Source of the DNA: a virus
Lineage: Duplodnaviria; Heunggongvirae; Uroviricota; Caudoviricetes
Virus record (IMG/VR): IMGVR_UViG_3300012662_000013
Coordinates: 43,405 to 107,404 of that record
DNA: 64,000 nt
Reading direction: 5' to 3' (one strand)
Shown piece by piece: positions 1-64,000 of the stretch. The number at the start of each line of letters is the position of its first letter. Position 1 is the stretch's first letter. The notes beneath the pieces are model-generated. The model saw only the letters and a program-made list of their open reading frames with translations. It ran no database searches and was not told the DNA's origin. The position numbers were made by a program, and so were the translations under genes.

Positions 1-2584
1 AGATATTACTAATTTTTCAGGCAGTATTTATGATTATGAGGTATTTTCGCCTTAGTATGCTATATATAACTTTCAAGGCATTGATTTATTAGGTGTAAAA
101 AAAATCACTTTTTTTCAAGAGCGTTTTGTTGATTATGATAAAGTATATAATGGTAAAAATGAATTAATTTAGACCTACGATGAAGATCCAAATATCTTTT
201 GTAAAAATATAAAACTTTGTTTTGTAGATTTACAAGATACTACTAAAGACTTATATTATGTAGGTATAAGTGCGCCACAAGGTTTATCATTAATTTACGA
301 TACAGATTCTATTATCTTAAAAGGTGTTTTTTATTATGCCAATAAAGATATTTTAGATAAAAAAAATTGTGTTTGTTATTGGTATAAATAGAACCCTGCG
401 ATATTATCGGGGGATGAAAAATATGACAAAATTGCCGGGCCAGGCTGGGAATTAATTGATGATAAAACAAAAGTTAGTTTTAATGAATTAACTGTTTCTG
501 GCAAAGATGTCTATCAATAGATAAGATATAAATTAGTTGTAATTTATAATTCATCAGTGACATTAAGTAAAGATGTTAGAGTTGTTAAATATTATAATGA
601 ACGTTTTACAATAATCCGCAATGATGTGAGCGATACAGAAGTTAAATTAGAAATCGTAGATGGACGCGAAAAGATAGAAATGGCAGATTGGTATGTCGAC
701 CTTATGGATGGCTCATACTTAGCTTTAGATAAAGATGCTAGTTCAATTGATGTATCTAAATATTTAGATTATGGAACAGTAATGTTTTATACTGTTAGTC
801 TATTGGAAGACGGTAATTATGTACCATGTGAGTATAAATTAACTAATTATCAATCTGATATTTCAGTAAGAGTAATATTTAATGGTAATGATACTTTTTA
901 GTACGATAAAAATAACAGTATTACAGTAGATTAGTCAGAATCAGAAATGATTATTACTCCAACAATTACTGTTAATAAAGATAATATAGGTATTAAAACA
1001 GTTACTTGGTATTCGCCTGATGGAGGATAGCTATTTGAATACCCTACTACTAAAATAACTAATTCAATGATTTCTAAATTATGGGTTAATACTAGTGATA
1101 ATTCAGTTCATTTTAATATTCGACAAAAACGTATTTCTAATTATACAAATAATACATTAATTTTAAAAGTTATTACCTTAACTGATAAAGAATATTATTT
1201 TAATAAAACTATTTATTTTAGTAAATAGGGTGAGTATGATTTAAATGGTAGAGACTATACTTTTATAATTAAACAATGTGATGAAAATGGAAATGAAATT
1301 TCTAAACGACCATTAAATAAAGTTGGAGATACTTATAATCCTATTTATTTTAAAGCTGAATTACGATTAGATGGAGAAATTATTACTGCTGATACTAAAT
1401 ATAAAGATGAAGATGGAAATATATTAGGGAGTTATGATTTAACTTTAAAACGTACAGATATTCACGTTTCTAGTGAAAAACTTACAGATACTATCTATAA
1501 AGTTAATAGTTTTATTGAAGATAAAGAAGGATAGTATTTTATTAAATTTAGTTTAACAGTTGGTATTAAAGGAAAAACTGAAGGTACTAAAGTATTAAAT
1601 TATTGGCAACCCATAATGGTTAGTGAAAATATTGAAGTTAATAATATAAAAGAAATAAGTATTCCTGATAGAATTACATATGATAGTTCTGGAACTGCAA
1701 GTTATCATTCATTAAATGCTATTTCATTTATTTATTATTGTAATAAAGTAAACGTATAGTTAATTGGACCTTATAGCTATTCAATGACAACTAATTTATT
1801 TTTATATCCTTTAGAAGAAGATGGTAAAAAAACAGGATATTATAAATTAGTGCCTACTTCCACTTTTGGAGGAGCTTATTTTGCTGAAGAAACTGATACA
1901 GTAGATACTTCTCCTATGGGAGCTATCTATATTACTATCCCAACTGATAGATATGGAGATAGTACTATTAGATATTTAATTTATCCAGTAGTAATGCTAA
2001 TAGAACGTGACGGGAATGTTACTGATGTAGAAGAAGATGATGGCACTGATATCACTGTAGTAGATGAAGAGAATCCAGAATTTACTAAGCCTATGAAACC
2101 TAGTTTTTCTCATTAGGGTGGTAAATATGATTAGACAACTAGAGATTAGGAAAATGAAAGTAAATGGAAAGAATACGTAGGCGGAAAAACTTATATAGGT
2201 GATACTTGGGAAAAACAGCGCAAAATTCCTGTTGAAAAACCAGTAGAACCTAAAGATCCTATTGTTACTTAGAGTTTATAGTTATTAACTGAAGAACTAA
2301 ATACTAGTGGTTATGTTTCTGGATTATATTAGTATGATAGTGATGATATACCTACTAATATTTTACGTGCTGATGGCCTTGTTAGATTAGGTGGAGATAA
2401 ATTAGTTATTGATATAGATGGAAATTTAAAATTAAATGAAGAAACTCCTAGCAATATATTAACTATAGCTAGATTATTGAATGAACTAACTTCTAATTTA
2501 GATTTTAAACAGGAATTAAGTAATAATATAGTTCCACCCCCTTAGAAAAATATTAAAATACGTAATTGGTATATTGAAGAATGA
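1..2584 (+). CDS. Large virion structural protein (tail fibre/baseplate-like), 5'-partial; >=15 in-frame TAG read as sense; ends TGA 2582-2584
   Basis: Frame 2 is open from nt 2 to 2584 with only TAG interruptions. ORFs 557..901 and 1784..2116 are same-frame pieces. A hairpin terminator follows. Confidence 0.6.
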
Positions 2585-2613
2585 TGGATTTTTATCCATC
2601 ATTCTTTTTTTTT
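2579..2613 (+). terminator. Rho-independent terminator (gaatgatggat/atccatcattc stem plus T9)
   Basis: Perfect 11-bp stem followed by a T-run directly after the TGA stop. Confidence 0.7.
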
Positions 2614-2690
2614 ATTTGGACCAAAATAGTATGTTTACAATATATAATTTTTAAAAATAAATAGAAATAAGAGTTAAAGGAGGTCAATAA

Positions 2691-5600
2691 ATGGCAACAT
2701 CTACAATAAATGTAAATAGAGTATATCCGCCTATAGTTAATAGCTCAATTCCAGCATATTTAGCTACTGCGGAATCTTTAAATATAAATTTTTCTTTGCC
2801 TAAATCATTGAATTATGATGATGTAAAAAATATTTCAATTAAATTTAGCCAATAGTCAAATAATAAAAGTGTAGTTAATACAGATGTTTATTATGATGGA
2901 ATTATTTATATGGAAAAGCCTACTACCTCTACTAATGGAATATATACAGTTACTGTAAAAAATTCGGATATAAAATTAGGAGATACCGTTGGTTGGGTTT
3001 CCAATACTTTTTATAAAATCCAAATCCGTTTTGGATATAGTAAATTAGATTATGAGAAAAACAAAATTGCATTTTTTAAATGGAAAAAAACACAAACATT
3101 AATAAATGGATTTTCAGAATGGTCTAATGTAATAATTACTAAAGCAATAGAAGAACCTATTGTAAATATTTTAAATAATAGAGAAATAACTAATCTTGAT
3201 GTTGGTTTTATATTAACCAAAAGTGAAAATGTAGAAACAACAAGATTTCCTAAATTTTAGGGTGGTTATCATTGTGCTGCCGAAGAACCTATGGATAAAT
3301 ATCGTTTTAGATTATATGAGGGTTCTTACACTAGTACAAATTAGCCTACAATTGATCCTTATTTGTCTAGCGATTGGTTATAGTTCAATGGTGGCGGCCA
3401 AGATTACTATACAGGATTGGTTGAATATAGTTTTAATAGATAGTTAGACTATTTGGGCCATAAAACTTATTCAGTAGTTTTAGATGTAATTACTGCTAAT
3501 GGGTATCAAAAATCTTCTGAATTTTATAATTTTACTATTACTGAAAATTATTTAAAATAGCTAGAGTCTTTAGTTTTTATTGTTAAAGATAATAGTGGAG
3601 ATACTACAATTTAGCAAAGATTATTTAATACAAACGAAACTAGCTTTGAAACTTATAAAAGTTATTTTAATATTGATGGAGAAAATCCTACATTCATTAG
3701 AGGATATTTTAATGATTGTATTGAAAATGGAATAAGCTATAAAACTGGCGATATTGTTTATAGAACTGGCACAGTTGGCATAGATGCTAAAGAATATATT
3801 TTATCTCGTGATACTAGAATTAACGCTGTTGAAAATTTCAGCCATAATATAAGAGCTGATGAAAATGCCAGTTTAGAAATTTATATAAAAAATAATCCCT
3901 ATAAAGTAACAGAGCATACTGTTGATACTACTATTACTGGGGATAAAATAGAATATGATAAAGTAGTTTTAAAATATTAGCCTCTTGACGGAACTTTTAT
4001 TTTATCTAGAGCTTGTGAAAAAGATAATTATACTTAGTGGGAAGATATAGCTTAGTTTGATTGGTATAATGAATCTAATTATGATAATGAATTAACTTTA
4101 TTATACGAAGATTTTACTGTTGAGAGTGGCGTTAAATACAAATATGCTTTACAGAAAAAAAATGTCGCAGGACTTAGAAGTGCGCCAAAATATGAAGCCT
4201 CTGATATTGATACTTCTCCGGCACATTGGTCTAATTTTTAGTATAGCTATATTTATAATAATGGTATTCAAGTTCGTTTAAATTTTGATTGCAAAATAAA
4301 TAGTTATAAACATACTACTTTATTCCAAAAACAAGATAGTTTAAATTCTAAATACCCTATTATATTACGAAATGGTCTTGCACATTATGCTGAATTTTAG
4401 TTAGGAGCTAAAATTTCTTTGCTTAGTGATGAAGATTCTTCTTTTTTAATGCGTAATGATGCGAAAGGCGGTTATTACCATAGTTGGTATGGTGACATAG
4501 TTATCTCAAAAGATAAATATATAGAGAATTTTACGCGAGATTTACAAGCACCATATAATAATAAATTAACATTGGGGCAATATATAGATATTGATGCTTC
4601 AGTTTTTAATACTTCTCCTACCAATAATAATATTTATATGGAGCGTATTTATCGTCATTGGGTAGAAGAATTCCTTAATGATGGTGGATATAAATTATTT
4701 AAATCAGCTACCGAGGGCAATCATATTGTTACATTAACTAATGTCTCTTGGACGCCACAAGCATCTTTGGGAAGAATGATTTATGATTTTAATTCTACTG
4801 CATATGAAGTAGCAGAATTTAATTGTGATAATATTAAATTATATAATATAAATCCTTTAACGACTTTATCTAATAATTCTAAATTAGCTATTCAAGATGC
4901 TAATACTAAAAATAAAGTAATTATTGGTCAAGTAGCTAGAACATTTAATGGATAGTTAGAGAAAGAAGTAAAAGGTAATTCATTAAAAATTATTTCTAAT
5001 CCTAAATTTAATGAAAAATATGATAACATTTATGAAGCTATTAAATTATAGGAAGAAATTGAAATTAGTGAAGAGAAGAAATACACGTTAATGAAGGTAC
5101 GAACTATTTGGGTAGAGCAATATCCTAAATTAAGTTTAAAAAATAGAATTGAATATTTAAAACATCAAAATGGATTATCAATGATAGAACAATTAGAAAA
5201 TGCAGTTGAATTATTACGTTGTGAATAGTTATTAAAAGAGTATGAAAAAAATCAAACTAATATAATAACTATGATAATAAATAATAAAGAAATTTCTATG
5301 ATGCCTAGCCGTATATACCATATTGATGATATGAATTTACAATCTATGTATTTAAAATTTACTCGTCCTGTTTTAATAAATTATATTGCTGAAATAGAAG
5401 AAGAAGATTATTCAGAAATGGTTACAGTGGCTACTCGTGAATTTGTTCAATGGGGACAAATAGGTGGAGTATTTACCGATACTAAAGATATATTAGATAA
5501 TCATCAATTTTTCAGAAATGATGATACTAATATTGTTAATGAAAATTATAATTATAGTTTGTACTCTACTCGAAATATTATGGAAGTATTAAAAGAAAAA

Positions 5601-6110
5601 ATACATACTTCTATTTTAAATGATTATAGCGGAGAAAAAATAAATTCTTCTTTTGAAATTTTATATAATAAAATAAATGAATTTTTAGATAAAATAGATG
5701 ATGATACAAATTCTATTGAAGATTTATTAATTGAAGGTACTGAATTATTAGAAGAATATCGTCCATTATCAGGATTAGTTTTAAATGATTAGACTGATGC
5801 TTGGATGAATGGTTCTGACCAATTAGTAGTTTATAACTTTAATGGTATAGAAAGCCTTGAAATTGAAGCTGATGCTAATACTGATATTGTTTTTGGTAGA
5901 AATAATGAAATTGATAGTAGCACTGGTTCTGTTTCTCCGGCGAATGAAGGTAATCATATTCGAGTTGGACCAACAAATAAGATAGTATTAAATCCTTTAA
6001 AAAGTACAATTAAATCATTGGAATTTGCACGTCCATCTTATGCTATCATTAATTATAAAGCTGTTTCTTCTCTAGAATTAAAAGGATATATTAATACAAA
6101 TGAGGAGTAA
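2691..6110 (+). CDS. Large structural protein (~1139 aa) with many in-frame TAG; ends TAA
   Basis: RBS aaggagg 8 nt upstream of ATG 2691. ORFs 2910..3260, 4419..4955, 5271..5792 and 5805..6110 are all same-frame pieces separated only by TAG. Confidence 0.6.
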
Positions 6111-6115
6111 GTAAT

Positions 6116-9100
6116 ATGAGAGAATATCTAACTGATTCAAAATTCTTGTCTATGTTAGATGAGATGCGTATAAAGAAACATTATGCAAAAATTACTATAT
6201 TATCATTTGTAGATGAAAAGCCTTTACGAGAAATTCAAGGAATAGCAACAGCTGGCTCTATTACTGTTAATGGGCAAGCAGCATTACGCCGCACAATAAG
6301 TTTAACAGTAAGCGGAGTAGAAAATGAAAATGATATAAATAATATTGAAAATATAATTTCAATAAATAAAAAAGTAAAAATAGAAGTTGGGCTTGAAAAT
6401 CCATTTAAAGATTATAAAAATTATGGAGATATTATTTGGTTTCCTCTTGGAACTTATGTAATTAATCAAGCCACTACTTCTACTACAGCCTCTTCAGCAA
6501 ATATTTCTATTTCAGGCAAAGATAAAATGTGTATGCTTGATGGTACTTGCGGAGGTACACTACCTTCAGCAGTTACTTTTCATGAGACGCAATATGAAGA
6601 TGATAATGGAGACATTACAATAGAGCAAGTGCCTATATTTACAATTATTAAAGAATGTGTAACACATTTTGGTAAAGAACCAGAATAGAATGTTATAATT
6701 AACGATGTAGATATGACCGCAAAACTTAGTACAAAATATATAGGCCAAAATCCTATATGGTTTTCTAAAGATTATAAAAGTTTTGTGATTAGCGAGAATG
6801 CTCCTGAAGATGAAAATTTTTTACAACATAAATTTATTTATGGATAGGATGTTGGATATCAAGAAACAGATTTTACTTATCCAGGAGAATTAGTGTTTTC
6901 TGCTGGAGATACAGTAACTTCTGTTCTTGATAAAATTATAGAATCTTTAGGTAATTATGAATATTTTTATGACTTAGATGGGCATTTTGTTTTTTAGCAG
7001 AAAAAAAATTACTTAAATTATTATTATACTCCAATTACTTAGATTAATGATAATTATTATATAAAAGCTTTTTCTGATAGTAAATATTATTATACTTTTA
7101 TTGATGCAAAAGATGCTTTATCTTATTATAACAGTCCTAAATATGAAAATATTAAAAACGATTTTATTGTTTGGGGTGATAAAACCAATAGTAATGGTGT
7201 AACTAAAACTATTTAGTATCATTTAGCTATTGATGAAAAACCGCAAATTGATTTAGCTAATCAATATATGTGGGATATTACTAGAGGCAATGGTGACCAC
7301 GCATATTATTTATTTGAGTATGAGAAAAATGATTATAATTAGACTCCTGAGTAGAAAGCTATTGAATTAATTTATACTCAAAATCATAATGAAATTACTG
7401 ATAGTTCAATAGAAACTGCTATTAAAAAAGATGTAGTAAATAATATTTTACAGAATTATTCTTTTTATAACGGAGATTAGTTTATACTTTATTATAAAGT
7501 TACTTTTTCTGATTAGATAAGATATTATAAAGTTATATTATTAAATAATGAAATAATTGATTTTGTATATCTTGAGGATTTGACTGATATTATTGATTTT
7601 ACTCATTTAGCTTTTGGAGTTTATCCTAAGAAAGACGAAGAAGAGGAAGAAGAAGATAATGATTCTCCAGAAGATGAACCGATAGGTTATCCTGATAATC
7701 CAAATCTTCCAGACATAGACCCTGATTTTGGCATACCTGATTCTTGGGAAAGAAATTCTAATTCTACTAAATCTTAGACTTCGTTAGACCCTGATTTTGG
7801 GGCAAATCCACAAGATCCTTCAGACGACACTAAAGATGATTCTGAGGATAAAAAAGATGATACTACAAAGGTAAAATATAAAGAATTTTATTTAGTACAA
7901 AAAAGAATTATAGATAATATAGATGTTTTAGGATATTATAATAAAAAAGGCGAATGGATATAGATTTTTGAATTATCAGAAGGATTAAATTTAACTAATA
8001 TAAATAATTTAATTAATAAAGTAAAATAGAATTATTATTTAAAAATTATAAAAGATATAAATTTTGATGAAATTAATAAAGAGTATGATTTTAATTTTAT
8101 AAATCAAAATAATGTTTTATTAATTTCAAATACTGATTTATTAATCTATAAATTAAATTCTTATGATTCTCAAGGCAATAAAAAAGAATTTAATTATAGT
8201 ATTCCTAATGACTATTCAGAAATAAAAGATTCTGAAGATAAAATATTAATATCTAAAGAAGAACATAAAGAATTAATTAAAGTTTTATTAGAATACTATA
8301 AATCAAATAAAGATGATTTAATTGATGATATTACTTTAATTTATAATTATACTGATATAGATGATATTTCTGATAGTGATTCTTCTGATTCAGATAGTAA
8401 TAATCCTACCCCAAGAGACTCTAATAATAATGTTATGCCTTTAGCTACAATTGATCCTGATTTTGAAGTAAATCCTGGAGAGGAAAGTAGCTCAGATACT
8501 AGTTCATCTACTACTGACAACAAAAAAGGTAGCGATTTGTTATTACCTTTTTTAGATCCAGTAGATGGGAAAAAAGATTAGCTAAAAGTTTTAAAAGATT
8601 AGGAAGATATAATAAAGAAAATTTTTATTTTACGAGATAATGGGAATTATTCTTTAAATGAAATAATTGAAGAAATAACTAATGCTTATAACTCTAATAT
8701 CATTGATTTTTCAATTCTTCCTGAAAAAAGTAAAATTAAAATTATTACTTATATTCCAGAAGAGCCAGAGTTTGATTATGAAGATAATTTTTATTTTACA
8801 TTAATTGGAACTCCTTGCAATGAATGGCGCGAGGAACTATTTAGATAGGCTTTACTAAATAATGAAAATGGCTCTCAAAAGGGAGACTATGATGATGAAT
8901 TATTAGCTAAAATAGATAATGAATATTTATGGCGTAAACAATTATTTGATCCCTAGAATGAAACTTGGCATGAAGAATGGAATAACTAGATTGACTCGGT
9001 TAATTTGGATGAAGAAAAAATAGATACTTGGGATGGATGGAATCCAGCTATTTATATTGATCCTAGTTTAATTACTTATTGGTTAGATTTTATTGATGTT

Positions 9101-9562
9101 GATTAGTTAGTATCAAAATATTCTGTTAATAAGATAGGCCGGCGCACTAAAGCCTTGACTAAAACTAATATGAGTTTATTATATAAATTAGATGTGCCTG
9201 ATATTATTTTTTTTGAAAATACTGGTGAAGCAGATTTAATTTAGAAAATTGAAGAATATACTTTAGAAGGCCAGGCGTATTGTGCCCTAAAACCGGGGCA
9301 AATGAAACTATTTAGTTCTAGCGGAACAGGTAGTACAGCATTTGATTATATTCGAGAAATGCTTTATTAGTATTTAATTTATAATTTAACTGTTACTATT
9401 AATTGTACCCCAAGGTATTATTTAGAGCCTAATAATTTAATTTATATAGATGATAAAAAAAGTAATATTAAAGGTGAATTTGTTATAACTTAGTACACTC
9501 TTCCTTTAACTTATAATGGAAATATGTCAATTACAACAAATGAAGCCTTAACAAGAGTATAA
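6116..9562 (+). CDS. Large structural protein (~1148 aa) with acidic DPDFG-type repeats and a poly-Glu tract; many in-frame TAG; ends TAA
   Basis: RBS aatgaggag upstream of ATG 6116. Frame 2 is continuous to TAA 9560-9562 (ORFs 6116..6688 and 7580..7777 are pieces). Repeats IDPDFGIPDSW / LDPDFGANPQDP / IDPDFEVNPGEE. Confidence 0.55.
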
Positions 9563-9572
9563 GGAGGTAACA

Positions 9573-10274
9573 ATGAGTATTGAATTAAAATAGATTGTTT
9601 ATAATCTTGAAGATTATGGAGGATCTGGTGGTTTAATCTCTACTAATAAAAATAATCATAATGAATTAATATATAGTATGGTTTATTAGAATAATGAAAA
9701 TGATTCTACAGAAACTACTTTAGTTGGCGATTTAGGATTAACTGATTATCTGGAAAATCGTATTAATATTTTTGATAAAAATATTTTAGCAAATTATACT
9801 AATGTAAAAAAAATAGGTATTTAGGCTCCTCCTGGAACTAAATTTACTTTTTCTGAATCAGTTACTCCAAATGCTGGACAATGGTTAATGATAGGTCGTA
9901 CTGGAATTTATGAATTAAATGATGATATAGTAATTAAATCATTACGATTTCAACATCCTAAAAATTATATTTTAAATAAAGAATTAAGTTAGGAATTATA
10001 GTCTAATGGAACAGCAATTATGAAACAAGCTAGAGATGAATTTTTAACTAAAGTAACTGAGTTAACTAAAAGCCAAGGGACAGTCCCAGATCGAACTGAA
10101 ACTGGTAATGACTATTGGATATAGTATAATAATCTCCATTAGCAATACGTTACTAAATACAGAAGCGGTTTAGGCTTGTATTTAAAAGGCAAAGCTGGAG
10201 TTTATGTTGATGGTTCTGAAGATGATTTATATAATATTATTATTGATTTTACTTATGGAGAAGAGGAGGGATAA
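9573..10274 (+). CDS. Structural protein (~233 aa), TAG-containing
   Basis: RBS aaggaggt upstream. Frame 0 is open to TAA 10272-10274. Confidence 0.5.
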
Positions 10275-10277
10275 TTA

Positions 10278-12928
10278 ATGTATAGTTTTTATGGCGGACA
10301 AAAAGGTTAGGATTTTAAAATAACAAGAATATTTTCTAACCGAGCAATAGATATGGTTGGAGATTTATAGATGCGTTGGACTTCACCAGTAAATGTAGGA
10401 GATTATATATTTATTAATTATGGTGATCCTTCATTTATGAATGAAGAAACTTCTAACTATAATACCAATTTATAGATAGATTTAAAAGCCAGCGGTAAAT
10501 CTTTTACTAATTCATTATGGCAAAAAATTTATGTAGATAGAAATTTAACAATTTCTCCTGAGTTCCCTGAGAATGATAATAATATTTATGTTTTCTTAAA
10601 TTTAGATGAAAGTAATACTGAGGAATACGGTAATTCTTTATAGGAAGTATCAGATATTGAAAGCGAAGAATGTTTTGGGTTTGGATATAGATTAATTGCT
10701 TGTGTAACTGGTGTTACTCCTCGAATTTAGGTATTCCATTAGACAATAGATATTGAAGATGGAGATCCTTATGTTACTTTAAATTTAACTAACCCTGATA
10801 CTCCTAAAATTAAATTTTATTTACAACGTGGATAGTGCATTGAAGATGTTTATAGAAATATTGTAGGATCTTAGGAAGAACCTAATGCTTATTTATACAC
10901 TGATGGTAGAACTTATATAGATAAAAATGGTGAAACAAAAACAGCCACTTTAACTAAGCCTTAGTTGATATTTGATTTGCCAAAGGCCCCTACGTTTTAT
11001 TATGGTATGTTATTTGGTACAGGTCCTTTAAATTTTTATCATAATTTTGGTACTTTATCTAGTAGAGAATATTATTTAAACAATGATACATATAAGATTT
11101 ATAAGAAAGAAATACAGTTAATAACCAGAATTAGTGATTTTTTACATAGAATTTTATTAAATGATGCTGTAACTTATACTTTAGATGAAAGCTCTAAAGA
11201 TAAAGATACTGGTATTTATAGTAATCTTCAATTTGATGATATAAAACATTTTTATTATATTGTAAATAATAATTTTTTTAAAGAAGGCAGTAATTTAAAT
11301 AGATCATTTATATACGTTCAAGAAGAAGACAAAAATGTTATTTTTAATCCATTGTCTAATAAAAATGATGAAGTGACAAAAAATAATGAGAAAAAAATTT
11401 TAAAATTATATAAAGAATTAAAAAATGATTATCATTTATCTGTACGTCCTTATGAACGTTATAAAGAAGATGGTTCAAAAGAGTTAATTCCTTAGTATAT
11501 GTGGACAAATGATGATGCCACTGAAGAAGTTAATACTTATTTATTATCATCTTCTATTTTCAAATCCTTCCCTAATTCGTTATATCCTTTAGGAATTATA
11601 ATAAATGATTTAATAGAAAAATTATTTAGTATTATTGTAGAAGATGAAAATGGAAATCCTTCAATAAAAGAAAATTACATTACTTCTGATGTATCTTATT
11701 CTTTTGAAACTTATAATACTGCTGATTATTTAATTGGAGTATTAGCACAAGGTTCTTATTTAAATGAACATTATTATGATGTATCAAAAGCTTATAAAGC
11801 TGATTTTTATGTTAATGAACCTACTGGTAAATTTTATATTTTAACAAATATAAATGAAATTTATATTGAAGGAAAATATATCGGAGCTATTACCGCCCCT
11901 GCTCCTATTGCTACGACCCAAATGACTTCTAGTTTTTATTTTGATAAAAAGGAACAAAAATATGTAAAAAATCAAAATAAAGTTATTAGTAGTTTAACTG
12001 AAGGTATGGGAGAAAATATTTATCAAGAAGAATTCTTATTTAAATTAGTAAATGATCCTATTACCTTGACAAAAATAAAATAGGTTGTTAATGACGCAGA
12101 TTTTACAATCGGAAAACCTATTCCTTAGAATGAAAATGAATAGTTAGTAAACATAGAAGTTCCTATGCCTATCCATGTATTTACTCCAGGGAGTAGTGGA
12201 TTAAGTGTTTTAAATAATAAAGTAATATGGAATTCTACTAATTATGAAGGACCATTATTTTCTAAAGGAGATCTATTTTTCAATATAACACGATTAGAGG
12301 ATAATAATGCTAACCGTGGTGATGTTTATAGATATAATTAGCTTCCTACAAATACAATCGAAGAATAGAAAGCTATTTTAAAAGATACAATGACTAATAG
12401 TTGGGAATTAGTTGGGAATATAAAAGGTATTCCAGGTATTCCTAATCCTACTAAAATTGTAAATATTACTTTAATTCCTACAACAAATCAAAGTGATAAT
12501 TTTAAAATAACTTATTTAGGCAGTAGTAATACTAGTACTTTTAATTATAAGATAAATAAATCTCCTAATAATGGAGCAGAAGTTAATCCAACTCCAACAT
12601 TAATGGCTATAATTCAAAATATAATTAATGGTAATAATATTTCAGTATCAAATAATGAATTAATTTTACCTGATTTATTAGTAGATACTAATAATGGAGA
12701 AATTTTATTAATAAATTACTTTGCTTCAGAAAATTCTACCCCTGAAAGTTATTGGGGAATTTATACTAATAATTCTTGGAATATAATGTCTTTCTCAGGT
12801 GGCGGGTCTTCATTCTTAAATGATTAGCCTAATAAATTAACGGAATAGCATAAACAATAGGGTTATTCAGTTGATTATTTAGAAACAAAATTTTTAAATA
12901 GCCATTTAATCTGGCATGATTGGGATTA
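10278..12928 (+). CDS. Large structural protein (~883 aa), TAG-containing
   Basis: RBS gaggaggg upstream. ORFs 10965..11495, 11499..12083 and 12390..12827 are in one frame joined by TAG. Ends TAA 12926-12928. Confidence 0.55.
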
Positions 12929-12942
12929 AGGAGGAATTTTAA

Positions 12943-13350
12943 ATGGATGCTCAATTAGTAGCGCAAATATTTCAAATTTGTATTATTCCTTTACTTGGAA
13001 TTTTAACAACGTTTTTAATTACTTGGATTAAATCTAAGAAAGATGCTTTAAAACAACAAACAGATAGTGAATTAGCTAAGAAATATTTGGATATGCTTGA
13101 TAATACAATTACTGACTGTGTTATTGCAATGAATCAGACTTATGTTAATTCATTAAAACAACAAGGTAAATTTGATAGTGAAGCACAAAAGAAAGCTTTT
13201 ACTGATGTATACAATAAAGTAATTGCTATTCTTGGCCAAGATGCTATTGAATATTTAAATTCGGCTATTGGAGATTTAAATGAATATATTACTTCTAAAA
13301 TTGAAAAAGAAGTCAGCTCAAATAAAATTACTCCAACAGAAGAAAAATAA
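12943..13350 (+). CDS. Holin, LL-H-like family (single N-terminal transmembrane segment)
   Basis: 135-aa uninterrupted ORF with RBS ggagga. N-terminal transmembrane segment, then NQTYV..LKQQGKF..KKAF..Y pattern typical of LL-H-type holins. Followed by a terminator. Confidence 0.55.
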   Translation: MDAQLVAQIFQICIIPLLGILTTFLITWIKSKKDALKQQTDSELAKKYLDMLDNTITDCVIAMNQTYVNSLKQQGKFDSEAQKKAFTDVYNKVIAILGQDAIEYLNSAIGDLNEYITSKIEKEVSSNKITPTEEK

Positions 13351-13354
13351 TAAA

Positions 13355-13390
13355 ATGGGAGAACTAAATGCGGTTCTCCCATTTTTTTTA
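13355..13390 (+). terminator. Rho-independent terminator (gggagaac/gttctccc plus T8)
   Basis: 8-bp GC-rich stem then TTTTTTTT. Confidence 0.75.
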
Positions 13391-13411
13391 TGCTTATTTA
13401 TTATAATAAAA

Positions 13412-13450
13412 TGCCCTAAATAATTTCCCAAAATTTTTGACAAAATTGGG
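13412..13450 (+). promoter_or_regulatory. Imperfect palindrome aatttcccaaaatttttgacaaaattgggaaatt carrying TTGACA; operator/promoter-like site ahead of the XhlA-like gene
   Basis: ~13-bp inverted arms centred on TTGACA, in the 120-nt gap after the holin terminator. Confidence 0.35.
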
Positions 13451-13512
13451 AAATTATTTGACAATAATTTTTATATAACTATGGAAAGAATAAATAAGAA
13501 AGGATTTTAGTT

Positions 13513-13944
13513 ATGAATTTATATCAAGGTTTTGGAAATAACCAAAGTTATTATCAACCACAAAGAACAAATACAATTGCACCACCGATCCAATAGCCAT
13601 AGGCTTTTATCGGATTAAAAGGTCGGCCAGTTTCTTCATTAGAAGAGGCTCGTGCGGCTGCTATTGATTTTGATGGTTCTGTATTTTTCTTTCCTGATTT
13701 GGCTAATAAAAGGATTTATACCAAACAAATTAATTTAGATGGAACGGCATCTATGAATATGTATGAGTATAAAGAAGTTCCTACTGAAGCTTTTAATTCA
13801 TCTAATTTCGTCACTCGTTAGGAATTTGATGAAACTTTAAATGATATTAAAGGGGCTTTAAACATGATAGCTTAGTAGACTTAGCAATAGATACAATAGT
13901 CAAAGCCAGAAGAGCAGCAACCTAAGCCGCAAATTAATTTTTAA
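13513..13944 (+). CDS. Lysis-associated protein with Gln-rich C-terminus, weak XhlA-like resemblance (FVTRQEFDETLN); 7 in-frame TAG
   Basis: RBS aagaaagga. Frame 1 is open to TAA 13942-13944. Confidence 0.35.
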
Positions 13945-13957
13945 GGAGTAATGGAAT

Positions 13958-14194
13958 ATGCAAATGAATCCTATACAGATTATTCAAATGATAAAAGGTG
14001 GGTCTAATCCTCAACAGTTAATGATGTCATTTTTATAGCAATAGAATAATCCAATGGCTAATAATTTGTTATAGATGGCTCAAAATGGAAATATCGGTGG
14101 AATTGAATAGGTAGCACGAAATATGTGTGCATAGAAAGGATTAGACTTTGATAAAGAATTTAGTTCCTTTAAGCAATAGCTAGGAATTAAATAA
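13958..14194 (+). CDS. Small Gln-rich protein (~78 aa), 6 in-frame TAG
   Basis: RBS aaggag 9 nt upstream. Ends TAA 14192-14194. Confidence 0.4.
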
Positions 14195-14221
14195 TATATT
14201 TTATTAAAGGAGGACATTTTT

Positions 14222-15312
14222 ATGTTCAACACAAGCAATGGTTATAGTTTAGCTGATATTGCCGCAGCCACAGGCGGCAATGGATACCATAATGGTGATG
14301 ATGGTATGTGGGGTAATGGCGCATGGTAAGGTAAAATCTGCCATGGATAAATCGCGGAATTAAGCGGGAAAGCTGAAATGCTAATCCGAACCGAAGGCTA
14401 GGTTTAACCTAGTCAGGGGCAACGCATAGATGGTGAAAAGATATAATCCATCCACGAGGCCGCGACATTTATTTAATAAATGAAAAGATATGCTGAACTA
14501 ATACGAATAAGTAAGTATTAGAACTATAAGACAAAAAACTTATAGGATAACATAATGGGATAATTATTTTATTCCTTTTCTGCTTCAATGGATGGGGCGG
14601 AAATGGTTGGGGTAATGGTGCCAATGGTGCTGGTTATCAGGGAACTACAACAAGAGAAGAATTAACTTATGGCTTTGATATGAGTGATATTAAGTCCGGC
14701 ATTAATTCTTTACAAACTGGTTTATGCAATGGCTTTGCTGGTGTTAATAATAATTTATTAACTGGCTTTGCTGGCATCACTGAAACTTTAAATGGTAATG
14801 CTCGTAGTTTACAATCTGATATTTGCAATATGGGTATGACTAATATGTAGAATACCTTTGGTATCACTCAGGCTATTAATGCTGATACAGTTGCTAATAT
14901 GCAGAATACTAATGCTCTTTCTCAATAGTTAAATAATATGGCTGCAACAAATGCCTAGTGTTGTTGTGAGAACAAAAATCTTATTACGTCAAGCTTTGCA
15001 GATTTAAATTATAATCTTGCTACTGAAGCTTGCCAGAATCGTCAAGCAGTTAACTAGGGTGTAAGAGATATCATTGACAATACTAATGCTAGTATGCGTT
15101 CTATCCTTGATTTCTTAGTCCAGGATAAGATTGATACTCTTACTGCTGAAAATACTAGTCTTAAGGGCCAGATTTCTTAGAACTTGCAGAATGCTTATTT
15201 GGTAGAACAACTTTCTCCTAAAGCACAGCCTGCTTATATTGTTGCTAACCCTTATACTGGCAATACCTATACTACTTATGGCTGTGGATATGGCTGTGGT
15301 TGCAATTCTTAA
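14222..15312 (+). CDS. Fibre-like structural protein split by a group I intron: Gly/Asn-rich (GNG repeats) N-terminus, coiled-coil, Cys-rich C-terminus (GCGYGCGCNS)
   Basis: Exon 1 from 14222 (frame 2) runs into TAA at 14327. The Gly-rich frame resumes near 14590 (frame 1) and runs to TAA 15310-15312 with 5 TAG. The intervening 260 nt carry group I core sequence. Confidence 0.5.
14327..14590 (+). ncRNA. ORF-less group I intron in the late fibre-like gene
   Basis: Contains S-element-like gaaaagatataatcc and ggtaaaatct near the 5' end. A 43-nt block (14418-14460) is near-identical to the dnaB-intron block at 36497-36540. Confidence 0.5.
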
Positions 15313-15332
15313 TAAGAAAAGAGGAAAAATAA

Positions 15333-15752
15333 ATGGAAATAACAGCTAATGCTTTACAAACGGTAAATGCCAATAGTAATGTAGTGTTTACTAATACCGC
15401 TGTTCCAGGTAGTTGTGCGATGGTGCATCGTGAAGGAAGTGGATTAGTAACTTTACGTGGTATGACTAATCAATGCAGAGCTAGATTTAGAGTAACCTTT
15501 GGAGCGAATGTCGCACTTCCAACAGGTGCTACAGTAGCTCCTATTTCTTTAGCAATAGCTATAAATGGTGAACCCGTTGCTGAAACTACTATGATTTCAA
15601 CGCCTGCGGCAGTTGAAGAATTTAATAGTATTTCTCGTGCCTTATTTTTGAATGTCCCTTCTGGATGTTGCCAATAGATAAGCGTAGAAAATACTAGTGC
15701 TTCTGCTATTAGTGTTGAAAATGCCAGTCTTATTATAGAAAGGGTGGCTTGA
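15333..15752 (+). CDS. BclA C-terminal domain-like (C1q/TNF-fold) protein; one in-frame TAG
   Basis: The C-terminus ...ENASLIIERVA* and the ..AINGEPV.. block resemble the BclA exosporium C-terminal domain (..SASIIIEKVA). RBS aagagga. Confidence 0.45.
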
Positions 15753-15757
15753 TTACA

Positions 15758-16309
15758 ATGGAGAAATTATGTTAGATTAAGGATACTTTAATAACTTTAG
15801 TCGAATAGCAAATGGCTAATCCTCAATGTGTAAATACACATGAAATGGGAGAAGTTATTGATATGATTAAAGATTTGGCCGAAGCCTGTTATTATGGGTC
15901 AGTCGTAGATGCTATGTTGGAAAATAAGGAAGAGGAAGAAATTTATGGTATTGGTATGATGAAAGACCCTCATAAACGCAAGAATCCATATCCTTATTAT
16001 GTAAATGGGGATTATCGTGAAGATAAATATTATACCAAAGATTACGATGGTGGATACAATGGATACAGTTATACAGGCACAGGCGGAATGAATGATGATA
16101 ATAAAAAAATGGGCCATAGCCCAATGAAACGTAAATCCTATATCGAGAGTAAGGAACGTCATATGGACTAGGCCCTGTAGATGAGAGAGTTAGAAGATTA
16201 TGCACAAGTTCTAACCTCTGATCTTATGGAAATGATTCAGGATGCAACTCCTGAAGAAAAACAATTATTACAAAGAAAGATAGCTACATTGGCTACGAAG
16301 ATTGTATAA
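15758..16309 (+). CDS. Hypothetical Tyr/Gly-rich late protein; 4 in-frame TAG
   Basis: ATG 15758 with aagggtgg upstream. ORF 15812..16171 is the central piece. Ends TAA 16307-16309. Confidence 0.4.
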
Positions 16310-16321
16310 GAATAAGAAATA

Positions 16322-16354
16322 AAGGGAAGCCATTGCTTCCCTTTATTTTTTTTT
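16322..16354. terminator. Bidirectional rho-independent terminator (aagggaagc/gcttccctt) at the convergence of the two modules
   Basis: 9-bp stem, T-run on the + side and A-run on the other side; overlaps the stop of the minus-strand gene. Confidence 0.7.
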
Positions 16355-16754
16355 AGTTTTGAGTTATTTGATTAGAATATTTTTTATGAACTAATTTAAA
16401 CATTTGATCACCCTAATGATTTCCCCCCAAAGCATTATATGCTTCATGGTCACTGTCTATATCAGTATATTCTTCTAAGGTAATAATATGTTCAGGTTCT
16501 AATAATTTCTAACATTTTGAAAGGAATAGCGGCCGCTATAAAGAAAGGATACCTTTTTTAAGAGCTTTTATTTCTTCCTCTTGGAAATCGTGTTTGGTTT
16601 GGATTTCTTCATGAAGTTCATTAAGAATTTTTTCCTATTTCTCTCCATATTCTTTTTTTACCATTTTAAAAAATTTTCTTAAGAACCAACCAAGACCCGC
16701 TATAATTAATCCAAATAATATTTCTAACCAATATTGCAGGATAAATTCTAACAT
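16353..16754 (-). CDS. Small membrane protein (133 aa; N-terminal transmembrane segment plus coiled-coil), 4 in-frame TAG
   Basis: RBS gggagg, ATG 16754, TAA 16353-16355. Not in the ORF track because of the TAGs. Confidence 0.4.
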
Positions 16755-16838
16755 TTATATAATCCTCCCGACATAAAAGTGTCGCTCTTTCTCATTATAA
16801 ATGAAAGTAGAAATTATATAATTGTATAGAATTGCCCG

Positions 16839-17345
16839 TTATTCCCAATTCAATTCATCCTGCTACGATTTAAAATATGCAGTATATAAACATATAGCAT
16901 CACAAACATCATCATTAGCCTATATACCATATGTATCTTTTACATATTTTATATCAAGAGGTTTAAGATTTTCACGTTTAATGCCGCGGCCTGTCTTAAT
17001 ACCTAAATTTTTACGCCATTCGCTAGCCTACATAAATTCTATACTTTTGGAATTTATATTATTATTTACACTATGTGCGCCAAGAACTATAGAACCCTAA
17101 AGCCACATAAGTAATCGGGCAGTGTCTGAATAACCATAAGCTTCTGGATGAACATCTTCAGCAATTAATTTTTCTATATTATATTGTTTTACTAATTCTA
17201 TAATTCCACTTTGTATCTTTTGGATGCGGCTTACATTATTAGAAGAAGATGCGGTAAGTAAACCATATGTAATTAACTTACCTTTATCATCTGATATAGC
17301 ATATCCAGTAGATTTAGTGGATAAGTCTAAAAATAAAAAATTCAT
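16839..17345 (-). CDS. ruvC: RuvC-like Holliday junction resolvase, 4 in-frame TAG
   Basis: N-terminus MNFLFLDLSTKSTGYAI (ORF 17097..17345) continues through TAG to ..DDVCDAICLYTAYF.., ending TAA 16839-16841. Confidence 0.6.
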
Positions 17346-17387
17346 ATAAATCTCCTCCTATTATAGAAGGAGATTATTATTTATTGA

Positions 17388-17936
17388 TTAATTATTAACG
17401 TCCTTGCTTGTGGAGCCAAATCCGCCGATTCTTTCACCTTCAGCTTTATCATCATCCGTAGTAAGATAATTACGGATTACTCCTTGGCCAATAATATCTC
17501 CCTTAGCAATTTCAATATCAAAGGGAGAAAGATTAATTAACTGGAAATAAATGTGTCCCTCATTGTCAGGATTATTATAATAATCAGCATCAATAATGCC
17601 AACTCCATTAGCAAGAATAATCCAATGCTTCAGAGGAAGTGAAGAACGAACAGATAGCTCAAGGAATTGGCCATCTTCCATATGACATTTCATTCCAGTA
17701 GGAACGAGAGTAGGTTTTAATTTAAGTTCTTTGGTAATTTTAGCCATTTCACTTAAAAAAATAATATCATTAGTAGCAGCGCTATTTCTAAAAGCTTCTA
17801 CAATATGCGTATATGAAGGAATTACAACATCTTCTGCTGATGCAAAATCATAGCCTGCACTATACTTTGTTTTGCGCTCAGGCATCGGTAAATCCCAATC
17901 ATTATACTTGCTCACTTTTTCAAAATAAATACTCAT
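17388..17936 (-). CDS. dut: dUTPase (trimeric dUTP diphosphatase)
   Basis: Motifs SAGYDF, RSSL, GIIDADY, GDIIGQGV and RIGGFGSTS. Confidence 0.8.
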   Translation of the reverse strand: MSIYFEKVSKYNDWDLPMPERKTKYSAGYDFASAEDVVIPSYTHIVEAFRNSAATNDIIFLSEMAKITKELKLKPTLVPTGMKCHMEDGQFLELSVRSSLPLKHWIILANGVGIIDADYYNNPDNEGHIYFQLINLSPFDIEIAKGDIIGQGVIRNYLTTDDDKAEGERIGGFGSTSKDVNN

Positions 17937-18211
17937 TAGTTAATTACAGTCTCCCCATCAAAAGTAGCTCTAGTTGTGTAACAAAGTGAAATATGGTCTG
18001 TTGGTTCTTTTTCATCATTGAATTTCTTTACAAGGGTTACTTGATACCATTCATCAATGATTTCGCCTTTCTATTTACGTTCTTTTTTTGTAGAAGAATA
18101 CTTAGCTAAATCATATTCTCTATCCTGCTTAGCATTATTAATAAGTTCAGCAGCTTCTTTTTCTGTATCTACTCTATATACTTCAGTAGTATTAATCAAA
18201 TATTCAAACAT
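17936..18211 (-). CDS. Hypothetical protein (91 aa), one TAG; stop overlaps the dut start (TAATG)
   Basis: RBS ataggag then ATG 18211. Frame is open through one TAG. Confidence 0.4.
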
Positions 18212-18222
18212 ATTTTCTCCTA

Positions 18223-18483
18223 TTAATTTACATAAACTTTAATATTGTTATTACTATATTTAGTTACTAAAGAATTTTCAATAGTTTCTTTAAGTCCTTC
18301 GCCATACGTTTGATTACCGTAAAGATGAATATCACTATCTTTATATTGTTCTGATAACTTAATTAAAGTATCACTAAGATTATCAAGACGGCATGTGCAA
18401 ACCATAGTGGGCTTCTTATCATTCGATCCTTGATAATAAATGATTTGTGTTGTATTAAATAAATCAAAATAAGTAAATAACAT
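18223..18483 (-). CDS. Hypothetical protein
   Basis: Uninterrupted 86-aa ORF ending TAA. Confidence 0.4.
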   Translation of the reverse strand: MLFTYFDLFNTTQIIYYQGSNDKKPTMVCTCRLDNLSDTLIKLSEQYKDSDIHLYGNQTYGEGLKETIENSLVTKYSNNNIKVYVN

Positions 18484-18485
18484 AA

Positions 18486-19001
18486 TTATCTCCCTATTAC
18501 TGGAACAATACCAGCATCATAATCAAATAAATGATAGCAATGAGTTTCATCATTATTTGTAATCCAAATTTCAATTGCACCAGAACCGCTATCATTAATA
18601 TCTTTGATTTGACCTAAATCTTTAATAATATCATAAACAGCAGAAGTCATATTAAGGTAAGGATTATCATTACTTAAGCTATCAGTCTCAAATACTGTAT
18701 AATAATTTAATTCATTACATAAAAGCATAAAATACTTGTTAGAACTTTCTTGAACATAAGTATCAATAACTTCTAATTTTTTATCTATTTCTTCTGGAGT
18801 TAGTTCTTTCATTTGGCTAATTACACATTTATTTAATTCATAATTGCTCATTTTAAAATCGACGCCATCTGATAATACACTCCATTCAGTGCCGGACCAG
18901 ACATAGTTATGAGTATCAGTTGTATTGTAAAATACATCTCCTACTAATGGCTCTTTCTATATAGCTTCTTCTAAAGTAGCAATTTTTCCTCTATATCTCA
19001 T
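18486..19001 (-). CDS. Hypothetical protein (~171 aa), one TAG
   Basis: RBS aaaggag plus ATG 19001; reads through TAG into ORF 18486..18851. Confidence 0.45.
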
Positions 19002-19486
19002 TCATTAATCTCCTTTAAATTTATGATACTTTGATTTTTACTACCTCTCATTGATAATGTAATATCTCTTTGAGATTGGATATAAGGACCGTCAATTAAT
19101 ACATCAGCTTTTTTGAGAATTTCTTGAAGCTTGCCGTTAGTAGTTTGTTTAACTAAATCCTCATAATAATATCCTGTCCAAATATAAATCTTAGTATCAG
19201 GAAGTTTTTCTTTTACTGTATTAATAAGAAGTAGAGTAAGTAATTGATTTTGTTCGCATAATGGTTCACCACCGAGTATACAAAAATCTCTATGAATACC
19301 ATTAATAGTTAATGCTTCAATTATTTTATTTAATGTATCATTGGTAAATTCTTTGCCTCCATTAAAATCCCAAGTTTCAGGATTCTAACACCCAATACAG
19401 TGATTGGGGCATCCCTAGACCCAAAATGATACGTTCACCCCTGGGCCGTTAGCCACATCATTATATTTTAAATTAGCATACTTCAT
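18998..19486 (-). CDS. nrdG: Anaerobic ribonucleotide reductase activating protein (radical SAM), 2 in-frame TAG
   Basis: MKYANLKYNDVANGPGVNVSFWV[TAG]GCPNHCIGC[TAG]NPETWDFNGG, with the CxxxCxxC radical-SAM motif. Confidence 0.75.
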
Positions 19487-19752
19487 TTTATAATCTCCCA
19501 AGAGCAACAATATAAATTACAGCAAGGAATAATTACTTGTTCTAATATTTCTTTATTATTATAATCTTTAGATATTTTTACTTTGTAAAATCTATATCCT
19601 CTAATATTATGTTTTATTGGAAACCATATCCATCGTTCATTATTTTCTTGCCATTCTATATAATTTTTTAATTTTCTAGTCGGTATAATATTATTTTTAT
19701 TTAGATAATTATAAATGTCTTGTAAATTATCTGTTATATAAGTACATATCAC
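19483..19752 (-). CDS. Small hypothetical protein between nrdD and nrdG (start uncertain, GTG)
   Basis: ORF track only; no clear RBS. Confidence 0.25.
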   Translation of the reverse strand: MICTYITDNLQDIYNYLNKNNIIPTRKLKNYIEWQENNERWIWFPIKHNIRGYRFYKVKISKDYNNKEILEQVIIPCCNLYCCSWEIIK

Positions 19753-19826
19753 TATCTAATTAGAACAAGGATATTCTCTTCCTTCCTACTAATTAAAATA
19801 ATTATTTGTCCACTTCATTAAATGAT

Positions 19827-21953
19827 TTATAGATGGCATACTCTATCCCTTATTTCATTAGTTCGACCATGATTCCAGAATTGGGAGCCAATATAGCCGC
19901 AGGTCCTGCGTGCGACATTAAGTGTTTCATGATCTCGATTACCACAATTAGGGCAATACCATTCGAGATTATTATCTATTAAAATTTCTCCATCGTAGCC
20001 ACATTTTTGGCAATAATCAGATTTAGTATTTAATTCAGCGTACATGATATGATTATAAATAAATTGCATTACAGTTTCTACTGCTTCAATATTATTTTGG
20101 AGATTAGGGGTTTCAATGTAACTAATCGCACCTCCTGGACTTAATGCTTGGAATTCAGCTTCAAGAGCCAATTTATTAAAGGCATCAATTTCTTCAAATA
20201 CTGGGACATGGTAACTATTTGTAATGTAATCTCTGTCTTTGCCATCTAGTTTTATAAAAATATCTTTGCCAAAACGCTTTTTAAGACACGTAGCAAATTT
20301 ATATGTTGTACTTTCAATTGGTGAACCATAAACGCTATAAGAAATATTCTCTTTGGCCCGCCATTTATTACAAGCATCATTTAAATGTTGCATAACTTTA
20401 AGCCCAAATGATTTACCGCCTTTGGTATGACTTTCTCCAGTCATATATTTAACACATTCATATAAAGCGGCATAACCGAGAGATAATGTAGAGTAATTAT
20501 CGTGAAGTAATTTATGAATACTTTCACCTTGGTTTAATCTCGCTAATGCGCCATATCGCCATAGTATAGGAGAAACATCTGCCGTGGCATGACTTAATCT
20601 TTCATGTCTGGCCTGCAATGCATGATGACATAGCTCAAGCCGTTCATCAAATAATTCCCAGAATTTAGTATAATCTTTTTTAGAACTAAATGCTATATCT
20701 GCAAGATTAATTGTAACCACTCCCTAGTTAAAGCGACCATAGTATTTATGCTCAATGGGGTCAGGCGTAAGGAATGAACGACATCCCATGCATGGATAAA
20801 CATCACCCTTTAATTCTTTCATTATTTTTTCAGAAATATAATCAGGGACTAAGCGCTTTGCAGTGCATTTGGCGGCGAGCTCAGTAAGATACCAATATTT
20901 TGTACTAGGATAAACATTATCAGGTTCAAGAACATATAAGAGTTTAGGGAAGGCTGGGGTAATATATACTCCTTTTTCATTTTTAAATCCGAGAATACGT
21001 TGATTTAAAAATTCTTCAATAAGCATTGCTAGTTCTTCTTTATATTCATTTGTCTCATTTAAATACATATATACTGATAAAAATGGAGCTTGGCCATTAG
21101 TATTAGTCATAGAATTGGTTTGATAATTAAATGTCTGAACTGCATCAATAATTTCTTTATGCAAATCTTCATTAACATATTTTTCAACCAATTCTTTATC
21201 AAAACCTCTATTTTGGTATTTTTTAATATATCTTTCTTTACTGCTTCTAACAAATGGGGCTAAATGTGTTAATGAAATAGTAGCTCCACCGTAAGAAGAA
21301 GAAGTTACAGCAGCGATAATTTGTGTAGCAATAGTAGTTGCAGTTAGAAGACGATGAGGTTTTTCAATCATTACCCCATTTACCACAGTACCGTTTTGTA
21401 ACATATCTTCTAAGTTAATTAACTCGCAGTTGTGTAATGCATTTTGAGCAAAATAATCTGCATCATGAAAATGGATAATACCTTCATCATGCGCTTTTAC
21501 GATATCTGAATCAAGTAAAAAACGGCGAGTAATATCAGTGCTAACAATACCAGCCATATAATCTCTTTGAACAGTAGTACGTTTAGCATTCTTATTAGAA
21601 TTTTCATTATTCCAATAATCGCTATTGCCTTCTAATAACTCTCTGATAGATTGATCAGTAGTATTAGATTGACGAACCATTTCTTTTTTATATCTATATC
21701 TAATATATGCACGAGCCACATCACGTCGCTCAGATTGCATTAAATAATCTTCAATTAAGTCTTGGATATCTTCTACTTCAATACTGCCATCAGGGCATTT
21801 ACTTATCCAAGATTCAATATCATTGGCGATATCAATAGCTGTATCATTTTCATAAAGCTACCCATCTACTTCTATAAATGCTTTATTAATAGCATTAGTT
21901 ATTTTATTTTTATCAAATAATACAACTGTGCCATCACGTTTAATTATATACAT
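19827..21953 (-). CDS. nrdD: Anaerobic ribonucleoside-triphosphate reductase (class III) with N-terminal ATP-cone; 2 in-frame TAG
   Basis: ATP-cone MYIIKRDGTVVLFDKNKITNAI..., then ORFs 20724..21740 and 19827..20720 joined by a single TAG (20724-20726). C-terminal CPNCG and glycyl-radical RRTCGYIGS motifs. RBS ggagg. Confidence 0.8.
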
Positions 21954-21989
21954 TCATTAACCTCCGCACTAAATATAATAGGAATTTAC

Positions 21990-22460
21990 TTATACATATT
22001 TAGAACTTTTTTCTAAATAACGTTGATAATTTTTATTTAAAATTTTAGGAGTTTTTTCATACCTCAAATTTCCATTTTTATCATTATAATACTAATCTTT
22101 TTCTGACAAATCAGAAATATTATTTTTTGGAGATTGTAAAATAATTATCTATCTGTCTTTGGATGCATTATTTCCGCCTTTAAGCTAATTATATCCATTT
22201 ATTGATTCTAAAGCTGAATATATTTCTATGAATTTTGGTTCTAAATTATTAGCTTCATCTAAAGACAAATTATCAGCTAAAATAATATGTTCAAAATTAT
22301 CCCAGCCATATTCTAGAATGTCTTTATAAAATTCTTTCTATTTAAAGTATCCTTTACCGCTTTTCCATCTTAAATTTGGATTTTTCCCGTGTTTTGTCTA
22401 TCCTATATAAACTTTATGATTTATTAAATTTCTATGTAAATAAATACAATAAATAAGCAA
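21990..22460 (-). CDS. Free-standing GIY-YIG homing endonuclease-like gene (~155 aa), 5 in-frame TAG
   Basis: ..CIYLHRNLINHKVYIG[TAG]TKHGKNPNLRWK.. with TAG at the conserved Q of YIGQT. RBS aaggaggg. Start is TTG or ATT (uncertain). Confidence 0.5.
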
Positions 22461-22519
22461 TCCCTCCTTAAATTTAAAAATATATATACCTATTATATTT
22501 AGTGTTTCTTTATTATAGA

Positions 22520-23104
22520 TTAATCATTCTTGCCTAATTCGGCATACCAAAAATGGTCTGTGATTTCAGCTACAATATTTTTTAAATCATTTCTATCTTC
22601 ATTTACAAATATTTTTACATCATTAAATTTTATATTATTAAAATCTTGTTCATCAGCCGCATAACGTCTAATAATTTCTGGAACGTTGGGTGATTCTTCT
22701 CTATTCAGTTGACGTAATAATCTTTGTTTATCTGAAGCTACAATACCATAAATCTTTAAATCAATTTCTGGAAACGCAGATAAAGCTTTAATTCCAGAAG
22801 GATTAAAGATACCGATATTAAGTTTATTCTTTCTTAAACAGTTAATACCAGTTCCATACCACCAATTATTAAATTGAACATATTCCAGCATTTGATGATT
22901 ATCTATCATTTGTTTAAATTCATTTTCAGTAACAAAATAATAATCTTTTCCTTCAACTTCTCCTTCACGGCCCGGACGAGTAGTGTAAGAAACTATAGAA
23001 TGAACTATAGGATTATTTAATTTTTCTATTTCCTTTAATATGGTGTCTTTGCCTGAACCGGCTTTACCCACTAAGGCGATTAATTTATATTTTTTATTCT
23101 TCAT
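22520..23104 (-). CDS. gmk: Guanylate kinase
   Basis: GKAGSGKDT P-loop, ..TTRPGREGEVEGKDYYFV.. Confidence 0.7.
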   Translation of the reverse strand: MKNKKYKLIALVGKAGSGKDTILKEIEKLNNPIVHSIVSYTTRPGREGEVEGKDYYFVTENEFKQMIDNHQMLEYVQFNNWWYGTGINCLRKNKLNIGIFNPSGIKALSAFPEIDLKIYGIVASDKQRLLRQLNREESPNVPEIIRRYAADEQDFNNIKFNDVKIFVNEDRNDLKNIVAEITDHFWYAELGKND

Positions 23105-26100
23105 CTTCAGCTTCTCCTTGGGAACGGTTATTTCTTAATACTAAATCACCATTAGATTGAATTCCATCAATGTGATAAAGTTGATGTCCGGCTGTTGATG
23201 CATACTTCTTAACAATAAAATCATCTCCAGAACGGATGCCTTGGGCTACAATCATATTACCGCGATTAAACCAAGATTTTTCAATAATTTTTTTAGTTCC
23301 ATCAGGTTGTTTTTGAGAAATTTGTTTGTCAAACAATGTAAAATATTCTTTTCTGAACTTTACATTTACTACTCCTGTTGGAGTAAGAATAGTTACAATA
23401 CTCTTATTCTTATTTTTAGCGATACAAGTGCCGCACAACTTAGAAAGATAATAAATATTTATTGTTTTTCCAGCCTTAATAAAGCTTCTTTCTACGACTG
23501 GGTCTTCTGGAAGTTTATAGAAATCAACAAATCCATATTTACCTTGATTAACTTTTGCTAATTCATGTTCGTGGTAATAGAAACATAATACTTCCATTTC
23601 CCACGCAGAATAATTTACTTTAGGACAATATTTATCCCAATCCATTTTAAATACAATTTCATTTAATTTATTTAAAATTTCTTCTTTATTATCAGCAATT
23701 TGTTTACGATAAACATCCATCCATCCTTGGTAAACCTTATCATTCCAATCCTTAATATTTAAAAAGAAATTAGAATTATTGCTTTGGATTAAGTCATCTT
23801 TATCAATCTTTTGTAAAAATCCAATAGCTCTTTCATCTAGTTTATAATTAACTTTATCATATTTACAAATTTGTTTTAAATAACGAGTAAATTCATAAAT
23901 ATGTAAAGCCTGTTGTCTTTCATCTGTATCTGCTGGAAGAAGATTTAATTTCATTAAAGTAGCTAAATTTTGAAGATTAAGATTTTTCTTTTTATCACAA
24001 GTTTCCCAAATATACCAAGCCATACAAAGTTTTCTATCCATCATATGGTCAAAAGCCCCACCCTTGATAAGAGAAATCATAGCTTGTTTATTAGGATTAA
24101 CTTTATTTAAGAAATCTCTAGGAGAGATATAAGGTCTGTTATCAATAATTGTGCGAACTACATCATCACCAACATTTAGCATACCTTTTAAGCCGAACAG
24201 AATTTGATTATTTTCAACATCAGGGATAAAACTAAATTCTGATTTATTAATATCAGCAAGACTTACTTTAATACCAGCCTTACGAATATCACCAATGGCC
24301 TTAGCAATTTTTCCATAGTCAGTAGAATTAGTTTTTCTTACCTTAGATTTTTTATCAGGTAAATCTTCAAAAGTAACTCCGTTAGCTAAATCATCAGCTT
24401 CTGGATCATAAATATCTACTATTTCTTCTTCACTATTATCTTCTAAAGAACCACTATTGACAATTAAACAAGCACAATTCCAGTAGATAGGATTGTAATG
24501 AATAACAAAATAAATCATTTGAATAGCTACAAATGAATAAGGGAGTGAGTGATTACGTATACTCTGACTATTTCTTACGGACTTTGTAGTGAAAGTGGTA
24601 AATTTTCTCGTCCGCACACCATTTCCAACAACGTGTCAATAGTTGTTGTACTCCAAGTCTAACCTTGGATAGTCGATACAATAGATTAAAAATAAAGTTA
24701 TTTTTTCCTTAAAGGATAATTTAAATTATCTTTTTTATGAGAGCGGCCAGTATTTATATTGGTTACTGTAGATCTTGATTTATTATATTTTTTAGCAATT
24801 TCATTTTGAGTTAAATTAGTATTTAATAAATCATTAATAATTTTATTAACCCAAATTTCATTAGCTTTTTTGTTACATCCTTTTATATATAAAGGATAAG
24901 TTTCATTTTTATCAAAAAAATATCTACCACTATTAATACCAGAAATAAAACCAATACTTTTAATATTAAAATCTTTTGCTATTGTTTTATAAATTTCTCC
25001 AGACTTTATTCTATCTTTAATTTGTTTTATTTCTTCTTTAGAGAAATGGCTTCTATTTATTTCTTTTTTTAAAGGATAATCAAATAAAGGATTTTTAAAA
25101 TTTAACCCGCTATTAATATTTATAAGATATGAATACTTTAAACGTGGAGAATATTTTTTTAAAATTTCATTAAAATCTTTATTGGCTATTAATAAATTCT
25201 GTATATTAATAATTTCATTTCCAGTAAATAGTTTTGAAGATTGTAATTTTTCTTTATAAGTTTTTTCCTTCGGAGAAAATCCTTGTCCTCCTTGAGAAAC
25301 ATTATATCCATTTAAAGAAATTAAACTTTGATATTGTTCTATATAATATTTTTCTTTATCATCTATATAATTTTGGTCTTTACTATCATCAATTTCTTCT
25401 AATATAATAAAATCAAAATTATTTAATCCATATTTTCTAATAGCATTATGGAATGGTATATTATAATCATTTGATTTAGGATTAAAAGAACAACTTTTAT
25501 GTCCATTTTTTCTTTTTTGGATATTATTTGTTTGACCAATATAAATCTTCCCATTTATTTTATTTTCGTATTTATATATATATTTCATTTTTGCACCTCC
25601 TTATAATCTATTTCTACTTTTAATCTATCACGAGATTTTACCCTCGTTAGCAATTAATTTTATAATACTACCAATATTATAATGTAAATTAATTACCCCT
25701 ATGACGAATAGGTTAAGTGTGTAAGCCCCAATCTCTCAAGGCTAAAAGCATATCCTAACTGCGGTGCTACTGCTGTTTCCCAAAAATATTCTGCATCACT
25801 TTTATTATTAAAACGACTAAATACCTGTTCCTTTAATTGAGGAATCTTAGCCATTTGTTTTTTAGCAACAACTTTACGTGCTGAGTTAGCTTCACCTAAT
25901 GTAAAATGAGCTATATCCATAAGGATTTCCATCATTTGTTCTTGTAAAGGGCAACAACCATAATATTTATCACAGTGTTTATGAAATTTATTAATAAGTT
26001 CTTGAGGCAAATGATGTTGTTTCATTTCTTGATCAAAGGCTTGGATACCTTGGTGTTGAATTCGATAAAATCTATCTTGTTGTGATTCTTTACCTTTTTC

Positions 26101-28281
26101 AGACATAAGACGCATCATAGCATTAGCCGCAGTCATTTCCATAGGGTCTTGCGGTTTTAGTTTTTTGGCAATAGCTAATCCTACACCAGTAGAAAACTGG
26201 AAACAGTCTAATACATCGCCTGCTGCAAGATGGTCCCAAATATTTTGGTCTTTTGTATCTATTACTTCTGGATGAATATATTGATTGTAAAATTCTCTTA
26301 AAGATAAATCAGGAATTTCTTTTGCCTTTAATAGTAATTCATAACAAGTAATAATCTTGTCAGAAGCTTCAGTCACAAGGAAATCATATTTAGTATCTCC
26401 AGCTGCTTCCGCCTGATGCAAATCCCAGCAAGTAATTAAATTACCACTAGGCGTTCTCATAAATGCTGCTGTATCATAAGGATCATCCCCATAAAGAATA
26501 ACGCCAGAAGCGTGAGAAGAACGTTTATTAACAATACCGCCAATATAAATAATTATATCAAGAAGTCCTGGATATTCATTTACTTTATTAATAAATGTTT
26601 TAACAGGCTTTCTATCTTTGGCTTCATTACCATAAATAACATCGTCAATTTCCCATAAGAATCCACGTTCTTGCGGGATAAGAGAAGACATATACTGTGC
26701 TTCATCTACGTCAATACCATTTGGATATTCTTCTGACCTATAACCACGACAAGCAGTGAGAATAGCAGATTTAGTAGTTTCAGTGCCAAAGGTAGCAACC
26801 TGAATTAATCCTAATTCTCCACGTTCTTTGCGAATAGCTTCAAAAATTGCAGGACGTTTTGAAGGAGCTAAGTCAATATCAATATCAGGTAATTCAGCAC
26901 GTTCTTTGTTTAAAAAACGCCAATAAGGCAAGCCCCAACGAATAGGGTCAAGCTGAGTAATACCCAATAGATAATTAGATAGGAAGCCGGTGGCTGAGCC
27001 ACGTCCTGGGCCTACAATAGAGCCGCAATTCCAAAACAAATCAATATAATGCTTAAAAGTATTGAAATAAGCAAAAAGACAGTCATCCAATTTCTCACCA
27101 ATATCTTTTATAATATCAGCTTCAGTTTCAAGACGACTTAAATAAATTTCTAACTTATCATCTGAAATACTTTTATTATACATCTTTTCTAATAAAGACA
27201 TATAACATTCATTAACCCAATAACGTTCTTGAGGATTATCGCTCATCAATAAACTACATAAAACAGGATATTTTTCTTCACGTTCACCGTACCATCCAGC
27301 TAATGATTGAGGATAATCTGTTACTTCTACTTTTGGAATTATTTGTTTTCTTTCAAGAGAAAAATCTTCAATCTTATTTTGAATTTCAAGAGTATTATTT
27401 AAAATTTCTTTAGCTATTTCTTCTGGTTGTTTTTCTATGTCTAAATATACAAAACAAGGTTCAATTAATTTAAAAACTTCATCATAAGTCATTAAATGAG
27501 CGAACTCATAGAATTTATCAACTTCTCGTTCACCGTCTTTTGAATTAAGATAAGCTTTATGAATTGGTCTATCTTCTTTGGTTAAATAATGACTATCTGT
27601 AGCAACTTCTACTTTAATTCTATATTTACGACCAATTTTATAAATCATATGATTTACAAGTTTTTGATCTGCGGCTGTTGATGGTGCAATCTCTAAATAA
27701 AAATCCTCGCCAAATAAATCTTGGCAAAAAGTAAGGAAAGTATCTATTTGTTTTAGAGTCTGATACAATTCATAATTATTTTCTTGCTCTTTATATTCTA
27801 CAGCTTTTAAAAGACAAGTTCCTAATTCGCCGCCAATACAAGCTGTAGTAGCAATTAAATGCCCTTTATACTTTTCTACTATTGGTTTTAATTCACTTTT
27901 TAAAAGTGGAACACGTTCCATTTTTCTGTCAACATACAAATTTTGCCAAGCAATTGAACTTAATTCTTTTAATGCTCGATAGCCTATAGCATCTTTAGCA
28001 ATTAGAATAAAGTGATAATATTTTTGTCCTGTACTTCTATCATCAGTTAAATAAATTTCATTACCTAATGCTATTTTAAAATCTGGATGTTTTTCTTTAA
28101 TTTTTTTAGCATATTGATTTACTGTCATATGTGCAGAAAGACTTTCATGGTCTGTTATAGCAATTCCCGAAAGTCCTAATTCAATAGCCTTATCAATTAA
28201 AGTTTCTGGTTTATTTATGCAATCAAGTAAACGGAGGTTCGAATAATCAGTATGATTATGGCAACCAAAATAAGTACTCAA
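23094..28281 (-). CDS. dnaE: DNA polymerase III alpha subunit (DnaE-type; PHP domain at the N-terminus) split by a group I intron
   Basis: Exon 1 is ORF 25699..28281 (860 aa; HNHTDYS PHP motif), ending ..LGYAF. Exon 2 lies within ORF 23094..24617 from ..NHSLPYSFVAIQMIYFVIHYNPIYW.., which aligns to DnaE ..[30 protein letters not shown]. Confidence 0.75.
24556..25743 (-). mobile_element. Group I intron in dnaE carrying a GIY-YIG homing endonuclease gene
   Basis: Interrupts the conserved GYxFNKSH motif. 5' part contains gctaacgagggtaaaatctcg; 3' part contains gtatcgactatcc core. Boundaries +/- 10 nt. Confidence 0.6.
24698..25588 (-). CDS. GIY-YIG homing endonuclease (intron-encoded; the only homing endonuclease here without TAG codons)
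   Basis: MKYIYKYENKINGKIYIGQTNNIQKRKNGH..; uninterrupted 296-aa ORF with its own RBS aaggaggtg. Confidence 0.7.
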   Translation of the reverse strand: MKYIYKYENKINGKIYIGQTNNIQKRKNGHKSCSFNPKSNDYNIPFHNAIRKYGLNNFDFIILEEIDDSKDQNYIDDKEKYYIEQYQSLISLNGYNVSQGGQGFSPKEKTYKEKLQSSKLFTGNEIINIQNLLIANKDFNEILKKYSPRLKYSYLININSGLNFKNPLFDYPLKKEINRSHFSKEEIKQIKDRIKSGEIYKTIAKDFNIKSIGFISGINSGRYFFDKNETYPLYIKGCNKKANEIWVNKIINDLLNTNLTQNEIAKKYNKSRSTVTNINTGRSHKKDNLNYPLRKK

Positions 28282-28315
28282 TTCCCTACCTCCTTAATTC
28301 TATTATTTTCTGTAA

Positions 28316-28341
28316 ATATTATATCATATAATTCTATCAAA
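28316..28341 (-). promoter_or_regulatory. Extended -10 promoter (TGaTATAAT) ahead of dnaE
   Basis: tgatataat about 25 nt upstream of RBS aaggagg and ATG 28281; an upstream TTGATA has a short spacer. Confidence 0.35.
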
Positions 28342-28539
28342 ATCAATTTTAAAAATCATCTATATCATTAGCGATTTTATTTATCATAGCAGCCAATTCA
28401 ATTAAATTCTACCTATACGTTGATAAATTATTTTTTAATTTTTGGTTTTCACTGAATAAATAAGAAATCTGATTTTCATTCTATTGCTACTGTTTTTCTA
28501 ATTCATTACCTAGCTAATTAAGTAAATTTTGTATTTCCA

Positions 28540-29139
28540 TTATCCTATAATCTCCAAATGATAATCATTCTTTTCATTTAAACAATCCAAAAGAGTATAA
28601 AACAGACTATGATAATAAGGCGGAACCCACTCTGGTGATAAACAAATAAAATACTTATCATAAGAATCAGTAAATTTAAATTCTTTAAATGGTATTTTAT
28701 TATATTTAAAATTTACTTCAAAATTTGGGTCACAAGAATTATCATTATGAACCCAAGTGTAGTCTTTCAACTGCCCTTGGTCGTGAAAATATTTAACCCA
28801 GTCCGCACAATTACATTCTTCTAATTTTTTATCTTTATCTTTAATATCATAAAAAATATCGTGATGATGGTCTATATTAGTAATATTTAAGTTGGTATCA
28901 TTTTTTAAATAATCTTGAATAAATGAATGACTATAACTAATAAAAATAGAAGAAGTTTTATCTATAGTTCGTAATAAATATCTAAGTATTTTAGAATAAA
29001 TATTTAAATCAGCAGGTGTAGTGGTAAGATTGGGTAAACTCTTTAATAAATCATCCCAATGATTTGCTGGCACCATGTTATTATATAAATTAATACTTGG
29101 TGCCATAATAATGTCAAAATCTACGCTTAATACATTCAT
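28540..29139 (-). CDS. Hypothetical protein (DHHHD motif)
   Basis: Uninterrupted 199-aa ORF. Confidence 0.4.
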   Translation of the reverse strand: MNVLSVDFDIIMAPSINLYNNMVPANHWDDLLKSLPNLTTTPADLNIYSKILRYLLRTIDKTSSIFISYSHSFIQDYLKNDTNLNITNIDHHHDIFYDIKDKDKKLEECNCADWVKYFHDQGQLKDYTWVHNDNSCDPNFEVNFKYNKIPFKEFKFTDSYDKYFICLSPEWVPPYYHSLFYTLLDCLNEKNDYHLEIIG

Positions 29140-29206
29140 ATATATATTATTTCCTTATAACAACTAATTTTTTACTGGCTCTAGTAATACCAGTATATAA
29201 ATATTT

Positions 29207-30337
29207 CTAATGGTCTAATTTATTAAAAGGATGTACTTCTTCAATTAATAATACCTTATCCCATTCACTGCCTTGTGCCTTCCAAACTGTTATAGCATAA
29301 GCATAAGCAAAGTAATAAGGAGCTTCTAAAGCATCAGAATTTCTAGCAAAACTATTCATTCTAAATTCTTGTTTTTTATCAAAAGCTTGCTCTCCTATAA
29401 GTAAAGCATCATAATCAATTGGAATAGATTCAAATCTTCCATTTTCAATATCCATACCAGTAAACATATATTGCAATTCTTTATTATAAATAAAGCTTGG
29501 ATAATGATAAGGAACTATTTGATAATTAGTAATTGTCCCAATAGACCCATTAGTGAGTGGCCATAAACCATTAGTGGAGATAAAATTCCAATGATTGGTT
29601 AATCCTATGATTTTATCTCCTATTTCTGGTATAGGTCCTCGACCCTGTCTTTCTCGAACTTTATTATTTATTTCAATACGTTTCTTATTAGAGGCGCATA
29701 AAGTTTGGTCTGCCCATTCATACATTTCAGGAATAAGTTCATAAGGTCTTAGAATTTGAACTTGTTCTTTGGCTACTGGAAATTGCCCCAAGGGCTTACC
29801 TTCACGCACCCACATAGATAAACGAATAATTTCACTATCTTGTGCTTGCCGCATAATTTCATCTAGAAAGATATGTGGTTTATCTAATACATGGTTATCT
29901 TCATTTTGATCTACAGGAGGAAGCTGAAAAGGGTCACCACAGGCAATTACATATTTATGATGGGAAAGAAGTAAATCCCACATTGTTTTAGGCAGCATTG
30001 ATATTTCATCTACAATAATTACTTTATATGGGATAGGCCATCTTTTTTTTAAATAAAATGTGCCGTTAGGTCTCGGTTTAGCTTCATACAATAATTTATG
30101 TGCTGTAGTTGCATTAGGGCATCCTTTTGTTTGAAGAACGGTTGCTGCTTTACCAGTATAAGCCACATAAGCTACATCAGTTTCAGGATTCAAATTTAAT
30201 GATTGAACTATGAATTTTACTAATGTAGATTTGCCTGTGCCAGTTAAGCGTAGCCAGCAATACAAGTATAAGATTCGTGGCTCTTGTATCTGGCTACGGC
30301 AATTTTCAATCCAGCATTTTGTTTATCAGTTAGTGTC
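29207..30337 (-). CDS. dda: Dda/RecD-like SF1 DNA helicase; needs a -1 frame change at TAA (30246-30248) inside the Walker A region
   Basis: N-terminus MTLTDKQNAGLKIAVARYKSHESYTCIAGYA* (RBS aaggag, TTG 30337) matches T4 Dda MTFDDLTEGQKNAFNIV...GPAGTGKT. The body (ORF 29207..30265) carries TGTGKST, VIIVDEISM, ACGDPFQLPPV and AITVWKAQGSEWDKV. Confidence 0.55.
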
Positions 30338-30727
30338 AAGCGGATTTACTTCTCCTTTCTATATAAATTTATCATTTTCAAAAACCACTTTCATTGGTTT
30401 TTCTTGAGCTGTGGGAATGATATAAACATAATCTTCAGTAAATGGCATTTTAAATCTAGTATCACCATTTTCATCAAAAATTTCTAAATCGTATTTTTGA
30501 TTTGAACCTTCGGTTTCTGCATCTGTACTCGGTCGGAGCTAAGCCATTTTTTTATTACCCTTGCCGCCTCTAATTTCATAAATATCGCAAGAAGTAGTTT
30601 TATTAAGCTCAGTGAGTTTAGCACTTAATTCTTTAATTGCTCTAGTAGCTTCTTCAGCAGAAATACCAAAACTACCCCAAGAAGCTATTTCTTTTACTAA
30701 TTCATTAAATTCATCTTCATTAAACAA
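30333..30727 (-). CDS. Hypothetical protein (~131 aa), 2 TAG; overlaps the helicase start
   Basis: ORF 30539..30727 continues through TAG to TGA 30333-30335. Confidence 0.35.
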
Positions 30728-31445
30728 AGTATTTGTAAGCTATTGTGGCATATTGTTGTCTAACGTAATTTGATTGCGATAATCCTCTTTCATAACATTT
30801 CATAAAAGCTAAAGCAGCTTCTTGCTCGTTCTCCAATTCTAAAAATTTTTCAAAATTAAAATTATTTGAATAACAAAAACCAAACATATCAATTTGATAT
30901 TTAATATCATCACGAAGAAAATCCATTTGACCTTTTAAATCTGCTCCCCATACTCTATCAGTAAATACTTGATTCCATTGGCATAATCCATAAAATCCAT
31001 TGCCATAAATGGTAGTTTGCAAATCTAATGTCCCACCGCCAACCTCAGCCATCATATTACCTAAAATACCAGCACATACATAATCATTCCAGCCAAGATT
31101 TTTCATATATTCCCAAATAAGAGTAGCATCTTTATATTCAAGTCCATCTAATTCTTCATCAACTTTATCTAATTGATTTTGATAGAATTTAATAATTTCA
31201 TTATAAAAATGCCATTTACCTTTAAGATTCATAATTACATCACTATCATCAGTATAACCGATTAACCGAGCATTATTAGCATTATTATGAATTTCTTCTT
31301 TTTTTAAAGTATATTCATCAATTAAATTGATAAGTTCCCAATAATTATTAGTTTCTTTTAAGGGAGTATATTCAACAGTTATTGCATTAACATTAATAGT
31401 TAAAATTAAAAGGATACTAATAATTATAATAATTTTTGTTTTCAT
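30720..31445 (-). CDS. Secreted lysozyme-like protein (phage-tail-lysozyme family motif AGILGNMMAEVGGG...YGLCQWN) with signal peptide
   Basis: N-terminal signal peptide MKTKIIIIISILLILTINVNA. GILGN...E.GGG...YGLxQW pattern. Confidence 0.45.
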   Translation of the reverse strand: MKTKIIIIISILLILTINVNAITVEYTPLKETNNYWELINLIDEYTLKKEEIHNNANNARLIGYTDDSDVIMNLKGKWHFYNEIIKFYQNQLDKVDEELDGLEYKDATLIWEYMKNLGWNDYVCAGILGNMMAEVGGGTLDLQTTIYGNGFYGLCQWNQVFTDRVWGADLKGQMDFLRDDIKYQIDMFGFCYSNNFNFEKFLELENEQEAALAFMKCYERGLSQSNYVRQQYATIAYKYFV

Positions 31446-31462
31446 ATTTTTCTCTCTATCTA

Positions 31463-33205
31463 TTAAAAATAATATTTTACATTTTTAGTAACATGATAAT
31501 CAGTAATAAAAATTTCTGGATTAGTTTTTCCTAAAAATTCATTTATTTTACAAATACCAATAATATCAACAATTATACAGCCTGTTTCACTATGTAAATA
31601 ATTATATTCTTCTTGATTAACATTAAATTTAATTAAATCTAAATCATTTGGTAATTTAATTTTTAATGTTCCAGTAGTTTCTTTAGGATAATAAATTACA
31701 TTATTATTAGTAAGTTTTAAATTTTTAATAACTATATATGGTTCTTTAAAATTCTATCCCCACAAAGGTTCAAACTCTGGTATTTCTAATATAGTATTTA
31801 TATCAATATTATTACTATCAAAAATATAATCAGCTAAATAAACTGGCTAACCATCATAACCATATAATTTACTATTTGTATCTCTTATGAATTTTCTTAT
31901 ATTATTATCAGCAATTTTCGCACCAAATGCTCCTTGATGACCTTCTGCAAATTCAAAATATCCAGTAGAATTAAGATAAGCTTTAAAATCTTTTATAGGC
32001 TCAAAAAATTCATACCCACGACCAGATCCTTCCCAGTATTTAATTCCATTTTCAATTACTTCATTAAGTATAAGAGTCGGCTTCTAAAATCTATTAGCAA
32101 ATTCATTTGCTATTAATCCAGTTAAATTTTTATTTACTTCATATTTTTTATCCAACTAAACAACTAGAATTTTATCATTTAATAAACCTTGTTCTTCAAT
32201 TAACTTTTCTATTATTTCAACATTGGCATCACGGATTTTAGTCTATCGTGTTTTTACATTACCACTAACGCGACATGCCTGTTCTACAATAGTTTCAGCT
32301 TGTCCTCTGCATCCTCTTTTGGTTGATGGAATTAAATCATAGGCAAGAAAATCTAACATACTCTAAAATACTACTTGTCGTTCATCAGTTTCTCCAACAC
32401 GAGTAACTGCATTAATGAGTGGAGCAATATAGAAAGCGACACCCATAGGAGTTAAAGTTTCTTTTAATTTAAATTTATTTTTTTCCATCATACCTTTAAT
32501 ATAAGGATTTTGAGGATTCTTTAATCCTTGATTAATAAAATATCGAGTTTCATAAGGCCTACTATCCATCATATCGCCGATTAATCCAAGAGCTACTAAA
32601 TCTAAATATTTATTTGAATAATTAGTATTAAGAATTTCATCAATAGCATTACAAAATTTATAAACAATAGCGACGCCAGATAATGCTTTATTAGGATAGT
32701 TATCTAATTGATTATTAATTACACAAGCATAAGGAGAAATTTCATCTGCTTCATGATGATCTAAAATTAATATATCAATACCCTTATTATAAAGTGCTTT
32801 ATGTTCTTTATACTAATTACTTCCTGCATCAGGAATTATTACTAATTTAGTATCTTCTGGAATAGTATCTAAAATAATACCGTGAGTTTTCTAGATATGA
32901 ACTCTATAATATACATTATTAGATACATAATAAGGGAATAAATCATATAAATAATTAATCAGCAATGCTGAAGATGTATAACCATCGCAATCAGCATCTA
33001 CCTAAATAAAAATTTTATCATTTTGTTTAATATGTTTTAATAATAATTTAATTCCCTATTCTATATTATTTAATAATTTATTGGGATATACATCAGATTG
33101 TGTGGGATTAAGAAAATGCTAAATATTCTCAGTCTTAATCCCACGATTATTCATTATTGTTTCTAATGGAGTTTTTTGTGTATCATTAATTAATTTATAA
33201 TTCAT
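31463..33205 (-). CDS. RecJ-like DHH-family ssDNA exonuclease (~580 aa), ~9 in-frame TAG
   Basis: DHH motifs DADCDG, ILDHH and AEGHQGAFG. ORF 32363..32572 is one internal piece. RBS taaggag. Confidence 0.55.
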
Positions 33206-33216
33206 ATACTTACTCC

Positions 33217-35332
33217 TTATATAATAATTCTTTCTTTATATAATTTAAGAAATAAATCTGGCCCTTCATCAGTTGGACTATCCTTATAATTAGTAAGCAT
33301 ATTCTTATCAAAAATAAAAGATATGTTAAAATAATTTCCATACTTAGCCTTTATTTTTAATAAGTTATTTTTTAAATGATAAAATTCTTCATCACCTATT
33401 TTTTGGAATTGTCTATCAAAAGCAATAATAATATCTTTCGCACCGACTTGCTCTAATAATTTCATTTGCTGAGCCGATACGCTGCTGCCGCAACAAGCTA
33501 CCGTTATATCATTTTCAAAACCAAAATAACTTTGATATTGTAAGGTTGACTTTTCCATATAATCCATTATTTCTAATGGTACTGACTATATCTTCCAACT
33601 ACTAATTATAGTTGCCACTGTTTCGAGATATGTACCAATAATATCTCTACTCCCTTTAACAGGATAGTCGATACAGGTTATCTATTTTTCCACATCTATT
33701 TTGCTCCTACTGAATGATTATTTCTTAGAGGATAATTATATCCATCAAGCCTATAAGATTGAGTTTTTCCATTTATTATATCTGAAATAGTGGAAGAAGA
33801 ACAATTGAACATTTTTGCTAATTCTTTTAAATTTTTATCATTTTTTAAAATTTCTTCATGAATTTTTTTACATTCTTCAGGAGAAAATTTTAATCCTTTA
33901 GTGCCTTTAGCTTTATTAGAACGAATAGGATATTTAATTCCAGACTAAGGTCTTCGTGCTCCAATATTTATATTGTATATGTGAGTTAGTGAAAATCCAG
34001 TTTTTTCACTTATTTCTTTAAAAGAATATTTTTCATTCTTTAAATACTCAATAACTTCTAATATTTTTTTATCTTCATACATTGGTTTAACAGGATTTTT
34101 TCCACCAGTTGATTGATTATAACCATTAAAATATGTATCATAATATTTTATCCAATATTTTTCTCTATTGTCTAATTCTTCAAGTGGAACATTTTCTTCT
34201 AAAACTATTAATTGATACTCTTCTTCTCCATATTTTCTTATCCCTCGACTTAAAGGATAATCATACTCTGCTTTATTCATATTAAATGGGTCATATTGAA
34301 TATGCTATTTATGTCTATTTTTTAAGTTATTAGTTTGACCTACATAAACAATTTTACCATTACTTTTTTTCTTATAAGCATAAATTACATTCATAAAATC
34401 AACTCCTTTTCTCACTATTATATGAAAAATGAAGTTAGATGTTTAAATAGATTTTCCCACGGAACCACCTTGAATTTAAAAAAATTTTTAGGCTCCTCCG
34501 TTAGCTTGTTAAAAATAACAAACCCCATTGGTAAATGGTAAAGTGGACTAGGGCGAAACTTTCTTTTACCCTCAAATATTATTGCTTTTCCTATCCTATT
34601 TATATTTGCTTTACTATTATTTAAATTATATAAATTCATACCAAGAGGATGAGAATAAAGAATCTTATTAATTTTTAATGGTCTATATTTGCCATACAAT
34701 AGAGCTTCCTCTTTTCCTAACACTCTTCCTCTTAGTCCTATAAAATTTCCATCTATGTCAAAATGAGGAATTGTAATAGCATCGCCGCCAGGGTAATAAC
34801 CAATTATTGCTTGGTCTATCGCCTCTTGGCTTATTCCTTCTTTTAGCCACGGAGTTAATTTTACACAATAATTAAATCTACTTAAAATTTTACTATCATA
34901 AGTTTTTAATTCAACTTTAGAATTTAAATTTTCTTCTATGTTATTCTTATCATAATTAGCTAAAAATTTCCAATCTTCTAAGCCTAAATCTTCAGCATCG
35001 TCTTCCACTGAACCGGCAATACCAAAATAATTAGCTATCCAACGAACTGCATCATTTAGGTCATACTCTTTATTAGATTGGATATGAGCTACTTTAATTA
35101 CTAATTCAAATATATCAAATATATCATCACAGCCGGTGTAGCATTTAAATAATTGACTATTTGAATAGTAATAAAGTTTCTTACTTCCTGCTCCTGGTTC
35201 ATTATGACAGATAGTTTCAGAAAGGATACCGAATTCACTATATTCAGGATTACCGCCCCAAATATTTAGTAATTCAAAAATATTGTCTAAAGTTAAATTA
35301 TTTTTTATCTCAGCTTTATCATAGTTAATCAT
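33217..35332 (-). CDS. DnaG/T7-type DNA primase (CHC2 zinc finger plus TOPRIM) split by a group I intron
   Basis: Exon 1 is in ORF 34418..35332 (zinc finger CHNEPGAGSKKLYYYSNSQLFKCYTGC; ends ..KAIIFEGK). Exon 2 is ORF 33217..33567 (..ITVACCGSSVSAQQMKLLEQVGAKDIIIAFDRQF), aligning to the TOPRIM EG..D...G...FD.D.AG. Confidence 0.65.
33578..34562 (-). mobile_element. Group I intron in the primase TOPRIM region carrying a GIY-YIG homing endonuclease gene
   Basis: 5' core gctaacggaggagcc...ccgtgggaaaatc; 3' core aacctgtatcgactatcc directly after the endonuclease stop. Confidence 0.55.
33678..34394 (-). CDS. GIY-YIG homing endonuclease (~238 aa), 3 in-frame TAG
   Basis: MNVIYAYKKKSNGKIVYVGQTNNLKNRHK[TAG]H..YWIKYYDTYFNGYN, plus YPIRSNKAKG/NYPLRNNH DNA-binding repeats. 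RBS aaaggag. Confidence 0.65.
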
Positions 35333-35350
35333 TATTAACTTAATAAATTA

Positions 35351-35533
35351 TTAGAATGTAATTACATTAATACAAGTGCCTTTAATACCAAATTCTTCAT
35401 TAACTACTTTAATAAGGTATTCCTTTGGATGTTTCTTTGCAAATTCACCCTTAGCAGTCTTTAGATACATCGCTGCCATTTCCTTCGGCATCTTATATTC
35501 AATAGTTCCATTCATAATATCTTTGTTAAACAT
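35351..35533 (-). CDS. Small hypothetical protein
   Basis: 60-aa ORF between primase and dnaB. Confidence 0.3.
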   Translation of the reverse strand: MFNKDIMNGTIEYKMPKEMAAMYLKTAKGEFAKKHPKEYLIKVVNEEFGIKGTCINVITF

Positions 35534-35549
35534 AATTTAATCTCCTTAT

Positions 35550-38192
35550 TTAAAAAGCGCTATCTTCAGCAATTCTAATTTTTACATTTTCCATATCTAC
35601 TAATTCATAACTCCAATCAGTGCAAAAGATTGGAATAATACGACAGCAACCTAAATCAGCCTTACACCATAGATAAATTCCTTTATATTTACCTCGACGA
35701 TTTTTATATACTGATAATTTTATTGTTGGACGTTCAAAAGTATTTGTTTCAAGTATTTTCTCTAACGATTGATAATCATTATCACGAGCTTGAAGAAGTA
35801 GCATACCTACGTCAATTTTATCTGCAATGGCTTTTGAACCACGCAGAACATTTTGGTCTGGCGTTTCACTATATTGATAATCAGCATTTAACTAAGTAGC
35901 AGACATAATAAAAATACCATATTGATTACAAATATCTTTTAATCTAGTAGAAAGCATAAAAAGGATATTATCTTCTCTTAATTTTACGCCGCCGCTTCGT
36001 TTACTAATTTCTTCAAGAATTTTCATACTTGTATGAATATAATCGTGAAATATGTATTTAACCCCGTGGTCTCGAATATTTTTCTTAATAACATTTTCTA
36101 CATCCCGTAAAGAAAAATCTGGCATTTCTACAACAAATAAATCTGCTTTACAAAGATATTGTGCTGCTTCCCTTACTCGCGACAATTCATCCCCAACATA
36201 TTTACCATTCAAAATATGGTCTTCATTTACGTTAGATAGGAAAGCCAACATCATAGTTTGGATTTCATCTTTAGTCTGTTCAGTAGAAATAAATAAAACA
36301 GGTTCTCCGCCCCCACCGGACTTAATCCATCCAATTCCTTCTTGGTAATATTTTTCACAAGAAAGATAACAAGCATCAGCAATCATACTACGAGACTTCA
36401 GTTTTGTTATCCTATGGGCTTTTTATCCCATAGTTCTTATGGTTTCCCATAAGCTCAGCATATCTTTTCATCTTCACCTTTAAGTGTTAAGAGTAGGGGC
36501 CTCGTGGATGGATTATATCTTTTCACCATCTATGCGTTGTGGCTGGTTATAGTTCCTATAACCTTCACCTCTGATTACCTTGCTTAATAAATTAAGTTTA
36601 GGCTTCCAGATTTTTTCCCCTATAATTATCCTTAAAATTTCTTTTAAGGACGGCAATTTTTTAAAACAATATATTTTTCATATTTTCTATCTAAATATAT
36701 AGAAGCATTTAAATATAACTAATCTAAATAATCAAATACATAATTTCCACTCCACTCAATAGCATAAGCATTAGAAGGATGCTAAATTTTACATTGGCGC
36801 CATTGAGTTCTTTGTAGTAATTCTTCAATAAATTCTTTAGTGCTTAATAATGATAGTCTTGGCTTATTATAAATCCCTTTATGATTTTTTCCAATCATAA
36901 TACTACCATCACCATCAATATACCCTCTTATAAAATCAAATAAAAATTTATCTGAGACTTGTTCTTTAGTAGGAAATATTAATGTCAATGATTTTTTAGG
37001 AGTACAACCTAAGTTAATTAAACTTTGTCTTAGATGTTTATTACTTACCTAAATTCTACATCTAATATCATCCTAAAAAATATGTTTGTCTTTAGAAAAT
37101 CCTAAGTTATCTCGAAATTTTTCTAAATGCTTAATATCAGAAGATTTTAAACTTAATTCTACAGTATTATTATTACTGCTAATAGCTCCATCAGCATATA
37201 AAAATCCTAGCCAATAAGCTTTATCTGGATTATCGATTACGTCAAAATAATTTTCATTGAATTTAGTTATATTTTGTTTATTAATAATTTCAATACCTTC
37301 GGCTTTAAAATTATTACTTAATGTTCCTCTATCCAAATGTAATTCTTTACTAATCTAAGCAAGACTTTTACCTTCTTCAAGATACATTCTTTTTGCTTCT
37401 TTATATTTTTCTTTATATATATTAGATTGTCCCATATCATTTAAGGACCTCCTTTTTAATATATATAAATTTTTAATTATATGAATTCAACAGAATTGTC
37501 CGTAAATTACCTACACCAGTTGCCGCAGACCGCAAATAAAATTTATTCAATCTTGCTCCACGAGTAACTGTATTAATCAATGGACCAAATAAAGGAGCAC
37601 CAACTTCAGGATGTTCCAAAAGGTCATCAATTAATTCATCAATATTATTGCCAGCTTGGTATGCATCATTTTCCATTTCTGCTACATATTGATATTTAAT
37701 TTCTTCAATTTTATCATCAATACGTTGAGCAATTTTTTCTAATGAAGCATTATCTAACCATTCTTCTTGGAGTTGACGTTTTTTAGTATCTAAAATATTA
37801 TCAGGGTCATAAATATCGCTTACATCAAAACCATACCTATCATACGCTCGAAGTAATGACATCTTTTTTAGACGTCCATAATAATAATCAAAAGTAGTAT
37901 TATCACTATGAAGGCTAGCTTCTTTAATCCATTTGTCACCTTTTTGTGCAACATAGATAGCTTGATATTTTGGTCGAGTGCTTAAAAAATCTCCAATTGC
38001 ATCTAATGTAATGCTTTCGGCGCCAAGTTCATGTAGTTTATATATTGAACCATATACTATTTTATGAAAATCATTATCAAAATCATCTTCAGTAATAACA
38101 TATTTATCAGTATAATCCAATAGCTTAGGATTATTATATACGCAACCGATTGTCTAGATAATGGCTGTTGTATCAATATATTTTGATGCCAT
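35550..38192 (-). CDS. dnaB: Replicative DnaB-family helicase split by a group I intron after the Walker A glycine run
   Basis: N-terminal domain plus ..FYLRSAATGVG (ORF 37473..38120, real start ATG 38192 with RBS gataaggagg). Exon 2 is ORF 35892..36386 (..VLFISTEQTKDEIQ..), then TAG, then ORF 35550..35804 (SAT[Q]LNA..). Confidence 0.7.
36497..36540 (-). repeat. 43-nt near-identical block (caacgcatagatggtgaaaagatataatccatccacgaggc) shared between the dnaB intron and the late-gene intron at 14418-14460 (inverted)
   Basis: Direct comparison of the two strands; adjacent gatgaaaagatatgctga and ataggataaca blocks are also shared. Confidence 0.65.
36644..37440 (-). CDS. LAGLIDADG homing endonuclease (two motifs: AYWLGFLYADGAIS, RGYIDGDGSI), 5 in-frame TAG; N-terminal mini-ORF in the -1 frame
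   Basis: ORFs 37073..37336 and 36782..36988 are same-frame pieces. The body frame has ATG 37387 (weak RBS). An upstream ORF (ATG 37440, strong RBS aaaggagg) ends at TAA 37318-37320 in the +1 register. Confidence 0.5.
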
Positions 38193-38727
38193 TAGTCCTC
38201 CTTATCATCCAAGAAAGAAAACAGATGTTTTTTATAAGGCTTAGGTTTAGGGCGTGGTATCACAATTTCTGTTTCTTTTGGAACATAATTTTCAACTGTT
38301 TTATTTGTATTTTTTTGTTGAGCTAACCAAATAGCATAGTAATAGTTAAATGCTTGCTTATAGACCCAGGGTACTATACCAATACCATCATTTGATTTCT
38401 CTACTGGATTTTGTTTTACTTCATAAAAATAAACTAAAGATTTTAAAATTCCACTATAAGTAAAATTATATTCTTTAATATAATTTTTAATTTGTTTTTG
38501 AATACGAGGGTCTACATAATCAGTATGAAATAATTGATTAATATACTAATCTAATTTCATTTTATCTAAATCCTCTTTACTCATAACTTCTTCTTTGCGT
38601 TCAGCACACTCTGGATGGGCATAACGCTTGGAACTTACTTGAACAAAAGGCTACTTATCTCTATCAAAAGTTTTTCCACAATATAAACATTTTACGTTAT
38701 GTGCTATTGGTTCTCACCACCAAACAT
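38192..38727 (-). CDS. C4 zinc-finger protein upstream of dnaB (possible helicase loader); body lacks ATG and needs a -1 shift from an 11-codon leader ORF at TAA
   Basis: ATG 38727 then MFGGENQ[TAG]HIT*. -1 frame body ..VKCLYCGKTF..HPECAERKEE.. (176 codons, 3 TAG) ends TAA 38192-38194, overlapping the dnaB ATG. Confidence 0.35.
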
Positions 38728-38757
38728 TATAATTTCTATATATATTATATCAAAAAA

Positions 38758-38792
38758 TAGATAAAAAATCAACCCAGAGTTTCCTCTGGGTT
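38758..38792 (-). terminator. Rho-independent terminator (aacccagag/ctctgggtt)
   Basis: Stem-loop followed by a T-run on the minus strand after the sak4-like gene. Confidence 0.6.
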
Positions 38793-38797
38793 AATAA

Positions 38798-39781
38798 TTA
38801 TTTATTTACAAGTTCGTCCTTAATATCATCAATAATAAGGCTTACAAATTCTGCTTGGTCAATAGAAGTTTCAGAAATCTTCTTTCCCTTACCAAGATAT
38901 TTTTCAACAATCTTAGTAACACGAGGAGCATAATACTCAGAATTCTTTGCCATAAGTTCACTAGCAATTTGCTGGAATTCATTCATAAGAGCTTCATAAT
39001 CATAAGTAGGCGCTTCAGGAGCTACAGTCATTTTTTCTTCAGTTACGAACTGACCCTTTGTTTCAAGAGCTTCTTTGTCAATAGCCTTATGAATAGCATC
39101 AACAAGATTTTCATAACTCATAGGAATTTCAGGCTCAATATACTTAAAACGACCACCGCAATCAATTGCATCAGTACCAGAGCGAAGAGTTAATACAGAC
39201 ATCTGACCCGGTGCCTTCTGATGAGCATAACCATAAATATCGGCCATGCCAGTAATAACTGTTCGAGTAGACTGAGACAAGCTAGGTCTAATAATATTTG
39301 CTTCAGTCCCATCAGGGCGAGTAATTGTCTGTTCTTTTTCATGCCCAAGGAAGAAAACAGCATATCCAAGACGAGTTAAGCCACGGAATACTTCATTAAA
39401 TTCATCCTTAAACTTAATCCAGCCCTTACCATACCCAAGATCACCAAGGGATTCAATACCATTCTGATTACAAATATATTTTTCGCAATATTTTGCAGCT
39501 TCATCAATAGTATCGACAATAATTGCATCATATGCTTCTTTTACTTCTGGACGCTTAAGGTCACGATAAACCTACTTCATTTCAGTCCAAGAAGTAATAT
39601 CTGCCGCCATAACGCCAGGCAAACAGTTATAGCCTTGCTCAAATGCTAACAAAAGAGATTTTGGCATCTAAGTAGCTAATGTAGTTTTACCAGTCTTAGG
39701 CTTACCATAAATAAAGGTAATATATCCGCCTAAATCCTTACTAACCTTATGAGGCTAAATTTTTAAAAGGTCAATAGCCAT
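38798..39781 (-). CDS. AAA_24/Sak4-like RecA-fold ATPase (~328 aa), 3 in-frame TAG
   Basis: ITFIYGKPKTGKTTLAT Walker A, ..AIIVDTIDEA.. Walker B. ORF 38798..39280 is the C-terminal piece. RBS aaaggag. Confidence 0.55.
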
Positions 39782-39931
39782 TATTCAATTTTCTCCTTTT
39801 TCTCCAAATTAAATGGTTTACAGTATTTATTTATAAATTTTTCTATTTCTTTATAATCTATTAAATCATCATATATTATATTTAGTTTAGCTCGATGCCC
39901 TCTAATGAGGTCATCATTATTTGGCTATTTA

Positions 39932-40879
39932 TTAGAAGTTAAATCCTGCATTTCCATTAGAAGTTGTAGCGGTCTTAGTTCCACCATTATTCTTAGTAGC
40001 AAGATATTCGTCTCTACGCTGCTTAATAGTAGCAAGATAAGTTTCACGGTCAGCAATTGCCTTAGCGAGTTCTTCAGAAGTATAAGTATCTTCCATATCA
40101 AATACAAAAGGCTCTTTCTGAGAACCGGTAATTACATAATCTTTATAAGTATTCTTAAATTCCTGAACTTCAGCATCGCCCCAAGAGCTTTCCTTAGTGA
40201 CCTTTTTTACAACAGTTCTGGAAACCTGTTTGCCCCAAACTTCAGTAAGAACAGGATTTTTTTCAGAAGCTTCAAGACCTTCAAAATAATTCATACCACC
40301 TTCGTTAAGAACAGTATAAGATACAGGAAGAAGAGCCTTGCGGAAGTCAAAAGCATAGCCACTGATAGTTACCTTTTCAGGAGTTTCTTTCTCAGGGTCA
40401 GCTTCAGTACGACGAACCTTAGTAATAAGCATTGTAGTCTTAAACTTGCAACGTTCGATTTCCTTCTCATTAAATGGTTCATTCACCATAATATGAACAA
40501 ATCCGCCTTCATTACGCTTAATACTTACAAGTTCTTCCTTACCATCACGTTCAGCATAAAACTCATTAAGACCAACAGTAGAATCAACACGAATACGAGT
40601 TGCATTTTCAACTCCATCGCCCATTACTGTATTATATTCACCATCAATAATCTTACGAAGAGTAGTAAATGTAGCATTAGTCTTACCCTTAGATGTAGTT
40701 TCAGTTACATAAGTAAAATGAACCTACAGAACATTTGTCAAAGCATTATCAGTGACAATACTAATAGTGCCGCTAATAAAAGGAGTACCAGGATTCTTTG
40801 AATTAGGACCGCTTTCCTTCATTTCCAGATTATGCTCATATAGATAACCTTCAATATGTGTTTCATTAACAAATTTCAT
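39932..40879 (-). CDS. Putative ssDNA-binding/recombination mediator protein (~316 aa; acidic C-terminal end ..NGNAGFNF)
   Basis: ORF 39932..40624 extended upstream through TAG to ATG 40879 (RBS aaggag). Sits next to the Sak4-like gene. GC is elevated to ~40%. Confidence 0.35.
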
Positions 40880-40898
40880 TTAATATTTTTCTCCTTAA

Positions 40899-41261
40899 TT
40901 ATTCTTCAATTGTAATTTCTTTTCCTTTATTAGTAATAGCATAAACAACTGGATTATCATTCAATTTTTCTACAAATCCATCATTTACCAGTTTTCGCAT
41001 TCCGCCAGAAACACTACGAGAACTAATACCAAGTTCATCAGCCACTTCACGTGCTTTCCATGTCTCTTTTTCTGGATGCTCTTGAAGACAAATCAAAAGA
41101 CGTTTTCCATTCTCAGTAAATAAAGGATTTTCAATTTCATTATCATTACTATTTTTAAGGTAATTCCAATAGAATTCAACATCTTCATTCATTTCTACTG
41201 GATATTTACAATTTTCAATCAAGTCATTTACAAAATTAATAAATGCTTGTTTTCTATTCAT
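40899..41261 (-). CDS. Winged-helix DNA-binding regulator
   Basis: ..AREVADELGISSRSVSGGMRKLVNDGFVEK.. helix-turn-helix. Confidence 0.45.
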   Translation of the reverse strand: MNRKQAFINFVNDLIENCKYPVEMNEDVEFYWNYLKNSNDNEIENPLFTENGKRLLICLQEHPEKETWKAREVADELGISSRSVSGGMRKLVNDGFVEKLNDNPVVYAITNKGKEITIEE

Positions 41262-41331
41262 TTATATTAATCTCACTTTCTACTCTTTTATATAAATATT
41301 ATATCATATTTTATATAAATTTTCAAAGTAA

Positions 41332-41979
41332 TTAATTAATCAATAACTCTTGTGCGTAAGGCAAGGTTTCAATCCAAGAGCAGAAGGCTTTCCATTCGGG
41401 AAGCCTGTGATTTTTTCGCTGCTTATAAATATTCCTTAAACAACGATAATTAGTTGTCATACGAGCTGTTAAAGTAAATCCAGCAGGATTAGAATAAAGA
41501 ATTTCAAGATACATTCTCTTAATCCAATCTTCTTGCTGCTTAATTAATTCAGCACTGGCATTTTCTTTAACCATATTTTTTTTAAGCTCAACTTGAGTAT
41601 TATAAGCATCAACTTTTTCTTTCATAATCTTGACGATTCTATCATCAACATATTCATTATAAGCTTCATCTAAGTTAAACTTAGTAATTCTATGCATTGT
41701 AGATTGAGAACTTACAAACTCTAAAAATCTATAACGTTCTGCTTCAACCCACATTTTATTAGAACAAGTTAAATCAAAATTAACTCGAATACCTGTTAAG
41801 AATTGTCCATGCGCCTAATTATCTTTTACGCAAGCATTAATAAGAGTATTACAACGCTTAAAATCATTTTCATCTAAATCTCTATCCTACTGATTTTCAA
41901 TATCTACTGACATTGGATAGCCCGCGGCAATAATTGATTTGCCTAAATCATAAATACATACATTACTTACAATATCCAT
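41332..41979 (-). CDS. thyX: ThyX-like flavin-dependent thymidylate synthase (216 aa), 2 in-frame TAG
   Basis: R-Y-R-x7-S (RYRFLEFVSSQS) at the position of the ThyX RHRx7S motif. C-terminus ..YKQRKNHRLPEWKAF.. RBS ggaggatg. Confidence 0.45.
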
Positions 41980-42260
41980 TAATTTTCATCCTCCGATAAA
42001 GAATAACCAATTACATTTCCAAGACATTTAACAAGCAATTCAATTTCATCAATTAAAAACTTTTGACTATAGCCGCGTCCTTTATAGCAGTTAACATAAT
42101 CAGCATAAGACATAAAACTTAAATCCTTAAACCCATAATATAGAGCCTTTTCCTACATCATTGCAGGATTGGAGCATACAATAGTTGCTCCTGTATCTTT
42201 AGCAATCAGGAATAATCTTCCTGTTTTACCAGTGCCACGTTTATCAATAATTCTATACAT
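41979..42260 (-). CDS. Small P-loop protein (MYRIIDKRGTGKTGRL), one TAG
   Basis: RBS ggagaaa, ATG 42260; the TAA overlaps the thyX ATG. Confidence 0.35.
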
Positions 42261-42271
42261 TTTATTTCTCC

Positions 42272-44523
42272 TTATTTAATACTATAACCAAATTCTTTTG
42301 CTTGATAGAACTCTTGCCAATAATCTTCTCGGCTATCCAATAGGGATTTATCACAATCTTCAAGAATTTCAAAAGTAAATTGTTCCGGCCCTAATTCATA
42401 CATTGCCGGATAAAGTTTATTGCGGGTTGGAGCTTCTGCTCCTACTCCACGCTTTATATGTTGTTTCCAGCGGTCAGCGATATTGCAAATTATTTTATAA
42501 TTCTGACTATCTTTTACTGTTAAAATTTTAACAGGAAACCATTTCGGCATTTAAAGGACTTCATTTCTTAAAATCCTACTACGTATCAATAGTAGCCCTA
42601 CTTCCCCGCCCAAAAGGCCTAGGGAATAGTCGATACAGGTTCTTTGATTAGCGTGCTGGATAATCATAATCTTTTATAGAATATGACTTTCCTTTATTAA
42701 TTTTACTAACTGTATTTCGATGTATATTATATTTAATACCAATATCAGACATTGATTTAGAACTATTTCTTAAATCTGATAAAATATTTTTTACTTCTTC
42801 AATAGTAAAATTTTGATTATTTCTAATATTTTTATTTCTAATAGGATAACTATAATTGCCATTTTCTTTGAATAAAGTCCCTTGATTAATTGCTCTAATT
42901 ACTTTTAAAGGAACTTTATACTTTTGAATTAAATCTGTTTCAATCTATAAATCCCAACGATATAATAAATCTTCTTTCAAATTTAATAATTCCTACTCAT
43001 TAAGAAAATAATCTAAAACATTATCTTTTTTCGCAAAATCATGATTATTTTGCCTTAATGGGTATGAAAGATTGGAATTAAAATACGTATTTCCTTGAGA
43101 TATATTAAAAATAGTGTCTTGACTAACTTGATATAAATTAGCAATATCTTTATAAGATAATTTAGTATTATTTACTAATAAATCTATAATTTCATTTAAT
43201 TGCTATTCATCAAATTTAGAATTACAATTCTCTACTCCTCGTTTACCAGAAACATTCCCATTTTTTAATACATTATATCCTATAGATTTATCTGTAGCAT
43301 TATAAAAATCAATCCATTTAGTTTCTATGGCATCAAGCTATAAAATATCAAAAACCTATTCCAATACTTCAATTGTAGCTTGATGTTTTTTTAAAGCCTA
43401 ATCACAAATTTGAATATTTTTATTATTATGCTCATTGGCTCTAGACCAAATACTTAAAGCCTAACCGATATAGATTTTACCATTATCATAATTTATTTTA
43501 TAAATACCACAGACTTTTAAATTATTATTAATATTAGTAATCATTGTTGTTTCCACCGTCCTTCTATATATTATTAATTTTTATGGAGGGTGGATTAATC
43601 AAAGTTTCCCACGGGATTGATTAAACTTAATTTTCCCCGTTAGCTTGCCATTTTCTAAATTTTGGTAAATGGCAAACCCCATTGATTAATGGAAAAGTTT
43701 TTCATCGGCCAATGTTGACCGCTTGACCTATATAACATTTTTGACTTTCTATATTAGTAATCTTATAAATACCTGTGCGGATTTTCTGACCAACTACTCG
43801 GCCGATTAAATCACTATAAGGTTTTTCATAATATACTTTCCAAATTACTTTATTAATTGGTTCAGCACTTCTTAAATAAGGAACAATTGAACGAATTTTT
43901 TTAATTTCTTCAATATCAATTTCACTTAAATTAAGTTTATAAAACTATTCTTTTTGTTTTACTTCTTCGGCACGTTTATTAGCTTCAACAATAGCATCTT
44001 GTTTTGCCTTTGCATCAGCCAATTCTTGAGATACCTTATTTAATTCTTCTTGCTTTTGGATAATTAAATTAGCATATTCTTTTGTGCTTTCTTCAATAGC
44101 TTTTAAATATTCTTGTTGATAATTATCTTCTGCCTATTGGTATTTCTAAGCCATCTATTCAGCAGACTAAGCAAGTTTTTCAGATGCTAATTCGTTTGCT
44201 TTTTGGCAATACATTTCAGCGTTTAAACTTGCTTGCTAATAATTTTCATCAAGAGTTTTCTTTTTATCTTTTAAAAAATCTATTTCTTTAATTAATAAAT
44301 TATAATCATTATTTAGATTAAAGATTTTTTCATTTAACTCATTTTGTTTTTGAAGAAGCCTTTGACTTTCTTCAATTATTTTTGCGTTTTCTTCTCTAGT
44401 TTGATTATCTAACTCAATTGTGGCTTTTAATTTATTACGCAGACCTAAATATAAAAGACCAGCACCGAGAAGAAAACATATTACGCAATAAATTACAGTC
44501 ATATTTAAAAAGAAAAAGGGCAA
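42272..44523 (-). CDS. Membrane-anchored coiled-coil protein whose C-terminal GIY-YIG nuclease domain is split by a group I intron
   Basis: Exon 1: ATG 44523 (ORF 44236..44523), transmembrane segment plus coiled coil read through 7 TAG to ..KIRTGIYKITNIESQKCYIGQAVNIGR then TGA 43702. Exon 2 lies within ORF 42272..42550: ..WKQHIKRGVGAEAPTRNKLYPAMYELGPEQFTFEILED..REDYWQEFYQAKEFGYS, the second half of a GIY-YIG domain. Confidence 0.5.
42480..43705 (-). mobile_element. Group I intron, homologous to the topoisomerase intron, inside a GIY-YIG nuclease gene and itself encoding a GIY-YIG homing endonuclease
   Basis: Shares tgaaaaacttttc, gctaacggggaa...cccgtgggaaac, aacctgtatcgactat...ctactattgatacgtag and gtaaaagatagtcag blocks with the intron at 49376-50428. 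Confidence 0.55.
42648..43544 (-). CDS. GIY-YIG homing endonuclease (~298 aa), 8 in-frame TAG
   Basis: MITNINNNLKVCGIYKINYDNGKIYIG[TAG]ALSIWSRANEH.., then repeated YPLRQNNH / YSYPIRNKN / YDYPAR motifs. Confidence 0.6.
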
Positions 44524-44525
44524 AT

Positions 44526-44560
44526 TACTTTGCCCTTTTAAATTTTATATTAAATTACTC
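44526..44560 (-). terminator. Hairpin terminator (aaagggcaa/ttgcccttt) with T-runs on both sides
   Basis: Lies between the GC-rich small gene and the start of the coiled-coil gene. Confidence 0.55.
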
Positions 44561-44575
44561 AGCGTCTTCTGCGTC

Positions 44576-44821
44576 AAGGTCAAGAGCAAGACCAGCATCA
44601 GTAAGAGAAAGGAATTTTACTGCACGATGGGTACCATCATCAAGTTCAACCTCAGCGGGGGTGCGAACACCAAAGCCCTTGCGCTGGATAGCAGAAGTGA
44701 AGATGCCATCAACAGTACGCTTCTCAAGACCGAGAGCCTCAGCAACATCAGCAGCGGTGACCTATTCACCATTAACACTCTTTAGATAACTAAAAACTTT
44801 CTTAGTATTTTCCTTCATCAT
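44576..44821 (-). CDS. Small helix-turn-helix / winged-helix DNA-binding protein in a ~50% GC island; one TAG
   Basis: MMKENTKKVFSYLKSVNGE[TAG]VTAADVAEALGLEKRTVDGIF.. The segment is ~20% higher in GC than its surroundings. RBS aaggag. Confidence 0.45.
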
Positions 44822-44923
44822 AATAAATAATAATCTCCTTAAATATTTTTTTATTTTTATTGTTTTTTTCTTTTTTCAAGCATTTAGCTTATGTAAATAT
44901 TCTACTAAAAAATTTTTTTAAAA

Positions 44924-45115
44924 TCAAGAATTTTTTAGAATATCCTAAATAAGTTCATCCATAAGCATAATATCTTCCAAACTATCTACATGGCCTGAAA
45001 GCTTCATAATTTCATCTTTAGCTTGCTGAACTTGCTTCGGGTCTTCATTACGCTGAACTATCTATTCTAGCTTAGCGATTTTATTAGCTAAATTTTTTAG
45101 CTCTTTTCTTTTCAT
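44924..45115 (-). CDS. Small coiled-coil protein (~63 aa), 2 TAG
   Basis: ATG 45115 .. TGA 44924. Confidence 0.3.
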
Positions 45116-45174
45116 ATAGAAAAATTTTTTCTTCCTTATTTACGAATCTATTATATTATTTTTTTTGAACTTTG

Positions 45175-46284
45175 TCAAAATATTGTATTCAATAAACAGT
45201 CCTGTGAATTTTTATCATCACGGAATCCTTTAAAGAAAGCGTGACGTAATGTATGTTCCTTGTTATCCTTTTCCATGCATTGCAAAGAAACTACCCTATT
45301 AAGATATTTTTCAGGATGTTTTGCAAAATCTTCTCGCAATTCATCAGTTAGGCCAGATGAAACAGTTCCAATTTTTACAATATTACCATCATCATCATAG
45401 GCCCCAATGCGAATCGCAGTTTTCCATCCATAAAAATATCCTTTAGTAACTGGTTGCCAACCAATACACCCATATTGACAAATATGAGTATGAATAGTAT
45501 TATCATCATCTAAAACTTTTTCCCAATAAGGCCAAGTTTTAATTTCCTTACCTTCATATTCTTTAGTCGCATCATCAAAACCAATAAGAATTGCATCAAG
45601 GTAATCAATCTTTTTAATTTTAATAGACGACCAAGCTGGTCTTTTATCAGGAGCATATTGAGCTGTTTTCAATTTAAGAACAACACCTTCTTCTCCATCT
45701 TTAAGAGCTTGGGCAGTAAAATCATAAATATCTTCATATACTGCTTCAGCCAATTCCATAAAAGAATATTGACTTAAATTAAATTTTTCCCAAATCTTTC
45801 GTAAAACTTTATAACGAGTTAATGCACCATAAGATTGTAAATCTATTCCATTATATTTAATTACATCATGTAAATAAAAATGAACTGGATTATCTTTTTG
45901 GCGGCTAATGGCCTCATCAGCCAAACAACCCATTACTCGTGTTACATCTTTAGACGTTTTACCTGGATAATAAATTTCACCAATTAATATTGTCCCTTCT
46001 GGAACAACTTGTAAAGCTTCTTTAATATGAGGAACATTTGCTAATTTCTCAGTAAGAATGCCAGTATTTTTACTAACATTCCTACTGAAAAGATACATAT
46101 GATTATTGGTTTTTTCAAATTCATACCAATATCCATCTTTTTTTAATTCAGCAAAATAATTCCCATTGATACACATTTCTGGAAACATATTTTCTTTTCC
46201 ATCAGGAAGTTTCCAAATTTTCATTGCTTGAATACACTCGGCTTCAGGAGCATATTTATCAATAAGTTCTTGAGAGAAAGACAT
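45175..46284 (-). CDS. ATP-dependent DNA ligase
   Basis: Adenylation motif ELKKDGYW (KxDG), then IGEIYY, EGVVLK and WSSIKIKK motifs. Confidence 0.75.
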   Translation of the reverse strand: MSFSQELIDKYAPEAECIQAMKIWKLPDGKENMFPEMCINGNYFAELKKDGYWYEFEKTNNHMYLFSRNVSKNTGILTEKLANVPHIKEALQVVPEGTILIGEIYYPGKTSKDVTRVMGCLADEAISRQKDNPVHFYLHDVIKYNGIDLQSYGALTRYKVLRKIWEKFNLSQYSFMELAEAVYEDIYDFTAQALKDGEEGVVLKLKTAQYAPDKRPAWSSIKIKKIDYLDAILIGFDDATKEYEGKEIKTWPYWEKVLDDDNTIHTHICQYGCIGWQPVTKGYFYGWKTAIRIGAYDDDGNIVKIGTVSSGLTDELREDFAKHPEKYLNRVVSLQCMEKDNKEHTLRHAFFKGFRDDKNSQDCLLNTIF

Positions 46285-46339
46285 AAGTTATGTCCCTTTC
46301 TTTATTTATATTATATTAAAATATTTTTTTAAAAGCAAA

Positions 46340-46639
46340 TCAAATTTTAAATTGCATTAAACTATCTAAACATTCTGCGATATATTTTCCAAAAGGAGAT
46401 TTAGAACAATTAATAAAGACCTCGTGTTTTTCAGGAGACTCAAATAAAATTTGTCTTTCATTATTATCATACCAGCAGATAGACCAAGGCTCGATAGATA
46501 CTATTTCTTCTTTACCTAAATAATTTTTTACATTCAAAAATTCAATATCGTTTTTATAACTTTCTGGATGCTTATATTCATAATCATCGCACAAATGTCT
46601 AAAATCATAATCTTTATAAATAATTTTTATTCTTTTCAT
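46340..46639 (-). CDS. Hypothetical protein
   Basis: 99-aa ORF. Confidence 0.35.
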   Translation of the reverse strand: MKRIKIIYKDYDFRHLCDDYEYKHPESYKNDIEFLNVKNYLGKEEIVSIEPWSICWYDNNERQILFESPEKHEVFINCSKSPFGKYIAECLDSLMQFKI

Positions 46640-46649
46640 TTTACGCCTT

Positions 46650-49031
46650 TCAAATTTTAGTAATTGATTTTACTCTACTATTTTTAATTACTGATGAACC
46701 AACAGCATACTTAGAACCTAATGTAATATCTTTTGCAGAAATACAAATATTATGCTTATCGCCGCCAATAAATAAATTGTCAGTATCATTAATTAAAGAA
46801 CCGCCGATAATAGGCCCAGTCATTTTATCTACTTTATATAGATTAATGCCGCGACCACCACGCTTTTGCACCGGCAATTCGCTTAATTTAACTTTCTTAG
46901 CAAATCCATTTTGAGTAAATAGACCTAAATAATCATTGCTATCTCTTAATGGCAAAACACAAACAATTTCATCATCTACTAGATTAATACCTTTGACGCC
47001 GCTGCTATTTCGAGAAGTAGTAGCAATTTCATTACTATTAAATCTAATAGCATAACCATTCTTTGTAAGAACAATCAATTGCTCATCTTTAATTAAAGAA
47101 ACATCAGCCAAAGCATCATTTTCTCTAATAATTACAGCAGACATACCAGTTTTCTTTTTTGTTTTAATATATTCTTCAAGAGTAGTCTTTTTAATTAAAC
47201 TATTCTTTGAAGCAAATAAAACAAATTCGGCATTTGTATCTCTATAAATAGAATACATTGTTACTGCCTTTTCACCCGGTTCCATTGTAATTAATGCTGA
47301 AATAGGCGTTCCCGCACTTACATTTGTTCCTACTGGAATATTATTTACTAATAGACGATACATTTGACCTTTATTAGTAAATAACATAAGATTATCAATA
47401 GTATTAGTTCTTAATACGCAATAAGTAATATCTTCTTGCGATTTGATTCCTTTACCATTTTTCTTTTGGGTTTTAAAGCTAGCGACAGGGATACGCTTAA
47501 TAGTGCCGCCTTCAGTCATTACAACTACACATTTTTCAGGCTCTACATTGATAATTTCTTTTTCAGCTTTTTCTTCAATAATTTGTGTTAATTCAGTTCT
47601 GCGGTCATCGCCATATTTATCGACTAGAGTTTTAAGACGAGAACGCAATTCAGGAATAGGATTTTCACAAATAGCTTTAAGTTTAATAATTAATGCTTCA
47701 AGTTCAGCTTTTTCTTTTTCTAAATCCATTTTATCTAATTTAGACAATTTAGATAATTTCATATCAAGAATAGCTTGGGCTTGAACATCTGTGAAGCCCC
47801 AAGAAATTAATGTTTGCTTTGCTGCATTAGATGATTCAGATTGTTTAATCATTGCAATAATTTTATCAATCATATCTAGTGCTTTCAAAAGCCCTACAAT
47901 GATGTGCAATCTATTTTCAGCTTTATTAATATCAAACTTACATTCCCTAATAATGCAATTAGAATTAAAATCAATATAAAGCTTAATACAATCTTTAAGG
48001 TTTAATTCTGTAGGAGTTTTATTAACTAGAGCTACTTGATTATAAGAAAAAGTAGTTTGAAGATTAGTTTTGGCGAATAATTTACTTAAAACTGATTTAA
48101 TAGGAGTATTTTTTTCACATTCAATAACAAGACGGAAACCTTGTTTTCTATTACTTTCATTGCGAATATCTTCAATACCAGTAATATCCCCAGAATCACA
48201 TAATTCACCAATTTGAGTCATTAAATCTTCAGTGCTAATTCCATAAGGCATTTCAGTAAATACAATATTATTATTTTCAAATTTATATTTACCCCTAACC
48301 TTCACAGAACCATGGCCTGATTTCATAATTGCCGGAATATCATTTTTATTAATAACTACGCCACCAGTGGGAAAATCAGGGCCGGGAAGCATAGGCTCTT
48401 TACCATCAATATAATCATAAATAGTTTGAGCTACCTCTCTTAAATTATGCGGTGCCCAAGAACAAGCCATTGCGACACCAATACCCGAATTAGGATTACA
48501 AAGTAGGTTAGGAAAAATAGAAGGTAATTCAACAGGTTCTTGTTTAGTTTCTGAATAATTAGGAATAAAATCAACACTATCTTTTTTAATCGAAGATAAC
48601 ATTCCTTCTTCAGTAATTTTAGCTAAACGAGCTTCTGTATAACGTTGAGCAGCAGGAGGATCACCACCAATATTACCATTTGCACCGTGGAAATCAATTA
48701 GAGGATAACGCATAACCCAATTCTGACTTAATCTGATAAGAGCACCATAAATAGAAGTATCTCCATGAGGATGCCAATCAGCCATTACATTGCCAACAAT
48801 ATTAGCACACTTAACATGAGGTTTATCATTCTTAAAACCACAATCATACGCTCCATAAAGTATCCTCTTTGCCACTGGTTTTAATCCATCAGTAGCACTA
48901 GGGATAGCTCTATCAGTATTTACCGCAACTGCATACTCAATAAAATTAGTGCCTAATTCGTGCAATACATCATTATTCAGCATTGTAAGTTGCCTCCTTT
49001 GAATGTTCTTTGATATAGGCTTTTCGAGCAT
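46650..49031 (-). CDS. Type II topoisomerase breakage-reunion subunit (GyrA/ParC-like; T4 gp52-like)
   Basis: ..AAQRYTEARL.. active-site Tyr region and GyrA-like N-terminus. The start may be the internal Met MLNNDV.. (overlaps the upstream gene). Confidence 0.75.
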   Translation of the reverse strand: MLEKPISKNIQRRQLTMLNNDVLHELGTNFIEYAVAVNTDRAIPSATDGLKPVAKRILYGAYDCGFKNDKPHVKCANIVGNVMADWHPHGDTSIYGALIRLSQNWVMRYPLIDFHGANGNIGGDPPAAQRYTEARLAKITEEGMLSSIKKDSVDFIPNYSETKQEPVELPSIFPNLLCNPNSGIGVAMACSWAPHNLREVAQTIYDYIDGKEPMLPGPDFPTGGVVINKNDIPAIMKSGHGSVKVRGKYKFENNNIVFTEMPYGISTEDLMTQIGELCDSGDITGIEDIRNESNRKQGFRLVIECEKNTPIKSVLSKLFAKTNLQTTFSYNQVALVNKTPTELNLKDCIKLYIDFNSNCIIRECKFDINKAENRLHIIVGLLKALDMIDKIIAMIKQSESSNAAKQTLISWGFTDVQAQAILDMKLSKLSKLDKMDLEKEKAELEALIIKLKAICENPIPELRSRLKTLVDKYGDDRRTELTQIIEEKAEKEIINVEPEKCVVVMTEGGTIKRIPVASFKTQKKNGKGIKSQEDITYCVLRTNTIDNLMLFTNKGQMYRLLVNNIPVGTNVSAGTPISALITMEPGEKAVTMYSIYRDTNAEFVLFASKNSLIKKTTLEEYIKTKKKTGMSAVIIRENDALADVSLIKDEQLIVLTKNGYAIRFNSNEIATTSRNSSGVKGINLVDDEIVCVLPLRDSNDYLGLFTQNGFAKKVKLSELPVQKRGGRGINLYKVDKMTGPIIGGSLINDTDNLFIGGDKHNICISAKDITLGSKYAVGSSVIKNSRVKSITKI

Positions 49032-51924
49032 TAATGCCTTGTCCCATTAAGTCTTCAAATAACTTATCAGTAGCTTCTACGTCTTCTACAGTGATTTGTT
49101 TGATAATACGGTTTTCAGGATCAGTTAAAGTTTCTTCTGTTTCATCAACATCCATTTCGCCAAGGCCCTTCATACGATTGACAATATATTTTTTACCTAC
49201 ATTTTCTTTGCGGAAAACTTCAAGAGCTTCATCATTTTTAAGATATTTATATTTTTTACCAATCGTAATTTTATAAAGCGGTGGCACACCAGCGTATACA
49301 TATCCATCTTTAATCAATTCAGGGCAAAAATTCCAAATGAAAGTATAAAACAGATTTTTAATATGTGCGCCGTCGCGTGTTATTCTTATGTTTCCATAAG
49401 CACTGACTATCTTTTACTTTCTAAATATTAGAAAGGAAACCATTTCGACATTTAACTCACTTCGTTTCCTAAAATGAGACTACGTATCAATAGTAGCTCT
49501 ACTCCCCTGCCCATAAGGCTTAGGGGATAGTCGATACAGGTTCAAATATTAATCCATCGCTTTTCTTTCTTTTTATATAAAGGTAAAGAGGAATAAGAAC
49601 GGCCCCATAATATTGCCTAAAAACCTTGAAAACTAATTCTATCTTTATAATCTTTATATATTTCTTTAGCATTTTCATTTACATATCTTTTTCTAATTTG
49701 AATTATCTCTTTATCAGAAAATTTAGCGTTAGAGCCATTTTCATTTTTACTGTTATTATAAATATAATATTTTTTATTTTCTATAGTAAAAACTTCAGGC
49801 ATTACATTAGACCAACATTTTCCAGACCAAACATTCTAAAAATGATTGAAAGAAATTTTATCTTTAAATAATTCATAAATATCTTTCTAACGATAGTGTT
49901 TAGCATAAGCTTGTCTAATAATTTTTACGTCATTTTCTGTTAATTTAGCTCTACCATTATTTTCTCCAATTGAGGATTGATTTCCTCCTGGATTACAATT
50001 ATAACCTTTATTAAAAGTATTATAATATTTAATCCAATATTCTTCTTTATCATTTAATTGACTAATAGAGCATAATTCAATTATTTCATAAGTAAATGAA
50101 TTTTTTCCATATTTTTGAATAGCGATATCAACAGGAATTCTGCTTTTCTCTCCAACAGTCTAATGTTCTTTAAATCTACGTTCTATATCATTAGACTAAC
50201 CGATATAAGATTTTCCTGTTTTTTTATTAGTTATTTTATAAATACCAATCATTTTACCATCCTCCTATGAAGATGGATTAATATTTGTTTCCCACGGGAT
50301 TCTCCTGCGTTTCCGTTTAGAGTTCCCCGTTAGCCATCTTCTATTATTATATGAGAACCATCAATGTATAATTAATAGAAGTTGACCCGCCTGATTAGAC
50401 GAAAAGTTTTTCATACGCCGTTTTGCTGACGTCTGCATCGCTCATTATGATAATTTTGCCATATCGTAAATCTTCTGGATGATATGTAATTTTCATATTC
50501 TTAGGGTCAATGGTTAAACCGAATGCTTGAATCATAGTCATAATTTCTGCATTCTTTTGGATTTTATCAAGACTTGCTTTTTGAGTATTAAGAATTTTGC
50601 CACGGACAGGTAAAACTGCTTGGAACTCATTATTACGAGCATCTTTTAAATTACCGCTTGCACTATCGCCCTCAGTGATATAAATTTCACATTGACTACG
50701 TTTTTTGCTATAGCAGTCAGCTAATTTACTATCAAACTTTAAAGCTTTCTGCTTCTTTTCATTTTGATTACGAACAGTTTCTCTAGCTTTTCTAGCTGCC
50801 TCTCTAGCACGACGTGCATTAAGAGCTTTATCTGCAATAATCTTAATTGATTTTTCATTAAGCTCAAGCCATTGTCTAATACTTTCAGTAATCCAAGGAG
50901 TAAACGGAGACATATCCAATTTCACGATTCGGCTCTTGGTCTGAGCATCATAACTTACTCCAGGAGTAGTGAGATTGAATACAAGATACAAACCTTCTTG
51001 GCAATCATCACCTGAAAGGTTTTCTTCTTTATCTTTTAACCATTTCTTTTCACGGAAAAATTTATTTAATTCACGAGTAAGAATAGTTTTAATTAAAGTA
51101 ATGTGCGGACCGCTATCAGTAAGTCCAGTATTTACATAGGGAACAATAATAGATGAATAACTGTCAGTATAAGTTAATTCAAAATCTAATTTATTCTTTC
51201 CTTCATCTTTTTTAAGAATTAGCCTATTATCAATGATTTCAGTGTTTTTAACTGCATCATTTACTAAATCAGTTAACCCATTAGCTGAATAATATTCTTC
51301 GCCATTAAGGAGAATTTTTAGACCGGGGCATAAGCATACAAGAACTTTAAATAACTGTTTAATAGTATTTAAATTAACTTCTGTATGAGTGAAAAACTCT
51401 TCACTAGGTTGCCATTGGACCAAAGTTCCTGAGGGATTATCTTTGTTATTCCAATCTCCGCATTCGCGTTTAACAAACTCACCTTCTTTGAACCAAATAT
51501 GTTCATATTTACCATCTCGATGTGTAATTACTTCAAGCCGGTGAGAAAGATACGTGGCTAATTTGCTACCAATACCATTAAGACCAAGGGCAGTTCCTTC
51601 ATATACGCCATCATCATCATATTTACCTGACGTATTTAATACTCCAAAAGATGCCTCAAGGATAGTCTTACCATCTTCTCGCATTGCATTTGGAATAAAT
51701 CCTTGTCCATTATCCTCAACGATAATTACATTATCTTTATTAATATCAACTTTGATAGTATCGCCGTGGCCTGCGGCATACTCATCGACCGCATTTGATA
51801 CAATCTCAATAAGTAATTGAGTTGAATATTCAGTAGAACCACAATAGACACCTGGTCTAAGGCGAGTAAATTGTAAAGGGCTTAGCGACTGTATACTATC
51901 TTCTGTATATACTTTATTAGCCAT
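48973..51924 (-). CDS. Type II topoisomerase ATPase/TOPRIM subunit (GyrB-like; T4 gp39-like) split by a group I intron
   Basis: Exon 1 is ORF 50395..51924, ending ..YGKIIIMSDADV at 50429. Exon 2 starts at 49375 (DGAHIKNLFYTFIW..PPLYK..KGLGEM..). The splice restores GyrB ..[24 protein letters not shown].. Confidence 0.75.
49481..49545 (-). repeat. Group I intron 3'-core repeat (..ctactattgatacgtag..aacctgtatcgactatcc..), copy in the topoisomerase intron
   Basis: ~85% identical to 42581-42645; a shorter match at 33640-33677 and partial matches at 24640-24680 and 58060-58080. Confidence 0.6.
49542..50252 (-). CDS. GIY-YIG homing endonuclease (~236 aa), 5 in-frame TAG
   Basis: MIGIYKITNKKTGKSYIG[TAG]SNDIERRFKEH..EEYWIKYYNTFNKGYN. 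ORF 49617..49802 is the C-terminal piece. RBS ggaggatgg. Confidence 0.65.
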
Positions 51925-52414
51925 TCATATCTGCTCCTTTCTTTAAATTAACAGGGTCAATTTTTCCAGTAGCAATCTTATCAGCCAATTCATTACCATT
52001 AATGCCAGAATGCCCTGCTACTTTACGTAAATCAATCCTATATCCTTTTTTAACTAAATTATAATAAGCTTGAATTAAATCAAGATTTTCGGGAATCTTT
52101 TTATCACTTTTACGCCATCCATTGTTTGCCCAACCATACATCCATTTTGTAAATGTTTGATGGACATAAGAGCTATCTGTGTATACAATAGGAGTAAACC
52201 TAGGGTCATTGCCATATTGTATCATTGCATAGAGAACAGCTTTTAATTCCTGAATATTATTCGTAGTATTAGTTTCCCAATGGCCATAAGCATCTATTAA
52301 TTTACCATTGTTATCACAAACCACTACGCCATATCCGCCTTTGCTATTGGCTCTGCCATTTTGGCTACAAGCTCCATCTGTATAAATAATCATAGAGAAG
52401 GTCCTTTCTGCCAA
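51917..52414 (-). CDS. rnhA: Ribonuclease H
   Basis: IYTDGAC, NNIQELKA, VYTDSSYV and GHSG..GNELAD motifs. Confidence 0.75.
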   Translation of the reverse strand: MAERTFSMIIYTDGACSQNGRANSKGGYGVVVCDNNGKLIDAYGHWETNTTNNIQELKAVLYAMIQYGNDPRFTPIVYTDSSYVHQTFTKWMYGWANNGWRKSDKKIPENLDLIQAYYNLVKKGYRIDLRKVAGHSGINGNELADKIATGKIDPVNLKKGADMNG

Positions 52415-52983
52415 TTTTCAGGATTATCAATACGATATTTACGAACTAACTGATTATAAGTTCCTCTAAGGAATTCTTCATTTAAAATGGCTTTTGGATT
52501 AGTATGATATTTTTTAAGAAAGACAAATACTACATCTACAAATTCTTTAACTACAGGATGCATTAAAACGTGTTTACGTTTTTCAAGCCACCATTTGTAT
52601 TCTGCTGAATAAGTGAATTTAGAACCCATATAAGCTCTCGCCGCACCTAAGTAATCACAAACCATTTCTACACAATCCTTATAGGGCATAAGAATTGCAT
52701 TAGGATGTCCATCACCAATGTTATCAATCCAATATTCCCAATGATGTGTATTGCGGCCTTTATGATGTTGCCAAGCTTCACTATATCCATTCTTATCTTT
52801 GCAGTTGTCTATTGGACTTCTATCGCCAGTCCAATATTTACAGCTTTCTTTAAATTCAATACTAGAGAATTTAGATAAATCATGTTTTAAACCCCGCCAA
52901 GGGATACCAGCCATTTTACAATATCTATTAACCCATTTCTTATGAGTTAAGACAGTCTTCAAATGGTTGAAGTAATTCATCAA
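52390..52983 (-). CDS. His-rich hypothetical protein (possible metal-dependent hydrolase)
   Basis: KHD..HHKGRNTHHWEYW.. The start may be an internal Met. Confidence 0.3.
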   Translation of the reverse strand: MMNYFNHLKTVLTHKKWVNRYCKMAGIPWRGLKHDLSKFSSIEFKESCKYWTGDRSPIDNCKDKNGYSEAWQHHKGRNTHHWEYWIDNIGDGHPNAILMPYKDCVEMVCDYLGAARAYMGSKFTYSAEYKWWLEKRKHVLMHPVVKEFVDVVFVFLKKYHTNPKAILNEEFLRGTYNQLVRKYRIDNPENWQKGPSL

Positions 52984-53180
52984 ATTCAGTCCTTTCTTTT
53001 AAAATATCAATACCATCTATGAATAAGTTGTGAATAATTATAATTTTATTATCAGGAAATTGTTTTTGCATAATTTTATAAATAGACATTATTTCTTCAA
53101 CTGCAACATCTTTATTTATATATACTAAAATTTTATCCTATTTACTTAATACTTTACAATCTATATCTTTCATAATTAGT

Positions 53181-53209
53181 ATTTTACCATAATTTTTTTT
53201 TAAAGTCAA
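53181..53209 (-). promoter_or_regulatory. Sigma-A-type promoter TTGACT-N17-TAAAAT
   Basis: Consensus-like -35 and -10 with a 17-nt spacer. An ATG sits 8 nt past the -10 (possible leaderless small ORF); the next RBS-bearing gene starts at 52983. Confidence 0.55.
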
Positions 53210-53284
53210 TGAACGTATTTTGACCTTGATTTTCTTAAAATTTTTTTGTATTCTAAATATAGAAAATATCTATATTCTTTCTTA

Positions 53285-53332
53285 TATATATTATATAATA
53301 TTTTATTAAAAAAATAAATAAAAAAAATAAAT
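53285..53332 (-). terminator. Rho-independent terminator (atggagga/tcctccat plus T/A runs)
   Basis: Stem-loop flanked by A-rich sequence on the + strand (a T-run on the - strand) after the 53356..53643 gene. Confidence 0.6.
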
Positions 53333-53355
53333 GGAGGATTTCTCCTCCATTTATA

Positions 53356-53643
53356 TTAATCAGTAGTATTAATTTCGAGCTTATTATCGCCAAACGTTGC
53401 AGTCCAGCTTGTGACTGTCGGATAATTTTTACGGACAAAATCAAGTTCCAAATCAGCCTTAGCCTTAGTATAACGAATAAGAGCATTCTTATAAAGATTA
53501 GTAATCTTAGTTAAAGTATCATTATCACAATCTCTATCACGAACAATTACTTCAGCCATAATATCTTTATAAGCTTCAGTCTCAAAATAACTATCTTTTA
53601 GTTCATCAAGATATTCAGCAGGAATATCAATAAAATACTTCAT
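53356..53643 (-). CDS. Hypothetical protein (95 aa)
   Basis: ORF with RBS aaaaggag. Confidence 0.4.
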   Translation of the reverse strand: MKYFIDIPAEYLDELKDSYFETEAYKDIMAEVIVRDRDCDNDTLTKITNLYKNALIRYTKAKADLELDFVRKNYPTVTSWTATFGDNKLEINTTD

Positions 53644-53701
53644 AATTTATATCTCCTTTTTATCTTTTTATAATATATTTTATTATATTATATTATAAAA
53701 G

Positions 53702-54160
53702 TCAAATGCCGTAATCCATATCTAACTCTTCAGCATTCTAACTATCAGTATAAACTGTTAAATTGGTTGTCGAGGTAGAACTAGATGAAGAAGTAGAAGT
53801 CTAATTATTTTTAATTAATTCTTTAATAACTTCATTAAAATCAGTATTATTAGTATAAGTCATATCTAAATATTTTTCTAACTAAGCATCTAATTCTTTC
53901 ATTACAGTATCATATTTAATACCACCTTTTGTATTTTCAAGCATACTTTTTTTATAATAAAATACTTGGCTAACTCCATAAGCCGCCCATGGTAAGGAAG
54001 CTGAGGCAGTTATCCAAGGTAAAGAACCTGTATAATCTCCTTTAATACAAAAGAATGCTAAAGCAATATACAGAAGACTAGTTATCCATATAAGAGCTGA
54101 TTCTTGAATAAGCAGCCCTTTTGAATATTCCCGTTTTGGTTTCTTCTATTTAATATACAT
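53702..54160 (-). CDS. Putative holin / small membrane protein next to the endolysin (~152 aa, 2 transmembrane segments), 4 in-frame TAG
   Basis: RBS aaaggagaaatg. Transmembrane segments ALIWITSLLYIALAFFCI and WITASASLPWAAYGVSQVFYY. Immediately downstream of the endolysin. Confidence 0.4.
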
Positions 54161-54180
54161 TTCATTTCTCCTTTTGGAGA

Positions 54181-56476
54181 TTATTTATTATTCATAAGAC
54201 GATAAAGGACTTGAATCATTTCTTCACGAGTCATAAATTTTTTATACATTTTACGGCCTTTTTCATCACCTTTAACTAATCCAGTATTTTCTGCCCAAGA
54301 GCGAGCATCACCAGACCAAGCACTAGGGTCTTTCGTGGCGAGTTCAGTCAAATAGTTATTCATCATTTCATTAAATTTTTCTTGAGTCATATCTTCATCT
54401 TCCTCCTCTACTCCTAATAATTGATTTACTTTTTCGGCGATCTCATAATGTTTATTATATAAATAATCACCGGGACAAGATTTATTAGCAAACCATCTAT
54501 GGACTGTCATATTCTATTCTTCTGGATGACCAATTAAATTTTTATCAGCTTTCCATTTGAGTGATTTTATGTTATTACGTTTACAAATATCAGCAAGTAA
54601 TTTAATTAAAGAATTAAATGCTGCATCAGTCACCTTATAGGGTGATGTAGTATCACTAGCTACTTCAATAGTAATTGCACGATTATCATTTGCGGCATTT
54701 GAAGAACACCAAGAACGGTCTTTTTCTTCAACATACATACCAATTCTACCATCTGGTCCAATACCATAATTAGAAGAAGCTTGTTTAGAAGTTGGTGCAA
54801 ATATACTACCAAGCGTTTCAACCGAACATTGACCTACAACACAATGAATAGTAACTGTGTCAATTACATGATTACGGGGACTAGTTTTATTAGGGCTAAT
54901 CTATGTATAATTTACTAATGAGCTATTAGTTTTGCCATATCCATATCCAGCAGTTGGGTCTTCATCTACAGTATCGCTATCTTTTACAGCAGGGTTATAA
55001 ATAAAACCTAAGAATTTATATCCAGAACCAGCGCCCCAGTTGCCATTTCCTTTTTTGCGTGTAGCATTCCAAAATGGATTTTTGCTACCCCAGCCACTTT
55101 CAGATGTAATAACTTCAGTAGAACTTACTACTTTTTCTACAATAGCTACGTGACCGACGCCATCACTACCCTTTTTAGTAGCGCCACCCTGCCAAACCAT
55201 ACAAGCACCAAGTTTAGGGGTCTATCCAATAGGTATACCAGTATTATTATATTCAGTAAAACGCTCGGCATTTACAGGACTTAAATATTTACAATAGCCC
55301 CAATTGCCGATTTCATTAAATCTTCCGTATGCGTCATTCTGTTGCTTTAAGACCTTAGATATAAGGCGGATAGGACGTTAATCCTATCTCTATGGTTTCA
55401 TTTTTAGATTATAGCCATAGTTCAGACTGTATATTACTTTCATTTAGAAAGAACTCACTTCAATAACAATATTACTATTGTTATCCTGCAGTCGTTAAGG
55501 TTTCTCAATAAAGAGTCTTACCTCGGTCTGAAGTGTCTCCACCCTTTAACCGATATAGTGAGTTATGGGCACTTATAATATTCCCAATGTAAATTTCCAG
55601 ATGTTTTTTGTTTTCCTCTACAACAATTACGTATACCAGCCATACTAATATTTTTCTAGCGGCCAGCTTCTGAAGCACTTTCAAATATTTCATTAGTTTC
55701 AATACATCTTACTGGTTTACTATTTGCTTCAATTACTTTTTGACGTAAATTAGAATTTTTCCACTGCTTTTTTGTAGCTTCAGAATTATGCTCTCGCCAT
55801 TCTTTTGAATCATAAATTTCTCGCATTTTTTCTTTTATTATCGGGTTATTCATTGCTTCTTTCGTTTTATTTGAAATTAATTTTTTTTGTTCTTTAGTAC
55901 GAGTTTTTCCTTTATTTTTATGGCCGCTCTATTTCATTTTTTCTAAAGCTTGTTCTGTGAAAGTAATATTGTCTATTCCGCCACTCTATTTATTGTATCC
56001 GCAATCTGGATTACACAAGTCATATTTTTCTACAAATTCTTTTTCTAATTTTCCAGCTTCTTCTTTGGTTAAATTATTAAATAAAATTTTATGCTCAAAA
56101 TTGTCCCATCCGTATTTCTTAATAGCATTGGTAAAATGCTAGTTAGTTTCATAATGGGTTCCATTTTTCCATCGTAAGTTAGGATTATTACCATATTTAG
56201 TAATTCCTATATATCTTTTATTGTTTATTTTATTTATATGTATATAAACACAATAATTGTTTTCCAAAGTTAAATCATTCCCTTATATTTATTTTCTAAT
56301 AAATATAAAGTTTAAGAATTTGTAATTATAAAATTTTACCCCACGCAATTGGAAAGTACATTGCATTTGCTATCAGTCGGGTTTCCCTTAATAGCATAGG
56401 AATAGCCGCCATTAGCTCTTGTAATGTAATATTTATTACCAGCTTCTGGTCGTGTTGTTCTCATTTTAAAAGCCAT
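54181..56476 (-). CDS. Multidomain endolysin: CHAP peptidase plus Amidase_2 (N-acetylmuramoyl-L-alanine amidase), interrupted near its 5' end by a group I intron
   Basis: Exon 1: RBS plus ATG 56476 (MAFKMRTT..SNCVG, then TAA plus ggggtaaaatttt). Exon 2 from ~55395: CHAP ..GNWGYCKY..TPKLGACMVWQ..GHVAIVEKV..ITSESGWG (ORF 54901..55200), then amidase ..VTIHCVVG..GHPEE[TAG]..HRWFANKSCPG (ORFs 54514..54738 and 54181..54510). Confidence 0.55.
55395..56338 (-). mobile_element. Group I intron in the endolysin gene carrying a GIY-YIG homing endonuclease gene
   Basis: The 5' end ggggtaaaatttt resembles gagggtaaaatctcg (dnaE intron) and ggtaaaatctgcc (late-gene intron). The structured 3' region is 55400-55560. 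Confidence 0.45.
55563..56267 (-). CDS. GIY-YIG homing endonuclease with NUMOD-like and C-terminal HTH tail (~234 aa), 4 in-frame TAG
   Basis: ..NNYCVYIHINKINNKRYIGITK..YDLCNPDCGYN..GHKNKGKTRTKEQKK..KPVRCIETNEIFESASEAGR[TAG]KNISMAGIRNCCRGK.. ORF 55656..55853 is a piece. TTG start after aaggga. Confidence 0.55.
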
Positions 56477-56489
56477 TATTAATCTCCTT

Positions 56490-56528
56490 TCTCTTATATA
56501 AAAAGAGAAGAAGGTTGCCCTTCTTCTC
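56490..56528 (-). terminator. Hairpin terminator (gagaagaagg/ccttcttctc) after phoH, before the endolysin RBS
   Basis: 10-bp stem plus tttttata. Confidence 0.55.
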
Positions 56529-59072
56529 ACATTTGTTCTGCTAATTCAGCAATTTTAGAACGATGAATTTGTTTTAATTCAACTTCACCATATATATTAT
56601 TATTACGTAATACCTCTGATGCACGACGCATACCATTATTTAATCCAGAAAAATTAATATCATCAACCTGAGTTTTTAAATCGCCGTCGATAATACAAAT
56701 ACTATCTTCGCCAATACGTTGAAGGCTTAATTTCATAAGGCCAATATCCATATTCTACGCTTCTGAGATATAAATACCTGCACGCATACCTGTTGTGTCA
56801 TAACCACGAATATCTGATAAGGGTAGCAAAACTAATTTATTTTCATCAATTAATTTTTCCACCATCATTTTATCTCCAAGCTTACTACTTAATAGATTAC
56901 CGATTTGGCTATCTAAAAGTTTTTCATCACGAGTGCCGGGGTAAACAAAACTTTATAACTTTCATTATAAAACTGACTATATCTTAATTTAAACTATTTT
57001 TTAAAGCAAGATAAATATTATGTTTGCGCTTTAAGAATCTCGGACAATTGTTGTATAAAATATCTAAAATATGAAGAACTTGTAAACGTCCTCGCCATTG
57101 TGTGTGCCAAGCACTGGTATAGAAATTTTTATTCTTTTTTTCAATTCCTGTTAAAGAATTTATTAAATTCTAAAAATCTATCACTTCTGTTTCGTGGTAA
57201 GCGGTATAATTAATAGAGACATCTGTACTATGATTAGAACTACAATATAAAGAACCATCTCCATCAAAAAGGCCTAAAGCAAATGCCGGTTGGAATTCTA
57301 AAGGAATTTTTTCATATGGAATATGGTTTACATTATAAGTTTTTTTAGGAATAATATTATAATTAGCTAAATCCTAAAAAATTTGTTCATCAGTAAATTC
57401 TATTGAACAACAAGTACTATTAGGACGAATATTATAAATTATTTTACAATCTAATTGTAAATCTTCTTTAAACTTTTCTAATATCTCTTTGTCACATTCC
57501 TGTAGCTATAATCTAATACGTCCTGTTGTTTTTAATTTATCAACACAGCCATCAGTAAATAAAAAACCTAACCAGTAAGCTTTTTCTGGTTTATCTATAA
57601 TAGAAAAATAATTACTATTAATACGTCGATTGACTCTATTTAATGTTTTTAATTCAAGATTCATTTCAGACATTAAATTTTTGATAGTTTCTTCTGAGGC
57701 ATTAAAATATTTAGCAATATCTTTTAAAAAAGAACCTTTATTTAACATTTCTTTAAGTTCTTTTTTTTGCTCTAATGACCATTCTCTTTTTTTTCTTCCA
57801 CCTCTAATAGTAATATTATTCTCTTTCAGAAGTTTATTTATTTGTCGTCTATTAAAAGAGGGATATTCTATTAATAATTTATTAATTGAATATCCATTTA
57901 GATATTTTTTTATAATTTCTTCTTTCAAACTTATTCCTCTTTTATTATATATATAAAATTTTAAGGCATAAGTTTTTCAGTTCTTGTCCAAAATTTTTCA
58001 GTTTAAATCCCTTGCGCTTCGGCCTAAGCCTACTCTACTTACTTCCACTGTATAGTGTGCTTTCGATAGTCGATGAGCCTTTCCCTATTCGGGACTTGGT
58101 TGCTGATTGTCCAATCCAATTAATTTTTAAACATTCACACTTCGATTTATTTCATTCGTATGTTGTAGTTTAATCGGCTCTAAGGGTGTTCCAGCAATTC
58201 ACAAGGTTTTACTTGAGCCTTACCCTTTAAATTAACCCAAGTTTTGCGGAATTTTTAGTAGCAACAGTATTACAAAATACAATTATTTTATCAATTTTAT
58301 TTCTTTCAAGAGCATTTAATAAAAATGCTAATGATAAAAATGTTTTACCTGAGCCGGCTGGCCCTTTAATCATAGTAATTTTATTATTTAAAAAGCTATC
58401 AACAGCTAAAGCTTGATAAGGATCATTTTTAAAGGGTTTTACATTACCAAAATAGGTAGAATTTAAATTACCATAAGAAATAGTTCTATATGTATCACCA
58501 TCCCATACTATTTTGTCTATTATTTCTTTCTCTTGGTTATAAATAATAGCGTATTGGTTAATTAATAAATTAAATTTATTAATTTTTAAATTTTGATATA
58601 GTTCAATAATTTCATCTTCATTTAAACTTACTTCAATATATCCGCTATATGGGTCATGACGTTCTTCCTCAATAGATGATACATTTGATAAAAATAATTT
58701 AGCAATACATTTTAAAGTTAAATCATTAGTAATAAAATTATCAATAGGATGGCTCTTATTATTTTTATTATAACTTAATGCAGTTGCTAATATTTTCATA
58801 TCATTAGTTATTGATAAATCATATTTTCGTATAGGTTTTATCATTTTTTCTTTATAGATAATTACTTGACATAAGTCAGGGTTATCATTTAAAGCTCTTA
58901 ATAACTAACGAGCAGTATATTTTGTATTAGCATCTTTATTAGCTGATGTTTTAATATTTTCTAACTCATCTAATGTAATAGATGAAATTATAATCTATTC
59001 ATTTTTATCTTCCAATAAAGTTCCCTTAGTTAATAAACTACAAGTGTCATAAAAATTATATATCATCTTCAT
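56527..59072 (-). CDS. phoH: PIN-domain plus PhoH-like ATPase (YlaK-type) split by a group I intron; TAG at the Q of DEAQN
   Basis: N-terminal PIN domain (..FYDTCSLL..ITLDELENIK.., 2 TAG), PhoH Walker A GPAGSGKTFLSLA (ORF 58227..58844 ends ..NSAKLG). Exon 2 from ~56949: FVYPGTRDEKL..YISEA[TAG]NM..KLSLQRIGEDSICIIDGDLKTQVD.. (ORF 56527..56751). Confidence 0.65.
56950..58235 (-). mobile_element. Group I intron in phoH carrying a double-motif LAGLIDADG homing endonuclease gene
   Basis: The exon-1 frame hits TAA 2 codons after KLG. 58040-58230 is structured non-coding sequence with a gatagtcgat-like core. Confidence 0.5.
56984..57928 (-). CDS. LAGLIDADG homing endonuclease (~314 aa; AYWLGFLFTDGCV and LGLFDGDGSL), 3 in-frame TAG
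   Basis: ORF 57506..57928 (TTG start, RBS aagagga) continues through TAG to TAA 56984-56986. N-terminal HTH resembles that of the dnaB-intron endonuclease. Confidence 0.6.
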
Positions 59073-59295
59073 ATTCAACCTCGTCTTCCTATGGTATTGA
59101 GAATCCAATAACGTGTGTATTAGTATCAGATTCAGTCAAGTTTGTAATTTGATTGTTATGTTCTGCTATTTTAACAGAAAACCAACCTTTGACCAATTCG
59201 GCAAGATTTGCTATTAATGCTGTAATAAAATCTAATAAAGTTAGTCCAACAGTAGCAAATATAATACCTAGAATAAAATATAATATAAGAACCAA
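59056..59295 (-). CDS. Small membrane protein (~79 aa), one TAG
   Basis: ORF 59089..59295 extended through TAG; overlaps the phoH start. Confidence 0.35.
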
Positions 59296-59333
59296 CTCCT
59301 TTTAAGGGTTTTTATTCCTATTATTATTAAATT

Positions 59334-59903
59334 TTATTGTAGTATATTTACCTATCCTGGACCACTTAATTTATTCCAGCTTTTGGATAAGTCTTCTAAA
59401 ACATCTTTAGTAGATTTAAAAGTACCATCAGAATTAGTAAGATTAATTCCTACGTCTCGGAATAATTTTTCTTTTTCTTTTGTTTTCTTTAATTTAATAA
59501 GTTTATTTACCTATTCTTTATTTGAAATATATTCTCTTAGTTTGCTTTGAGAATATTTAATTTTATTTTTAATAGCTGTATATTGTTTTAACAGATTATC
59601 ATATTCAGCTTTAATGCGTTTAAATTCATAAGATTGCGGGTTTAATTGCTTACTATTCAACATAGTGCTAATTAAATGCTCATATGCTTGGATTTGCGGA
59701 ATAATCTGATTATTTTTAATATGTTGTAAAATTTTAATTTTGCAACGACGTTCAGCAATTTCGCATCCAGTAAATTCACTCATATAATCCCAATCGTCTG
59801 GATGGCATTTGGCTATTCCAACAAAAGTATTTTGTCCATCAAAAATAGTACAAGTAGCTCTTCCTCGATGTTTATTATAATCAAATATAGGTTTTCCTAT
59901 CAA
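59334..59903 (-). CDS. Hypothetical Cys/His-containing protein (~189 aa), 2 TAG
   Basis: TTG start 9 nt after aaggagg. ORF 59511..59903 continues through TAG to TAA 59334-59336. Motif CHPDDWDY..GCEIAERRC. Confidence 0.4.
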
Positions 59904-59928
59904 AAGAAAAATCCTCCTTTTTTATTTT

Positions 59929-59957
59929 AGTATATAATAAAAAAGGAGGATTGTCAA
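59929..59957 (-). promoter_or_regulatory. Sigma-A-type promoter TTGACA-N17-TATACT embedded in a 17-bp inverted repeat that includes the downstream RBS
   Basis: Consensus -35 and near-consensus -10. Inverted-repeat arms 59907-59922 and 59938-59951 (aatcctcctttttt / aaaaaaggaggatt). Confidence 0.5.
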
Positions 59958-59958
59958 T

Positions 59959-60870
59959 TTATTTTACAGGAGCTACTAATTCATAAATTTTCTTTAAACA
60001 TTCAATCCAATATAATGCGGCATTTCTATCTACAGTATTTAATTGGATTTTTTTAGTTTTTGTAAAGTCATTAGGGTCAGGAATCTATACTGTCCAAATT
60101 TTTATTGGATTCATTTTATCCTAATCTATATCTATACGATCTTGGTTAAGATTATTTAAATTGGTAATAATTGTTTCAAAAGTTTTATTTAATAATAAAG
60201 TAAATGTCATTTTACCGTCTTTATCTTCATTCCAATTATTAACTAATCCAGCTATTGTATTATCTCCAAATTCATTAATATAGTCTTGATTTTTATATAT
60301 GGTACTAATTTTTAAATTTTCAAATAAACGGAAAATAATCTTTTTTAAAGTATTAATATCATCACTTTCAGCAATACGAGAAAGATGTAAATTCTCTATT
60401 AATTTATTCACTTCTTCACTAGTACATCCATAATTACAATGACCAACACAACCTGCAGAACAAGCACCTGAACATTGTTCAGCACAAGCAGTAGTACAAG
60501 TACCAGAGCAACCTCCTGAACAAGTGCCAGAGCAATCTCCTGAACAAGAGCCAGTGCAGCTGCTACAATCTCCAGTGCAACTGCTACAATCACCACTACA
60601 AGTTCCATTACAAGAAGGGGAAGGACCACAATTAGCAGAGCAAGGGCCACATCCAGACTAACAAGAAGCGGTACAAGAACAATTATTTTGTTTATTATCT
60701 CCTTCATCTCCAGGCTAGCTACTTGAAAAACAACTTCCTCCACAGGCTGCTTCTTGAGCGTCCTAAGTGTAGTCTCCAGGCTCATTAGTATTTGCATTAT
60801 TTGAAACACAATTTTCTGGTCTATCATAACTGCCCATTTGGACACTATTACTACCTGAATTACAAGCCAT
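59959..60870 (-). CDS. Cysteine-repeat protein (~303 aa): N-terminal ~130-aa tract of CxxxC/CxxC repeats (..CSGDCSSCTGDCSSCTGSCSGDCSGTCSGGCSGTC..) plus a C-terminal globular part; 5 in-frame TAG
   Basis: RBS aaaggagg plus ATG 60870, starting 1 nt after the rSAM TAA. Verified codon by codon. ORF 60121..60411 is the C-terminal piece. ORF 60408..60845 (LVLV..) is its out-of-frame artefact. Confidence 0.55.
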
Positions 60871-60872
60871 AT

Positions 60873-62171
60873 TTATTCCTCCTTTATTAATTCATTAAAT
60901 TCTTCTAAAGAAATAATTTCTTTTACAAAATTATAATCTACTTTACTCATTACGTTTAAACTTTGTTTATCATTTAGTATTTTATAATAATAAAAAGTAG
61001 CTAAGTATTCAGCTTTATGGCATTGACAAATTGTTGTAGTTCGATGACATAAATCTCCTGTCATCTAATAGCTACATCCAGCGCACCAGCTACATCCTGT
61101 CTCTATCGGGCATTTTAAGCATTTGTCTTCTGAAATATTACGCTTAGTATATTTTGAAAATTCTTCTAAAATTTGTTTTTCTTTTGGCAAAGTTCCAATT
61201 CCTCTATCTACATTTCCTAATATTAATGGTTCAACTTCATTTCCCAAAGAACTTTCCATAAAGCGCAAGCAAGAATAAATATCTCCTTTATAATCAAGTG
61301 CATACATACTAGCTGTAGTTCCGCACCATTGGGTATCTAAATCCCATTCTAATAATTTTTTATATCCATAAGGATTAAAAATCCTAAAAAATATTTTATC
61401 ATTATAATTATTATTTTTAATCCATTCAGCTACTTTTTTTAATTCTTGATAATACAATTTTATATCTTCGATATTTTTCCAAACATTTTCAAAAACACAA
61501 TTAGCATAAATATTTTTAAAACCTAAAGACATAATATTAGTTAATCCTTGATAAACATAATTTACATTATCTGGGCTAAAAGTAATTTTTGTACTATTAA
61601 AACCTAATCTTTTGGCATCTAAAGCAGCAGCTACTGCTAAATCATAGCTACCTTGTCCATTAGGAAATAAACGACATTTATCATGTAATTCCTTACATCC
61701 ATCTAGAGTAATATTTAGACTAAGTAAATTTTTATATTTTTTTATAAATTTCTAAACGGCGGGAGTGAAGTATAAAACTCCATTTGAACAAATATTATAA
61801 ATATGAAATAATTGCCAAGGACTATTATATGGAATTTCATTTAATTTTGTTTCAAAATATTCACATATCTAATCTATTAAATTAATTTCTAACAGAGGCT
61901 CTCCCCCAATAAATTCTAAAGTTAGTCCTCTTACTGTTTTATCACAAAAAGGACTATTTTCGATGGTTCTATTATTAAAGACATAATCAATAAATTTTTT
62001 AGCAGTTTCAAAAGACATTTTGTGATGTCCTTTATTTTGCTAATAACAATATGAACAACATAAATTACAGTCATCAGTTACCTAAAAGGTTAAAGATTTC
62101 ATTTGTCTCTATGGTAATTCAGGAAATAAATTAATTATATATGTATTATATTCATATCCAGGATTTAACAT
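60873..62171 (-). CDS. Radical SAM enzyme with C-terminal SPASM domain (anSME/peptide-maturase-like, ~432 aa), 4 in-frame TAG
   Basis: CNLCCSYCY (Cx3Cx2C), GGEP, ..LDGCKELHDKCR.., then the SPASM Cys cluster CLKCPIETGCSWCAGCSY..CHRTTTICQCH (ORFs 61065..61532 and 60873..61064). RBS aaggag. Confidence 0.65.
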
Positions 62172-62178
62172 AAATTAT

Positions 62179-62421
62179 TTACTCCTTTATCTCTATAAAA
62201 AAATTTGGTAAATCTACATCAATAACATTACTTTTTAAAATATTATATTTTTGTTTAAATTTAGAAGTAGAGATACCAGCTTTTTTATACTAATCTACAT
62301 ATTTATTTAAATAATAAAAATCAAAAGAAAATAAAAATCTCGTTTTTAAAATGTCTTTTAAATATTCTTCTCGAACGAACTAATAAATATCTTCTGAAGA
62401 AACATTAATTCTTTTAATCAT
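62179..62421 (-). CDS. Small protein (80 aa) upstream of the rSAM gene, 2 TAG (possible partner/recognition protein)
   Basis: RBS aaaggag plus ATG 62421. Ends TAA just before the rSAM RBS. Confidence 0.35.
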
Positions 62422-62547
62422 TTATTTACTCCTTTTTCACTATATTCTTTATTTATATTAAAATTATAAAATATAGAGTAAATCTAAATTGCCCTTTTTA
62501 TATAAAAAATTGCCTAGGACGGACAATTCCAAATCTCGGTCGTTATT

Positions 62548-62588
62548 GGATACAAAAAAAAATAAGTAAGGGATTTAAATCCCTTACT
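62548..62588 (-). terminator. Rho-independent terminator (aagtaagggatt/aatcccttactt plus T9)
   Basis: 12-bp stem directly after the flotillin stop, then TTTTTTTTT. Confidence 0.75.
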
Positions 62589-62590
62589 TA

Positions 62591-63973
62591 TTACTTCTTC
62601 AGATAATTACCAAGAACTTCCTTCAAATTAATACCTGTTGCTTCAGAAAGACCATTCATAATTTTATCTGCTGTCTGCATTACATCAGACACAAGCTTGG
62701 TGTTTCCACCTTCACCATAAACGGTAATCTTATCAACATTATTAAGAGGTTCAGCGGCATTTTTAACAACTTCAGGCAATGCCTTGAGATACATTTCAAG
62801 GACGGAAGCTTCGCCCATCTTCTTCTGAGCTTCAGCTTTCTTTTCGATAGCAGATGCTTCTGCTTCACCAACTGCGGCAATACCAGCAGCCTTCTGTTCG
62901 GCAGCATACTTTTCTGCTTCTGCTCTAGCCTTCATAGCTCGTGCTTCCTGCTCCATTTCATAAGCTTTAGCTTCTGCTTCCTTCTGACGCTTAATCAGAT
63001 TTGCAGCAGCCTGCTGTTCAGCAGCATACTTATCAGCATCAGCCTGCTTACGAACAAGAGCATCAAGTTCATATTCCTTCAGCTGAATCTGCTTCTGCTT
63101 CAACTCAGCTTCGCGTTCTGCCTTAGCGATATTAGCATCAGTAGCTGCTACATCACGAAGCTTACGCTGATTCTCAGCCTCAATGCTTGCCGCAGCATCA
63201 GCTTGGGCCTGGCGAGTATCAGCTTCCTGCTTCAACTGAGCCTGCTTAATAGCAAGGTCATTGTTGCGAGTAGCCATATCTTCAGCAGCCTTAACTCGTG
63301 CGTCATTAGCTTCTTTATTATTGGCAGCTTCAGCAATCGCAATTTCACGTTGAGCGTTAGACTTTGCAATCATTGCATCCTTACGAATCTGTTCAACATT
63401 GTCAATACCGAGATTGGTAATTACATCATTATCATCAGAGAAATTCTGAACATTAAATGTAATTAATTCAAGACCCAACTTCGCCAAATCCGGCACACTA
63501 TTTTCCTGGACTCTCATGGAGAATTCCTTGCGGTCATTAATCATCTGAACAAGCCCAAGAGTGCCAACAATCTCACGCAAGTTACCTTCAAGGAGGTCAT
63601 TAACCTTATTCATAATTTCATCATGCTTTGCATTAAGGAAGTTCTGTGCGGCGACTTCAATCAATTCAGGCGTCTGACTAATTTTAACAATCGCGGTTGC
63701 ATCTACTTTAATATTAATGAAATCATTAGTAGGAATAGATGTTTTTGTTTTTACATCAATCTGCATTGCCTTGAGCGAAAGCTTATCAATCCTTTCAAGG
63801 AATGGAACTCGCAATCCTGACTTACCTACGACAATTCTTGGATTTTTACACAAACCTGATACAATATAAGCTACATCAGGCGGAGCTTTAAAATATCCAA
63901 GTCCAATGATAACACCGACGAGAATTACTCCAAGAATAATCCAAATGTGAGACAAAATTGCTGACAAAATCAT
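62591..63973 (-). CDS. SPFH/band-7 flotillin-like membrane protein (YqiK/FloT-like) in a ~45-48% GC island; no TAG codons
   Basis: N-terminal transmembrane segment, SPFH domain, then a long Ala/Glu/Lys-rich coiled-coil (..AEQKAAGIAAVGEAEASAIEKKAEAQKK..). RBS aaggag. Base composition is distinct from the ~28% GC flanks. Confidence 0.7.
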   Translation of the reverse strand: MILSAILSHIWIILGVILVGVIIGLGYFKAPPDVAYIVSGLCKNPRIVVGKSGLRVPFLERIDKLSLKAMQIDVKTKTSIPTNDFINIKVDATAIVKISQTPELIEVAAQNFLNAKHDEIMNKVNDLLEGNLREIVGTLGLVQMINDRKEFSMRVQENSVPDLAKLGLELITFNVQNFSDDNDVITNLGIDNVEQIRKDAMIAKSNAQREIAIAEAANNKEANDARVKAAEDMATRNNDLAIKQAQLKQEADTRQAQADAAASIEAENQRKLRDVAATDANIAKAEREAELKQKQIQLKEYELDALVRKQADADKYAAEQQAAANLIKRQKEAEAKAYEMEQEARAMKARAEAEKYAAEQKAAGIAAVGEAEASAIEKKAEAQKKMGEASVLEMYLKALPEVVKNAAEPLNNVDKITVYGEGGNTKLVSDVMQTADKIMNGLSEATGINLKEVLGNYLKK

Positions 63974-64000
63974 TTTATATTCTCCTTAATATTTAATTTT

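What the first reader, a model, noticed from the sequence alone, without database searches (positions are those of the whole stretch)
1..64000. Genome-wide reassignment of TAG, most likely to glutamine (code-15-like phage)
Under the standard code the + strand structural region (1-16.3 kb) breaks into 60-190-aa fragments. Every break is TAG. With TAG read through, five consecutive genes of about 860, 1139, 1148, 233 and 883 codons appear. Each has a Shine-Dalgarno sequence and ends in TAA or TGA, followed by hairpin terminators.

Independent evidence for the amino acid:
- TAG occupies the invariant Gln of the YIGQ[ST/A] motif in three unrelated GIY-YIG homing endonucleases (22.44 kb, 43.46 kb and 50.19 kb). 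The same motif is spelled with CAA in the 24698..25588 endonuclease and in the host gene at 43.72 kb.
- TAG occupies the Q of the PhoH DEAQN motif (56.83 kb).
- TAG is the single stop bridging the two NrdD ORFs.
- TAA and TGA remain stops.
Basis: partly seen in the sequence, partly recalled or inferred. Interest (0 to 1): 0.8.

Follow-up and report, generated by a model that had tools for sequence, protein, structure and literature searches.

The report
Gut phage reads TAG as glutamine
This 64-kb piece of a roughly 193-kb human-gut phage uses the stop codon TAG as a glutamine codon, most heavily in its virion genes, and a near-identical contig carries a TAG-reading tRNA; the case is clear, but this kind of phage recoding is already well described.

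Summary
The five large + strand ORFs (4,263 codons) contain 79 in-frame TAG and no TAA or TGA. Reading TAG as sense raises coverage by ORFs of at least 200 aa from 0.34 to 0.75; reading TGA as sense changes nothing.

The interpretation (TAG = Gln) also holds.
- In the 90%-identical relative L014, 73 window TAG codons align to TAG, 23 to CAA/CAG and 6 to other codons.
- Gln is the best-fitting amino acid in all 16 relatives tested, by 37-77 log-likelihood units in the structural block.
- TAG sits on conserved Gln columns in DnaB, RecJ, NrdG and PhoH (DEAQN).
- A tRNA with a CUA anticodon lies about 14.8 kb beyond the window on a contig 99.9% identical to the window's genome.

- Usage is not uniform. 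22 of 66 genes, including DnaE, gyrase, ligase and primase, are TAG-free.
- NrdD has two TAGs, and the second aligns mostly to Ile/Leu.
- The GIY-YIG Gln is common but not invariant.
- Hairpin terminators follow only three genes.

This is code-15 phage recoding as already described (Borges et al.; Peters et al.; phAss-1), so it is a new member of a known kind. The suppressor-tRNA slot, which varies between relatives and is flanked by homing endonuclease genes, is the most interesting by-product.

The parts
2..2584 (+). Virion (tail-region) gene, truncated at the window start. 860 codons, 17 in-frame TAG, ends TGA, followed by a hairpin terminator at 2576-2607.
   Evidence: Aligns over 861 aa at 87% to relative L014.
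2691..6110 (+). Virion gene of 1139 codons with 16 in-frame TAG. Preceded by an AGGAGG Shine-Dalgarno sequence and ends TAA.
   Evidence: Full-length alignments to relatives: 1139 aa at 94%, 1133 aa at 71%, 1206 aa at 46%.
6116..9562 (+). Tail protein of 1148 codons with 21 in-frame TAG.
   Evidence: Matches phrog_32343 (E = 1.9e-45) and the tail family phrog_1887. Twelve IMG/VR relatives found.
9573..10274 (+). Virion gene of 233 codons with 7 in-frame TAG.
10278..12929 (+). Virion gene of 883 codons with 18 in-frame TAG.
12943..13350 (+). Holin of 135 aa. It has no TAG among 10 Gln codons, although it sits inside the recoded block. A terminator follows.
   Evidence: Matches the holin family phrog_13712 (E = 2.6e-28)..
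13513..16309 (+). Five small late genes carrying 24 in-frame TAG in total. The block ends at a bidirectional terminator at 16314-16351.
31463..33205 (-). RecJ-like exonuclease with 11 in-frame TAG. The TAGs at 32243-32245 and 32084-32086 fall on columns that are Gln in 63/74 and 59/74 relatives.
   Evidence: The Pfam DHH domain (aa 64-207) matches across three TAGs, and RecJ_OB also matches. Column counts.
35892..35894 (-). TAG in the C-terminal half of DnaB (SATqLN), on a column that is Gln in 61 of 68 relatives and TAG in the other 7.
56755..56757 (-). TAG at the Gln of the PhoH Walker-B motif. The window reads SEAqN against DEAQN in the homologue.
   Evidence: Alignment to PDB 3b85. Coordinates.
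19827..21953 (-). NrdD of 708 aa with two TAGs, at 21858-21860 (aa 32) and 20724-20726 (aa 410). This gene shows read-through but is not evidence for Gln.
   Evidence: Full-length match to PDB 9d3x (E = 6.6e-124), where aa 410 aligns to Leu. In relatives the column is I 48, L 4, Q 3, TAG 2.
22398..22400 (-). TAG in the YIGqT motif of the GIY-YIG homing endonuclease at 21990-22460, which has 5 TAG in all.
43461..43463 (-). TAG in the YIGqA motif of the GIY-YIG homing endonuclease at 42648-43544 (7 TAG). This endonuclease gene interrupts another GIY-YIG-domain gene (43702-44502 and 42272-42550).
50196..50198 (-). TAG in the YIGqS motif of the GIY-YIG homing endonuclease at 49542-50252 (5 TAG), which interrupts gyrB.
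23094..28128 (-). DnaE-type DNA polymerase in two halves split by a homing-endonuclease insert. It has no TAG among 54 Gln codons. The single TAG near 25.7 kb lies past the exon end.
   Evidence: DnaE is also about 1% TAG in 33 TAG-recoded relatives.
45175..51924 (-). TAG-free replication genes: DNA ligase, GyrA and GyrB. The only TAGs in this span are inside the intervening homing endonuclease gene.
60873..62171 (-). Radical-SAM protein of 432 aa with 6 in-frame TAG.
   Evidence: The gene calls on the ENA contigs already read this gene through as 432 aa, whereas the JGI calls are fragmented.

Best explanation
The window is about a third of a roughly 193-kb, 29% G+C tailed phage from the human or animal gut. 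Its host is probably a low-G+C Bacillota (Firmicutes) bacterium. The phage decodes TAG as glutamine (genetic code 15).

**Shown.**
- TAG is a sense codon in 44 of 66 genes. TAA and TGA are the only terminators.
- The amino acid is Gln.
- The phage lineage carries its own class-I tRNA with anticodon CUA, in a tRNA cluster about 14.8 kb to the right of the window.
- A conserved subset of replication genes avoids TAG completely.

**Inferred.**
- A host enzyme charges the tRNA(CUA) with Gln, either GlnRS directly or GluRS followed by GatCAB. All variants seen have a 1:72 mismatch, G73, U35 and A37, and from my own recollection these features favour Gln acceptance.
- TAG-free genes (DnaE, gyrase, ligase, primase, RNase H, dUTPase) can be translated by the unmodified host as soon as infection begins.
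- TAG-rich virion genes, lysis-associated genes and homing endonuclease genes give full-length protein only once the suppressor tRNA has accumulated. The code change therefore acts as a late-gene translation gate, as proposed by Borges et al.
For: **ORF structure.** 79 in-frame TAG against 0 TAA/TGA in 4,263 codons. Long-ORF coverage is 0.34 under the standard code and 0.75 with TAG as sense, with no gain from TGA. In relatives of the virion block the same measure goes from 0.00-0.14 to 0.84-0.90.

**Amino acid.**
- At window TAG codons, L014 has TAG 73, CAA 18, CAG 5 and others 6. The reverse comparison gives window Gln at 29 of 38 L014 TAGs.
- Gln leads the log-likelihood ranking in L014, L016, L018 and L020 by 37-77 units. 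It also leads in the 12 replication-block relatives tested, 4 of which have no in-frame TAG in the aligned genes.
- TAG falls on near-invariant Gln columns: DnaB 61/68, DnaB N-terminal half 55/68, RecJ 63/74 and 59/74, NrdG 42/47. It also falls on the PhoH DEAQN Gln.
- Pfam domains match across TAGs at full profile length.

**tRNA.**
- ARAGORN and Rfam find tRNA(CUA) at L008 6543-6617.
- L008 overlaps L001 at 99.92% identity, and L001 matches the window at 99.96%.
- A CUA tRNA occupies the same slot in 12 of the 14 related loci examined (L110 and L112 showed none).

**TAG-free set.** 22 genes with 207 Gln codons have 0 TAG, against a window-wide TAG share of 27% (log10 P = -28.8). DnaE is 1% TAG and RecJ 32% TAG across 33-34 recoded relatives.

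**Independent assemblies.** The same sequence at over 99.9% identity was checked in five of the at least 23 contigs that carry the identical flotillin protein, which excludes assembly error.

**Literature.** The same pattern is described in 10.1101/2021.08.26.457843 and PMC10607447. TAG = Gln was confirmed by proteomics in crAss-like phages (PMC9523058).
Against: - There is no protein-level evidence for this phage.
- The suppressor tRNA was found on a 99.9%-identical contig, not in the window itself. About 100 kb of the genome was never seen, so release factors, aminoacyl-tRNA synthetases and further suppressor tRNAs are untested there.
- In distant relatives (45-50% identity) most window TAG positions align to non-Gln residues (about 6-8 Gln out of 25-30). 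The call for Gln rests on close relatives, conserved columns and likelihood, not on a majority vote at every depth.
- A few TAGs sit on columns conserved for another residue: NrdD 410 Ile/Leu, RecJ 105 Gly, RecJ 131 Asp.
- The tRNA(CUA) body is not similar to the phage's own tRNA-Gln(UUG). Its Gln identity is inferred, not classified by an isotype model.
- The holin is TAG-free, which does not fit a simple rule that lysis genes are gated.
- Expression timing and the host's genetic code are inferred only.
Confidence: 0.92

Rival explanations
1. TAG is a sense codon but stands for an amino acid other than Gln, such as Lys, Glu, Trp, Tyr, Leu or pyrrolysine.
For: - ARAGORN labels the tRNA 'Pyl', but only because of its anticodon.
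- Lys and Glu are the next most common residues opposite TAG in distant relatives.
- NrdD aa 410 aligns to Ile/Leu.
Against: - Gln beats the runner-up by 37-77 log-likelihood units in the virion block, and it ranks first in all 16 relatives tested.
- The exchange with sense codons is mainly with CAA, which is two substitutions from TAG. Single-step neighbours (TGG, TAT, TTG, AAG, GAG) are rare.
- The tRNA is class I with G73. By my own recollection of tRNA identity rules, this excludes Leu, Ser and Tyr types and is not the Pyl tRNA architecture.
- No pyl genes were seen, although they were not searched for specifically.
Confidence: 0.03
2. The host itself reads TAG as a sense codon, so the phage simply matches its host and there is no phage-driven code switch.
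For: The host is unidentified and its code was not examined. The closest flotillin homologues in genome bins come from uncultured Clostridia or Mollicutes bins, which look like mis-binned phage contigs.
Against: - 22 genes, mostly core replication genes, avoid TAG completely (log10 P = -28.8), and that avoidance is conserved in relatives. This is unexpected if TAG were an ordinary codon in the host.
- The phage carries its own tRNA(CUA).
- The same clade contains members with no gain from TAG read-through and members that look TGA-recoded.
- From my own knowledge, no bacterial lineage with TAG = Gln is known. The literature assigns standard-code hosts to such phages (10.1101/2021.08.26.457843).
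Confidence: 0.04
3. The TAG-interrupted genes are pseudogenes of a decaying element, or artefacts of sequencing or assembly.
For: Under the standard code the virion block is fragmented, and the JGI gene calls are short pieces.
Against: - Only TAG interrupts the frames, never TAA or TGA.
- 73 of 103 TAG positions are conserved as TAG in a 90%-identical relative, and the rest mostly become Gln codons.
- The reading frames are conserved end to end down to 46% identity.
- The same sequence at over 99.9% identity was checked in five of the at least 23 contigs, from several studies, that carry the identical flotillin protein.
Confidence: 0.01
4. Suppression is deliberately incomplete. TAG stays a leaky stop in competition with host RF1, so many TAG-bearing genes yield mostly truncated products and full-length protein is a minor, regulated fraction.
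For: - No RF2 gene or RF1 inhibitor was found in the sequence available (a weak negative).
- Only one CUA tRNA gene was seen.
- Some final TAGs lie 5-8 codons from the true stop, where either outcome would be tolerated.
Against: Structural genes carry 16-21 TAGs each. Even 90% read-through per codon would leave about 10-20% full-length product, so efficient suppression is needed to build virions (inference). TAG supplies 45% of Gln codons in the virion block.
Confidence: 0.1

Closest known systems
Alternatively coded gut phage clades of Borges et al. (Jade, Sapphire, Agate; also crAss-like and Lak), 10.1101/2021.08.26.457843
   Same: - TAG is read as Gln and the phage encodes a suppressor tRNA.
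- Recoding is heaviest in structural and lysis-region genes and variable or absent in replication genes.
- Jade, Sapphire and Agate are the named new clades with large genomes (means of about 150-210 kb; per-clade host not checked).
- Clades mix codes 11, 15 and 4. I also see no-TAG-gain and TGA-type relatives here.
- Intron homing endonucleases inside early genes are recoded.
- Many suppressor tRNAs are expected to escape standard detectors.
   Different: - Membership of a named clade could not be tested, because the large terminase lies outside the window.
- No RF2 gene was seen in the parts examined.
- The holin here is TAG-free, whereas that paper stresses recoding of lysis genes.
Phage phAss-1 / proposed Phassvirus (OQ749652; PMC10607447)
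   Same: - A human-gut phage with TAG-interrupted structural genes read as Gln.
- It carries tRNA-Sup(CTA) genes and no dedicated synthetase.
- Its predicted hosts are Clostridia.
- Its DnaE is the best annotated match to the window's DnaE.
   Different: - DnaE identity is only 40% at the amino-acid level.
- The phAss-1 genome is 136 kb, against about 193 kb here.
- phAss-1 has three suppressor tRNA genes, against one seen here.
- There is no detectable DNA similarity to any INPHARED record.
crAss-like phages with proteomically validated code 15 (Peters et al., PMC9523058)
   Same: The same reassignment, TAG to Gln, by a phage infecting a standard-code host.
   Different: An unrelated lineage that infects Bacteroidota and has about 100-kb podovirus genomes. 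Protein-level proof exists there but not here.
E. coli supE-type amber suppression (tRNA-Gln with a CUA anticodon; own knowledge)
   Same: A CUA-anticodon tRNA inserts Gln at UAG in competition with RF1. The weak or mismatched 1:72 pair and G73 are acceptor-end features that GlnRS prefers.
   Different: The tRNA here is phage-encoded and is not a mutant of the resident tRNA-Gln. It is used for hundreds of obligatory sense positions, not for rescuing mutants.
Phage T4 SegB, a free-standing GIY-YIG homing endonuclease in the tRNA gene cluster (own knowledge)
   Same: In relatives, a GIY-YIG endonuclease gene sits directly beside the tRNA(CUA) gene, and the tRNA allele differs wherever the endonuclease gene is present. 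This fits endonuclease-driven preferential inheritance of a tRNA region.
   Different: No cleavage site or homing was tested. Here the cargo would be the code-changing tRNA itself.

Membership tests
Phage stop-codon recoding, genetic code 15 (TAG = Gln) | Conserved protein-coding genes are interrupted by in-frame TAG only, and reading TAG through restores full-length homologous proteins. | tested here: met
   79 TAG against 0 TAA/TGA in 4,263 codons. Full-length alignments to relatives. Pfam domains span the TAGs.
Phage stop-codon recoding, genetic code 15 (TAG = Gln) | TAA and TGA are kept as terminators. | tested here: met
   All 66 genes end in TAA (52-53) or TGA (13). TGA read-through gives no gain in ORF coverage.
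Phage stop-codon recoding, genetic code 15 (TAG = Gln) | TAG positions align preferentially with Gln in homologues. | tested here: met
   Gln ranks first by likelihood in all 16 relatives tested. Conserved Gln columns occur in DnaB, RecJ, NrdG and PhoH.
Phage stop-codon recoding, genetic code 15 (TAG = Gln) | The phage encodes a suppressor tRNA with anticodon CUA. | tested here: met
   L008 6543-6617, on a contig 99.92% identical to the window's genome in their overlap, at a window-equivalent position of about 78.8 kb. It is not inside the window.
Phage stop-codon recoding, genetic code 15 (TAG = Gln) | Recoding is biased toward late, structural and lysis genes, and a subset compatible with the standard code remains. 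| tested here: met
   The TAG share of Gln codons is 45% in the virion block and 0% in 22 genes. The pattern is conserved in relatives. Expression timing itself was not measured.
Phage stop-codon recoding, genetic code 15 (TAG = Gln) | Gln is incorporated at TAG in the proteins. | not testable with these tools
   This needs LC-MS/MS of virions or metaproteomes.
Phage stop-codon recoding, genetic code 15 (TAG = Gln) | The host uses the standard code. | not tested
   The host was not identified. Genome-bin hits appear to be mis-binned phage contigs.
Named clades Jade / Sapphire / Agate (Borges et al.) | Placement within the clade on the large-terminase phylogeny, with at least 95% bootstrap support. 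| not tested
   TerL is outside the window and was not retrieved.
Proposed genus Phassvirus (phAss-1) | High nucleotide identity and synteny with phAss-1 (82-86% among members). | tested here: not met
   No megablast match to any INPHARED record. DnaE is only 40% identical at the amino-acid level.

The most novel reading that the evidence does not exclude
The code-changing tRNA may be a mobile, swappable cassette. One fixed slot lies between a conserved promoter-like sequence and tRNA-Leu(UAA). In phages that share 86-90% DNA identity in the flanks, this slot holds at least three mutually unalignable tRNA(CUA) bodies.
- Type A: followed by a GIY-YIG endonuclease gene.
- Types B and B': no endonuclease gene.
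- Type C: preceded by a different GIY-YIG endonuclease gene. It has aberrant D and T loops and is invisible to ARAGORN.

All of them keep a 1:72 mismatch, G73 and the loop YU-CUA-AA, and all serve genomes in which TAG = Gln. This would mean that homing endonucleases drive turnover of suppressor-tRNA alleles, as T4 SegB does for the T4 tRNA region. The turnover could be under pressure from host nucleases that target tRNAs. It would also mean that a minimal Gln-identity set is what selection preserves.
Probability: 0.3. Interest if true: 0.55.

Novelty: new member of a known kind. Interest (0 to 1): 0.3.

Why it matters
**Practical.** Standard-code annotation shatters this phage's virion genes. 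Coverage by ORFs of at least 200 aa is near 0 in the structural block of relatives under code 11. The clade has more than 230 contigs in IMG/VR, so the window and its relatives need translation table 15.

**Biological.** The window adds a well-resolved example of late-gene-biased TAG-to-Gln recoding. It comes from a clade of roughly 190-kb gut phages that also contains members with no TAG gain and members that look TGA-recoded, so the clade could be used to study how code changes arise. It does not change the current picture, because the phenomenon, its mechanism and its proposed regulatory role are already published.

Tried and rejected
- **Megablast of window 1-20000 against INPHARED phages:** no match.
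- **Exact 40-mer from the window start in IMG/VR:** no match.
- **Walking along an IMG/VR contig** with a 21-mer from the end of a stored stretch: it only re-found the same stretch.
- **Exact search for type A tRNA(CUA) in JGI metagenome contigs:** no match.
- **Exact search for type B tRNA(CUA) in GTDB genomes:** no match. The tRNA could therefore not be placed on the very contig that carries the window, and no prophage or host copy was found.
- **Rfam search for group I introns around the endonuclease inserts** (21.9-59.5 kb, E up to 0.1): nothing. The inserts are called introns only by inference.
- **tblastn with remembered E. coli RF1, RF2 and GlnRS fragments** against 2.15 Mb of fetched DNA: no hits.
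- **Flotillin as a host marker:** the best hits are bins that are probably phage contigs.
- **NrdD as evidence for Gln:** rejected, because the key TAG aligns to Ile/Leu in most homologues.
- **A strict GIY...YIGx regular expression:** it caught too few endonucleases to be a strong test.
- **Not used:** structure prediction and the large protein-database searches, because the question was settled without them.

Full report
**1. What the window is**

The window is 64 kb at 29.4% G+C.
- The + strand from 1 to 16.3 kb carries virion, tail and holin genes: tail families phrog_32343 and phrog_1887, and holin family phrog_13712.
- The - strand from 16.3 to 64 kb carries replication and nucleotide-metabolism genes. 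These include NrdD/NrdG, a DnaE-type polymerase, RecJ, primase, DnaB, ligase, GyrA/GyrB, RNase H, PhoH, a lysin, a radical-SAM protein and a flotillin.
- The flotillin protein is found, identical in sequence, on at least 23 independently assembled contigs. Two of them are 192,955 and 192,634 bp long. The five such contigs I aligned match the window at 99.94-99.97%.

The window is therefore about one third of a roughly 193-kb phage genome. One related contig is labelled human gut metagenome.

**2. Checking the observation**

- With TAA and TGA as the only stops, the + strand resolves into ORFs of 860 (truncated), 1139, 1148, 233 and 883 codons. They carry 17, 16, 21, 7 and 18 in-frame TAGs.
- Across these 4,263 codons there are 79 TAG and no TAA or TGA. 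In the other two frames TAG is only 20% of stop triplets, so log10 P is about -55.
- The fraction of the window covered by ORFs of at least 200 aa rises from 0.34 to 0.75 when TAG is sense. It does not move when TGA is sense.
- Shine-Dalgarno sequences precede all five starts.
- Terminator hairpins follow only 2584, 13350 and 16309, so that detail of the finding is only partly right.

**3. Which amino acid**

I fetched relatives from IMG/VR: 12 loci for the virion block and 80 of 232 loci for the replication block. I aligned them to the window with TAG masked.

*Virion block.*
- In the 90%-identical relative L014, window TAGs align to TAG 73 times, CAA 18, CAG 5 and anything else 6 times. Conversely, 29 of the 38 L014 TAGs that fall opposite a window sense codon align to window Gln codons.
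- The dominant exchange partner is CAA, which is two substitutions from TAG. This points to synonymy, not mutational proximity.
- I estimated substitution profiles from the same alignments. With these, Gln is the maximum-likelihood identity in L014, L016, L018 and L020, by 37-77 log units.

*Replication block.*
- Gln is again first in all 12 relatives tested. Four of them have no in-frame TAG in the aligned genes.

*Conserved columns.*
- TAG falls on near-invariant Gln columns in DnaB (61 of 68, the rest TAG), the DnaB N-terminal half (55 of 68), RecJ (63 of 74 and 59 of 74) and NrdG (42 of 47).
- TAG also falls on the Q of DEAQN in PhoH, aligned to PDB 3b85.
- Pfam domains run across TAGs at full profile length: DHH, RecJ_OB, Fer4_12, AAA_24 and GIY-YIG.

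- NrdD has two TAGs. The one joining the large ORFs (aa 410) aligns to Leu in three solved structures and to Ile in 48 relatives. Only a few relatives have Gln there.
- The Gln of YIGQ is common in these endonucleases but not invariant.

**4. The suppressor**

- The window has no tRNA.
- I used a tail-fibre-like fragment just beyond the right end of the window to fetch IMG/VR contig IMGVR_UViG_3300012662_000189 as locus L008. L008 is 99.92% identical to the window's genome over 8.8 kb of overlap.
- L008 holds a tRNA cluster: Thr, Gln(UUG), Tyr, tRNA(CUA), Leu(UAA) and Gly. The CUA tRNA is at L008 6543-6617, which corresponds to about 78.8 kb in window coordinates. Rfam's tRNA model also scores it, at 46.5 bits.
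- It is a class-I tRNA with a G1·A72 mismatch, G73 and the anticodon loop UU-CUA-AA.
- Relatives carry a CUA tRNA in the same slot.
- No release-factor or GlnRS-like gene was detected in the DNA I could reach. That search was weak, and about 100 kb of the genome was never seen.

**5. Pattern of use**

- Of the 66 genes I delimited, 44 contain TAG. The totals are 206 TAG against 546 CAA+CAG.
- TAG supplies 45% of Gln codons in the + strand block and 20% on the - strand.
- 22 genes with 207 Gln codons have no TAG at all (log10 P = -28.8). They include both DnaE halves, GyrA, GyrB, ligase, primase, RNase H, dUTPase, a nucleotide kinase, the flotillin and, unexpectedly, the holin.
- The avoidance is conserved. 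Across 33-34 TAG-recoded relatives, DnaE is about 1% TAG and RecJ 32%.
- Eight of the nine homing endonuclease genes in the window contain TAGs.
- A TAG-rich membrane protein (53702-54160, 4 of 6 Gln codons) sits next to the lysin.

This is the pattern reported by Borges et al. for alternatively coded phages. That paper includes the idea that in-frame stops delay production of intron-encoded endonucleases (10.1101/2021.08.26.457843).

**6. Mechanism**

*Shown.*
- TAG is sense and equals Gln.
- A phage-lineage tRNA(CUA) exists.
- A standard-code-compatible gene subset exists.

*Inferred.*
- Host enzymes charge the tRNA with Gln.
- TAG-free genes are expressed first.
- TAG-rich virion genes, lysis-associated genes and endonuclease genes need the accumulated suppressor, which gates late translation.

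*Unknown.* How competition from RF1 is handled.

**7. Comparison and novelty**

- The wider clade has more than 230 IMG/VR contigs, many of them 180-200 kb. It contains TAG-recoded members, members with no gain from TAG read-through and members that look TGA-recoded. This resembles the large mixed-code clades of Borges et al. Clade membership needs TerL, which I did not have.
- The best annotated DnaE match is phage phAss-1, a published TAG-recoded gut phage, at only 40% identity. Enterococcus and Bacillus phages follow. This points to a Bacillota host.
- The gene calls on the ENA contigs already read these genes through TAG.

The finding is correct and well supported, but it is a new member of a known kind.

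**8. By-products**

- The suppressor-tRNA slot holds three or more unrelated CUA tRNAs in relatives that share about 86-90% identity in the flanking DNA. Two of the types are linked to GIY-YIG endonuclease genes. One type is non-canonical: ARAGORN misses it, but it scores above the Rfam threshold.
- tRNA-Leu(UAA) is interrupted at the U34/A35 position in several relatives.
- ROOL and RAGATH-33 RNAs sit in the tRNA cluster.
- At least seven window genes are split by endonuclease-bearing inserts. One contig provides an insert-free lysin allele.

Noticed in passing
L008 6440-7760, L009 7170-7560, L010 450-1650, L011 5310-5650, L013 4620-5800, L114 about 8520-8594 (window-equivalent about 78-79 kb): The suppressor-tRNA slot varies between relatives whose flanks are 86-90% identical. 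Type A tRNA(CUA) has a downstream GIY-YIG endonuclease gene (L008). Types B and B' have none (L009, L011, L106-L108, L111, L115, L116). L010, L013 and L114 carry a non-canonical type C tRNA(CUA), preceded in L010 and L013 by an upstream GIY-YIG endonuclease gene (which has a TAG in its own YIGq motif); the upstream region of L114 was not examined. ARAGORN misses type C, but Rfam scores it at 38.9 bits. All types share a 1:72 mismatch and G73.
   Followed up: partly
L010 about 1595-2381, L011 5603-6385, L013 5753-6535, L114 8711-9493; shorter insert in L108, L110, L115 and L116: tRNA-Leu(UAA) is interrupted between U34 and A35, the position of the classic cyanobacterial and plastid tRNA-Leu group I intron. 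The insert is either about 740 nt (read only in L013, where its ORF has an HNH-like motif by eye) or about 290 nt. The gene is uninterrupted in L008, L009, L106 and L107. Rfam's group I model did not flag the insert.
   Followed up: partly
L008 5090-5679; also L009, L013, L110-L112, L114, L116. RAGATH-33 at L009 7545-7657, L010 2420-2532, L013 6574-6686: A full-length ROOL RNA (RF03087, about 320 bits) lies inside the phage tRNA cluster, between tRNA-Tyr and the suppressor tRNA. A RAGATH-33 RNA follows tRNA-Leu in several relatives.
   Followed up: no
window 24.5-25.7 kb (DnaE), 33.6-34.4 kb (primase), 36.4-37.5 kb (DnaB), 42.55-43.7 kb (GIY-YIG-domain gene), 49.2-50.4 kb (GyrB), 55.32-56.34 kb (lysin), 56.9-58.2 kb (PhoH): Seven genes are split by inserts that carry GIY-YIG or LAGLIDADG endonuclease ORFs. 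At least in DnaE, where I checked the junction, the downstream half has no start codon there (...GYAFSL|NHSLPYSF...), so splicing is implied. Even so, Rfam finds no group I intron at E up to 0.1. One GIY-YIG endonuclease gene has invaded a gene that itself encodes a GIY-YIG domain.
   Followed up: partly
window 55320-56337 compared with L006 17637-17651: Contig L006 (ERZ26858495) lacks about 1 kb here, and its gene call is an intact 430-aa CHAP plus Amidase_2 lysin. This insert-free allele defines the limits of the mobile insert that splits the lysin gene in the window.
   Followed up: partly
L001/L002 137-9988 (window-equivalent about 64-74 kb): Just to the right of the window lies a mostly TAG-free block. 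It encodes an 823-aa protein with a major-vault-protein shoulder domain, a DUF2828/DUF7788 protein (itself split by a GIY-YIG endonuclease gene), an SLH-domain protein, NADAR, two metallophosphatases and an AAA_33 kinase. An MVP-like protein, an adjacent flotillin and a nearby giant structured RNA make an unusual combination for a phage.
   Followed up: no
window 62591-63973 (-): The flotillin gene uses CAG 23 times and CAA twice for Gln, the reverse of the rest of the window. This suggests recent acquisition. Its closest hits in GTDB bins (83-93% identity) are contigs labelled Clostridia, Mollicutes or Clostridium MAGs. One is 163.9 kb long, and they look like mis-binned phage genomes.
   Followed up: partly
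L056-L059, L068, L073, L074, L092, L096, L098: Some relatives (45-56% identity in the RecD-like helicase used as query) gain 0.1-0.18 in long-ORF coverage when TGA, not TAG, is read through. The same phage clade therefore seems to contain TGA-recoded members alongside TAG-recoded ones and members with no gain from TAG read-through.
   Followed up: partly
L114 5881-6021, L116 7192-7332: In these relatives the phage tRNA-Gln(UUG) gene carries a 66-nt insert inside the anticodon loop. That is too short for a group I intron. Rfam still scores the gene as a tRNA across the insert.
   Followed up: no
window 12943-13350 (+) and 53702-54160 (-): The annotated holin inside the heavily recoded virion block has no TAG among 10 Gln codons. 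A small membrane protein next to the lysin is 67% TAG (4 of 6 Gln codons). If recoding gates lysis, the gate is probably this second protein and the lysin, not the holin.
   Followed up: no
window 59959-60870 (-): A 303-aa protein has an N-terminal half made of Cys/Ser/Gly-rich repeats (CSGDCSS-like) and 5 TAGs. It has no Pfam match.
   Followed up: no

What the first reader, a model, noticed from the sequence alone, without database searches (positions are those of the whole stretch)
16300..64000. Amber codons reach early and middle genes and almost every homing endonuclease, but the core replisome is TAG-free
TAG counts:
- nrdD 2, nrdG 2, ruvC 4, recJ-like ~9, phoH 3, sak4-like 3, thyX 2.
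- Homing endonucleases 3-8 each, except the dnaE-intron one, which has 0.
- dnaE exon 1 (860 codons), gyrA-like (793), gyrB-like exon 1 (509), ligase (369), helicase body, RNase H, dUTPase and the GC-rich flotillin have none.

This graded pattern suggests a temporal switch. Replisome genes are translatable before any suppressor is active, while nucleotide-salvage, recombination, homing and virion genes are licensed later. It would also time intron homing to late infection.
Basis: seen in the sequence. Interest (0 to 1): 0.6.

Follow-up and report, generated by a model that had tools for sequence, protein, structure and literature searches.

The report
Amber-free replisome in TAG-recoded phage
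This is part of a ~150 kb human-gut phage that reads the stop codon TAG as glutamine, yet keeps TAG out of its DNA polymerase, gyrase, ligase, RNase H and primase genes. The pattern is real, statistically strong and repeated across a whole phage family, but it fits a model of stop-codon recoding that is already published.

Summary

- **Code:** TAG encodes Gln here (code 15).
- **This window:** On the minus-strand arm, six core replication genes (DnaE, GyrA, GyrB, ligase, RNase H, primase) have 0 TAG in 3,656 codons and 121 Gln codons. The TAG share of Gln codons is 37% in homing endonucleases, 41% in RecJ/RuvC/Sak4 and 45% in the virion arm.
- **Controls:** Length, Gln content, out-of-frame TAG and protein conservation do not explain the difference.
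- **Relatives:** In 66 TAG-recoded related loci the same six genes carry 40 TAG in 3,944 Gln codons, against 1,756 in 9,058 for other genes. These loci span at least four recoded lineages. The published phage phAss-1, analysed separately, shows the same contrast.

- DnaB (2 TAG), the SF1 helicase (1) and a YorF-like protein (1) are not TAG-free.
- The TAG-free class also includes non-replisome genes.
- RecJ has 11 TAG, not about 9.
- "thyX" is not confirmed.
- The TAG-free dnaE-intron endonuclease has orthologues at the same site in standard-code relatives.

The temporal-switch reading is plausible. Relatives carry a tRNA(CUA) about 15 kb upstream. It is untested, and it is essentially the model of Borges et al. 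This is a new member of a known kind.

The parts
23097..28281 (-). DnaE-type DNA polymerase III alpha. Exon 1 is 25738-28281 and exon 2 is 23097-24554. It has 0 TAG in 1,334 codons and 55 Gln codons. The single TAG the ORF scan shows at 25699-25701 lies in the intervening sequence.
   Evidence: Pfam PHP, DNA_pol3_alpha, finger and HHH_6 domains. Uninterrupted orthologues in L001-L007 fix the junction.
24701..25588 (-). GIY-YIG homing endonuclease inside the dnaE intervening sequence. It has 0 TAG in 11 Gln codons.
   Evidence: Pfam GIY-YIG. Orthologues 60% identical sit at the same dnaE site in standard-code relatives L010-L012, L018, L020-L022, L026 and L029.
45178..52980 (-). Contiguous TAG-free block: DUF5662, RNase H, GyrB-like (exons 50401-51924 and 48976-49398), GyrA-like (46653-48983), a small ORF, and ATP-dependent DNA ligase (45178-46284). 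The only TAGs in it are 5 in the gyrB-intron GIY-YIG endonuclease (49545-50252).
   Evidence: Pfam and counts. A terminator-like site lies upstream at 53354-53327 and a perfect TTGACA-17-TATAAT lies just downstream at 45178-45150. These are consensus matches only.
33220..35332 (-). DNA primase, exons 34562-35332 and 33220-33555, with 0 TAG in 11 Gln codons. It is split by a GIY-YIG endonuclease (33681-34394, 3 TAG).
   Evidence: PHROG 47 DNA primase. Junction from uninterrupted relatives.
35553..38192 (-). DnaB-like replicative helicase, exons 37482-38192 and 35553-36398, with 2 TAG, both at conserved Gln columns. It is split by a LAGLIDADG endonuclease (36647-37435, 5 TAG).
   Evidence: Pfam DnaB_C and PHROG 19. 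Aligned residues are Gln in 13/14 and 14/14 orthologues.
31466..33205 (-). RecJ-like exonuclease with 11 TAG in 23 Gln codons. Its start overlaps the primase stop.
   Evidence: Pfam DHH and RecJ_OB. Family-wide it has 239 TAG in 667 Gln codons, with at least one TAG in all 41 recoded loci. phAss-1 has 6 in 25.
16842..17345 (-). RuvC-like Holliday junction resolvase with 4 TAG in 8 Gln codons. It is the second-to-last gene of the arm.
   Evidence: PHROG 827 and 159. Its orthologue is the only recoded gene of the replication arm in L009 (8 of 13 Gln codons) and carries 7 of 9 in L040.
29150..30322 (-). SF1 (UvrD/PIF1-type) helicase with 1 TAG in 19 Gln codons. It is not TAG-depleted in relatives (43 in 193).
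   Evidence: Pfam AAA_30 and UvrD_C_2.
17391..23104 (-). Nucleotide-metabolism genes: guanylate kinase (0 TAG), NrdD (2), NrdG (2) and dUTPase (0). Together they have 4 TAG in 41 Gln codons, which is intermediate.
   Evidence: Pfam. In the earlier gene models this class (6/51) did not differ significantly from the replisome class (P = 0.08).
53705..55200 (-). Lysis genes on the replication arm: a CHAP+Amidase_2 endolysin (54184-55200, 2 TAG) and a two-transmembrane holin-like protein (53705-54160, 4 TAG in 6 Gln codons).
   Evidence: Pfam. Family-wide shares are 23% and 37%. The holin assignment is inferred from the hydrophobic stretches read in the sequence (no prediction was run) and the position only.
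56530..59072 (-). PIN-PhoH gene, exons 58233-59072 and 56530-56946, with 3 TAG. It is split by a LAGLIDADG endonuclease (56987-57928, 3 TAG). The insertion is bounded by exon-terminal T and insertion-terminal G.
   Evidence: Pfam. Clean junction against L053.
62594..63973 (-). Flotillin/SPFH gene with 0 TAG and GC 41%. Its Gln codons are 23 CAG and 2 CAA, a usage foreign to this genome. It is the last gene of a TAG-poor block that continues beyond the window.
   Evidence: Pfam Band_7 and Flot. The upstream block in L188 has 4 TAG in 99 Gln codons.
2..16309 (+). Convergent plus-strand arm of very large unannotated (presumably virion or tail) proteins. It has 104 TAG, 106 CAA and 21 CAG, so TAG is 45% of Gln codons.
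   Evidence: No Pfam hits. A bidirectional terminator-like hairpin at 16314-16351 separates the arms.

Best explanation
**What it is.** The window is one third of a phage of about 153 kb from gut metagenomes. The phage has Firmicutes-type ribosome-binding sites and SPbeta-like replication genes. It decodes TAG as glutamine using a phage-borne tRNA(CUA).

**Two classes of gene.**
- In most genes TAG behaves as a freely exchangeable Gln codon and has drifted to about the same frequency as CAA. That is what AT-biased mutation predicts along the chain CAA<->CAG<->TAG.
- A defined set of genes is kept almost free of TAG by purifying selection. It includes DnaE, GyrA/GyrB, ligase, RNase H and primase, and also an upstream block of non-replication genes ending in flotillin.

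**Most likely reason.** These products must be made in a standard-code host cell before the suppressor has built up, or regardless of it. TAG-bearing genes are translated in full only once suppression is effective. These include virion, holin/endolysin, RuvC resolvase, RecJ and the homing endonucleases. The gate acts on translation, not transcription, because the two classes are interleaved and sometimes overlap.

**Shown versus inferred.**
- Shown: TAG encodes Gln. The avoidance is gene-specific. It recurs in several recoded lineages. A suppressor tRNA is present in relatives.
- Inferred: that selection is acting, and that the reason is timing.
For: - **TAG encodes Gln**.
- **Core genes in the window.** The six core genes have 0 TAG in 121 Gln codons. 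The arm-wide TAG share is 20%, so the probability of zero is about 1e-12 (my arithmetic from the numbers).
- **Heterogeneity.** No simulation out of 20,000 reached the observed statistic.
- **Not composition.** Out-of-frame TAG density and Gln content are equal across classes.
- **Not protein conservation.** The Spearman correlation is -0.27 (P = 0.25). RecJ and the SF1 helicase are both about 48% identical to the standard-code relative L004, yet have 11/23 and 1/19 TAG.
- **Family-wide.** Core genes carry 40 TAG in 3,944 Gln codons against 1,756 in 9,058 elsewhere. Of 66 recoded loci, 57 reach P < 0.01 and 43 have no TAG at all in core genes.
- **Recoded lineages are scattered among standard-code ones** on the DnaE tree: the window clade, L025, L023 and L040. 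Each shows the same contrast.
- **Published phAss-1.** Replisome 0 in 105, RecJ 6 in 25, virion 15 in 53.
- **Virion arm near equilibrium.** TAG 104, CAA 106, CAG 21. This matches the neutral expectation that TAG and CAA are equally frequent, so lack of time does not explain the TAG-free genes.
- **Suppressor tRNA.** A tRNA(CUA) lies in a syntenic tRNA cluster about 15 kb upstream of flotillin, on the same strand, in L177, L178, L182, L193, L195 and L196.
- **Rare TAG stops.** TAG terminates only 16 of 341 orthologous genes in standard-code relatives, as in the evolutionary route proposed by Borges et al..
Against: - No expression data exist for this phage, so timing is an inference.
- The DnaB-like helicase (2 TAG), the YorF-like protein (1) and Sak4 (3) need suppression. 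The phage replisome as a whole is therefore not independent of the suppressor.
- TAG-rich genes lie immediately next to the suppressor tRNA on both sides in L177. One is an 883-codon ORF with 14 TAG. Order along the arm does not track TAG content.
- Sigma-70-like promoter matches are no more frequent than in shuffled sequence. Similar -10-like motifs precede both classes.
- The suppressor was not retrieved from the window's own genome, and four syntenic relatives (L180, L181, L194, L197) show no tRNA(CUA) in the syntenic cluster (L180's locus covers it only partly).
- TAGs show no bias toward the N-terminus, which a designed gate might produce (P = 0.08).
Confidence: 0.6

Rival explanations
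1. Constant cost of read-through, with no timing involved. Suppression of TAG competes with host release factor 1 throughout infection, so each TAG lowers the yield of full-length protein. Selection removes TAG from genes whose full-length yield or accuracy matters most, and tolerates it elsewhere. This would produce a graded pattern rather than a two-state one.
For: - The pattern really is graded. Family-wide TAG shares are about 0-2% for GyrA, GyrB, RNase H, ligase, DnaE and the primase N-terminal exon (4% for its second exon); about 5-15% for DnaB, Sak4 and YorF-like; and 20-47% for SF1 helicase, endolysin, RecJ and RuvC.
- The two classes are interleaved within apparent operons.
- DnaB carries TAG.
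Against: - Virion proteins of 860-1,150 codons carry 16-21 TAGs each. Any appreciable termination per TAG would abolish them, so suppression must be efficient at least when they are made.
- Length does not predict avoidance. RNase H (158 codons) is TAG-free in 49 of 49 recoded loci, whereas RuvC (168 codons) has 47% TAG.
Confidence: 0.2
2. Portability or recent import. Replication genes are frequently exchanged by recombination with the many standard-code members of the same family. Only TAG-free alleles work in both backgrounds, so these genes stay TAG-free or keep arriving that way.
For: - Standard-code and recoded members are intermingled on the DnaE tree.
- The genome is a mosaic. NrdD is 27-32% identical to most relatives but 54% to L027. 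Against the same close relatives (L051-L056), ligase is 81-83% identical and GyrA 94-95%.
- The TAG-free dnaE-intron endonuclease has its closest orthologues in standard-code relatives.
- Flotillin has foreign codon usage.
Against: - DnaE of the window clade is monophyletic at 79-96% identity and stays at 0-1 TAG throughout. Over the same span RecJ keeps 7-14 TAG.
- Avoidance is uniform for GyrA across 50 recoded loci at 35-95% identity (5 TAG in 1,123 Gln codons). Repeated import struggles to explain that.
- Gene-tree incongruence was not tested formally.
Confidence: 0.12
3. Chance, or a by-product of gene length, base composition or glutamine content.
For: Small genes taken alone (dUTPase, RNase H, guanylate kinase, DUF5662) are not individually significant (P 0.2-0.5).
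Against: - No simulation out of 20,000 reached the observed heterogeneity statistic.
- Fisher P = 3e-14 for replisome against the rest of the arm.
- Out-of-frame TAG density and total Gln fraction are equal across classes.
- The pattern is replicated in 57 of 66 related recoded loci.
Confidence: 0.01

Closest known systems
Alternatively coded (code 15 / code 4) gut phages of Borges et al. (crAss-like, Agate, Jade, Sapphire, Lak; bioRxiv 10.1101/2021.08.26.457843)
   Same: - A stop codon is reassigned in phages of standard-code hosts, with a suppressor tRNA.
- Structural and lysis genes use the recoded stop.
- The DNA replication machinery is in standard code in the crAss-like and Agate examples.
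- A group I intron endonuclease in an early gene is preferentially recoded, and was proposed to be delayed to late infection.
- Codes are mixed within clades, and TAG stops are rare in standard-code relatives.
   Different: - Here the recoded and non-recoded genes are interleaved gene by gene within one co-directional replication arm, not separated into modules.
- The endolysin and holin-like genes sit in that arm.
- RuvC and RecJ, not only lysis genes, are the consistently recoded genes of the arm.
- Whether this family belongs to one of their named clades was not tested, because no terminase tree was made.
phAss-1 / proposed Phassvirus and its wider group (Babkin et al. 2023, PMC10607447)
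   Same: - Human-gut phages of about 130-140 kb that read TAG as Gln.
- Their suppressor tRNA(CUA) genes lie on the replication arm.
- Their wider group also holds standard-code members, Enterococcus phage EF1 among them.
- phAss-1 is the best DnaE match in the phage collection, at 40% identity.
- Its replisome is TAG-free and its RecJ is recoded.
   Different: - The relationship is distant: 40% DnaE identity, and GC 44.5% against 29%.
- The window phage has many endonuclease-bearing insertions.
- The gene-by-gene contrast between replisome and RecJ/RuvC was not analysed in that paper. It notes only that recoded ORFs are mostly virion genes plus several DNA-processing enzymes.
SPbeta-like Bacillus and Enterococcus phages with a DnaE-type polymerase (YorL)
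   Same: Replication module with DnaE (37-40% identity), YorF-like and YorH-like proteins, and a DnaE split by a homing endonuclease in Enterococcus phages EF1 and EF5.
   Different: Babkin et al. found no stop-codon recoding in Enterococcus phage EF1; the SPbeta-like Bacillus phages were not checked here, and I know of no recoding in them. The similarity covers the replication proteins only.

Membership tests
Code-15 (TAG to Gln) alternatively coded phage | In-frame TAG codons inside conserved protein-coding genes | tested here: met
   There are 223 in-frame TAGs in the 76 ORF models. ORF coverage rises from 43 kb to 69 kb when TAG is read as sense.
Code-15 (TAG to Gln) alternatively coded phage | TAG positions align with glutamine in standard-code homologues | tested here: met
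   Gln is 26.6% of aligned residues against a 3.7% background. Gln columns in RecJ, DnaB and NrdG are invariant.
Code-15 (TAG to Gln) alternatively coded phage | Phage-encoded suppressor tRNA with anticodon CUA | tested here: inconclusive
   The window has none. One is present in a syntenic tRNA cluster in six relatives at roughly 85-95% identity. It is absent from that cluster in four others. That part of the window's own contig could not be fetched.
Code-15 (TAG to Gln) alternatively coded phage | Partial use of the alternative code: some genes are standard-code compatible, while structural and lysis genes are recoded | tested here: met
   22 of 64 minus-strand ORFs have no TAG. The virion arm has a 45% TAG share and the holin-like gene 4 of 6.
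Code-15 (TAG to Gln) alternatively coded phage | Host uses the standard code, and the code switch happens during infection | not testable with these tools
   The host is unknown. Strong AAGGAGG ribosome-binding sites suggest Firmicutes. No expression data are available.
Group I intron carrying a homing endonuclease | An insertion that interrupts a conserved gene at a precise point and is absent from close relatives | tested here: met
   Six genes (dnaE, gyrB, primase, dnaB, phoH and a GIY-YIG-domain gene) are uninterrupted in relatives 92-96% identical. The joined exons are in frame with no stops.
Group I intron carrying a homing endonuclease | Exon 1 ends in U and the intron ends in G | tested here: inconclusive
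   This is clear for the phoH insertion (..GGGTT | ... TTTTG |). The other junctions are ambiguous by 1-25 nt in the blastn alignments.
Group I intron carrying a homing endonuclease | Conserved group I catalytic core (Rfam RF00028) | tested here: not met
   There is no Rfam match at gathering score or at E up to 0.5 anywhere in 16000-64000. A core split by the endonuclease ORF may escape the model.
phAss-1-related phage group (Babkin et al. 2023) | Shared signature proteins and synteny with phAss-1 | tested here: inconclusive
   The following have homologues in phAss-1 at 27-41% identity: DnaE, GyrA/B, ligase, RecJ, Sak4, NrdD/G and PhoH. Both phages have two convergent arms. No terminase or whole-proteome tree was made.

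The most novel reading that the evidence does not exclude
In this phage family, selection sorts individual genes into two translation classes: those that must work before the code switch and those left to depend on it. The sorting is independent of operon structure, and the same sorting has arisen repeatedly each time a lineage adopted TAG as Gln. RuvC resolvase and RecJ are the first genes of the replication arm to be recoded; in L009, RuvC is the only one. The family holds standard-code, minimally recoded and heavily recoded members side by side. It would therefore be a natural series for reconstructing, step by step, how a genetic-code switch spreads through a genome, and for reading each gene's timing requirement directly from its TAG share.
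Probability: 0.4. Interest if true: 0.6.

Novelty: new member of a known kind. Interest (0 to 1): 0.4.

Why it matters
- **Gene calling.** With the standard code, about a third of the coding sequence here fragments. JGI's gene calls for the near-identical (99.9%) contig are visibly fragmented.
- **Support for a published model.** The finding gives a clean, quantitative and replicated example for the idea that stop-codon recoding separates genes a phage must express in a standard-code cell from genes that can wait for its own suppressor.
- **Extensions.** Avoidance of the recoded stop looks like the selected state. A high TAG share looks like the neutral state. Resolvase and RecJ behave like late genes.
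- **Limit.** It does not change the current picture of phage recoding.

Tried and rejected
- **Protein conservation as the cause.** Rejected: no significant correlation, and RecJ against the SF1 helicase is a counter-example.
- **Conserved-Gln columns only.** Same direction (replisome 2/34, others 7/35) but too few sites (P = 0.15). Variable columns give P = 4e-6.
- **N-terminal placement of TAG as a designed gate.** Not significant (P = 0.08).
- **Class-specific promoters.** Sigma-70-like matches are no more frequent than in shuffled sequence. An ATATAATAT-like motif precedes both classes. Terminator-like hairpins are about twice as frequent as in shuffles, and they suggest transcription units that mix the two classes.
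- **Rfam search for group I/II introns in the window.** No match.
- **ThyX identity of ORF 41335-41979.** No support from Pfam, PDB sequences or PHROGs.
- **Suppressor region of the window's own contig.** The one metagenome scan returned only relatives.
- **Suppressor tRNA as a recent copy of the phage's tRNA-Gln(UUG).** Not supported: about 60% identity, no more than to other tRNAs. Two unrelated tRNA(CUA) sequences occupy the same site in different relatives.
- **tRNAs near the replication genes.** None in the window or in any of the 173 IMG/VR loci fetched around dnaE, gyrA, ligase and flotillin, apart from two distant ligase-search loci (L123, L131) that carry ordinary tRNAs and no tRNA(CUA).

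Full report
**What the window is.** The sequence is AT-rich (about 29% GC) and contains no tRNA gene. Genes run on the plus strand up to about 16.3 kb and on the minus strand from there to the end, and the two arms converge on a bidirectional terminator-like hairpin at 16314-16351. Strong AAGGAGG ribosome-binding sites precede most genes. Window 35175-56284 is 100% identical to an ENA metagenome contig of 152,763 bp (ERZ808263 NODE_2). It is 99.9% identical to contigs of 148-193 kb from other samples. One related contig is labelled as human gut metagenome.

**TAG is read as glutamine.** Treating TAG as sense raises the total length of ORFs of at least 100 aa from 43.0 kb to 69.1 kb. Treating TGA as sense gives only 51.2 kb. 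I aligned window proteins with orthologues from standard-code relatives. Residues opposite window TAGs are Gln in 26.6% of cases, against a 3.7% background. Columns in RecJ, both halves of DnaB, and NrdG are nearly or entirely Gln. TAG+CAA+CAG together make up 3.3-4.4% of codons in every gene class. All gene models end in TAA (61) or TGA (15).

**Annotation.**
- Replication: DnaE-type polymerase, GyrA-like, GyrB-like, ATP-dependent ligase, RNase H, DnaB-like helicase, primase, SF1 helicase.
- Recombination: RecJ-like, Sak4-like (AAA_24), RuvC-like resolvase.
- Nucleotide metabolism: NrdD, NrdG, dUTPase, guanylate kinase.
- Other: PIN-PhoH, a CHAP+Amidase_2 endolysin, a flotillin, a radical SAM enzyme.
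- Eight homing endonucleases: six GIY-YIG and two LAGLIDADG.

It has no ThyX, Pfam or PDB match.

**Split genes.** Six genes are interrupted by endonuclease-bearing insertions: dnaE, gyrB, primase, dnaB, phoH, and a gene that itself ends in a GIY-YIG domain.
- Relatives 92-96% identical carry uninterrupted versions, which fixes the junctions. The joined exons are in frame and free of stops.
- This matters for counting. The one TAG in the "dnaE exon 1" ORF and the two in the "primase exon 2" ORF lie in the intervening sequences.
- Rfam finds no group I or II intron anywhere in the arm, even at E up to 0.5.
- The phoH insertion does show the exon-terminal U and insertion-terminal G typical of group I introns.

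**The observation, checked.** Exon-accurate counts are.
- The six core genes (DnaE, GyrA, GyrB, ligase, RNase H, primase) have 0 TAG in 3,656 codons and 121 Gln codons.
- The whole replisome class, which adds DnaB (2), SF1 helicase (1) and a YorF-like protein (1), has 4 TAG in 163 Gln codons (2.5%).
- Other classes on the arm: nucleotide metabolism 4 in 41 (10%), lysis-related 6 in 25, unclassified genes 47 in 189 (25%), homing endonucleases 32 in 86 (37%), and RecJ/Sak4/RuvC 18 in 44 (41%).
- The plus-strand virion arm has 104 in 231 (45%).
- Replisome against the rest of the arm gives Fisher P = 3e-14.
- No random allocation of TAGs out of 20,000 reached the observed heterogeneity, per Gln codon or per codon.
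- Out-of-frame TAG density is the same in all classes.

The small TAG-free genes are not significant one by one.

**Protein conservation is not the explanation.** TAG share does not correlate with identity to a standard-code relative (Spearman -0.27, P = 0.25). RecJ and the SF1 helicase are equally diverged (about 48%), yet have 11/23 and 1/19 TAG. The depletion has the same direction at conserved Gln columns (2/34 against 7/35, not significant) and at variable columns (5/99 against 47/175, P = 4e-6).

**The pattern belongs to a whole family.** IMG/VR holds a large family of 95-200 kb contigs with these genes.
- Some members use the standard code and some use TAG as sense.
- On a DnaE tree, recoded lineages are scattered among standard-code ones: the window clade, L025, L023 and L040.
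- Over 66 recoded loci, the six core genes carry 40 TAG in 3,944 Gln codons (1.0%). The other orthologous genes carry 1,756 in 9,058 (19.4%). The contrast reaches P < 0.01 in 57 loci, and 43 have no TAG at all in core genes.

Family-wide TAG counts gene by gene:

| Gene | TAG / Gln codons |
|---|---|
| GyrA | 5 / 1,123 |
| GyrB | 2 / 542 |
| RNase H | 0 / 134 |
| Ligase | 7 / 671 |
| DnaE | 6 / 527 |
| Primase | 21 / 681 |
| Sak4 | 31 / 690 |
| DnaB | 105 / 1,031 |
| SF1 helicase | 43 / 193 |
| Endolysin | 33 / 146 |
| RecJ | 239 / 667 |
| RuvC | 35 / 75 |

- The SF1 helicase is therefore not a TAG-avoiding gene in relatives.
- In L009 the RuvC orthologue is the only recoded gene of the replication arm (8 of 13 Gln codons). 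In L040 it carries 7 of 9.
- The published relative phAss-1 (DnaE 40% identical, GC 44.5%) shows replisome 0/105, RecJ 6/25 and virion 15/53.

**Which state needs explaining.** This step is my inference. Single-base synonymous paths run CAA<->CAG<->TAG. Under AT-biased mutation, the neutral expectation is that TAG and CAA are about equally frequent and CAG is rare. The virion arm shows exactly this (104, 106, 21). TAG-rich genes therefore look unconstrained and at equilibrium. The TAG-free genes are the ones under selection. The equilibrium also argues that lack of time since recoding does not explain them.

**A suppressor is available.** The window has no tRNA. Neither do the loci around dnaE, gyrA, ligase and flotillin in any recoded relative. 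Walking upstream of flotillin in relatives found a tRNA cluster on the same strand, about 15 kb upstream. It contains a tRNA with anticodon CUA in L177, L178, L182, L193, L195 and L196, but not in L180, L181, L194 or L197. Two unrelated tRNA(CUA) sequences occupy this site in different relatives. Neither resembles the neighbouring tRNA-Gln(UUG) more than it resembles other tRNAs. I could not fetch this region from the window's own contig.

**How far the temporal reading goes.** The two classes are interleaved. In transcription order:
- a TAG-poor block that starts beyond the window and ends in flotillin (4 TAG in 99 Gln codons in the 99.9% identical contig);
- a TAG-bearing block (radical SAM, Cys-rich protein, PhoH, endolysin, holin-like);
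- a TAG-free block from DUF5662 to ligase;
- then a mixture.

The primase stop overlaps the start of RecJ (0 against 11 TAG). Terminator-like hairpins suggest transcription units that mix the classes. Promoter-like matches are uninformative. Any gating must therefore act during translation.

The genes that avoid TAG are ones needed to start replication. The genes that accept it include virion and lysis genes and a resolvase. In well-studied phages, to my knowledge, such resolvases act on branched DNA before packaging.

On the other side, DnaB needs two read-throughs, so the phage replisome is not independent of the suppressor. The TAG-free set also includes many non-replication genes. TAG-rich genes flank the suppressor tRNA on both sides. 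TAGs are not concentrated near gene starts.

**The endonucleases.** Seven of eight have a TAG share like that of virion genes (Fisher P = 0.25 for endonucleases against the virion arm). That is what unconstrained genes resident in recoded genomes would show. It would also delay their translation if the gate exists. The gyrB-intron endonuclease is 97% identical to one in recoded relatives L056/L065, and the primase-intron one is 80% identical to one in recoded L023. The TAG-free dnaE-intron endonuclease has 60%-identical orthologues at the same dnaE site in standard-code relatives. The closest recoded relatives lack that intron. Where it came from is the simpler explanation for the exception.

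**Comparison with what is known.**
- Borges et al. described partial use of alternative codes in phages of standard-code hosts. They reported standard-code replication genes in their crAss-like and Agate examples and variable use elsewhere, with recoded structural and lysis genes.
- They also reported a preferentially recoded group I intron endonuclease that they expected to be produced only late, mixed codes within clades, and depletion of TAG stops in standard-code relatives. In the present family's standard-code members, TAG terminates 16 of 341 orthologous genes.
- Babkin et al. described phAss-1 and its wider group, including TAG encoding Gln and tRNA(CUA) genes. They noted that recoded ORFs are mostly virion genes plus several DNA-processing enzymes.

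What this analysis adds:
- the gene-by-gene quantification;
- its recurrence across several recoded lineages of one family;
- the behaviour of RuvC and RecJ;
- the argument that avoidance, not enrichment, is the selected state.

**Verdict.** This is a new member of a known kind, of moderate interest.

Noticed in passing
window 42275-44502 (minus strand): A coiled-coil gene that ends in a GIY-YIG nuclease domain is itself split, inside that domain, by another GIY-YIG homing endonuclease (42651-43544). Relatives at 92% identity have the gene uninterrupted.
   Followed up: partly
window 23097-59072, six sites: Six endonuclease-bearing insertions are present in this phage (dnaE, gyrB, primase, dnaB, phoH and the GIY-YIG-domain gene) and absent from 92-96% identical relatives. 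None gives an Rfam intron match. A seventh splits the DUF2828 gene just beyond the window end (L188:1416-4087).
   Followed up: partly
L177:3676-4263 and L177:5495-5607 (relative, about 15 kb beyond the window end): A full-length ROOL RNA (320 bits) and a RAGATH-33 RNA lie in the tRNA cluster. ROOL is immediately upstream of the suppressor tRNA(CUA).
   Followed up: partly
window 59962-62171 (minus strand): A radical SAM enzyme (6 TAG) is followed directly by a 303-codon protein whose N-terminal half is a run of Cys-Ser-Gly-rich repeats (CSGDCSSCTGDCSSCTGSC...). The pairing resembles a peptide-maturase and substrate pair.
   Followed up: no
window 62594-63973 and L188:137-9988: The flotillin gene has foreign codon usage (GC 41%, 23 CAG to 2 CAA). 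It follows genes for an MVP-shoulder (vault-like) protein of 823 aa, a DUF2828/DUF7788 protein, NADAR, two metallophosphatases and an SLH protein. All of these are nearly TAG-free.
   Followed up: partly
L009:12818-13429; L040:18785-19252: In two otherwise barely recoded replication arms, the RuvC-like resolvase is heavily recoded (8 of 13 and 7 of 9 Gln codons are TAG). This suggests it is among the first genes to take up TAG outside the virion module.
   Followed up: partly
L177:5222-5296 versus L182:4493-4567: Two unrelated tRNA(CUA) sequences (57% identity) occupy the same position in the tRNA cluster of closely related phages. This implies replacement or independent origin of the suppressor.
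   Followed up: partly
window 19830-21953: NrdD is only 27-32% identical to the NrdD of most family members but 54% to that of L027, although neighbouring genes are much more similar. This looks like a gene replacement.
   Followed up: no
window 13498-14194 (plus strand): Two small Gln-rich proteins have 13-18% Gln codons and the highest TAG density in the window (5.6 and 7.7 per 100 codons).
   Followed up: no
window 45150-45178 (minus strand); 28318-28346; 41298-41326: A perfect TTGACA-17-TATAAT lies directly after the ligase stop, ahead of TAG-bearing genes. DnaE and the TrmB-like gene share an extended -10 motif, ATGATATAATATTTA.
   Followed up: no
L183 and L187 versus L184 and L188: JGI's gene calls for the 99.9% identical contig are fragmented by TAG. 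For example, the endolysin is called as 74- and 109-residue pieces. The ENA-derived calls read through TAG.
   Followed up: no

What the first reader, a model, noticed from the sequence alone, without database searches (positions are those of the whole stretch)
29207..38727. Three genes need a -1 frame change exactly at an in-frame TAA (helicase, zinc-finger protein, dnaB-intron endonuclease)
- Dda-like helicase: the N-terminus (TTG 30337, good RBS, MTLTDKQNAGLKIAV.. matching T4 Dda) runs into TAA at 30246-30248 (..IAGYA*). The rest of the helicase, starting inside the Walker A motif (LTGTGKST), is in the -1 frame beginning with the last base of the codon before TAA (gct|taa read as tta). An 18-bp imperfect hairpin (30263-30300) lies just upstream.
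- Zinc-finger gene before dnaB: an 11-codon leader from ATG 38727 ends acg|taa (38692-38694), and the 176-codon body without an ATG continues in -1 (gta..).
- dnaB-intron LAGLIDADG endonuclease: a 40-codon leader with the only strong RBS (ATG 37440) ends cat|taa (37318-37320), and the LAGLIDADG body is in -1 (tta..).

The same geometry three times looks more like programmed -1 recoding at UAA, or a systematic feature of this coding system, than like random indels. Sequencing error or pseudogenes are not excluded.
Basis: inference. Interest (0 to 1): 0.6.

Follow-up and report, generated by a model that had tools for sequence, protein, structure and literature searches.

The report
Ribosome hop in phage helicase gene
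Of the three claimed frame changes, one is a real and widely conserved signal that most likely makes ribosomes skip 5-8 bases after a stop codon inside a phage helicase gene, and the other two come from this phage reading TAG as glutamine and starting one gene at ATA.

Summary
The window is a 29% G+C phage that reads TAG as glutamine.

- **Endonuclease site (site 3):** no frame change. It is one ORF from ATG 37435 with in-frame TAGs. A paralogue in the window aligns in a single frame across the claimed junction.
- **Zinc-finger site (site 2):** no frame change. ATA 38707-38705 aligns with Met1 of more than 20 homologues (MAHxVKC) and has a ribosome-binding site 5 nt upstream.
- **Helicase site (site 1):** real, but not a -1 shift.
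  - Unbroken homologues read GYAGTGKST. Here 5 nt (TAA CT) sit between GCT (Ala31) and GGC.
  - At least 90 related alleles from independent assemblies carry the same layout: Ala codon, then a stop (or rare CGG), then 2-5 more bases, then GGN.
  - The gap falls in all three frames, even among close relatives.
  - The triplet before GGN is always GCN or one mismatch from it.
  - A strong hairpin built from synonymous codon choices ends exactly at the take-off codon. It occurs only in interrupted alleles (z -3.5 against -0.25, p = 6e-12).
  - Both halves of the gene are under purifying selection.

Best reading: programmed short translational bypassing (a "stop-hop") driven by a 5' hairpin. I found no prior report. 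There is no protein evidence.

The parts
30247..30339 (-). Helicase segment 1: TTG start and 31 codons ending in Ala31, with GCT 30249-30247 as the take-off codon.
   Evidence: One search lists the ORF. Searches show residues 1-31 align with the N-termini of 60 homologues. In the window clade, pN/pS of this segment is 0.17. A CAA-to-TAG (Gln to Gln) change at codon 7 in relatives shows it is translated in this frame.
30250..30297 (-). 5' stem-loop that ends at the base before the take-off codon. Its parts are GUAGCCAG 30297-30290, AUACAAG 30289-30283, a 16-nt loop 30282-30267, CUUGUAU 30266-30260, a UG bulge 30259-30258 and CUGGCUAC 30257-30250.
   Evidence: -21.3 kcal/mol, z -3.25; present in 37 hop lineages (mean z -3.5) and absent from 38 uninterrupted alleles (z -0.25), p = 6e-12; the outer 8 bp are paired in 23-36 of 37 lineages (29 or more for seven of the eight pairs), and one pair covaries.
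30244..30246 (-). UAA stop codon that sits in the A site at take-off.
   Evidence: Relatives carry TAA or TGA, TAG in 4 loci or rare CGG in 2 loci. No helicase allele was found with any other codon here.
30242..30244 (-). Proposed landing triplet ACU. It is the last A of the stop plus the 2-nt gap CU (30243-30242). Together with the stop this makes a 5-nt non-coding gap, UAACU.
   Evidence: In all 45 junction types the triplet 5' of the resume codon is GCN (20), ACN (12), GUN (11) or UCN (2).
29147..30241 (-). Helicase segment 2. The resume codon GGC 30241-30239 begins GTGKSTLV... and is followed by 364 codons. TAG 29209-29207 is read as Gln. The gene stops at TAA 29149-29147.
   Evidence: The repaired protein matches Pfam AAA_30 at 8e-23 over residues 17-184, which spans the junction, and also UvrD_C_2. 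pN/pS is 0.19. It is the only copy in the window.
38192..38707 (-). Zinc-finger protein gene (Pfam PF26927 is recorded on its homologues). It starts at ATA 38707-38705 and has two in-frame TAG codons.
   Evidence: The ATA aligns with Met1 of more than 20 homologues (MAHxVKC, MHKVKC).
38713..38721 (-). Shine-Dalgarno-like GGTGGTGAG, 5 nt upstream of the ATA start.
38692..38727 (-). Its TAG overlaps the ATA start within the sequence AATAG.
   Evidence: In relatives the ACG-to-ATG change is non-synonymous in this frame but synonymous (AAC to AAT) in the body frame.
36644..37435 (-). LAGLIDADG homing endonuclease gene inside the dnaB intervening sequence. It is one ORF of 263 codons from ATG 37435 with five in-frame TAG codons, and it has no frame change.
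   Evidence: Pfam LAGLIDADG_3 matches. A paralogue at 57772-57542 aligns in one frame across both the TAG and the claimed shift site.

Best explanation
The Dda/RecD-like helicase gene carries a programmed short translational bypass, a 'stop-hop'.

Proposed steps:
1. The ribosome translates 31 codons and arrives with peptidyl-tRNA(Ala) on GCU in the P site and UAA in the A site.
2. Release at the stop is slow.
3. A 15-bp hairpin, whose 3' arm is the 17 nt directly upstream of the take-off codon, can only re-form if that arm is drawn out of the ribosome. That draws the mRNA forward.
4. The tRNA(Ala) lets go of GCU and re-pairs 5 nt downstream on ACU. In relatives it re-pairs 5-8 nt downstream on GCN, GUN, ACN or UCN.
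5. Decoding resumes at GGC.

The product is the canonical P-loop ...IAGYA-GTGKST... with nothing inserted.

What is shown:
- the interruption and the exact restoration of the conserved motif;
- its recurrence;
- a stop or rare codon at the A-site position in every interrupted helicase allele found;
- the near-cognate triplet before the resume codon;
- the hairpin restricted to interrupted alleles;
- purifying selection on both halves of the gene.

What is inferred: that the skip is made by the ribosome, the role of the hairpin, tRNA re-pairing as the landing rule, and any efficiency.

The other two sites need no recoding beyond TAG = Gln (endonuclease) and an AUA start codon (zinc-finger gene).
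For: Restoration of the motif:
- Distant homologues read GG. TAY GCN GGN NNN GGN AAR, which is GYAG(T/S)GKS, without interruption. The window and its relatives have extra bases exactly between GCN and GGN.

Recurrence:
- An unbiased tblastn of 60 loci found the break at residue 31 in 9 loci. Pattern matching added an in-frame case, giving 10 interrupted alleles in 6 lineages.
- The alleles fall into 38 clusters at 85% amino-acid identity.
- Eight further alleles sit on contigs of GTDB species-representative genomes, mostly MAGs.

Frame relation:
- The gap after the stop is 2, 3, 4 or 5 nt, so all three frames occur. Its length varies within tight clades.
- No gap outside 2-5 nt was found although 0-12 nt was allowed.

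Landing triplet:
- It is GCN in 20, ACN in 12, GUN in 11 and UCN in 2 of 45 junction types, and never anything else.
- Within clades it changes 'amino acid' (ACU, GUU, GCU) while the flanking P-loop residues stay invariant. That fits a triplet that is not translated.

A-site codon:
- It is TAA or TGA in the 80 capped hits and TAG in 4 loci whose helicase bodies contain no in-frame TAG.
- A control scan with a non-T first base found only 2 helicase alleles, both with rare CGG.

Hairpin:
-.
- The codon bias GGC-TAY-GCY holds in 6 of 6 unbiased hop lineages. In plain alleles GGC occurs in 16 of 45 and GCY in 14 of 45.

Selection:
- Leader pN/pS is 0.17 and body pN/pS is 0.19, at pS up to 0.6.

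Precedent:
- Stop-hops were made in synthetic constructs.

Sites 2 and 3.
Against: - There is no protein, ribosome-profiling or RNA evidence. Everything rests on comparative sequence analysis of uncultivated phages.
- In the window itself the landing triplet ACU matches GCU at only 2 of 3 positions.
- Take-off is mostly GCY while landing is often GCA or GCG, so one tRNA would have to read both.
- RNAalifold did not return the hairpin on its own. Its inner part uses different registers in different lineages, and most outer pairs are nearly invariant, so true covariation is limited to one or two pairs.
- The pattern scans forced GGCTAY and a stop. The universality of those features therefore rests on only 6 unbiased lineages plus the negative control scan.
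- A product with one extra small residue, if the landing triplet is decoded, cannot be excluded in silico.
- Known short hops in E. coli are inefficient.
Confidence: 0.7

Rival explanations
1. Skip with decoding of the 'landing' triplet. The ribosome steps over only the stop codon plus 0-2 bases, or over just the first two bases of the stop when the gap is 2 nt. This amounts to a +2 or +1 shift or a stop skip. It then decodes the next triplet (ACU here), giving GYA-T-GTGKST with one extra small residue (A, V, T or S).
For: The triplets found (GCN, GUN, ACN, UCN) all encode small residues. The outcome differs from the hop by only one residue. It shares all the other evidence: stop codon, hairpin and conservation.
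Against: It would lengthen a P-loop whose length is invariant in all uninterrupted homologues. The 'residue' changes among T, V and A within clades at 85% identity or more, while neighbouring P-loop residues never change. No P-site re-pairing partner exists for such shifts; the triplet would be UUA or UAA.
Confidence: 0.14
2. One reading: a programmed -1 ribosomal frameshift at the UAA, giving GYA-LT-GTGKST, as part of a system-wide N-TAA then -1 rule.
For: In the window the body is in the -1 frame, and 'A L T G T G K S' still fits [AG]x4GK[ST].
Against: There is no slippery X XXY YYZ heptamer, and tRNA(Ala) cannot re-pair on CGC. Relatives need +1, +2 or 0 shifts at the same site. There is no significant structure around or downstream of the stop. 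The other two 'examples' are not frame changes.
Confidence: 0.02
3. Removal of the gap at the RNA level. For example, RNA polymerase is pushed forward by the nascent hairpin and re-aligns the 3' GCY on a downstream GCN, or the mRNA is edited. The mRNA would then be continuous.
For: A hairpin ending 3 nt before the skipped segment, together with matched GCN triplets, would also suit a realignment of the transcript 3' end.
Against: A transcription mechanism gives no reason for the first skipped triplet to be a stop codon or rare CGG in every helicase allele found. Nor does it explain why the 4 TAG-stop alleles are ones whose helicase bodies have no in-frame TAG, which suggests TAG is still a stop there. 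No precedent for a 5-8 nt polymerase hop is known to me.
Confidence: 0.05
4. Inactive gene or artefact: a frameshift mutation (pseudogene) or an assembly or sequencing error.
For: It is a single-site break in one window. Some related loci do have plain indels, for example L044 in the Walker B run GTTGTTGTG.
Against: The same layout appears in at least 90 alleles from JGI, ENA and GTDB assemblies made with different assemblers. Both halves are under purifying selection at pS 0.2-0.6. A hairpin specific to interrupted alleles is maintained by synonymous choices. This is the only helicase copy of its kind in the window.
Confidence: 0.02
5. Split gene: a 31-residue peptide and a separately initiated helicase body that work together or alone.
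For: A TTG lies 6 codons upstream of the junction in the body frame of the window. L034 has an ATG there.
Against: No start codon is conserved at that place in other lineages such as L037 and L039, and there is no ribosome-binding site. The split would fall inside the P-loop strand-loop unit. It does not explain the landing-triplet rule or the hairpin.
Confidence: 0.03

Closest known systems
Phage T4 gene 60 translational bypassing (50-nt coding gap)
   Same: Both are in a phage replication gene. A sense take-off codon is followed at once by a stop (or a hungry codon in homologues). Peptidyl-tRNA is presumed to be retained and to re-pair at a matching codion 5' of the resume codon. mRNA pairing 5' of the site is implicated as a forward driver. 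The skip restores a conserved protein (PMC5009743; 10.1101/2022.08.31.505936; 10.1101/2024.12.09.627546).
   Different: The gap is 5-8 nt, not 50. Take-off is Ala GCY, not Gly GGA. There is no take-off stem-loop containing the stop. The dominant conserved element here is a 5' hairpin abutting the take-off codon, whereas the 5' stem-loop of gene 60 is reported as not conserved. There is no sequence homology and no mobA-like endonuclease next to the gene in the window. Landing is often only 2-of-3 matched.
Synthetic 'stop-hops' in E. coli (Weiss, Dunn, Atkins, Gesteland 1987, as summarised in PMC5009743)
   Same: Matched or similar codons flank a stop codon and the ribosome hops 5-9 nt. The in-frame alleles found here (GCU UAA GCU GGN) have exactly that design.
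   Different: Those were engineered and inefficient. The 2016 review states that no natural in-frame stop-hop was known. Here the design is natural, conserved in dozens of lineages, and paired with a dedicated hairpin.
Mitochondrial 'byps' of Magnusiomyces capitatus
   Same: Many short non-coding inserts in coding regions are corrected by translation. Take-off and landing are often matched at only two of three positions.
   Different: Byps are 27-55 nt per my recollection of Lang et al. 2014. They are scattered over many genes and rely on an unassigned codon and relaxed mitochondrial decoding. Here there is one site in one gene family, in bacterial ribosomes, with a specific stimulatory structure.
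prfB (RF2) +1 frameshift at a 'shifty stop'
   Same: A slow stop codon in the A site opens a window for P-site tRNA movement, and an upstream mRNA element stimulates it.
   Different: prfB uses CUU UGA C with re-pairing on an overlapping codon and an upstream Shine-Dalgarno-rRNA interaction, always in +1. Here the frame relation varies and the re-pairing codon does not overlap the take-off codon.

Membership tests
Programmed translational bypassing (hopping) | The take-off sense codon is followed at once by a slow-to-decode A-site codon (a stop or a rare codon). | tested here: met
   GCU UAA in the window. TAA or TGA in the 80 capped hits, TAG in 4 loci and CGG in 2 loci. No other codon was found in helicase alleles.
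Programmed translational bypassing (hopping) | A landing codon that matches the take-off codon lies directly 5' of the resume codon. | tested here: inconclusive
   GCN in 20 of 45 junction types. The other 25 are one-mismatch neighbours. The window itself has ACU against GCU, a 2-of-3 match.
Programmed translational bypassing (hopping) | Skipping the gap restores a conserved protein regardless of the frame relation. | tested here: met
   GYA|GTGKST is restored for gaps in all three frames. The Pfam AAA_30 match spans the junction.
Programmed translational bypassing (hopping) | A stimulatory cis element is conserved with the site. | tested here: met
   The 5' hairpin is present only in interrupted alleles: z -3.5 against -0.25, p = 6e-12.
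Programmed translational bypassing (hopping) | The trans-gap protein product has been shown. | not testable with these tools
   This needs mass spectrometry or a reporter assay.
T4 gene 60 / MobA bypass cassette | Homologous ~50-nt gap in a topoisomerase subunit gene, with an adjacent mobA endonuclease. | tested here: not met
   The gene is different (helicase), the gap is 5-8 nt, and no endonuclease ORF flanks the gene in the window.
-1 programmed ribosomal frameshift | Slippery X XXY YYZ heptamer with a downstream stimulatory structure and a fixed -1 relation. | tested here: not met
   The sequence is UAC GCU UAA. There is no significant structure around or after the stop. Relatives are in the 0, +1 and +2 relations.
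SF1B Dda/RecD-like helicase | AAA_30 / UvrD_C_2 domain pair with an intact Walker A motif. | tested here: met
The nearest cultured homologues, at 40% identity, are annotated as Dda-like or RecD-like helicase.
Phage with TAG reassigned to Gln (code 15) | In-frame TAG at conserved Gln positions, and restored ORF continuity when TAG is read as sense. | tested here: met
   ORF coverage rises from 0.67 to 1.08. Structural genes carry 16-21 TAG codons each. DnaB reads SAT(TAG)LNA. CAA is exchanged for TAG at helicase codon 7 in relatives.
Phage with TAG reassigned to Gln (code 15) | A suppressor tRNA(CUA) is encoded by the phage. | tested here: not met
   ARAGORN finds no tRNA in these 64 kb. The rest of the genome was not available.
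Non-AUG (AUA) initiation | The codon aligns with Met1 of homologues, has a ribosome-binding site at the proper distance, and no canonical start is available. | tested here: met
   Initiation itself has not been shown.

The most novel reading that the evidence does not exclude
A compact, possibly portable recoding module makes bacterial ribosomes hop 5-8 nt forward in any frame. It consists of a roughly 15-bp hairpin ending at the base before a weakly read Ala codon, followed by a slow A-site codon. It would be the first natural family of short stop-hops, including in-frame ones. It has spread or been regained repeatedly among gut and rumen phage helicases. It may be kept because it sets helicase dosage according to release-factor or tRNA status, or because the insert spoils the P-loop target of the homing endonucleases and inteins that invade the same site in sister alleles.
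Probability: 0.5. Interest if true: 0.9.

Novelty: new variant of a known kind. Interest (0 to 1): 0.8.

Why it matters
- **For the recoding field.** Natural translational bypassing has rested on very few systems: T4 gene 60 and its homologues, and yeast mitochondrial byps. Short stop-hops were known only from engineered constructs. The 2016 review says natural short-distance and in-frame cases were long expected but unknown.
  - This family offers dozens of natural variants: four gap lengths, all three stop codons or a rare codon, and eleven landing triplets. They come with one clear, testable stimulator.
  - That makes the question of what drives forward mRNA movement during bypassing directly testable with a cassette of about 110 nt.
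- **For annotation.** These helicases are predicted to be called as two fragments, as the ORF listing does here. The ATA-start zinc-finger protein is called as a truncated 130-residue protein on hundreds of contigs.
- **For reading recoded phages.** Two of the three 'frameshifts' vanish once TAG = Gln is recognised.

Tried and rejected
- Nucleotide search of the helicase region against cultured phage genomes found no match. A protein search found only uninterrupted homologues at 41% identity or less. No annotated precedent is therefore available.
- A hairpin enclosing the stop, as in the gene 60 take-off stem-loop, is not supported: z -0.49 against -0.13 in uninterrupted alleles, p = 0.14.
- RNAalifold on 37 lineages did not recover the 5' hairpin. 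The named structure had to be counted directly.
- The window-specific 4-bp extension (UGCC with GGCA) loops out exactly the take-off codon plus the gap. By inspection of the aligned junctions, it is not conserved, because most relatives resume at GGA.
- A link between the hop and TAG recoding could not be established. Coding-density gain in the short loci does not discriminate. Four TAG-stop alleles appear to use the standard code.
- Two mechanical scans of the window for further stop-plus-frame-change junctions were too noisy to interpret. The one other start-less ORF I checked (14551-15312) follows a sequence resembling the 3' end of the dnaB intervening sequence, so it is probably a second exon.
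- Rfam found nothing in the window at gathering thresholds and nothing credible in the dnaB intervening sequence. Its intron class is unconfirmed.
- Monophyly of hop alleles is rejected on a rough neighbour-joining tree without bootstrap support.
- Exclusivity between hop and intein could not be tested: 4 intein alleles against 10 hop alleles in the unbiased set, and the pattern scans exclude inteins by design.

Full report
**What the window is**

The 64-kb window has 29% G+C. Reading TAG as sense raises coverage by ORFs of at least 100 codons from 0.67 to 1.08 of the length. The + strand structural genes at 1-16 kb each carry 16-21 in-frame TAG codons, while replication genes carry few. DnaB reads SAT(TAG)LNA, where I recall DnaB homologues having Gln (not checked here). 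Relatives exchange CAA for TAG at helicase codon 7. This is a TAG-to-Gln recoded phage. No tRNA gene lies in the window.

**Site 3: LAGLIDADG endonuclease**
- One ribosome-binding site (AGGAGG) serves two ATGs that are 5 nt apart.
- The second ATG (37435) opens a single 263-codon ORF ending at 36644, with five in-frame TAGs.
- Its N-terminus, MGQSNIYKEKYKEAKRMYLEEGKSLA(Q)ISKELHLDRGTLSNNF..., aligns in one frame with a paralogous endonuclease at 57772-57542. The alignment runs across both the TAG and the claimed junction.
- The body matches Pfam LAGLIDADG_3.
- There is no frame change.

**Site 2: zinc-finger gene**
- The body frame has no ATG, GTG or TTG. It reads ATA GCA CAT AAC GTA AAA TGT, which is (I)AHNVKC.
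- A 52%-identical homologue reads ATG GCA CAC AAG GTC AAG TGT.
- More than 20 full-length homologues begin MAHxVKC, MHKVKC or MGHPVKC. The ATA at 38707-38705 therefore aligns with their Met1.
- GGTGGTGAG lies 5 nt upstream.
- The only substitution in the 'leader' among six close relatives is non-synonymous in the leader frame and synonymous in the body frame.
- The 11-codon 'leader' is a short upstream ORF whose TAG overlaps the ATA within AATAG. Whether that couples expression to TAG suppression is speculation.
- Gene callers truncate this protein to 130 residues on hundreds of contigs.

**Site 1: the break in the helicase is real**
- TTG 30339 opens 31 codons that end ...CIAGYA, followed by TAA (30246-30244). 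GTGKSTLV... follows 2 nt later in another frame and runs 364 codons to 29147.
- Removing the 5 nt TAACT gives IAGYAGTGKST. That is exactly the uninterrupted sequence of distant homologues.
- The repaired protein matches AAA_30 across the junction.
- It is the only such helicase in the window.

**The break recurs in many relatives**
- tblastn of the repaired protein against 60 related viral loci placed a frame change exactly after residue 31 in five close relatives and in L034, L037, L039 and L040. L047 also breaks there, but by a single extra C with no stop codon (see 'Seen in passing').
- The junctions are:
  - GCT TGA CT|GGA
  - GCT TAA G GCA|GGT
  - GCT TAA A GCA|GGA
  - GCC TAA AT GCT|GGA
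  - GCC TGA AA TCC|GGC
- A pattern scan of the viral collection returned the maximum of 80 loci, and every one is this helicase. Together with the earlier loci that makes 90 junctions in 38 clusters at 85% amino-acid identity.
- Eight more alleles lie on contigs of GTDB species-representative genomes, mostly MAGs labelled Bacillota- or Mollicutes-like, produced by different assemblers. Sequencing or assembly error is therefore excluded.

**Frame relation of the two halves**
- The stretch after the stop is 2, 3, 4 or 5 nt and never anything else, although 0-12 nt was allowed.
- The halves therefore stand in all three frame relations, including in-frame, as in GCT TAA GCT GGN.
- The length differs within tight clades. 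In the window's own clade the gap is CT, GTT or GCT.
- A fixed -1 or +1 slip cannot serve all of these. A landing-defined hop can.

**The triplet before the resume codon**
- It is GCN in 20, ACN in 12, GUN in 11 and UCN in 2 of 45 junction types. It always lies within one mismatch of the Ala take-off codon.
- Within clades it changes 'amino acid' while the flanking P-loop residues never change. That argues it is not translated.

**The A-site codon**
- It is TAA or TGA in the 80 capped hits.
- TAG occurs in only 4 loci, and their helicase bodies contain no in-frame TAG.
- A control scan that required a non-T first base returned 52 hits. Only two are this helicase, and both have the rare Arg codon CGG (GCC CGG TG|GGT) together with the hairpin.
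- A stop or hungry codon at this position is what bypassing needs. An RNA-level mechanism would not need it.

**The hairpin**
- In interrupted alleles, the 60 nt upstream plus GGC TAY fold with mean MFE -19.6 kcal/mol and mean z -3.5 (n = 37).
- The same region of uninterrupted alleles gives -9.4 kcal/mol and z -0.25 (n = 38). Mann-Whitney p = 6e-12.
- The stem pairs (G/A)UAGCCAGAUA..., which encodes V/I-A-R-Y, with ...UAUCUGGCUA(C/U), which encodes I-[A/S]-G-Y. Its last base pair sits directly 5' of the take-off codon.
- In an alignment of 37 lineages, seven of the outer eight pairs form in 29-36 lineages and the eighth (columns 13-48) forms in 25.
- The closing pair is G-C in 22, A-U in 6 and G-U in 4. 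The first base of the Val/Ile codon covaries with the synonymous third base of the Tyr codon.
- 77% of cells pair, against 22-48% when the partner is slid.
- The stem explains a codon bias. All six unbiased hop lineages use GGC-TAY-GCY. In uninterrupted alleles GGC occurs in 16 of 45 and GCY in 14 of 45.
- In the window the hairpin is 30297-30250. With a window-specific extension it folds at -21.3 kcal/mol, z -3.25.
- No comparable signal surrounds or follows the stop.

**Selection and spread**
- In the window clade, pN/pS is 0.17 for the 31-codon leader and 0.19 for the body.
- Synonymous divergence in the leader is half that of the body (0.22 against 0.45). That fits an extra RNA constraint on the leader.
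- Interrupted and plain alleles are interspersed on a neighbour-joining tree of the body protein.
- At equal body divergence, the N-terminal 93 nt are more alike among interrupted alleles (68%) than among plain ones (61%) or between the two classes (59.5%).
- The element has therefore been gained or lost repeatedly, or moved by recombination.

**Proposed mechanism (inferred)**
- With GCY in the P site and a stop in the A site, the 3' arm of the hairpin (positions -1 to about -17) lies inside the ribosome. The 5' arm has already emerged.
- Zipping up the terminal 8 bp requires the mRNA to be drawn forward by up to 8 nt. That matches the observed hop range of 5-8 nt.
- Peptidyl-tRNA(Ala) then re-pairs on the first acceptable triplet, and GGN enters the A site.
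- This parallels ideas on 5' mRNA pairing as a forward driver in T4 gene 60. There, however, the 5' stem-loop is reported as not conserved.
- Why the insert is kept is unknown.
  - One idea is dosage control of the helicase.
  - A second is sensing of release-factor or tRNA status.
  - A third is protection of the P-loop DNA from homing endonucleases. Sister alleles carry an intein 12 nt downstream (L041, L043, L053, L057), and this phage's own dnaB is interrupted in its P-loop.
  - None of these was tested.

**Literature**
Full-text searches found no report of bypassing or frameshifting in a phage helicase P-loop. The 2016 review states that stop-hops were shown with synthetic constructs and that no natural in-frame occurrence was known.

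**Verdict**
- Two sites are ordinary once the genetic code and an AUA start are recognised.
- The helicase site is a strong candidate for a new natural class of short programmed bypass.
- Confidence in some form of translational recoding at this site is about 0.85-0.9.
- Confidence in the hop with tRNA re-pairing as described is about 0.7.

Noticed in passing
window 1-16300 (+ strand) versus 16800-64000 (- strand): TAG-to-Gln recoding is very uneven. The large structural genes carry 16-21 in-frame TAG codons each, while most replication genes carry 0-5. No tRNA gene is found in the 64 kb.
   Followed up: partly
window 38692-38727 (-): The upstream ORF before the ATA-start zinc-finger gene stops at a TAG that overlaps the ATA within AATAG. 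If TAG is suppressed, the ORF runs on to TAA 12 nt later. This could tie expression of the gene to the state of TAG decoding. That is speculation.
   Followed up: no
window 36400-37510 (-): The dnaB intervening sequence splits the Walker A coding region, with exon 1 ending ...AATGVG and exon 2 beginning KSRSMIADA. It carries the LAGLIDADG gene. Rfam gives no group I or group II intron match, so its class is unconfirmed.
   Followed up: partly
window 14440-14560 (+) and 36380-36520 (-): The two stretches resemble each other (..atccatccacgaggcc..gaaaagatatgctga..ataggataaca..). The start-less ORF 14551-15312 is therefore probably a second exon that follows a related intervening sequence in a late gene.
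   Followed up: partly
window 33678-34442, 24698-25600, 42648-43580, 49542-50360, 55563-56282, 56984-57976 (-): Several apparent homing-endonuclease ORFs (mostly GIY-YIG-like by eye, plus a LAGLIDADG paralogue aligned) lie inside or beside replication genes: primase, the Pol III alpha-like gene and a topoisomerase/gyrase-like gene. The genome is unusually rich in mobile insertions.
   Followed up: no
L041 1983-3000, L043 307-1400, L053 1899-3000, L057 2175-3000: Sister helicase alleles carry an intein inserted after GxGK, with boundaries AQP...THN|T. That is 12 nt downstream of the hop site. L043 also has an insertion of about 1.25 kb at GDP|xQLPP.
   Followed up: partly
L047 3090-3100 and 3405-3415: One 45%-identical helicase has single extra C bases at two conserved spots, both in the context NCU CGG N (GCT C GGA and CCT C GGT). 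Neither has a stop codon, and its Gly-Tyr codons are GGA TAT rather than the stem-forming GGC TAY. The second spot is where L043 has its large insertion. These may be +1 shifts at a hungry CGG, or errors. This is a single contig.
   Followed up: partly
L044 800-830: A frame break lies in the Walker B run GTTGTTGTGTTGATGAA of another helicase allele. It looks like an ordinary indel.
   Followed up: no
window 30238-30301 (-): In the window only, four further pairs (UGCC with GGCA) extend the hairpin. The take-off codon plus the gap (GCUUAACU, 8 nt) is then looped out as a bulge, and the Tyr codon abuts the resume codon. This is not conserved in relatives that resume at GGA.
   Followed up: partly
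proteins P0002-P0066: Close relatives of the zinc-finger protein are recorded as 130-residue proteins starting at an internal Met, on hundreds of contigs including NCBI records. This is an annotation artefact of the ATA start.
   Followed up: partly
L017, L164, L179 and others: Several helicase alleles appear to begin with ATA or ATT (the N-terminus reads I..LT.KQ). Non-canonical starts may be common in this phage group.
   Followed up: no

What the first reader, a model, noticed from the sequence alone, without database searches (positions are those of the whole stretch)
42272..44523. A GIY-YIG nuclease domain is itself split by a group I intron that encodes another GIY-YIG endonuclease
The gene starting at 44523 (transmembrane helix plus ~250 aa of coiled-coil) ends with the first half of a GIY-YIG domain (..TGIYKITNIESQKCYIGQAVNIGR, then TGA at 43702). 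The second half (..WKQHIKRGVGAEAP..LYPAMYELGPEQFTFEILED..REDYWQEFY..GYS) lies 1.2 kb downstream in the same orientation, after an intron. The intron's core blocks are nearly identical to the topoisomerase intron and it contains a 298-aa GIY-YIG homing endonuclease.

A membrane-tethered coiled-coil GIY-YIG nuclease is an unusual architecture. A homing-endonuclease intron inserted into another GIY-YIG gene is also unusual. The first could be a host-DNA-degrading or superinfection-exclusion function.
Basis: partly seen in the sequence, partly recalled or inferred. Interest (0 to 1): 0.7.

Follow-up and report, generated by a model that had tools for sequence, protein, structure and literature searches.

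The report
Mobile intron splits a phage nuclease gene
A gut phage that reads TAG as an amino acid has a membrane-anchored DNA-cutting enzyme gene interrupted, inside its catalytic motif, by a mobile self-splicing intron that carries its own related DNA-cutting enzyme; the intron is an ordinary kind, but the interrupted gene belongs to a large, undescribed phage protein family.

Summary
On the minus strand, read with TAG as a sense codon, a gene starts at ATG 44502, not TTG 44523. A 1,232-nt group I intron (43717-42486) interrupts it.

Joining exon 1 (44502-43718) to exon 2 (42485-42272) gives a 332-aa protein. It is colinear with, and 93-98% identical to, the 120 best-scoring uninterrupted 332-aa proteins from related ~185-195 kb phage contigs. 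An intron-less DNA allele aligns to exon 1 plus exon 2 without a gap.

The RNA has P1, P10, P3-P9, P7.1/P7.2 and a terminal G, with strong covariation in about 50 relatives. Rfam gives no hit, because the endonuclease ORF sits in the P6a loop. That ORF (43544-42648, 298 aa, 7 TAG) is an I-TevI-type GIY-YIG homing endonuclease.

The same intron sits at the same site in 49-56%-identical homologues. It is absent from most close relatives, so it is mobile.

The host protein has an N-terminal membrane anchor, a ~165-residue helix and an I-TevI-like GIY-YIG domain. Its family is large and unnamed, and its function is unknown.

The intron is a new member of a known kind. The architecture is the more interesting part.

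The parts
43718..44502 (-). Exon 1 of the host gene (codons 1-261 plus 2 nt of codon 262; 6 in-frame TAG). It encodes the membrane anchor, the long helix, the small helical domain and the GIY...YIGQAV part of the nuclease domain.
   Evidence: Translation with TAG read through; gapless match to the intron-less allele L001; homologues start MTVIY.
44440..44496 (-). Coding region for the N-terminal hydrophobic helix (residues 3-21), followed by RNKLK. It is a predicted signal-anchor that leaves the rest of the protein in the cytoplasm.
   Evidence: All 62 aligned homologues have an N-terminal 19-residue stretch with a Kyte-Doolittle mean of at least 1.6 (median 2.48). The next 8 residues carry a mean net charge of +2.3.
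43942..44439 (-). Coding region for the long helix (residues 22-187), a presumed coiled-coil stalk.
   Evidence: The AlphaFold2 model shows one continuous helix over residues 3-187, with pLDDT 85-97 over most of it. Only coiled-coil-type weak family hits occur here.
42486..43717 (-). Group I intron, 1,232 nt. The 5' splice site follows U43718 and the terminal G is at 42486.
   Evidence: The boundaries are fixed by the intron-less allele and by analogy with the topoisomerase intron, whose junction restores DADV|DGAHI.
43706..43721 (-). P1 and the internal guide sequence. Exon CGGU (43721-43718) pairs with GCCG (43709-43706). The adjacent AUUG (43713-43710) pairs with exon 2 CAAU (42485-42482) to form P10.
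   Evidence: G at position -3 is present in all 5 intron-containing alleles, and A or T in all 9 intron-less ones.
43545..43705 (-). 5' half of the ribozyme.
- P3 5' strand: 43700-43697
- Two hairpins: 43694-43677 and 43675-43645
- J3/4 UAA
- P4: 43640-43635 with 43616-43611
- P5: 43631-43620
- P6 5' strand: 43610-43608
- P6a 5' strand: 43604-43596
- Hairpin over the endonuclease ribosome-binding site: 43594-43585 with 43561-43552
   Evidence: P4 covaries perfectly (36 G:C, 16 A:U, 0 mismatched).
42648..43544 (-). Intron-encoded GIY-YIG homing endonuclease ORF in the P6a loop (298 aa, 7 in-frame TAG, TAA stop). The stop codon is part of the P6a 3' strand.
   Evidence: Pfam GIY-YIG at 28.1 bits; phrog_7168 matched over residues 13-288; weak HTH hits at 111-148 and 247-287. 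The exact protein occurs on 34 contigs. It is 75% identical to the endonuclease in L003.
42486..42650 (-). 3' half of the ribozyme.
- P6a 3' strand: 42650-42642
- P6 3' strand: 42639-42637
- P7: 42631-42626 with 42510-42505
- P7.1: 42625-42603
- P7.2: 42596-42578
- Extra hairpin: 42577-42555
- P3 3' strand: 42539-42536
- P8: 42534-42517
- P9: 42502-42488
- Terminal G: 42486
   Evidence: Covariance model R1 scores 140.7 bits here, but this sequence was in the model's seed. Pair counts are 91.9% paired against 74.6% in shuffles, 0 of 500 shuffles as high.
42272..42485 (-). Exon 2 (last nt of codon 262 to codon 332, plus the TAA stop). It encodes NIADRWKQH...REDYWQEFYQAKEFGYSIK, including catalytic Arg267, His271 and Glu315.
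44514..44539 (-). Terminator-like hairpin plus T-run between the upstream 88-aa ORF and the nuclease start codon.
49376..50428 (-). Paralogous intron in the type II topoisomerase gene (1,053 nt, with its own GIY-YIG endonuclease at 50252-49542). It was used to calibrate the splice sites.

Best explanation
The gene at 44502-42272 (minus strand) of this TAG-recoded phage, about 195 kb long, encodes a 332-aa protein. The protein has an N-terminal membrane anchor, a helix of about 165 residues, a small helical domain and a C-terminal I-TevI-type GIY-YIG nuclease domain.

In this strain the gene is interrupted inside codon Val262. The interruption lies between the YIG motif and the catalytic Arg-x3-His. 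The interrupting element is a mobile group I intron of the T4 td / Twort type (subgroup IA, with P7.1/P7.2).

Inferred steps:
- After transcription the intron folds. Exon CGGU pairs with the guide GCCG (P1), and exon 2 CAAU pairs with AUUG (P10).
- It excises by the usual two transesterifications at U43718 and G42486. This restores the reading frame ...YIGQAV|NIADRWKQH....
- The intron's P6a loop carries a 298-aa GIY-YIG homing endonuclease. This enzyme presumably cuts intron-less alleles during co-infection, and repair copies the intron in.

Shown here: the intron boundaries, the ribozyme architecture with covariation, the intact endonuclease ORF, the presence/absence polymorphism among near-identical phages, and the same intron at the same site in diverged phages.

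Inferred only: splicing itself, endonuclease activity and target, and what the host nuclease does.

My best guess for the host protein is a cytoplasm-facing, inner-membrane-tethered DNA endonuclease made late in infection. It would cut DNA near the membrane, either incoming competitor DNA or host DNA. Confidence in that guess is low (see the novel case). The confidence figure below refers to the intron-plus-endonuclease explanation.
For: - Boundaries. The intron-less allele L001 aligns to exon 1 plus exon 2 with no gap. The 120 best-scoring database proteins are all uninterrupted, 332 aa and 93-98% identical. The Pfam GIY-YIG match spans the junction.
- Ribozyme. Every helix was located and checked. 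The 3' core has 91.9% of cells paired against 74.6% in shuffles, with 23 pairs changed on both sides and 0 of 500 shuffles as high.
- Covariation in 52 relatives. P4 is 36 G:C and 16 A:U with no mismatched combinations. The mean P6a helix is 9.19 against 5.37 with shuffled partners, P3 is 4.77 against 3.34, and the first extra hairpin is 5.13 against 3.73.
- Folding. The minimum-energy fold of the ORF-deleted intron reproduces P4, P5, P6, P6a, P7.1, P7.2, P8 and P9, with z = -3.41.
- Calibration. The paralogous topoisomerase intron's junction restores the Toprim motif IIIMSDADV|DGAHIKNL.
- Independent relatives. Model R1 finds two further cores it was not trained on, in the primase and polymerase genes (E about 1e-11). 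A related core lies in the DNA polymerase region of Enterococcus phage EF1.
- Mobility. The exact intron-containing allele is on 35 contigs, while the near-identical intron-less alleles L001 and L161 exist.
- Same site in diverged phages. The same intron and site occur in L003/L004, L005/L006, L007 (5' part only) and L068, whose proteins are 49-56% identical where measured. In L003 and L005 the intron is 78-80% identical in nucleotides, against 68-69% for the exons.
- Host nuclease. Y246, Y257, R267, H271 and E315 are invariant in 62 homologues. The best solved-structure match is the I-TevI catalytic domain (E 2e-6, TM 0.80-0.83). TIGR01453 scores above its cut-off.
Against: - No Rfam group I hit appeared at any threshold. 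I attribute this to the 900-nt ORF in P6a and to divergence, but I could not test that by submitting an ORF-deleted sequence.
- Two hairpins lie between the P3 5' strand and J3/4-P4, and there is no P2 in the usual place. This layout is not the textbook one and my helix names there are provisional.
- P3 in this copy is only 4 bp.
- No transcript data exist.
- The endonuclease's C-terminal DNA-binding modules have only sub-threshold HTH hits. It has no sequence match to any solved structure.
- A dense block of synonymous differences downstream of the junction, which I first read as a co-conversion tract, is shared by an intron-less allele (L161). It is therefore not evidence of homing.
Confidence: 0.9

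Rival explanations
1. The coiled-coil protein ends at the TGA at 43702 and has no nuclease domain. The downstream GIY-YIG piece would then be a decayed separate gene, and the insert a free-standing endonuclease cassette that does not splice.
For: Under the standard reading the frame does stop at 43702. Gene callers report the 266-aa and 92-aa pieces as separate proteins.
Against: All full-length homologues carry the domain continuously, with invariant catalytic residues. Both exon frames are intact in the three independent intron-containing lineages where both exons could be read. Their spliced products are 332, 316 and 329 aa. The flanking non-coding RNA has a complete, covarying ribozyme core.
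Confidence: 0.03
2. The intron is present but no longer splices efficiently, so this strain has effectively lost the nuclease. The gene would be a pseudogene by insertion, tolerated because the gene is dispensable.
For: Splicing was not observed. P3 is only 4 bp. Rfam does not recognise the element.
Against: All core helices, the G.U pair at the 5' splice site, P10 and the terminal G are intact. The exon nucleotides at positions -3 and +1 are exactly those that make P1 and P10 pair, and they differ from those of the intron-less alleles. The same allele recurs on 35 contigs with both exons intact.
Confidence: 0.06
3. The 'host' gene is itself a selfish free-standing homing endonuclease rather than a functional phage gene. 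The locus would then be one mobile element nested in another.
For: Its nuclease domain is of the homing-endonuclease type. TIGR01453 scores above its cut-off. I-TevI is the best structural match. It is 35% identical to the intron's own endonuclease domain.
Against: It has no recognisable DNA-binding module. Instead it has a conserved membrane anchor and a long helix. It keeps the same position, after the ligase gene and two small ORFs of 63-65 and 88-89 aa, in phages whose copies are 49-98% identical. Every one of the 120 best-scoring close relatives carries it at full length. That pattern fits vertical inheritance, not sporadic mobility.
Confidence: 0.05

Closest known systems
Phage T4 td intron with I-TevI (group IA2 intron carrying a GIY-YIG homing endonuclease)
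   Same: - Group I intron in a phage protein-coding gene.
- The endonuclease ORF is looped out of the P6 region.
- The endonuclease has an N-terminal GIY-YIG catalytic domain followed by C-terminal DNA-binding modules.
- The P4 and P7 core sequences are similar (UAACGGGGAA...AAUCCCGUG; GACUAU/AUAGUC). This comparison is from memory of the td sequence, not tested against it here.
- The ribosome-binding site of the endonuclease is sequestered in a hairpin.
   Different: - The host gene is a nuclease, not a nucleotide-metabolism enzyme.
- The 3' end is much shorter, with a single 6-bp P9 and then the terminal G.
- There is no P2 after P1, and two hairpins lie between P3 and P4.
- The ORF carries 7 TAG sense codons.
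- The endonuclease has no detectable sequence match to the solved I-TevI chains.
Staphylococcus phage Twort orf142 introns and Enterococcus phage EF1 polymerase-region intron
   Same: The P7-P7.1-P7.2-CGAAAU-P3'-P8-P7' layout is the same. The 3' core is 87% identical over about 105 nt to an element in the polymerase region of EF1. Several introns occur per phage genome: at least four cores in this window.
   Different: The insertion site and the host gene differ. The Twort comparison rests on my recollection of its sequence.
I-TevI catalytic domain (PDB 1MK0, 1LN0), compared with the host protein's C-terminal domain
   Same: Foldseek gives E 2e-6 to 6e-6, TM 0.80-0.83 and 30-32% identity. Tyr, Tyr, Arg, His and Glu are conserved.
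   Different: The domain sits at the C-terminus, behind a membrane anchor and a helix of about 165 residues, with no DNA-binding domain. The conserved Asn of I-TevI (GYN) is Ser in this clade (GYS), although it is Asn in more distant family members.
Uzume (UzuA) single-gene anti-phage defence protein
   Same: It is a single protein with a C-terminal GIY-YIG domain. 45 of 62 family members hit the UzuA model PDLC03973 (best E 1.6e-10).
   Different: The match covers only the nuclease domain (model positions 184-275 of 278). The generic homing-endonuclease models score better. Nothing links the N-terminal parts.

Membership tests
Group I intron | The 5' splice site follows a U that forms a G.U wobble with the internal guide sequence (P1). 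| tested here: met
   Exon CGGU (43721-43718) pairs with GCCG (43709-43706), and U43718 pairs with G43709. The boundary is confirmed by the intron-less allele.
Group I intron | The intron ends in G, and P10 forms between the guide sequence and the start of exon 2. | tested here: met
   The terminal G is at 42486. AUUG (43713-43710) pairs with CAAU (42485-42482). L003 has CAAU/AUUG, and L005 has UAAU/AUUG with a U.G pair.
Group I intron | A conserved catalytic core of P3-P8, including the P3/P7 pseudoknot and a P7 guanosine-binding helix. | tested here: met
   P7 GACUAU/AUAGUC is invariant. P3 is supported by partner-specific complementarity in 52 relatives (4.77 against 3.34, above every one of 500 shuffles). 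P8, P7.1 and P7.2 covary.
Group I intron | A P4-P6 domain with A-rich J3/4 and J4/5. | tested here: met
   The sequence reads UAA-CGGGG-AA...AAUCCCGU. P4 shows 36 G:C and 16 A:U with no mismatched combinations. The mean P6a helix is 9.19 against 5.37 with shuffled partners.
Group I intron | Recognition by the curated Rfam model. | tested here: not met
   No hit at the gathering threshold or at E<=10, either over the whole region or over the 3' core alone. The 900-nt ORF in P6a probably prevents a match. An ORF-deleted sequence could not be submitted to that tool.
Group I intron | Self-splicing with a guanosine cofactor. | not testable with these tools
   This needs an in-vitro transcript or RNA from infected cells.
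Subgroup IA (td/Twort-like) | Extra helices P7.1 and P7.2 between P7 and the P3 3' strand. | tested here: met
   P7.1 (42625-42603) and P7.2 (42596-42578) have changes on both sides in most pairs. An additional hairpin lies at 42577-42555.
Subgroup IA (td/Twort-like) | P2 between P1 and P3. | tested here: inconclusive
   No hairpin lies between P1 and the P3 5' strand. Two hairpins lie between P3 and J3/4 instead. Their names are provisional.
GIY-YIG homing endonuclease (I-TevI type), intron ORF | An N-terminal GIY...YIG catalytic domain with Arg, His/Glu and Asn. | tested here: met
   The motifs are GIYKI...IYIGQA, R34, H38, E73 and GYN91. Pfam gives 28.1 bits against a 22.6 cut-off, and phrog_7168 gives E 6.5e-16.
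GIY-YIG homing endonuclease (I-TevI type), intron ORF | C-terminal sequence-specific DNA-binding modules. | tested here: inconclusive
   Only sub-threshold HTH hits were found, at residues 111-148 and 247-287. The phrog_7168 match does extend to residue 288.
GIY-YIG homing endonuclease (I-TevI type), intron ORF | Sporadic presence or absence at one site in otherwise near-identical genomes. | tested here: met
   Intron-containing allele: the window and 35 contigs. Intron-less alleles: L161 (17 nt differences in 999) and L001. The same site is occupied in diverged lineages.
GIY-YIG homing endonuclease (I-TevI type), intron ORF | Cleavage of the intron-less allele near the insertion site. | not testable with these tools
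   This needs purified protein and intron-less target DNA.
GIY-YIG nuclease superfamily, host protein | The domain fold and catalytic residues. | tested here: met
   Pfam gives 35.6 bits and TIGR01453 gives 59.7 against a 56.05 cut-off. The structure matches I-TevI with TM 0.8. Y246, Y257, R267, H271 and E315 are invariant.
Uzume (UzuA) | Full-length similarity to UzuA and a defence-island context in a bacterial genome. | tested here: not met
   Only the nuclease domain matches. The gene lies in a phage replication module.
TAG-to-Gln recoded phage (code 15) | In-frame TAG in conserved genes, with termination only at TAA or TGA. | tested here: met
   There are 157 in-frame TAG in 16,619 codons of ORFs of at least 200 aa. 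All 39 of these ORFs end in TAA or TGA. TAG occupies the Gln position of the YIGQ motif in two endonucleases, where paralogues use CAA or CAG. The only GenBank phage carrying the family, Phass-1, is classified in the code 15 clade. No suppressor tRNA lies in the window, and the amino acid inserted was not shown directly.

The most novel reading that the evidence does not exclude
The interrupted gene may define a new functional class of phage protein. It would be a homing-endonuclease catalytic domain, domesticated and mounted on a coiled-coil stalk of about 25 nm that is anchored in the inner membrane.

It would be made only once TAG suppression is active, that is, late in infection. It would destroy DNA in a shell under the membrane. 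The target could be superinfecting phage DNA as it enters, or host DNA.

The intron's preference for the catalytic-motif codons of this gene would then reflect strong conservation of an important phage function.
Probability: 0.3. Interest if true: 0.7.

Novelty: new member of a known kind. Interest (0 to 1): 0.45.

Why it matters
Endonuclease-carrying group I introns in phage genes have been known since T4 td, so the intron adds a new host gene and insertion site rather than a new principle. Three things make the locus worth keeping.

- **It rescues a mis-annotated gene.** Standard pipelines split the gene into a 266-aa piece, a 298-aa piece and a 92-aa piece, or into many more fragments under the standard code. 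The corrected model adds a full member to a family that is abundant in gut phage metagenomes. The family has 483 clusters at 50% identity and, in the libraries and papers searched here, no name and no description.

- **The architecture is unusual and makes a testable prediction.** An I-TevI-type catalytic domain sits on a membrane-anchored helix of about 165 residues. This predicts nuclease activity confined to the space near the membrane.

- **It is a clean natural system for studying intron mobility.** Intron-containing and intron-less alleles differ by 17 of 999 exon nucleotides. The differences private to the intron-containing allele lie exactly where P1 and P10 pair. The intron's endonuclease is itself delayed by TAG codons.

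Tried and rejected
- **Rfam searches found nothing.** I searched the whole window at the gathering threshold, then 42200-43800 and 42470-42670 at E<=10. None gave a group I hit.

- **Two alternative splice junctions were rejected.** These were ...NIGRS|DRW (5' site after CGAT, 3' site after ATCG) and ...AVNI|NYKIICNIADRW (3' site right after AGTCAG). Both conflict with the 332-aa uninterrupted homologues and the gapless DNA alignment.

- **Three candidate P3 pairings were rejected.** GGAAAC after P4' with GUUUCC is absent in EF1 and broken in relatives with GUCUCC. GGC before UAA with GCC fails because the GCC is missing in relatives that lack the extra hairpin. UUUUCC with GGGAAA shows no compensation at its variable position. 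Covariation instead placed P3 just upstream of UUUUCC.

- **A co-conversion tract was retracted.** Against L001 alone, 14 of 40 differences fall in the 105 nt after the junction. The intron-less allele L161 shares that haplotype, so I withdrew the inference. Only the three private changes at positions -3, +1 and +7 are intron-associated.

- **P0237/L008 is not a truncated, intron-containing homologue.** It comes from a phage that reads TGA as Trp.

- **No close relative among deposited phages.** A near-identity search of the GenBank phage collection returned only the EF1/EF5 intron-core match.

- **The afdb50 fold library was unavailable**.

- **The literature search found no description** of a membrane-anchored coiled-coil GIY-YIG phage protein, and nothing on the architecture of Uzume.

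- **Contigs binned into bacterial genomes are probably phage.** Loci from metagenome-assembled 'bacterial' genomes that carry the gene lie on contigs of about 120-180 kb. These are most likely mis-binned phage contigs, so they give no reliable host assignment.
Full report
**What is in the sequence**

Under the standard bacterial code, the minus strand between 44523 and 42272 breaks into short ORFs. Direct translation shows that every break in the upstream part is a TAG.

Reading TAG as a sense codon restores long genes across the whole window. There are 157 in-frame TAG in 16,619 codons of ORFs of at least 200 aa, and all 39 of those ORFs end in TAA or TGA. TAG also occupies the Gln position of the conserved YIGQ motif in two endonuclease ORFs, where paralogues use CAA or CAG. 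The window therefore comes from a TAG-recoded phage.

The exact proteins encoded here recur on contigs of up to 195,075 bp. The only deposited phage with a homologue of the gene, Phass-1, is classified in the 'code 15 clade'.

**The split gene**

With TAG read through, a frame runs from ATG 44502 to a TGA at 43702 and ends ...TGIYKITNIESQKCYIGQAVNIGR*. The rest of a GIY-YIG domain (NIADRWKQHIKRG...REDYWQEFYQAKEFGYSIK*) lies at 42485-42272 on the same strand. A 298-aa GIY-YIG ORF sits between them at 43544-42648.

I fixed the splice sites in three independent ways.

- *Calibration on the topoisomerase intron.* The non-coding flanks are homologous to those of the intron in the topoisomerase gene. 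That intron's junction can be calibrated on the universally conserved Toprim motif. Joining after GACGU and after ...AACACG gives IIIMSDADV|DGAHIKNL. The equivalent positions here are after GCGGU (43718) and after ...AAUUUG (42486).
- *Length of the joined product.* The joined product is 332 aa, exactly the length of the 120 best-scoring database proteins. These are 93-98% identical over their full length.
- *An intron-less DNA allele.* L001:4001-4999 aligns to exon 1 plus exon 2 without any gap.

The spliced protein matches Pfam GIY-YIG at 35.6 bits across the junction. Homologues start at the ATG.

**The intron is a group I ribozyme**

Rfam does not detect it, so I built the case from the sequence and from relatives.

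In this copy I located the following helices (coordinates):
- P1, CGGU with GCCG, with the U.G pair at the splice site
- P10, CAAU with AUUG
- P3, AAAC with GUUU
- P4, ACGGGG with UCCCGU, flanked by UAA and AA
- P5
- P6 plus P6a; the ORF is in the P6a loop, and its TAA stop is part of the P6a 3' strand
- P7, GACUAU with AUAGUC
- P7.1, P7.2 and a further hairpin
- P8, a 6-bp P9, and the terminal G

A scan of viral contigs for the 14-mer across J6/7-P7 returned about 100 distinct related cores.

- *The 3' core.* On a 21-sequence alignment of the 3' core, 91.9% of cells pair, against 74.6% in column shuffles and 38-46% when partners are slid. 23 of 33 pairs show changes on both sides.
- *The 5' half and long-range helices.* On 52 ORF-deleted relatives, P4 shows 36 G:C and 16 A:U with no mismatched combination. 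P6a, P3 and the first extra hairpin are each far more complementary with their own partner than with partners from other sequences (P3 also).
- *Folding.* The minimum-energy fold of the ORF-deleted intron independently reproduces all the non-pseudoknotted helices, with z = -3.41.
- *Other copies.* A covariance model of the 3' core finds four copies in the window. Two were not in its seed: the primase core (33583-33677) and the PolIII-alpha core (24565-24682), both at E about 1e-11.
- *A cultured-phage relative.* The 3' core is 87% identical to an element in the polymerase region of Enterococcus phage EF1.

From memory, the layout P7-P7.1-P7.2-CGAAAU-P3'-P8 and the P4 and P7 sequences resemble the T4 td and Twort orf142 introns (subgroup IA). 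I did not have those sequences to test.

One feature is non-canonical. There is no hairpin between P1 and P3, and two hairpins lie between the P3 5' strand and J3/4. My labels for them are provisional.

**Mobility**

The intron-encoded protein has the GIY, YIG, Arg, His, Glu and Asn residues and matches a homing-endonuclease family over residues 13-288.

The intron is polymorphic among near-identical phages.
- The intron-containing allele is on 35 contigs.
- The intron-less allele L161 differs from the spliced gene at only 17 of 999 positions.
- All of the 120 best-scoring close relatives are uninterrupted.

The same intron occupies the same codon in phages whose copy of the protein is only 49-56% identical (L003/L004 and L005/L006, with exon 2 present). 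L007 and L068 show the same exon 1-intron junction. In L003 and L005 the intron is 78-80% identical in nucleotides, against 68-69% for the exons. That fits horizontal spread.

I first read a block of synonymous differences downstream of the junction, seen against L001, as a co-conversion tract. L161 shares that haplotype, so I withdrew the inference.

What is specific to intron-containing alleles is a small cluster at positions -3, +1 and +7. The G at -3 completes P1, and the C at +1 completes P10. G at -3 is found in all five intron-containing alleles and in none of nine intron-less ones.

**The host protein**

AlphaFold2 with 62 homologues gives a confident model (mean pLDDT 89.3). It has one helix from residue 3 to 187, a small helical domain (194-237) and a GIY-YIG domain (244-327).

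- *Nuclease domain.* The best solved-structure matches are the I-TevI catalytic domain chains (E 2e-6 to 6e-6, TM 0.80-0.83, 30-32% identity). NCBIfam's 'group I intron endonuclease' model scores above its cut-off on the domain. The domain is 35% identical to that of the intron's own endonuclease. Y246, Y257, R267, H271 and E315 are invariant in the family, so an active nuclease is expected.
- *Membrane anchor.* All 62 homologues have a strongly hydrophobic N-terminal 19-mer followed by net positive charge. By the positive-inside rule this places the nuclease in the cytoplasm on a membrane-anchored stalk.
- *No other domain.* No other family is detected. Hits to the Uzume defence protein cover only the nuclease domain.
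- *Size and distribution of the family.* The family has 483 clusters at 50% identity with E<=1e-30. No source gives any member a name. It lies on phage-sized contigs.
- *Genomic context.* It keeps the same place, after the ligase gene and two small ORFs, across phages whose copies are 49-98% identical. That argues for a vertically inherited phage gene rather than a selfish element.
- *Codon usage.* It carries TAG at late-gene density (6 in 332 codons), while the neighbouring replication genes have almost none. Following the argument of Borges et al. (bioRxiv 10.1101/2021.08.26.457843), this suggests translation only after TAG suppression sets in.

**What it does**

The intron-plus-endonuclease mechanism is well supported, short of direct observation of splicing and cleavage.

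The function of the nuclease is open. I think the most likely reading is a late, membrane-tethered, cytoplasm-facing DNA endonuclease that acts on DNA near the membrane, either entering competitor DNA or host DNA. This is inference from architecture alone, and I give it about 0.3.

**Novelty**

An endonuclease-bearing group I intron in a phage gene is a known kind of element. The new points are the host gene and the site: the catalytic-motif codons of a homing-endonuclease-type nuclease domain. I found no description of the host family.

I rate the finding as a new member of a known kind, of moderate interest. The uncharacterised membrane-anchored nuclease family is the part most worth following up.

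Noticed in passing
window 50428-49376 (-); cores at 33583-33677 (-) and 24565-24682 (-): At least three more td/Twort-like group I intron cores lie in the window. They interrupt the topoisomerase, primase and PolIII-alpha genes, and each sits next to a GIY-YIG endonuclease ORF. The primase and polymerase cores were found by a model that was not trained on them (E about 1e-11).
   Followed up: partly
window 36644-37435 (-), between 37473-38192 and 35550-36386: The DnaB-like helicase gene also looks split by a 263-aa ORF that contains a helix-turn-helix. The intron-core model finds nothing there, so this could be a different intron type, an intein or a free-standing endonuclease.
   Followed up: no
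window-wide; host gene 44502-42272, endonuclease ORFs 43544-42648 and 50252-49542: TAG sense codons are frequent in structural genes, in the intron endonucleases (7 in 298, 5 in 236) and in the membrane-anchored nuclease (6 in 332). They are nearly absent from the topoisomerase, ligase, polymerase and primase exons. This matches the published idea that recoding delays endonuclease and late-gene translation.
   Followed up: partly
window 43594-43585 with 43561-43552 (-): A 10-bp hairpin covers the Shine-Dalgarno-like GGACGGUGGA just upstream of the endonuclease ATG. The topoisomerase intron and L003 keep the hairpin through compensating changes. It may act as a translational brake, like the one known for I-TevI.
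   Followed up: partly
window 44539-44514 (-) and 45178-45150 (-): A terminator-like hairpin with a T-run sits directly between the 88-aa ORF and the nuclease start codon. A perfect 12-of-12 sigma-70 consensus promoter overlaps the end of the ligase gene.
   Followed up: no
window 28307, 38733, 41287, 44885, 46299, 53279 (about 40 nt each): A repeated AT-rich motif (TTGATTTT...TGATATAATAT on the minus strand) lies upstream of several minus-strand genes. It looks like a phage-specific promoter family.
   Followed up: no
L008 74-871: A homologue of the nuclease from another phage uses TGA for the catalytic-motif Trp (..SR-TGA-KQH = SRWKQH). The family therefore spans phages with TAG, TGA and possibly standard codes.
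   Followed up: partly
window 44555-44821 (-) and 41979-42260 (-): Two small ORFs, an 88-aa one upstream and a 93-aa one downstream, flank the nuclease gene. The upstream partner (88-89 aa) is present in every related phage locus examined, and a downstream ORF of 75-93 aa is present wherever the locus extends that far. They may be partners or regulators of the nuclease.
   Followed up: no
window 1-64000: ARAGORN finds no tRNA gene in the window, so the TAG suppressor tRNA must lie elsewhere in the genome of about 195 kb.
   Followed up: no
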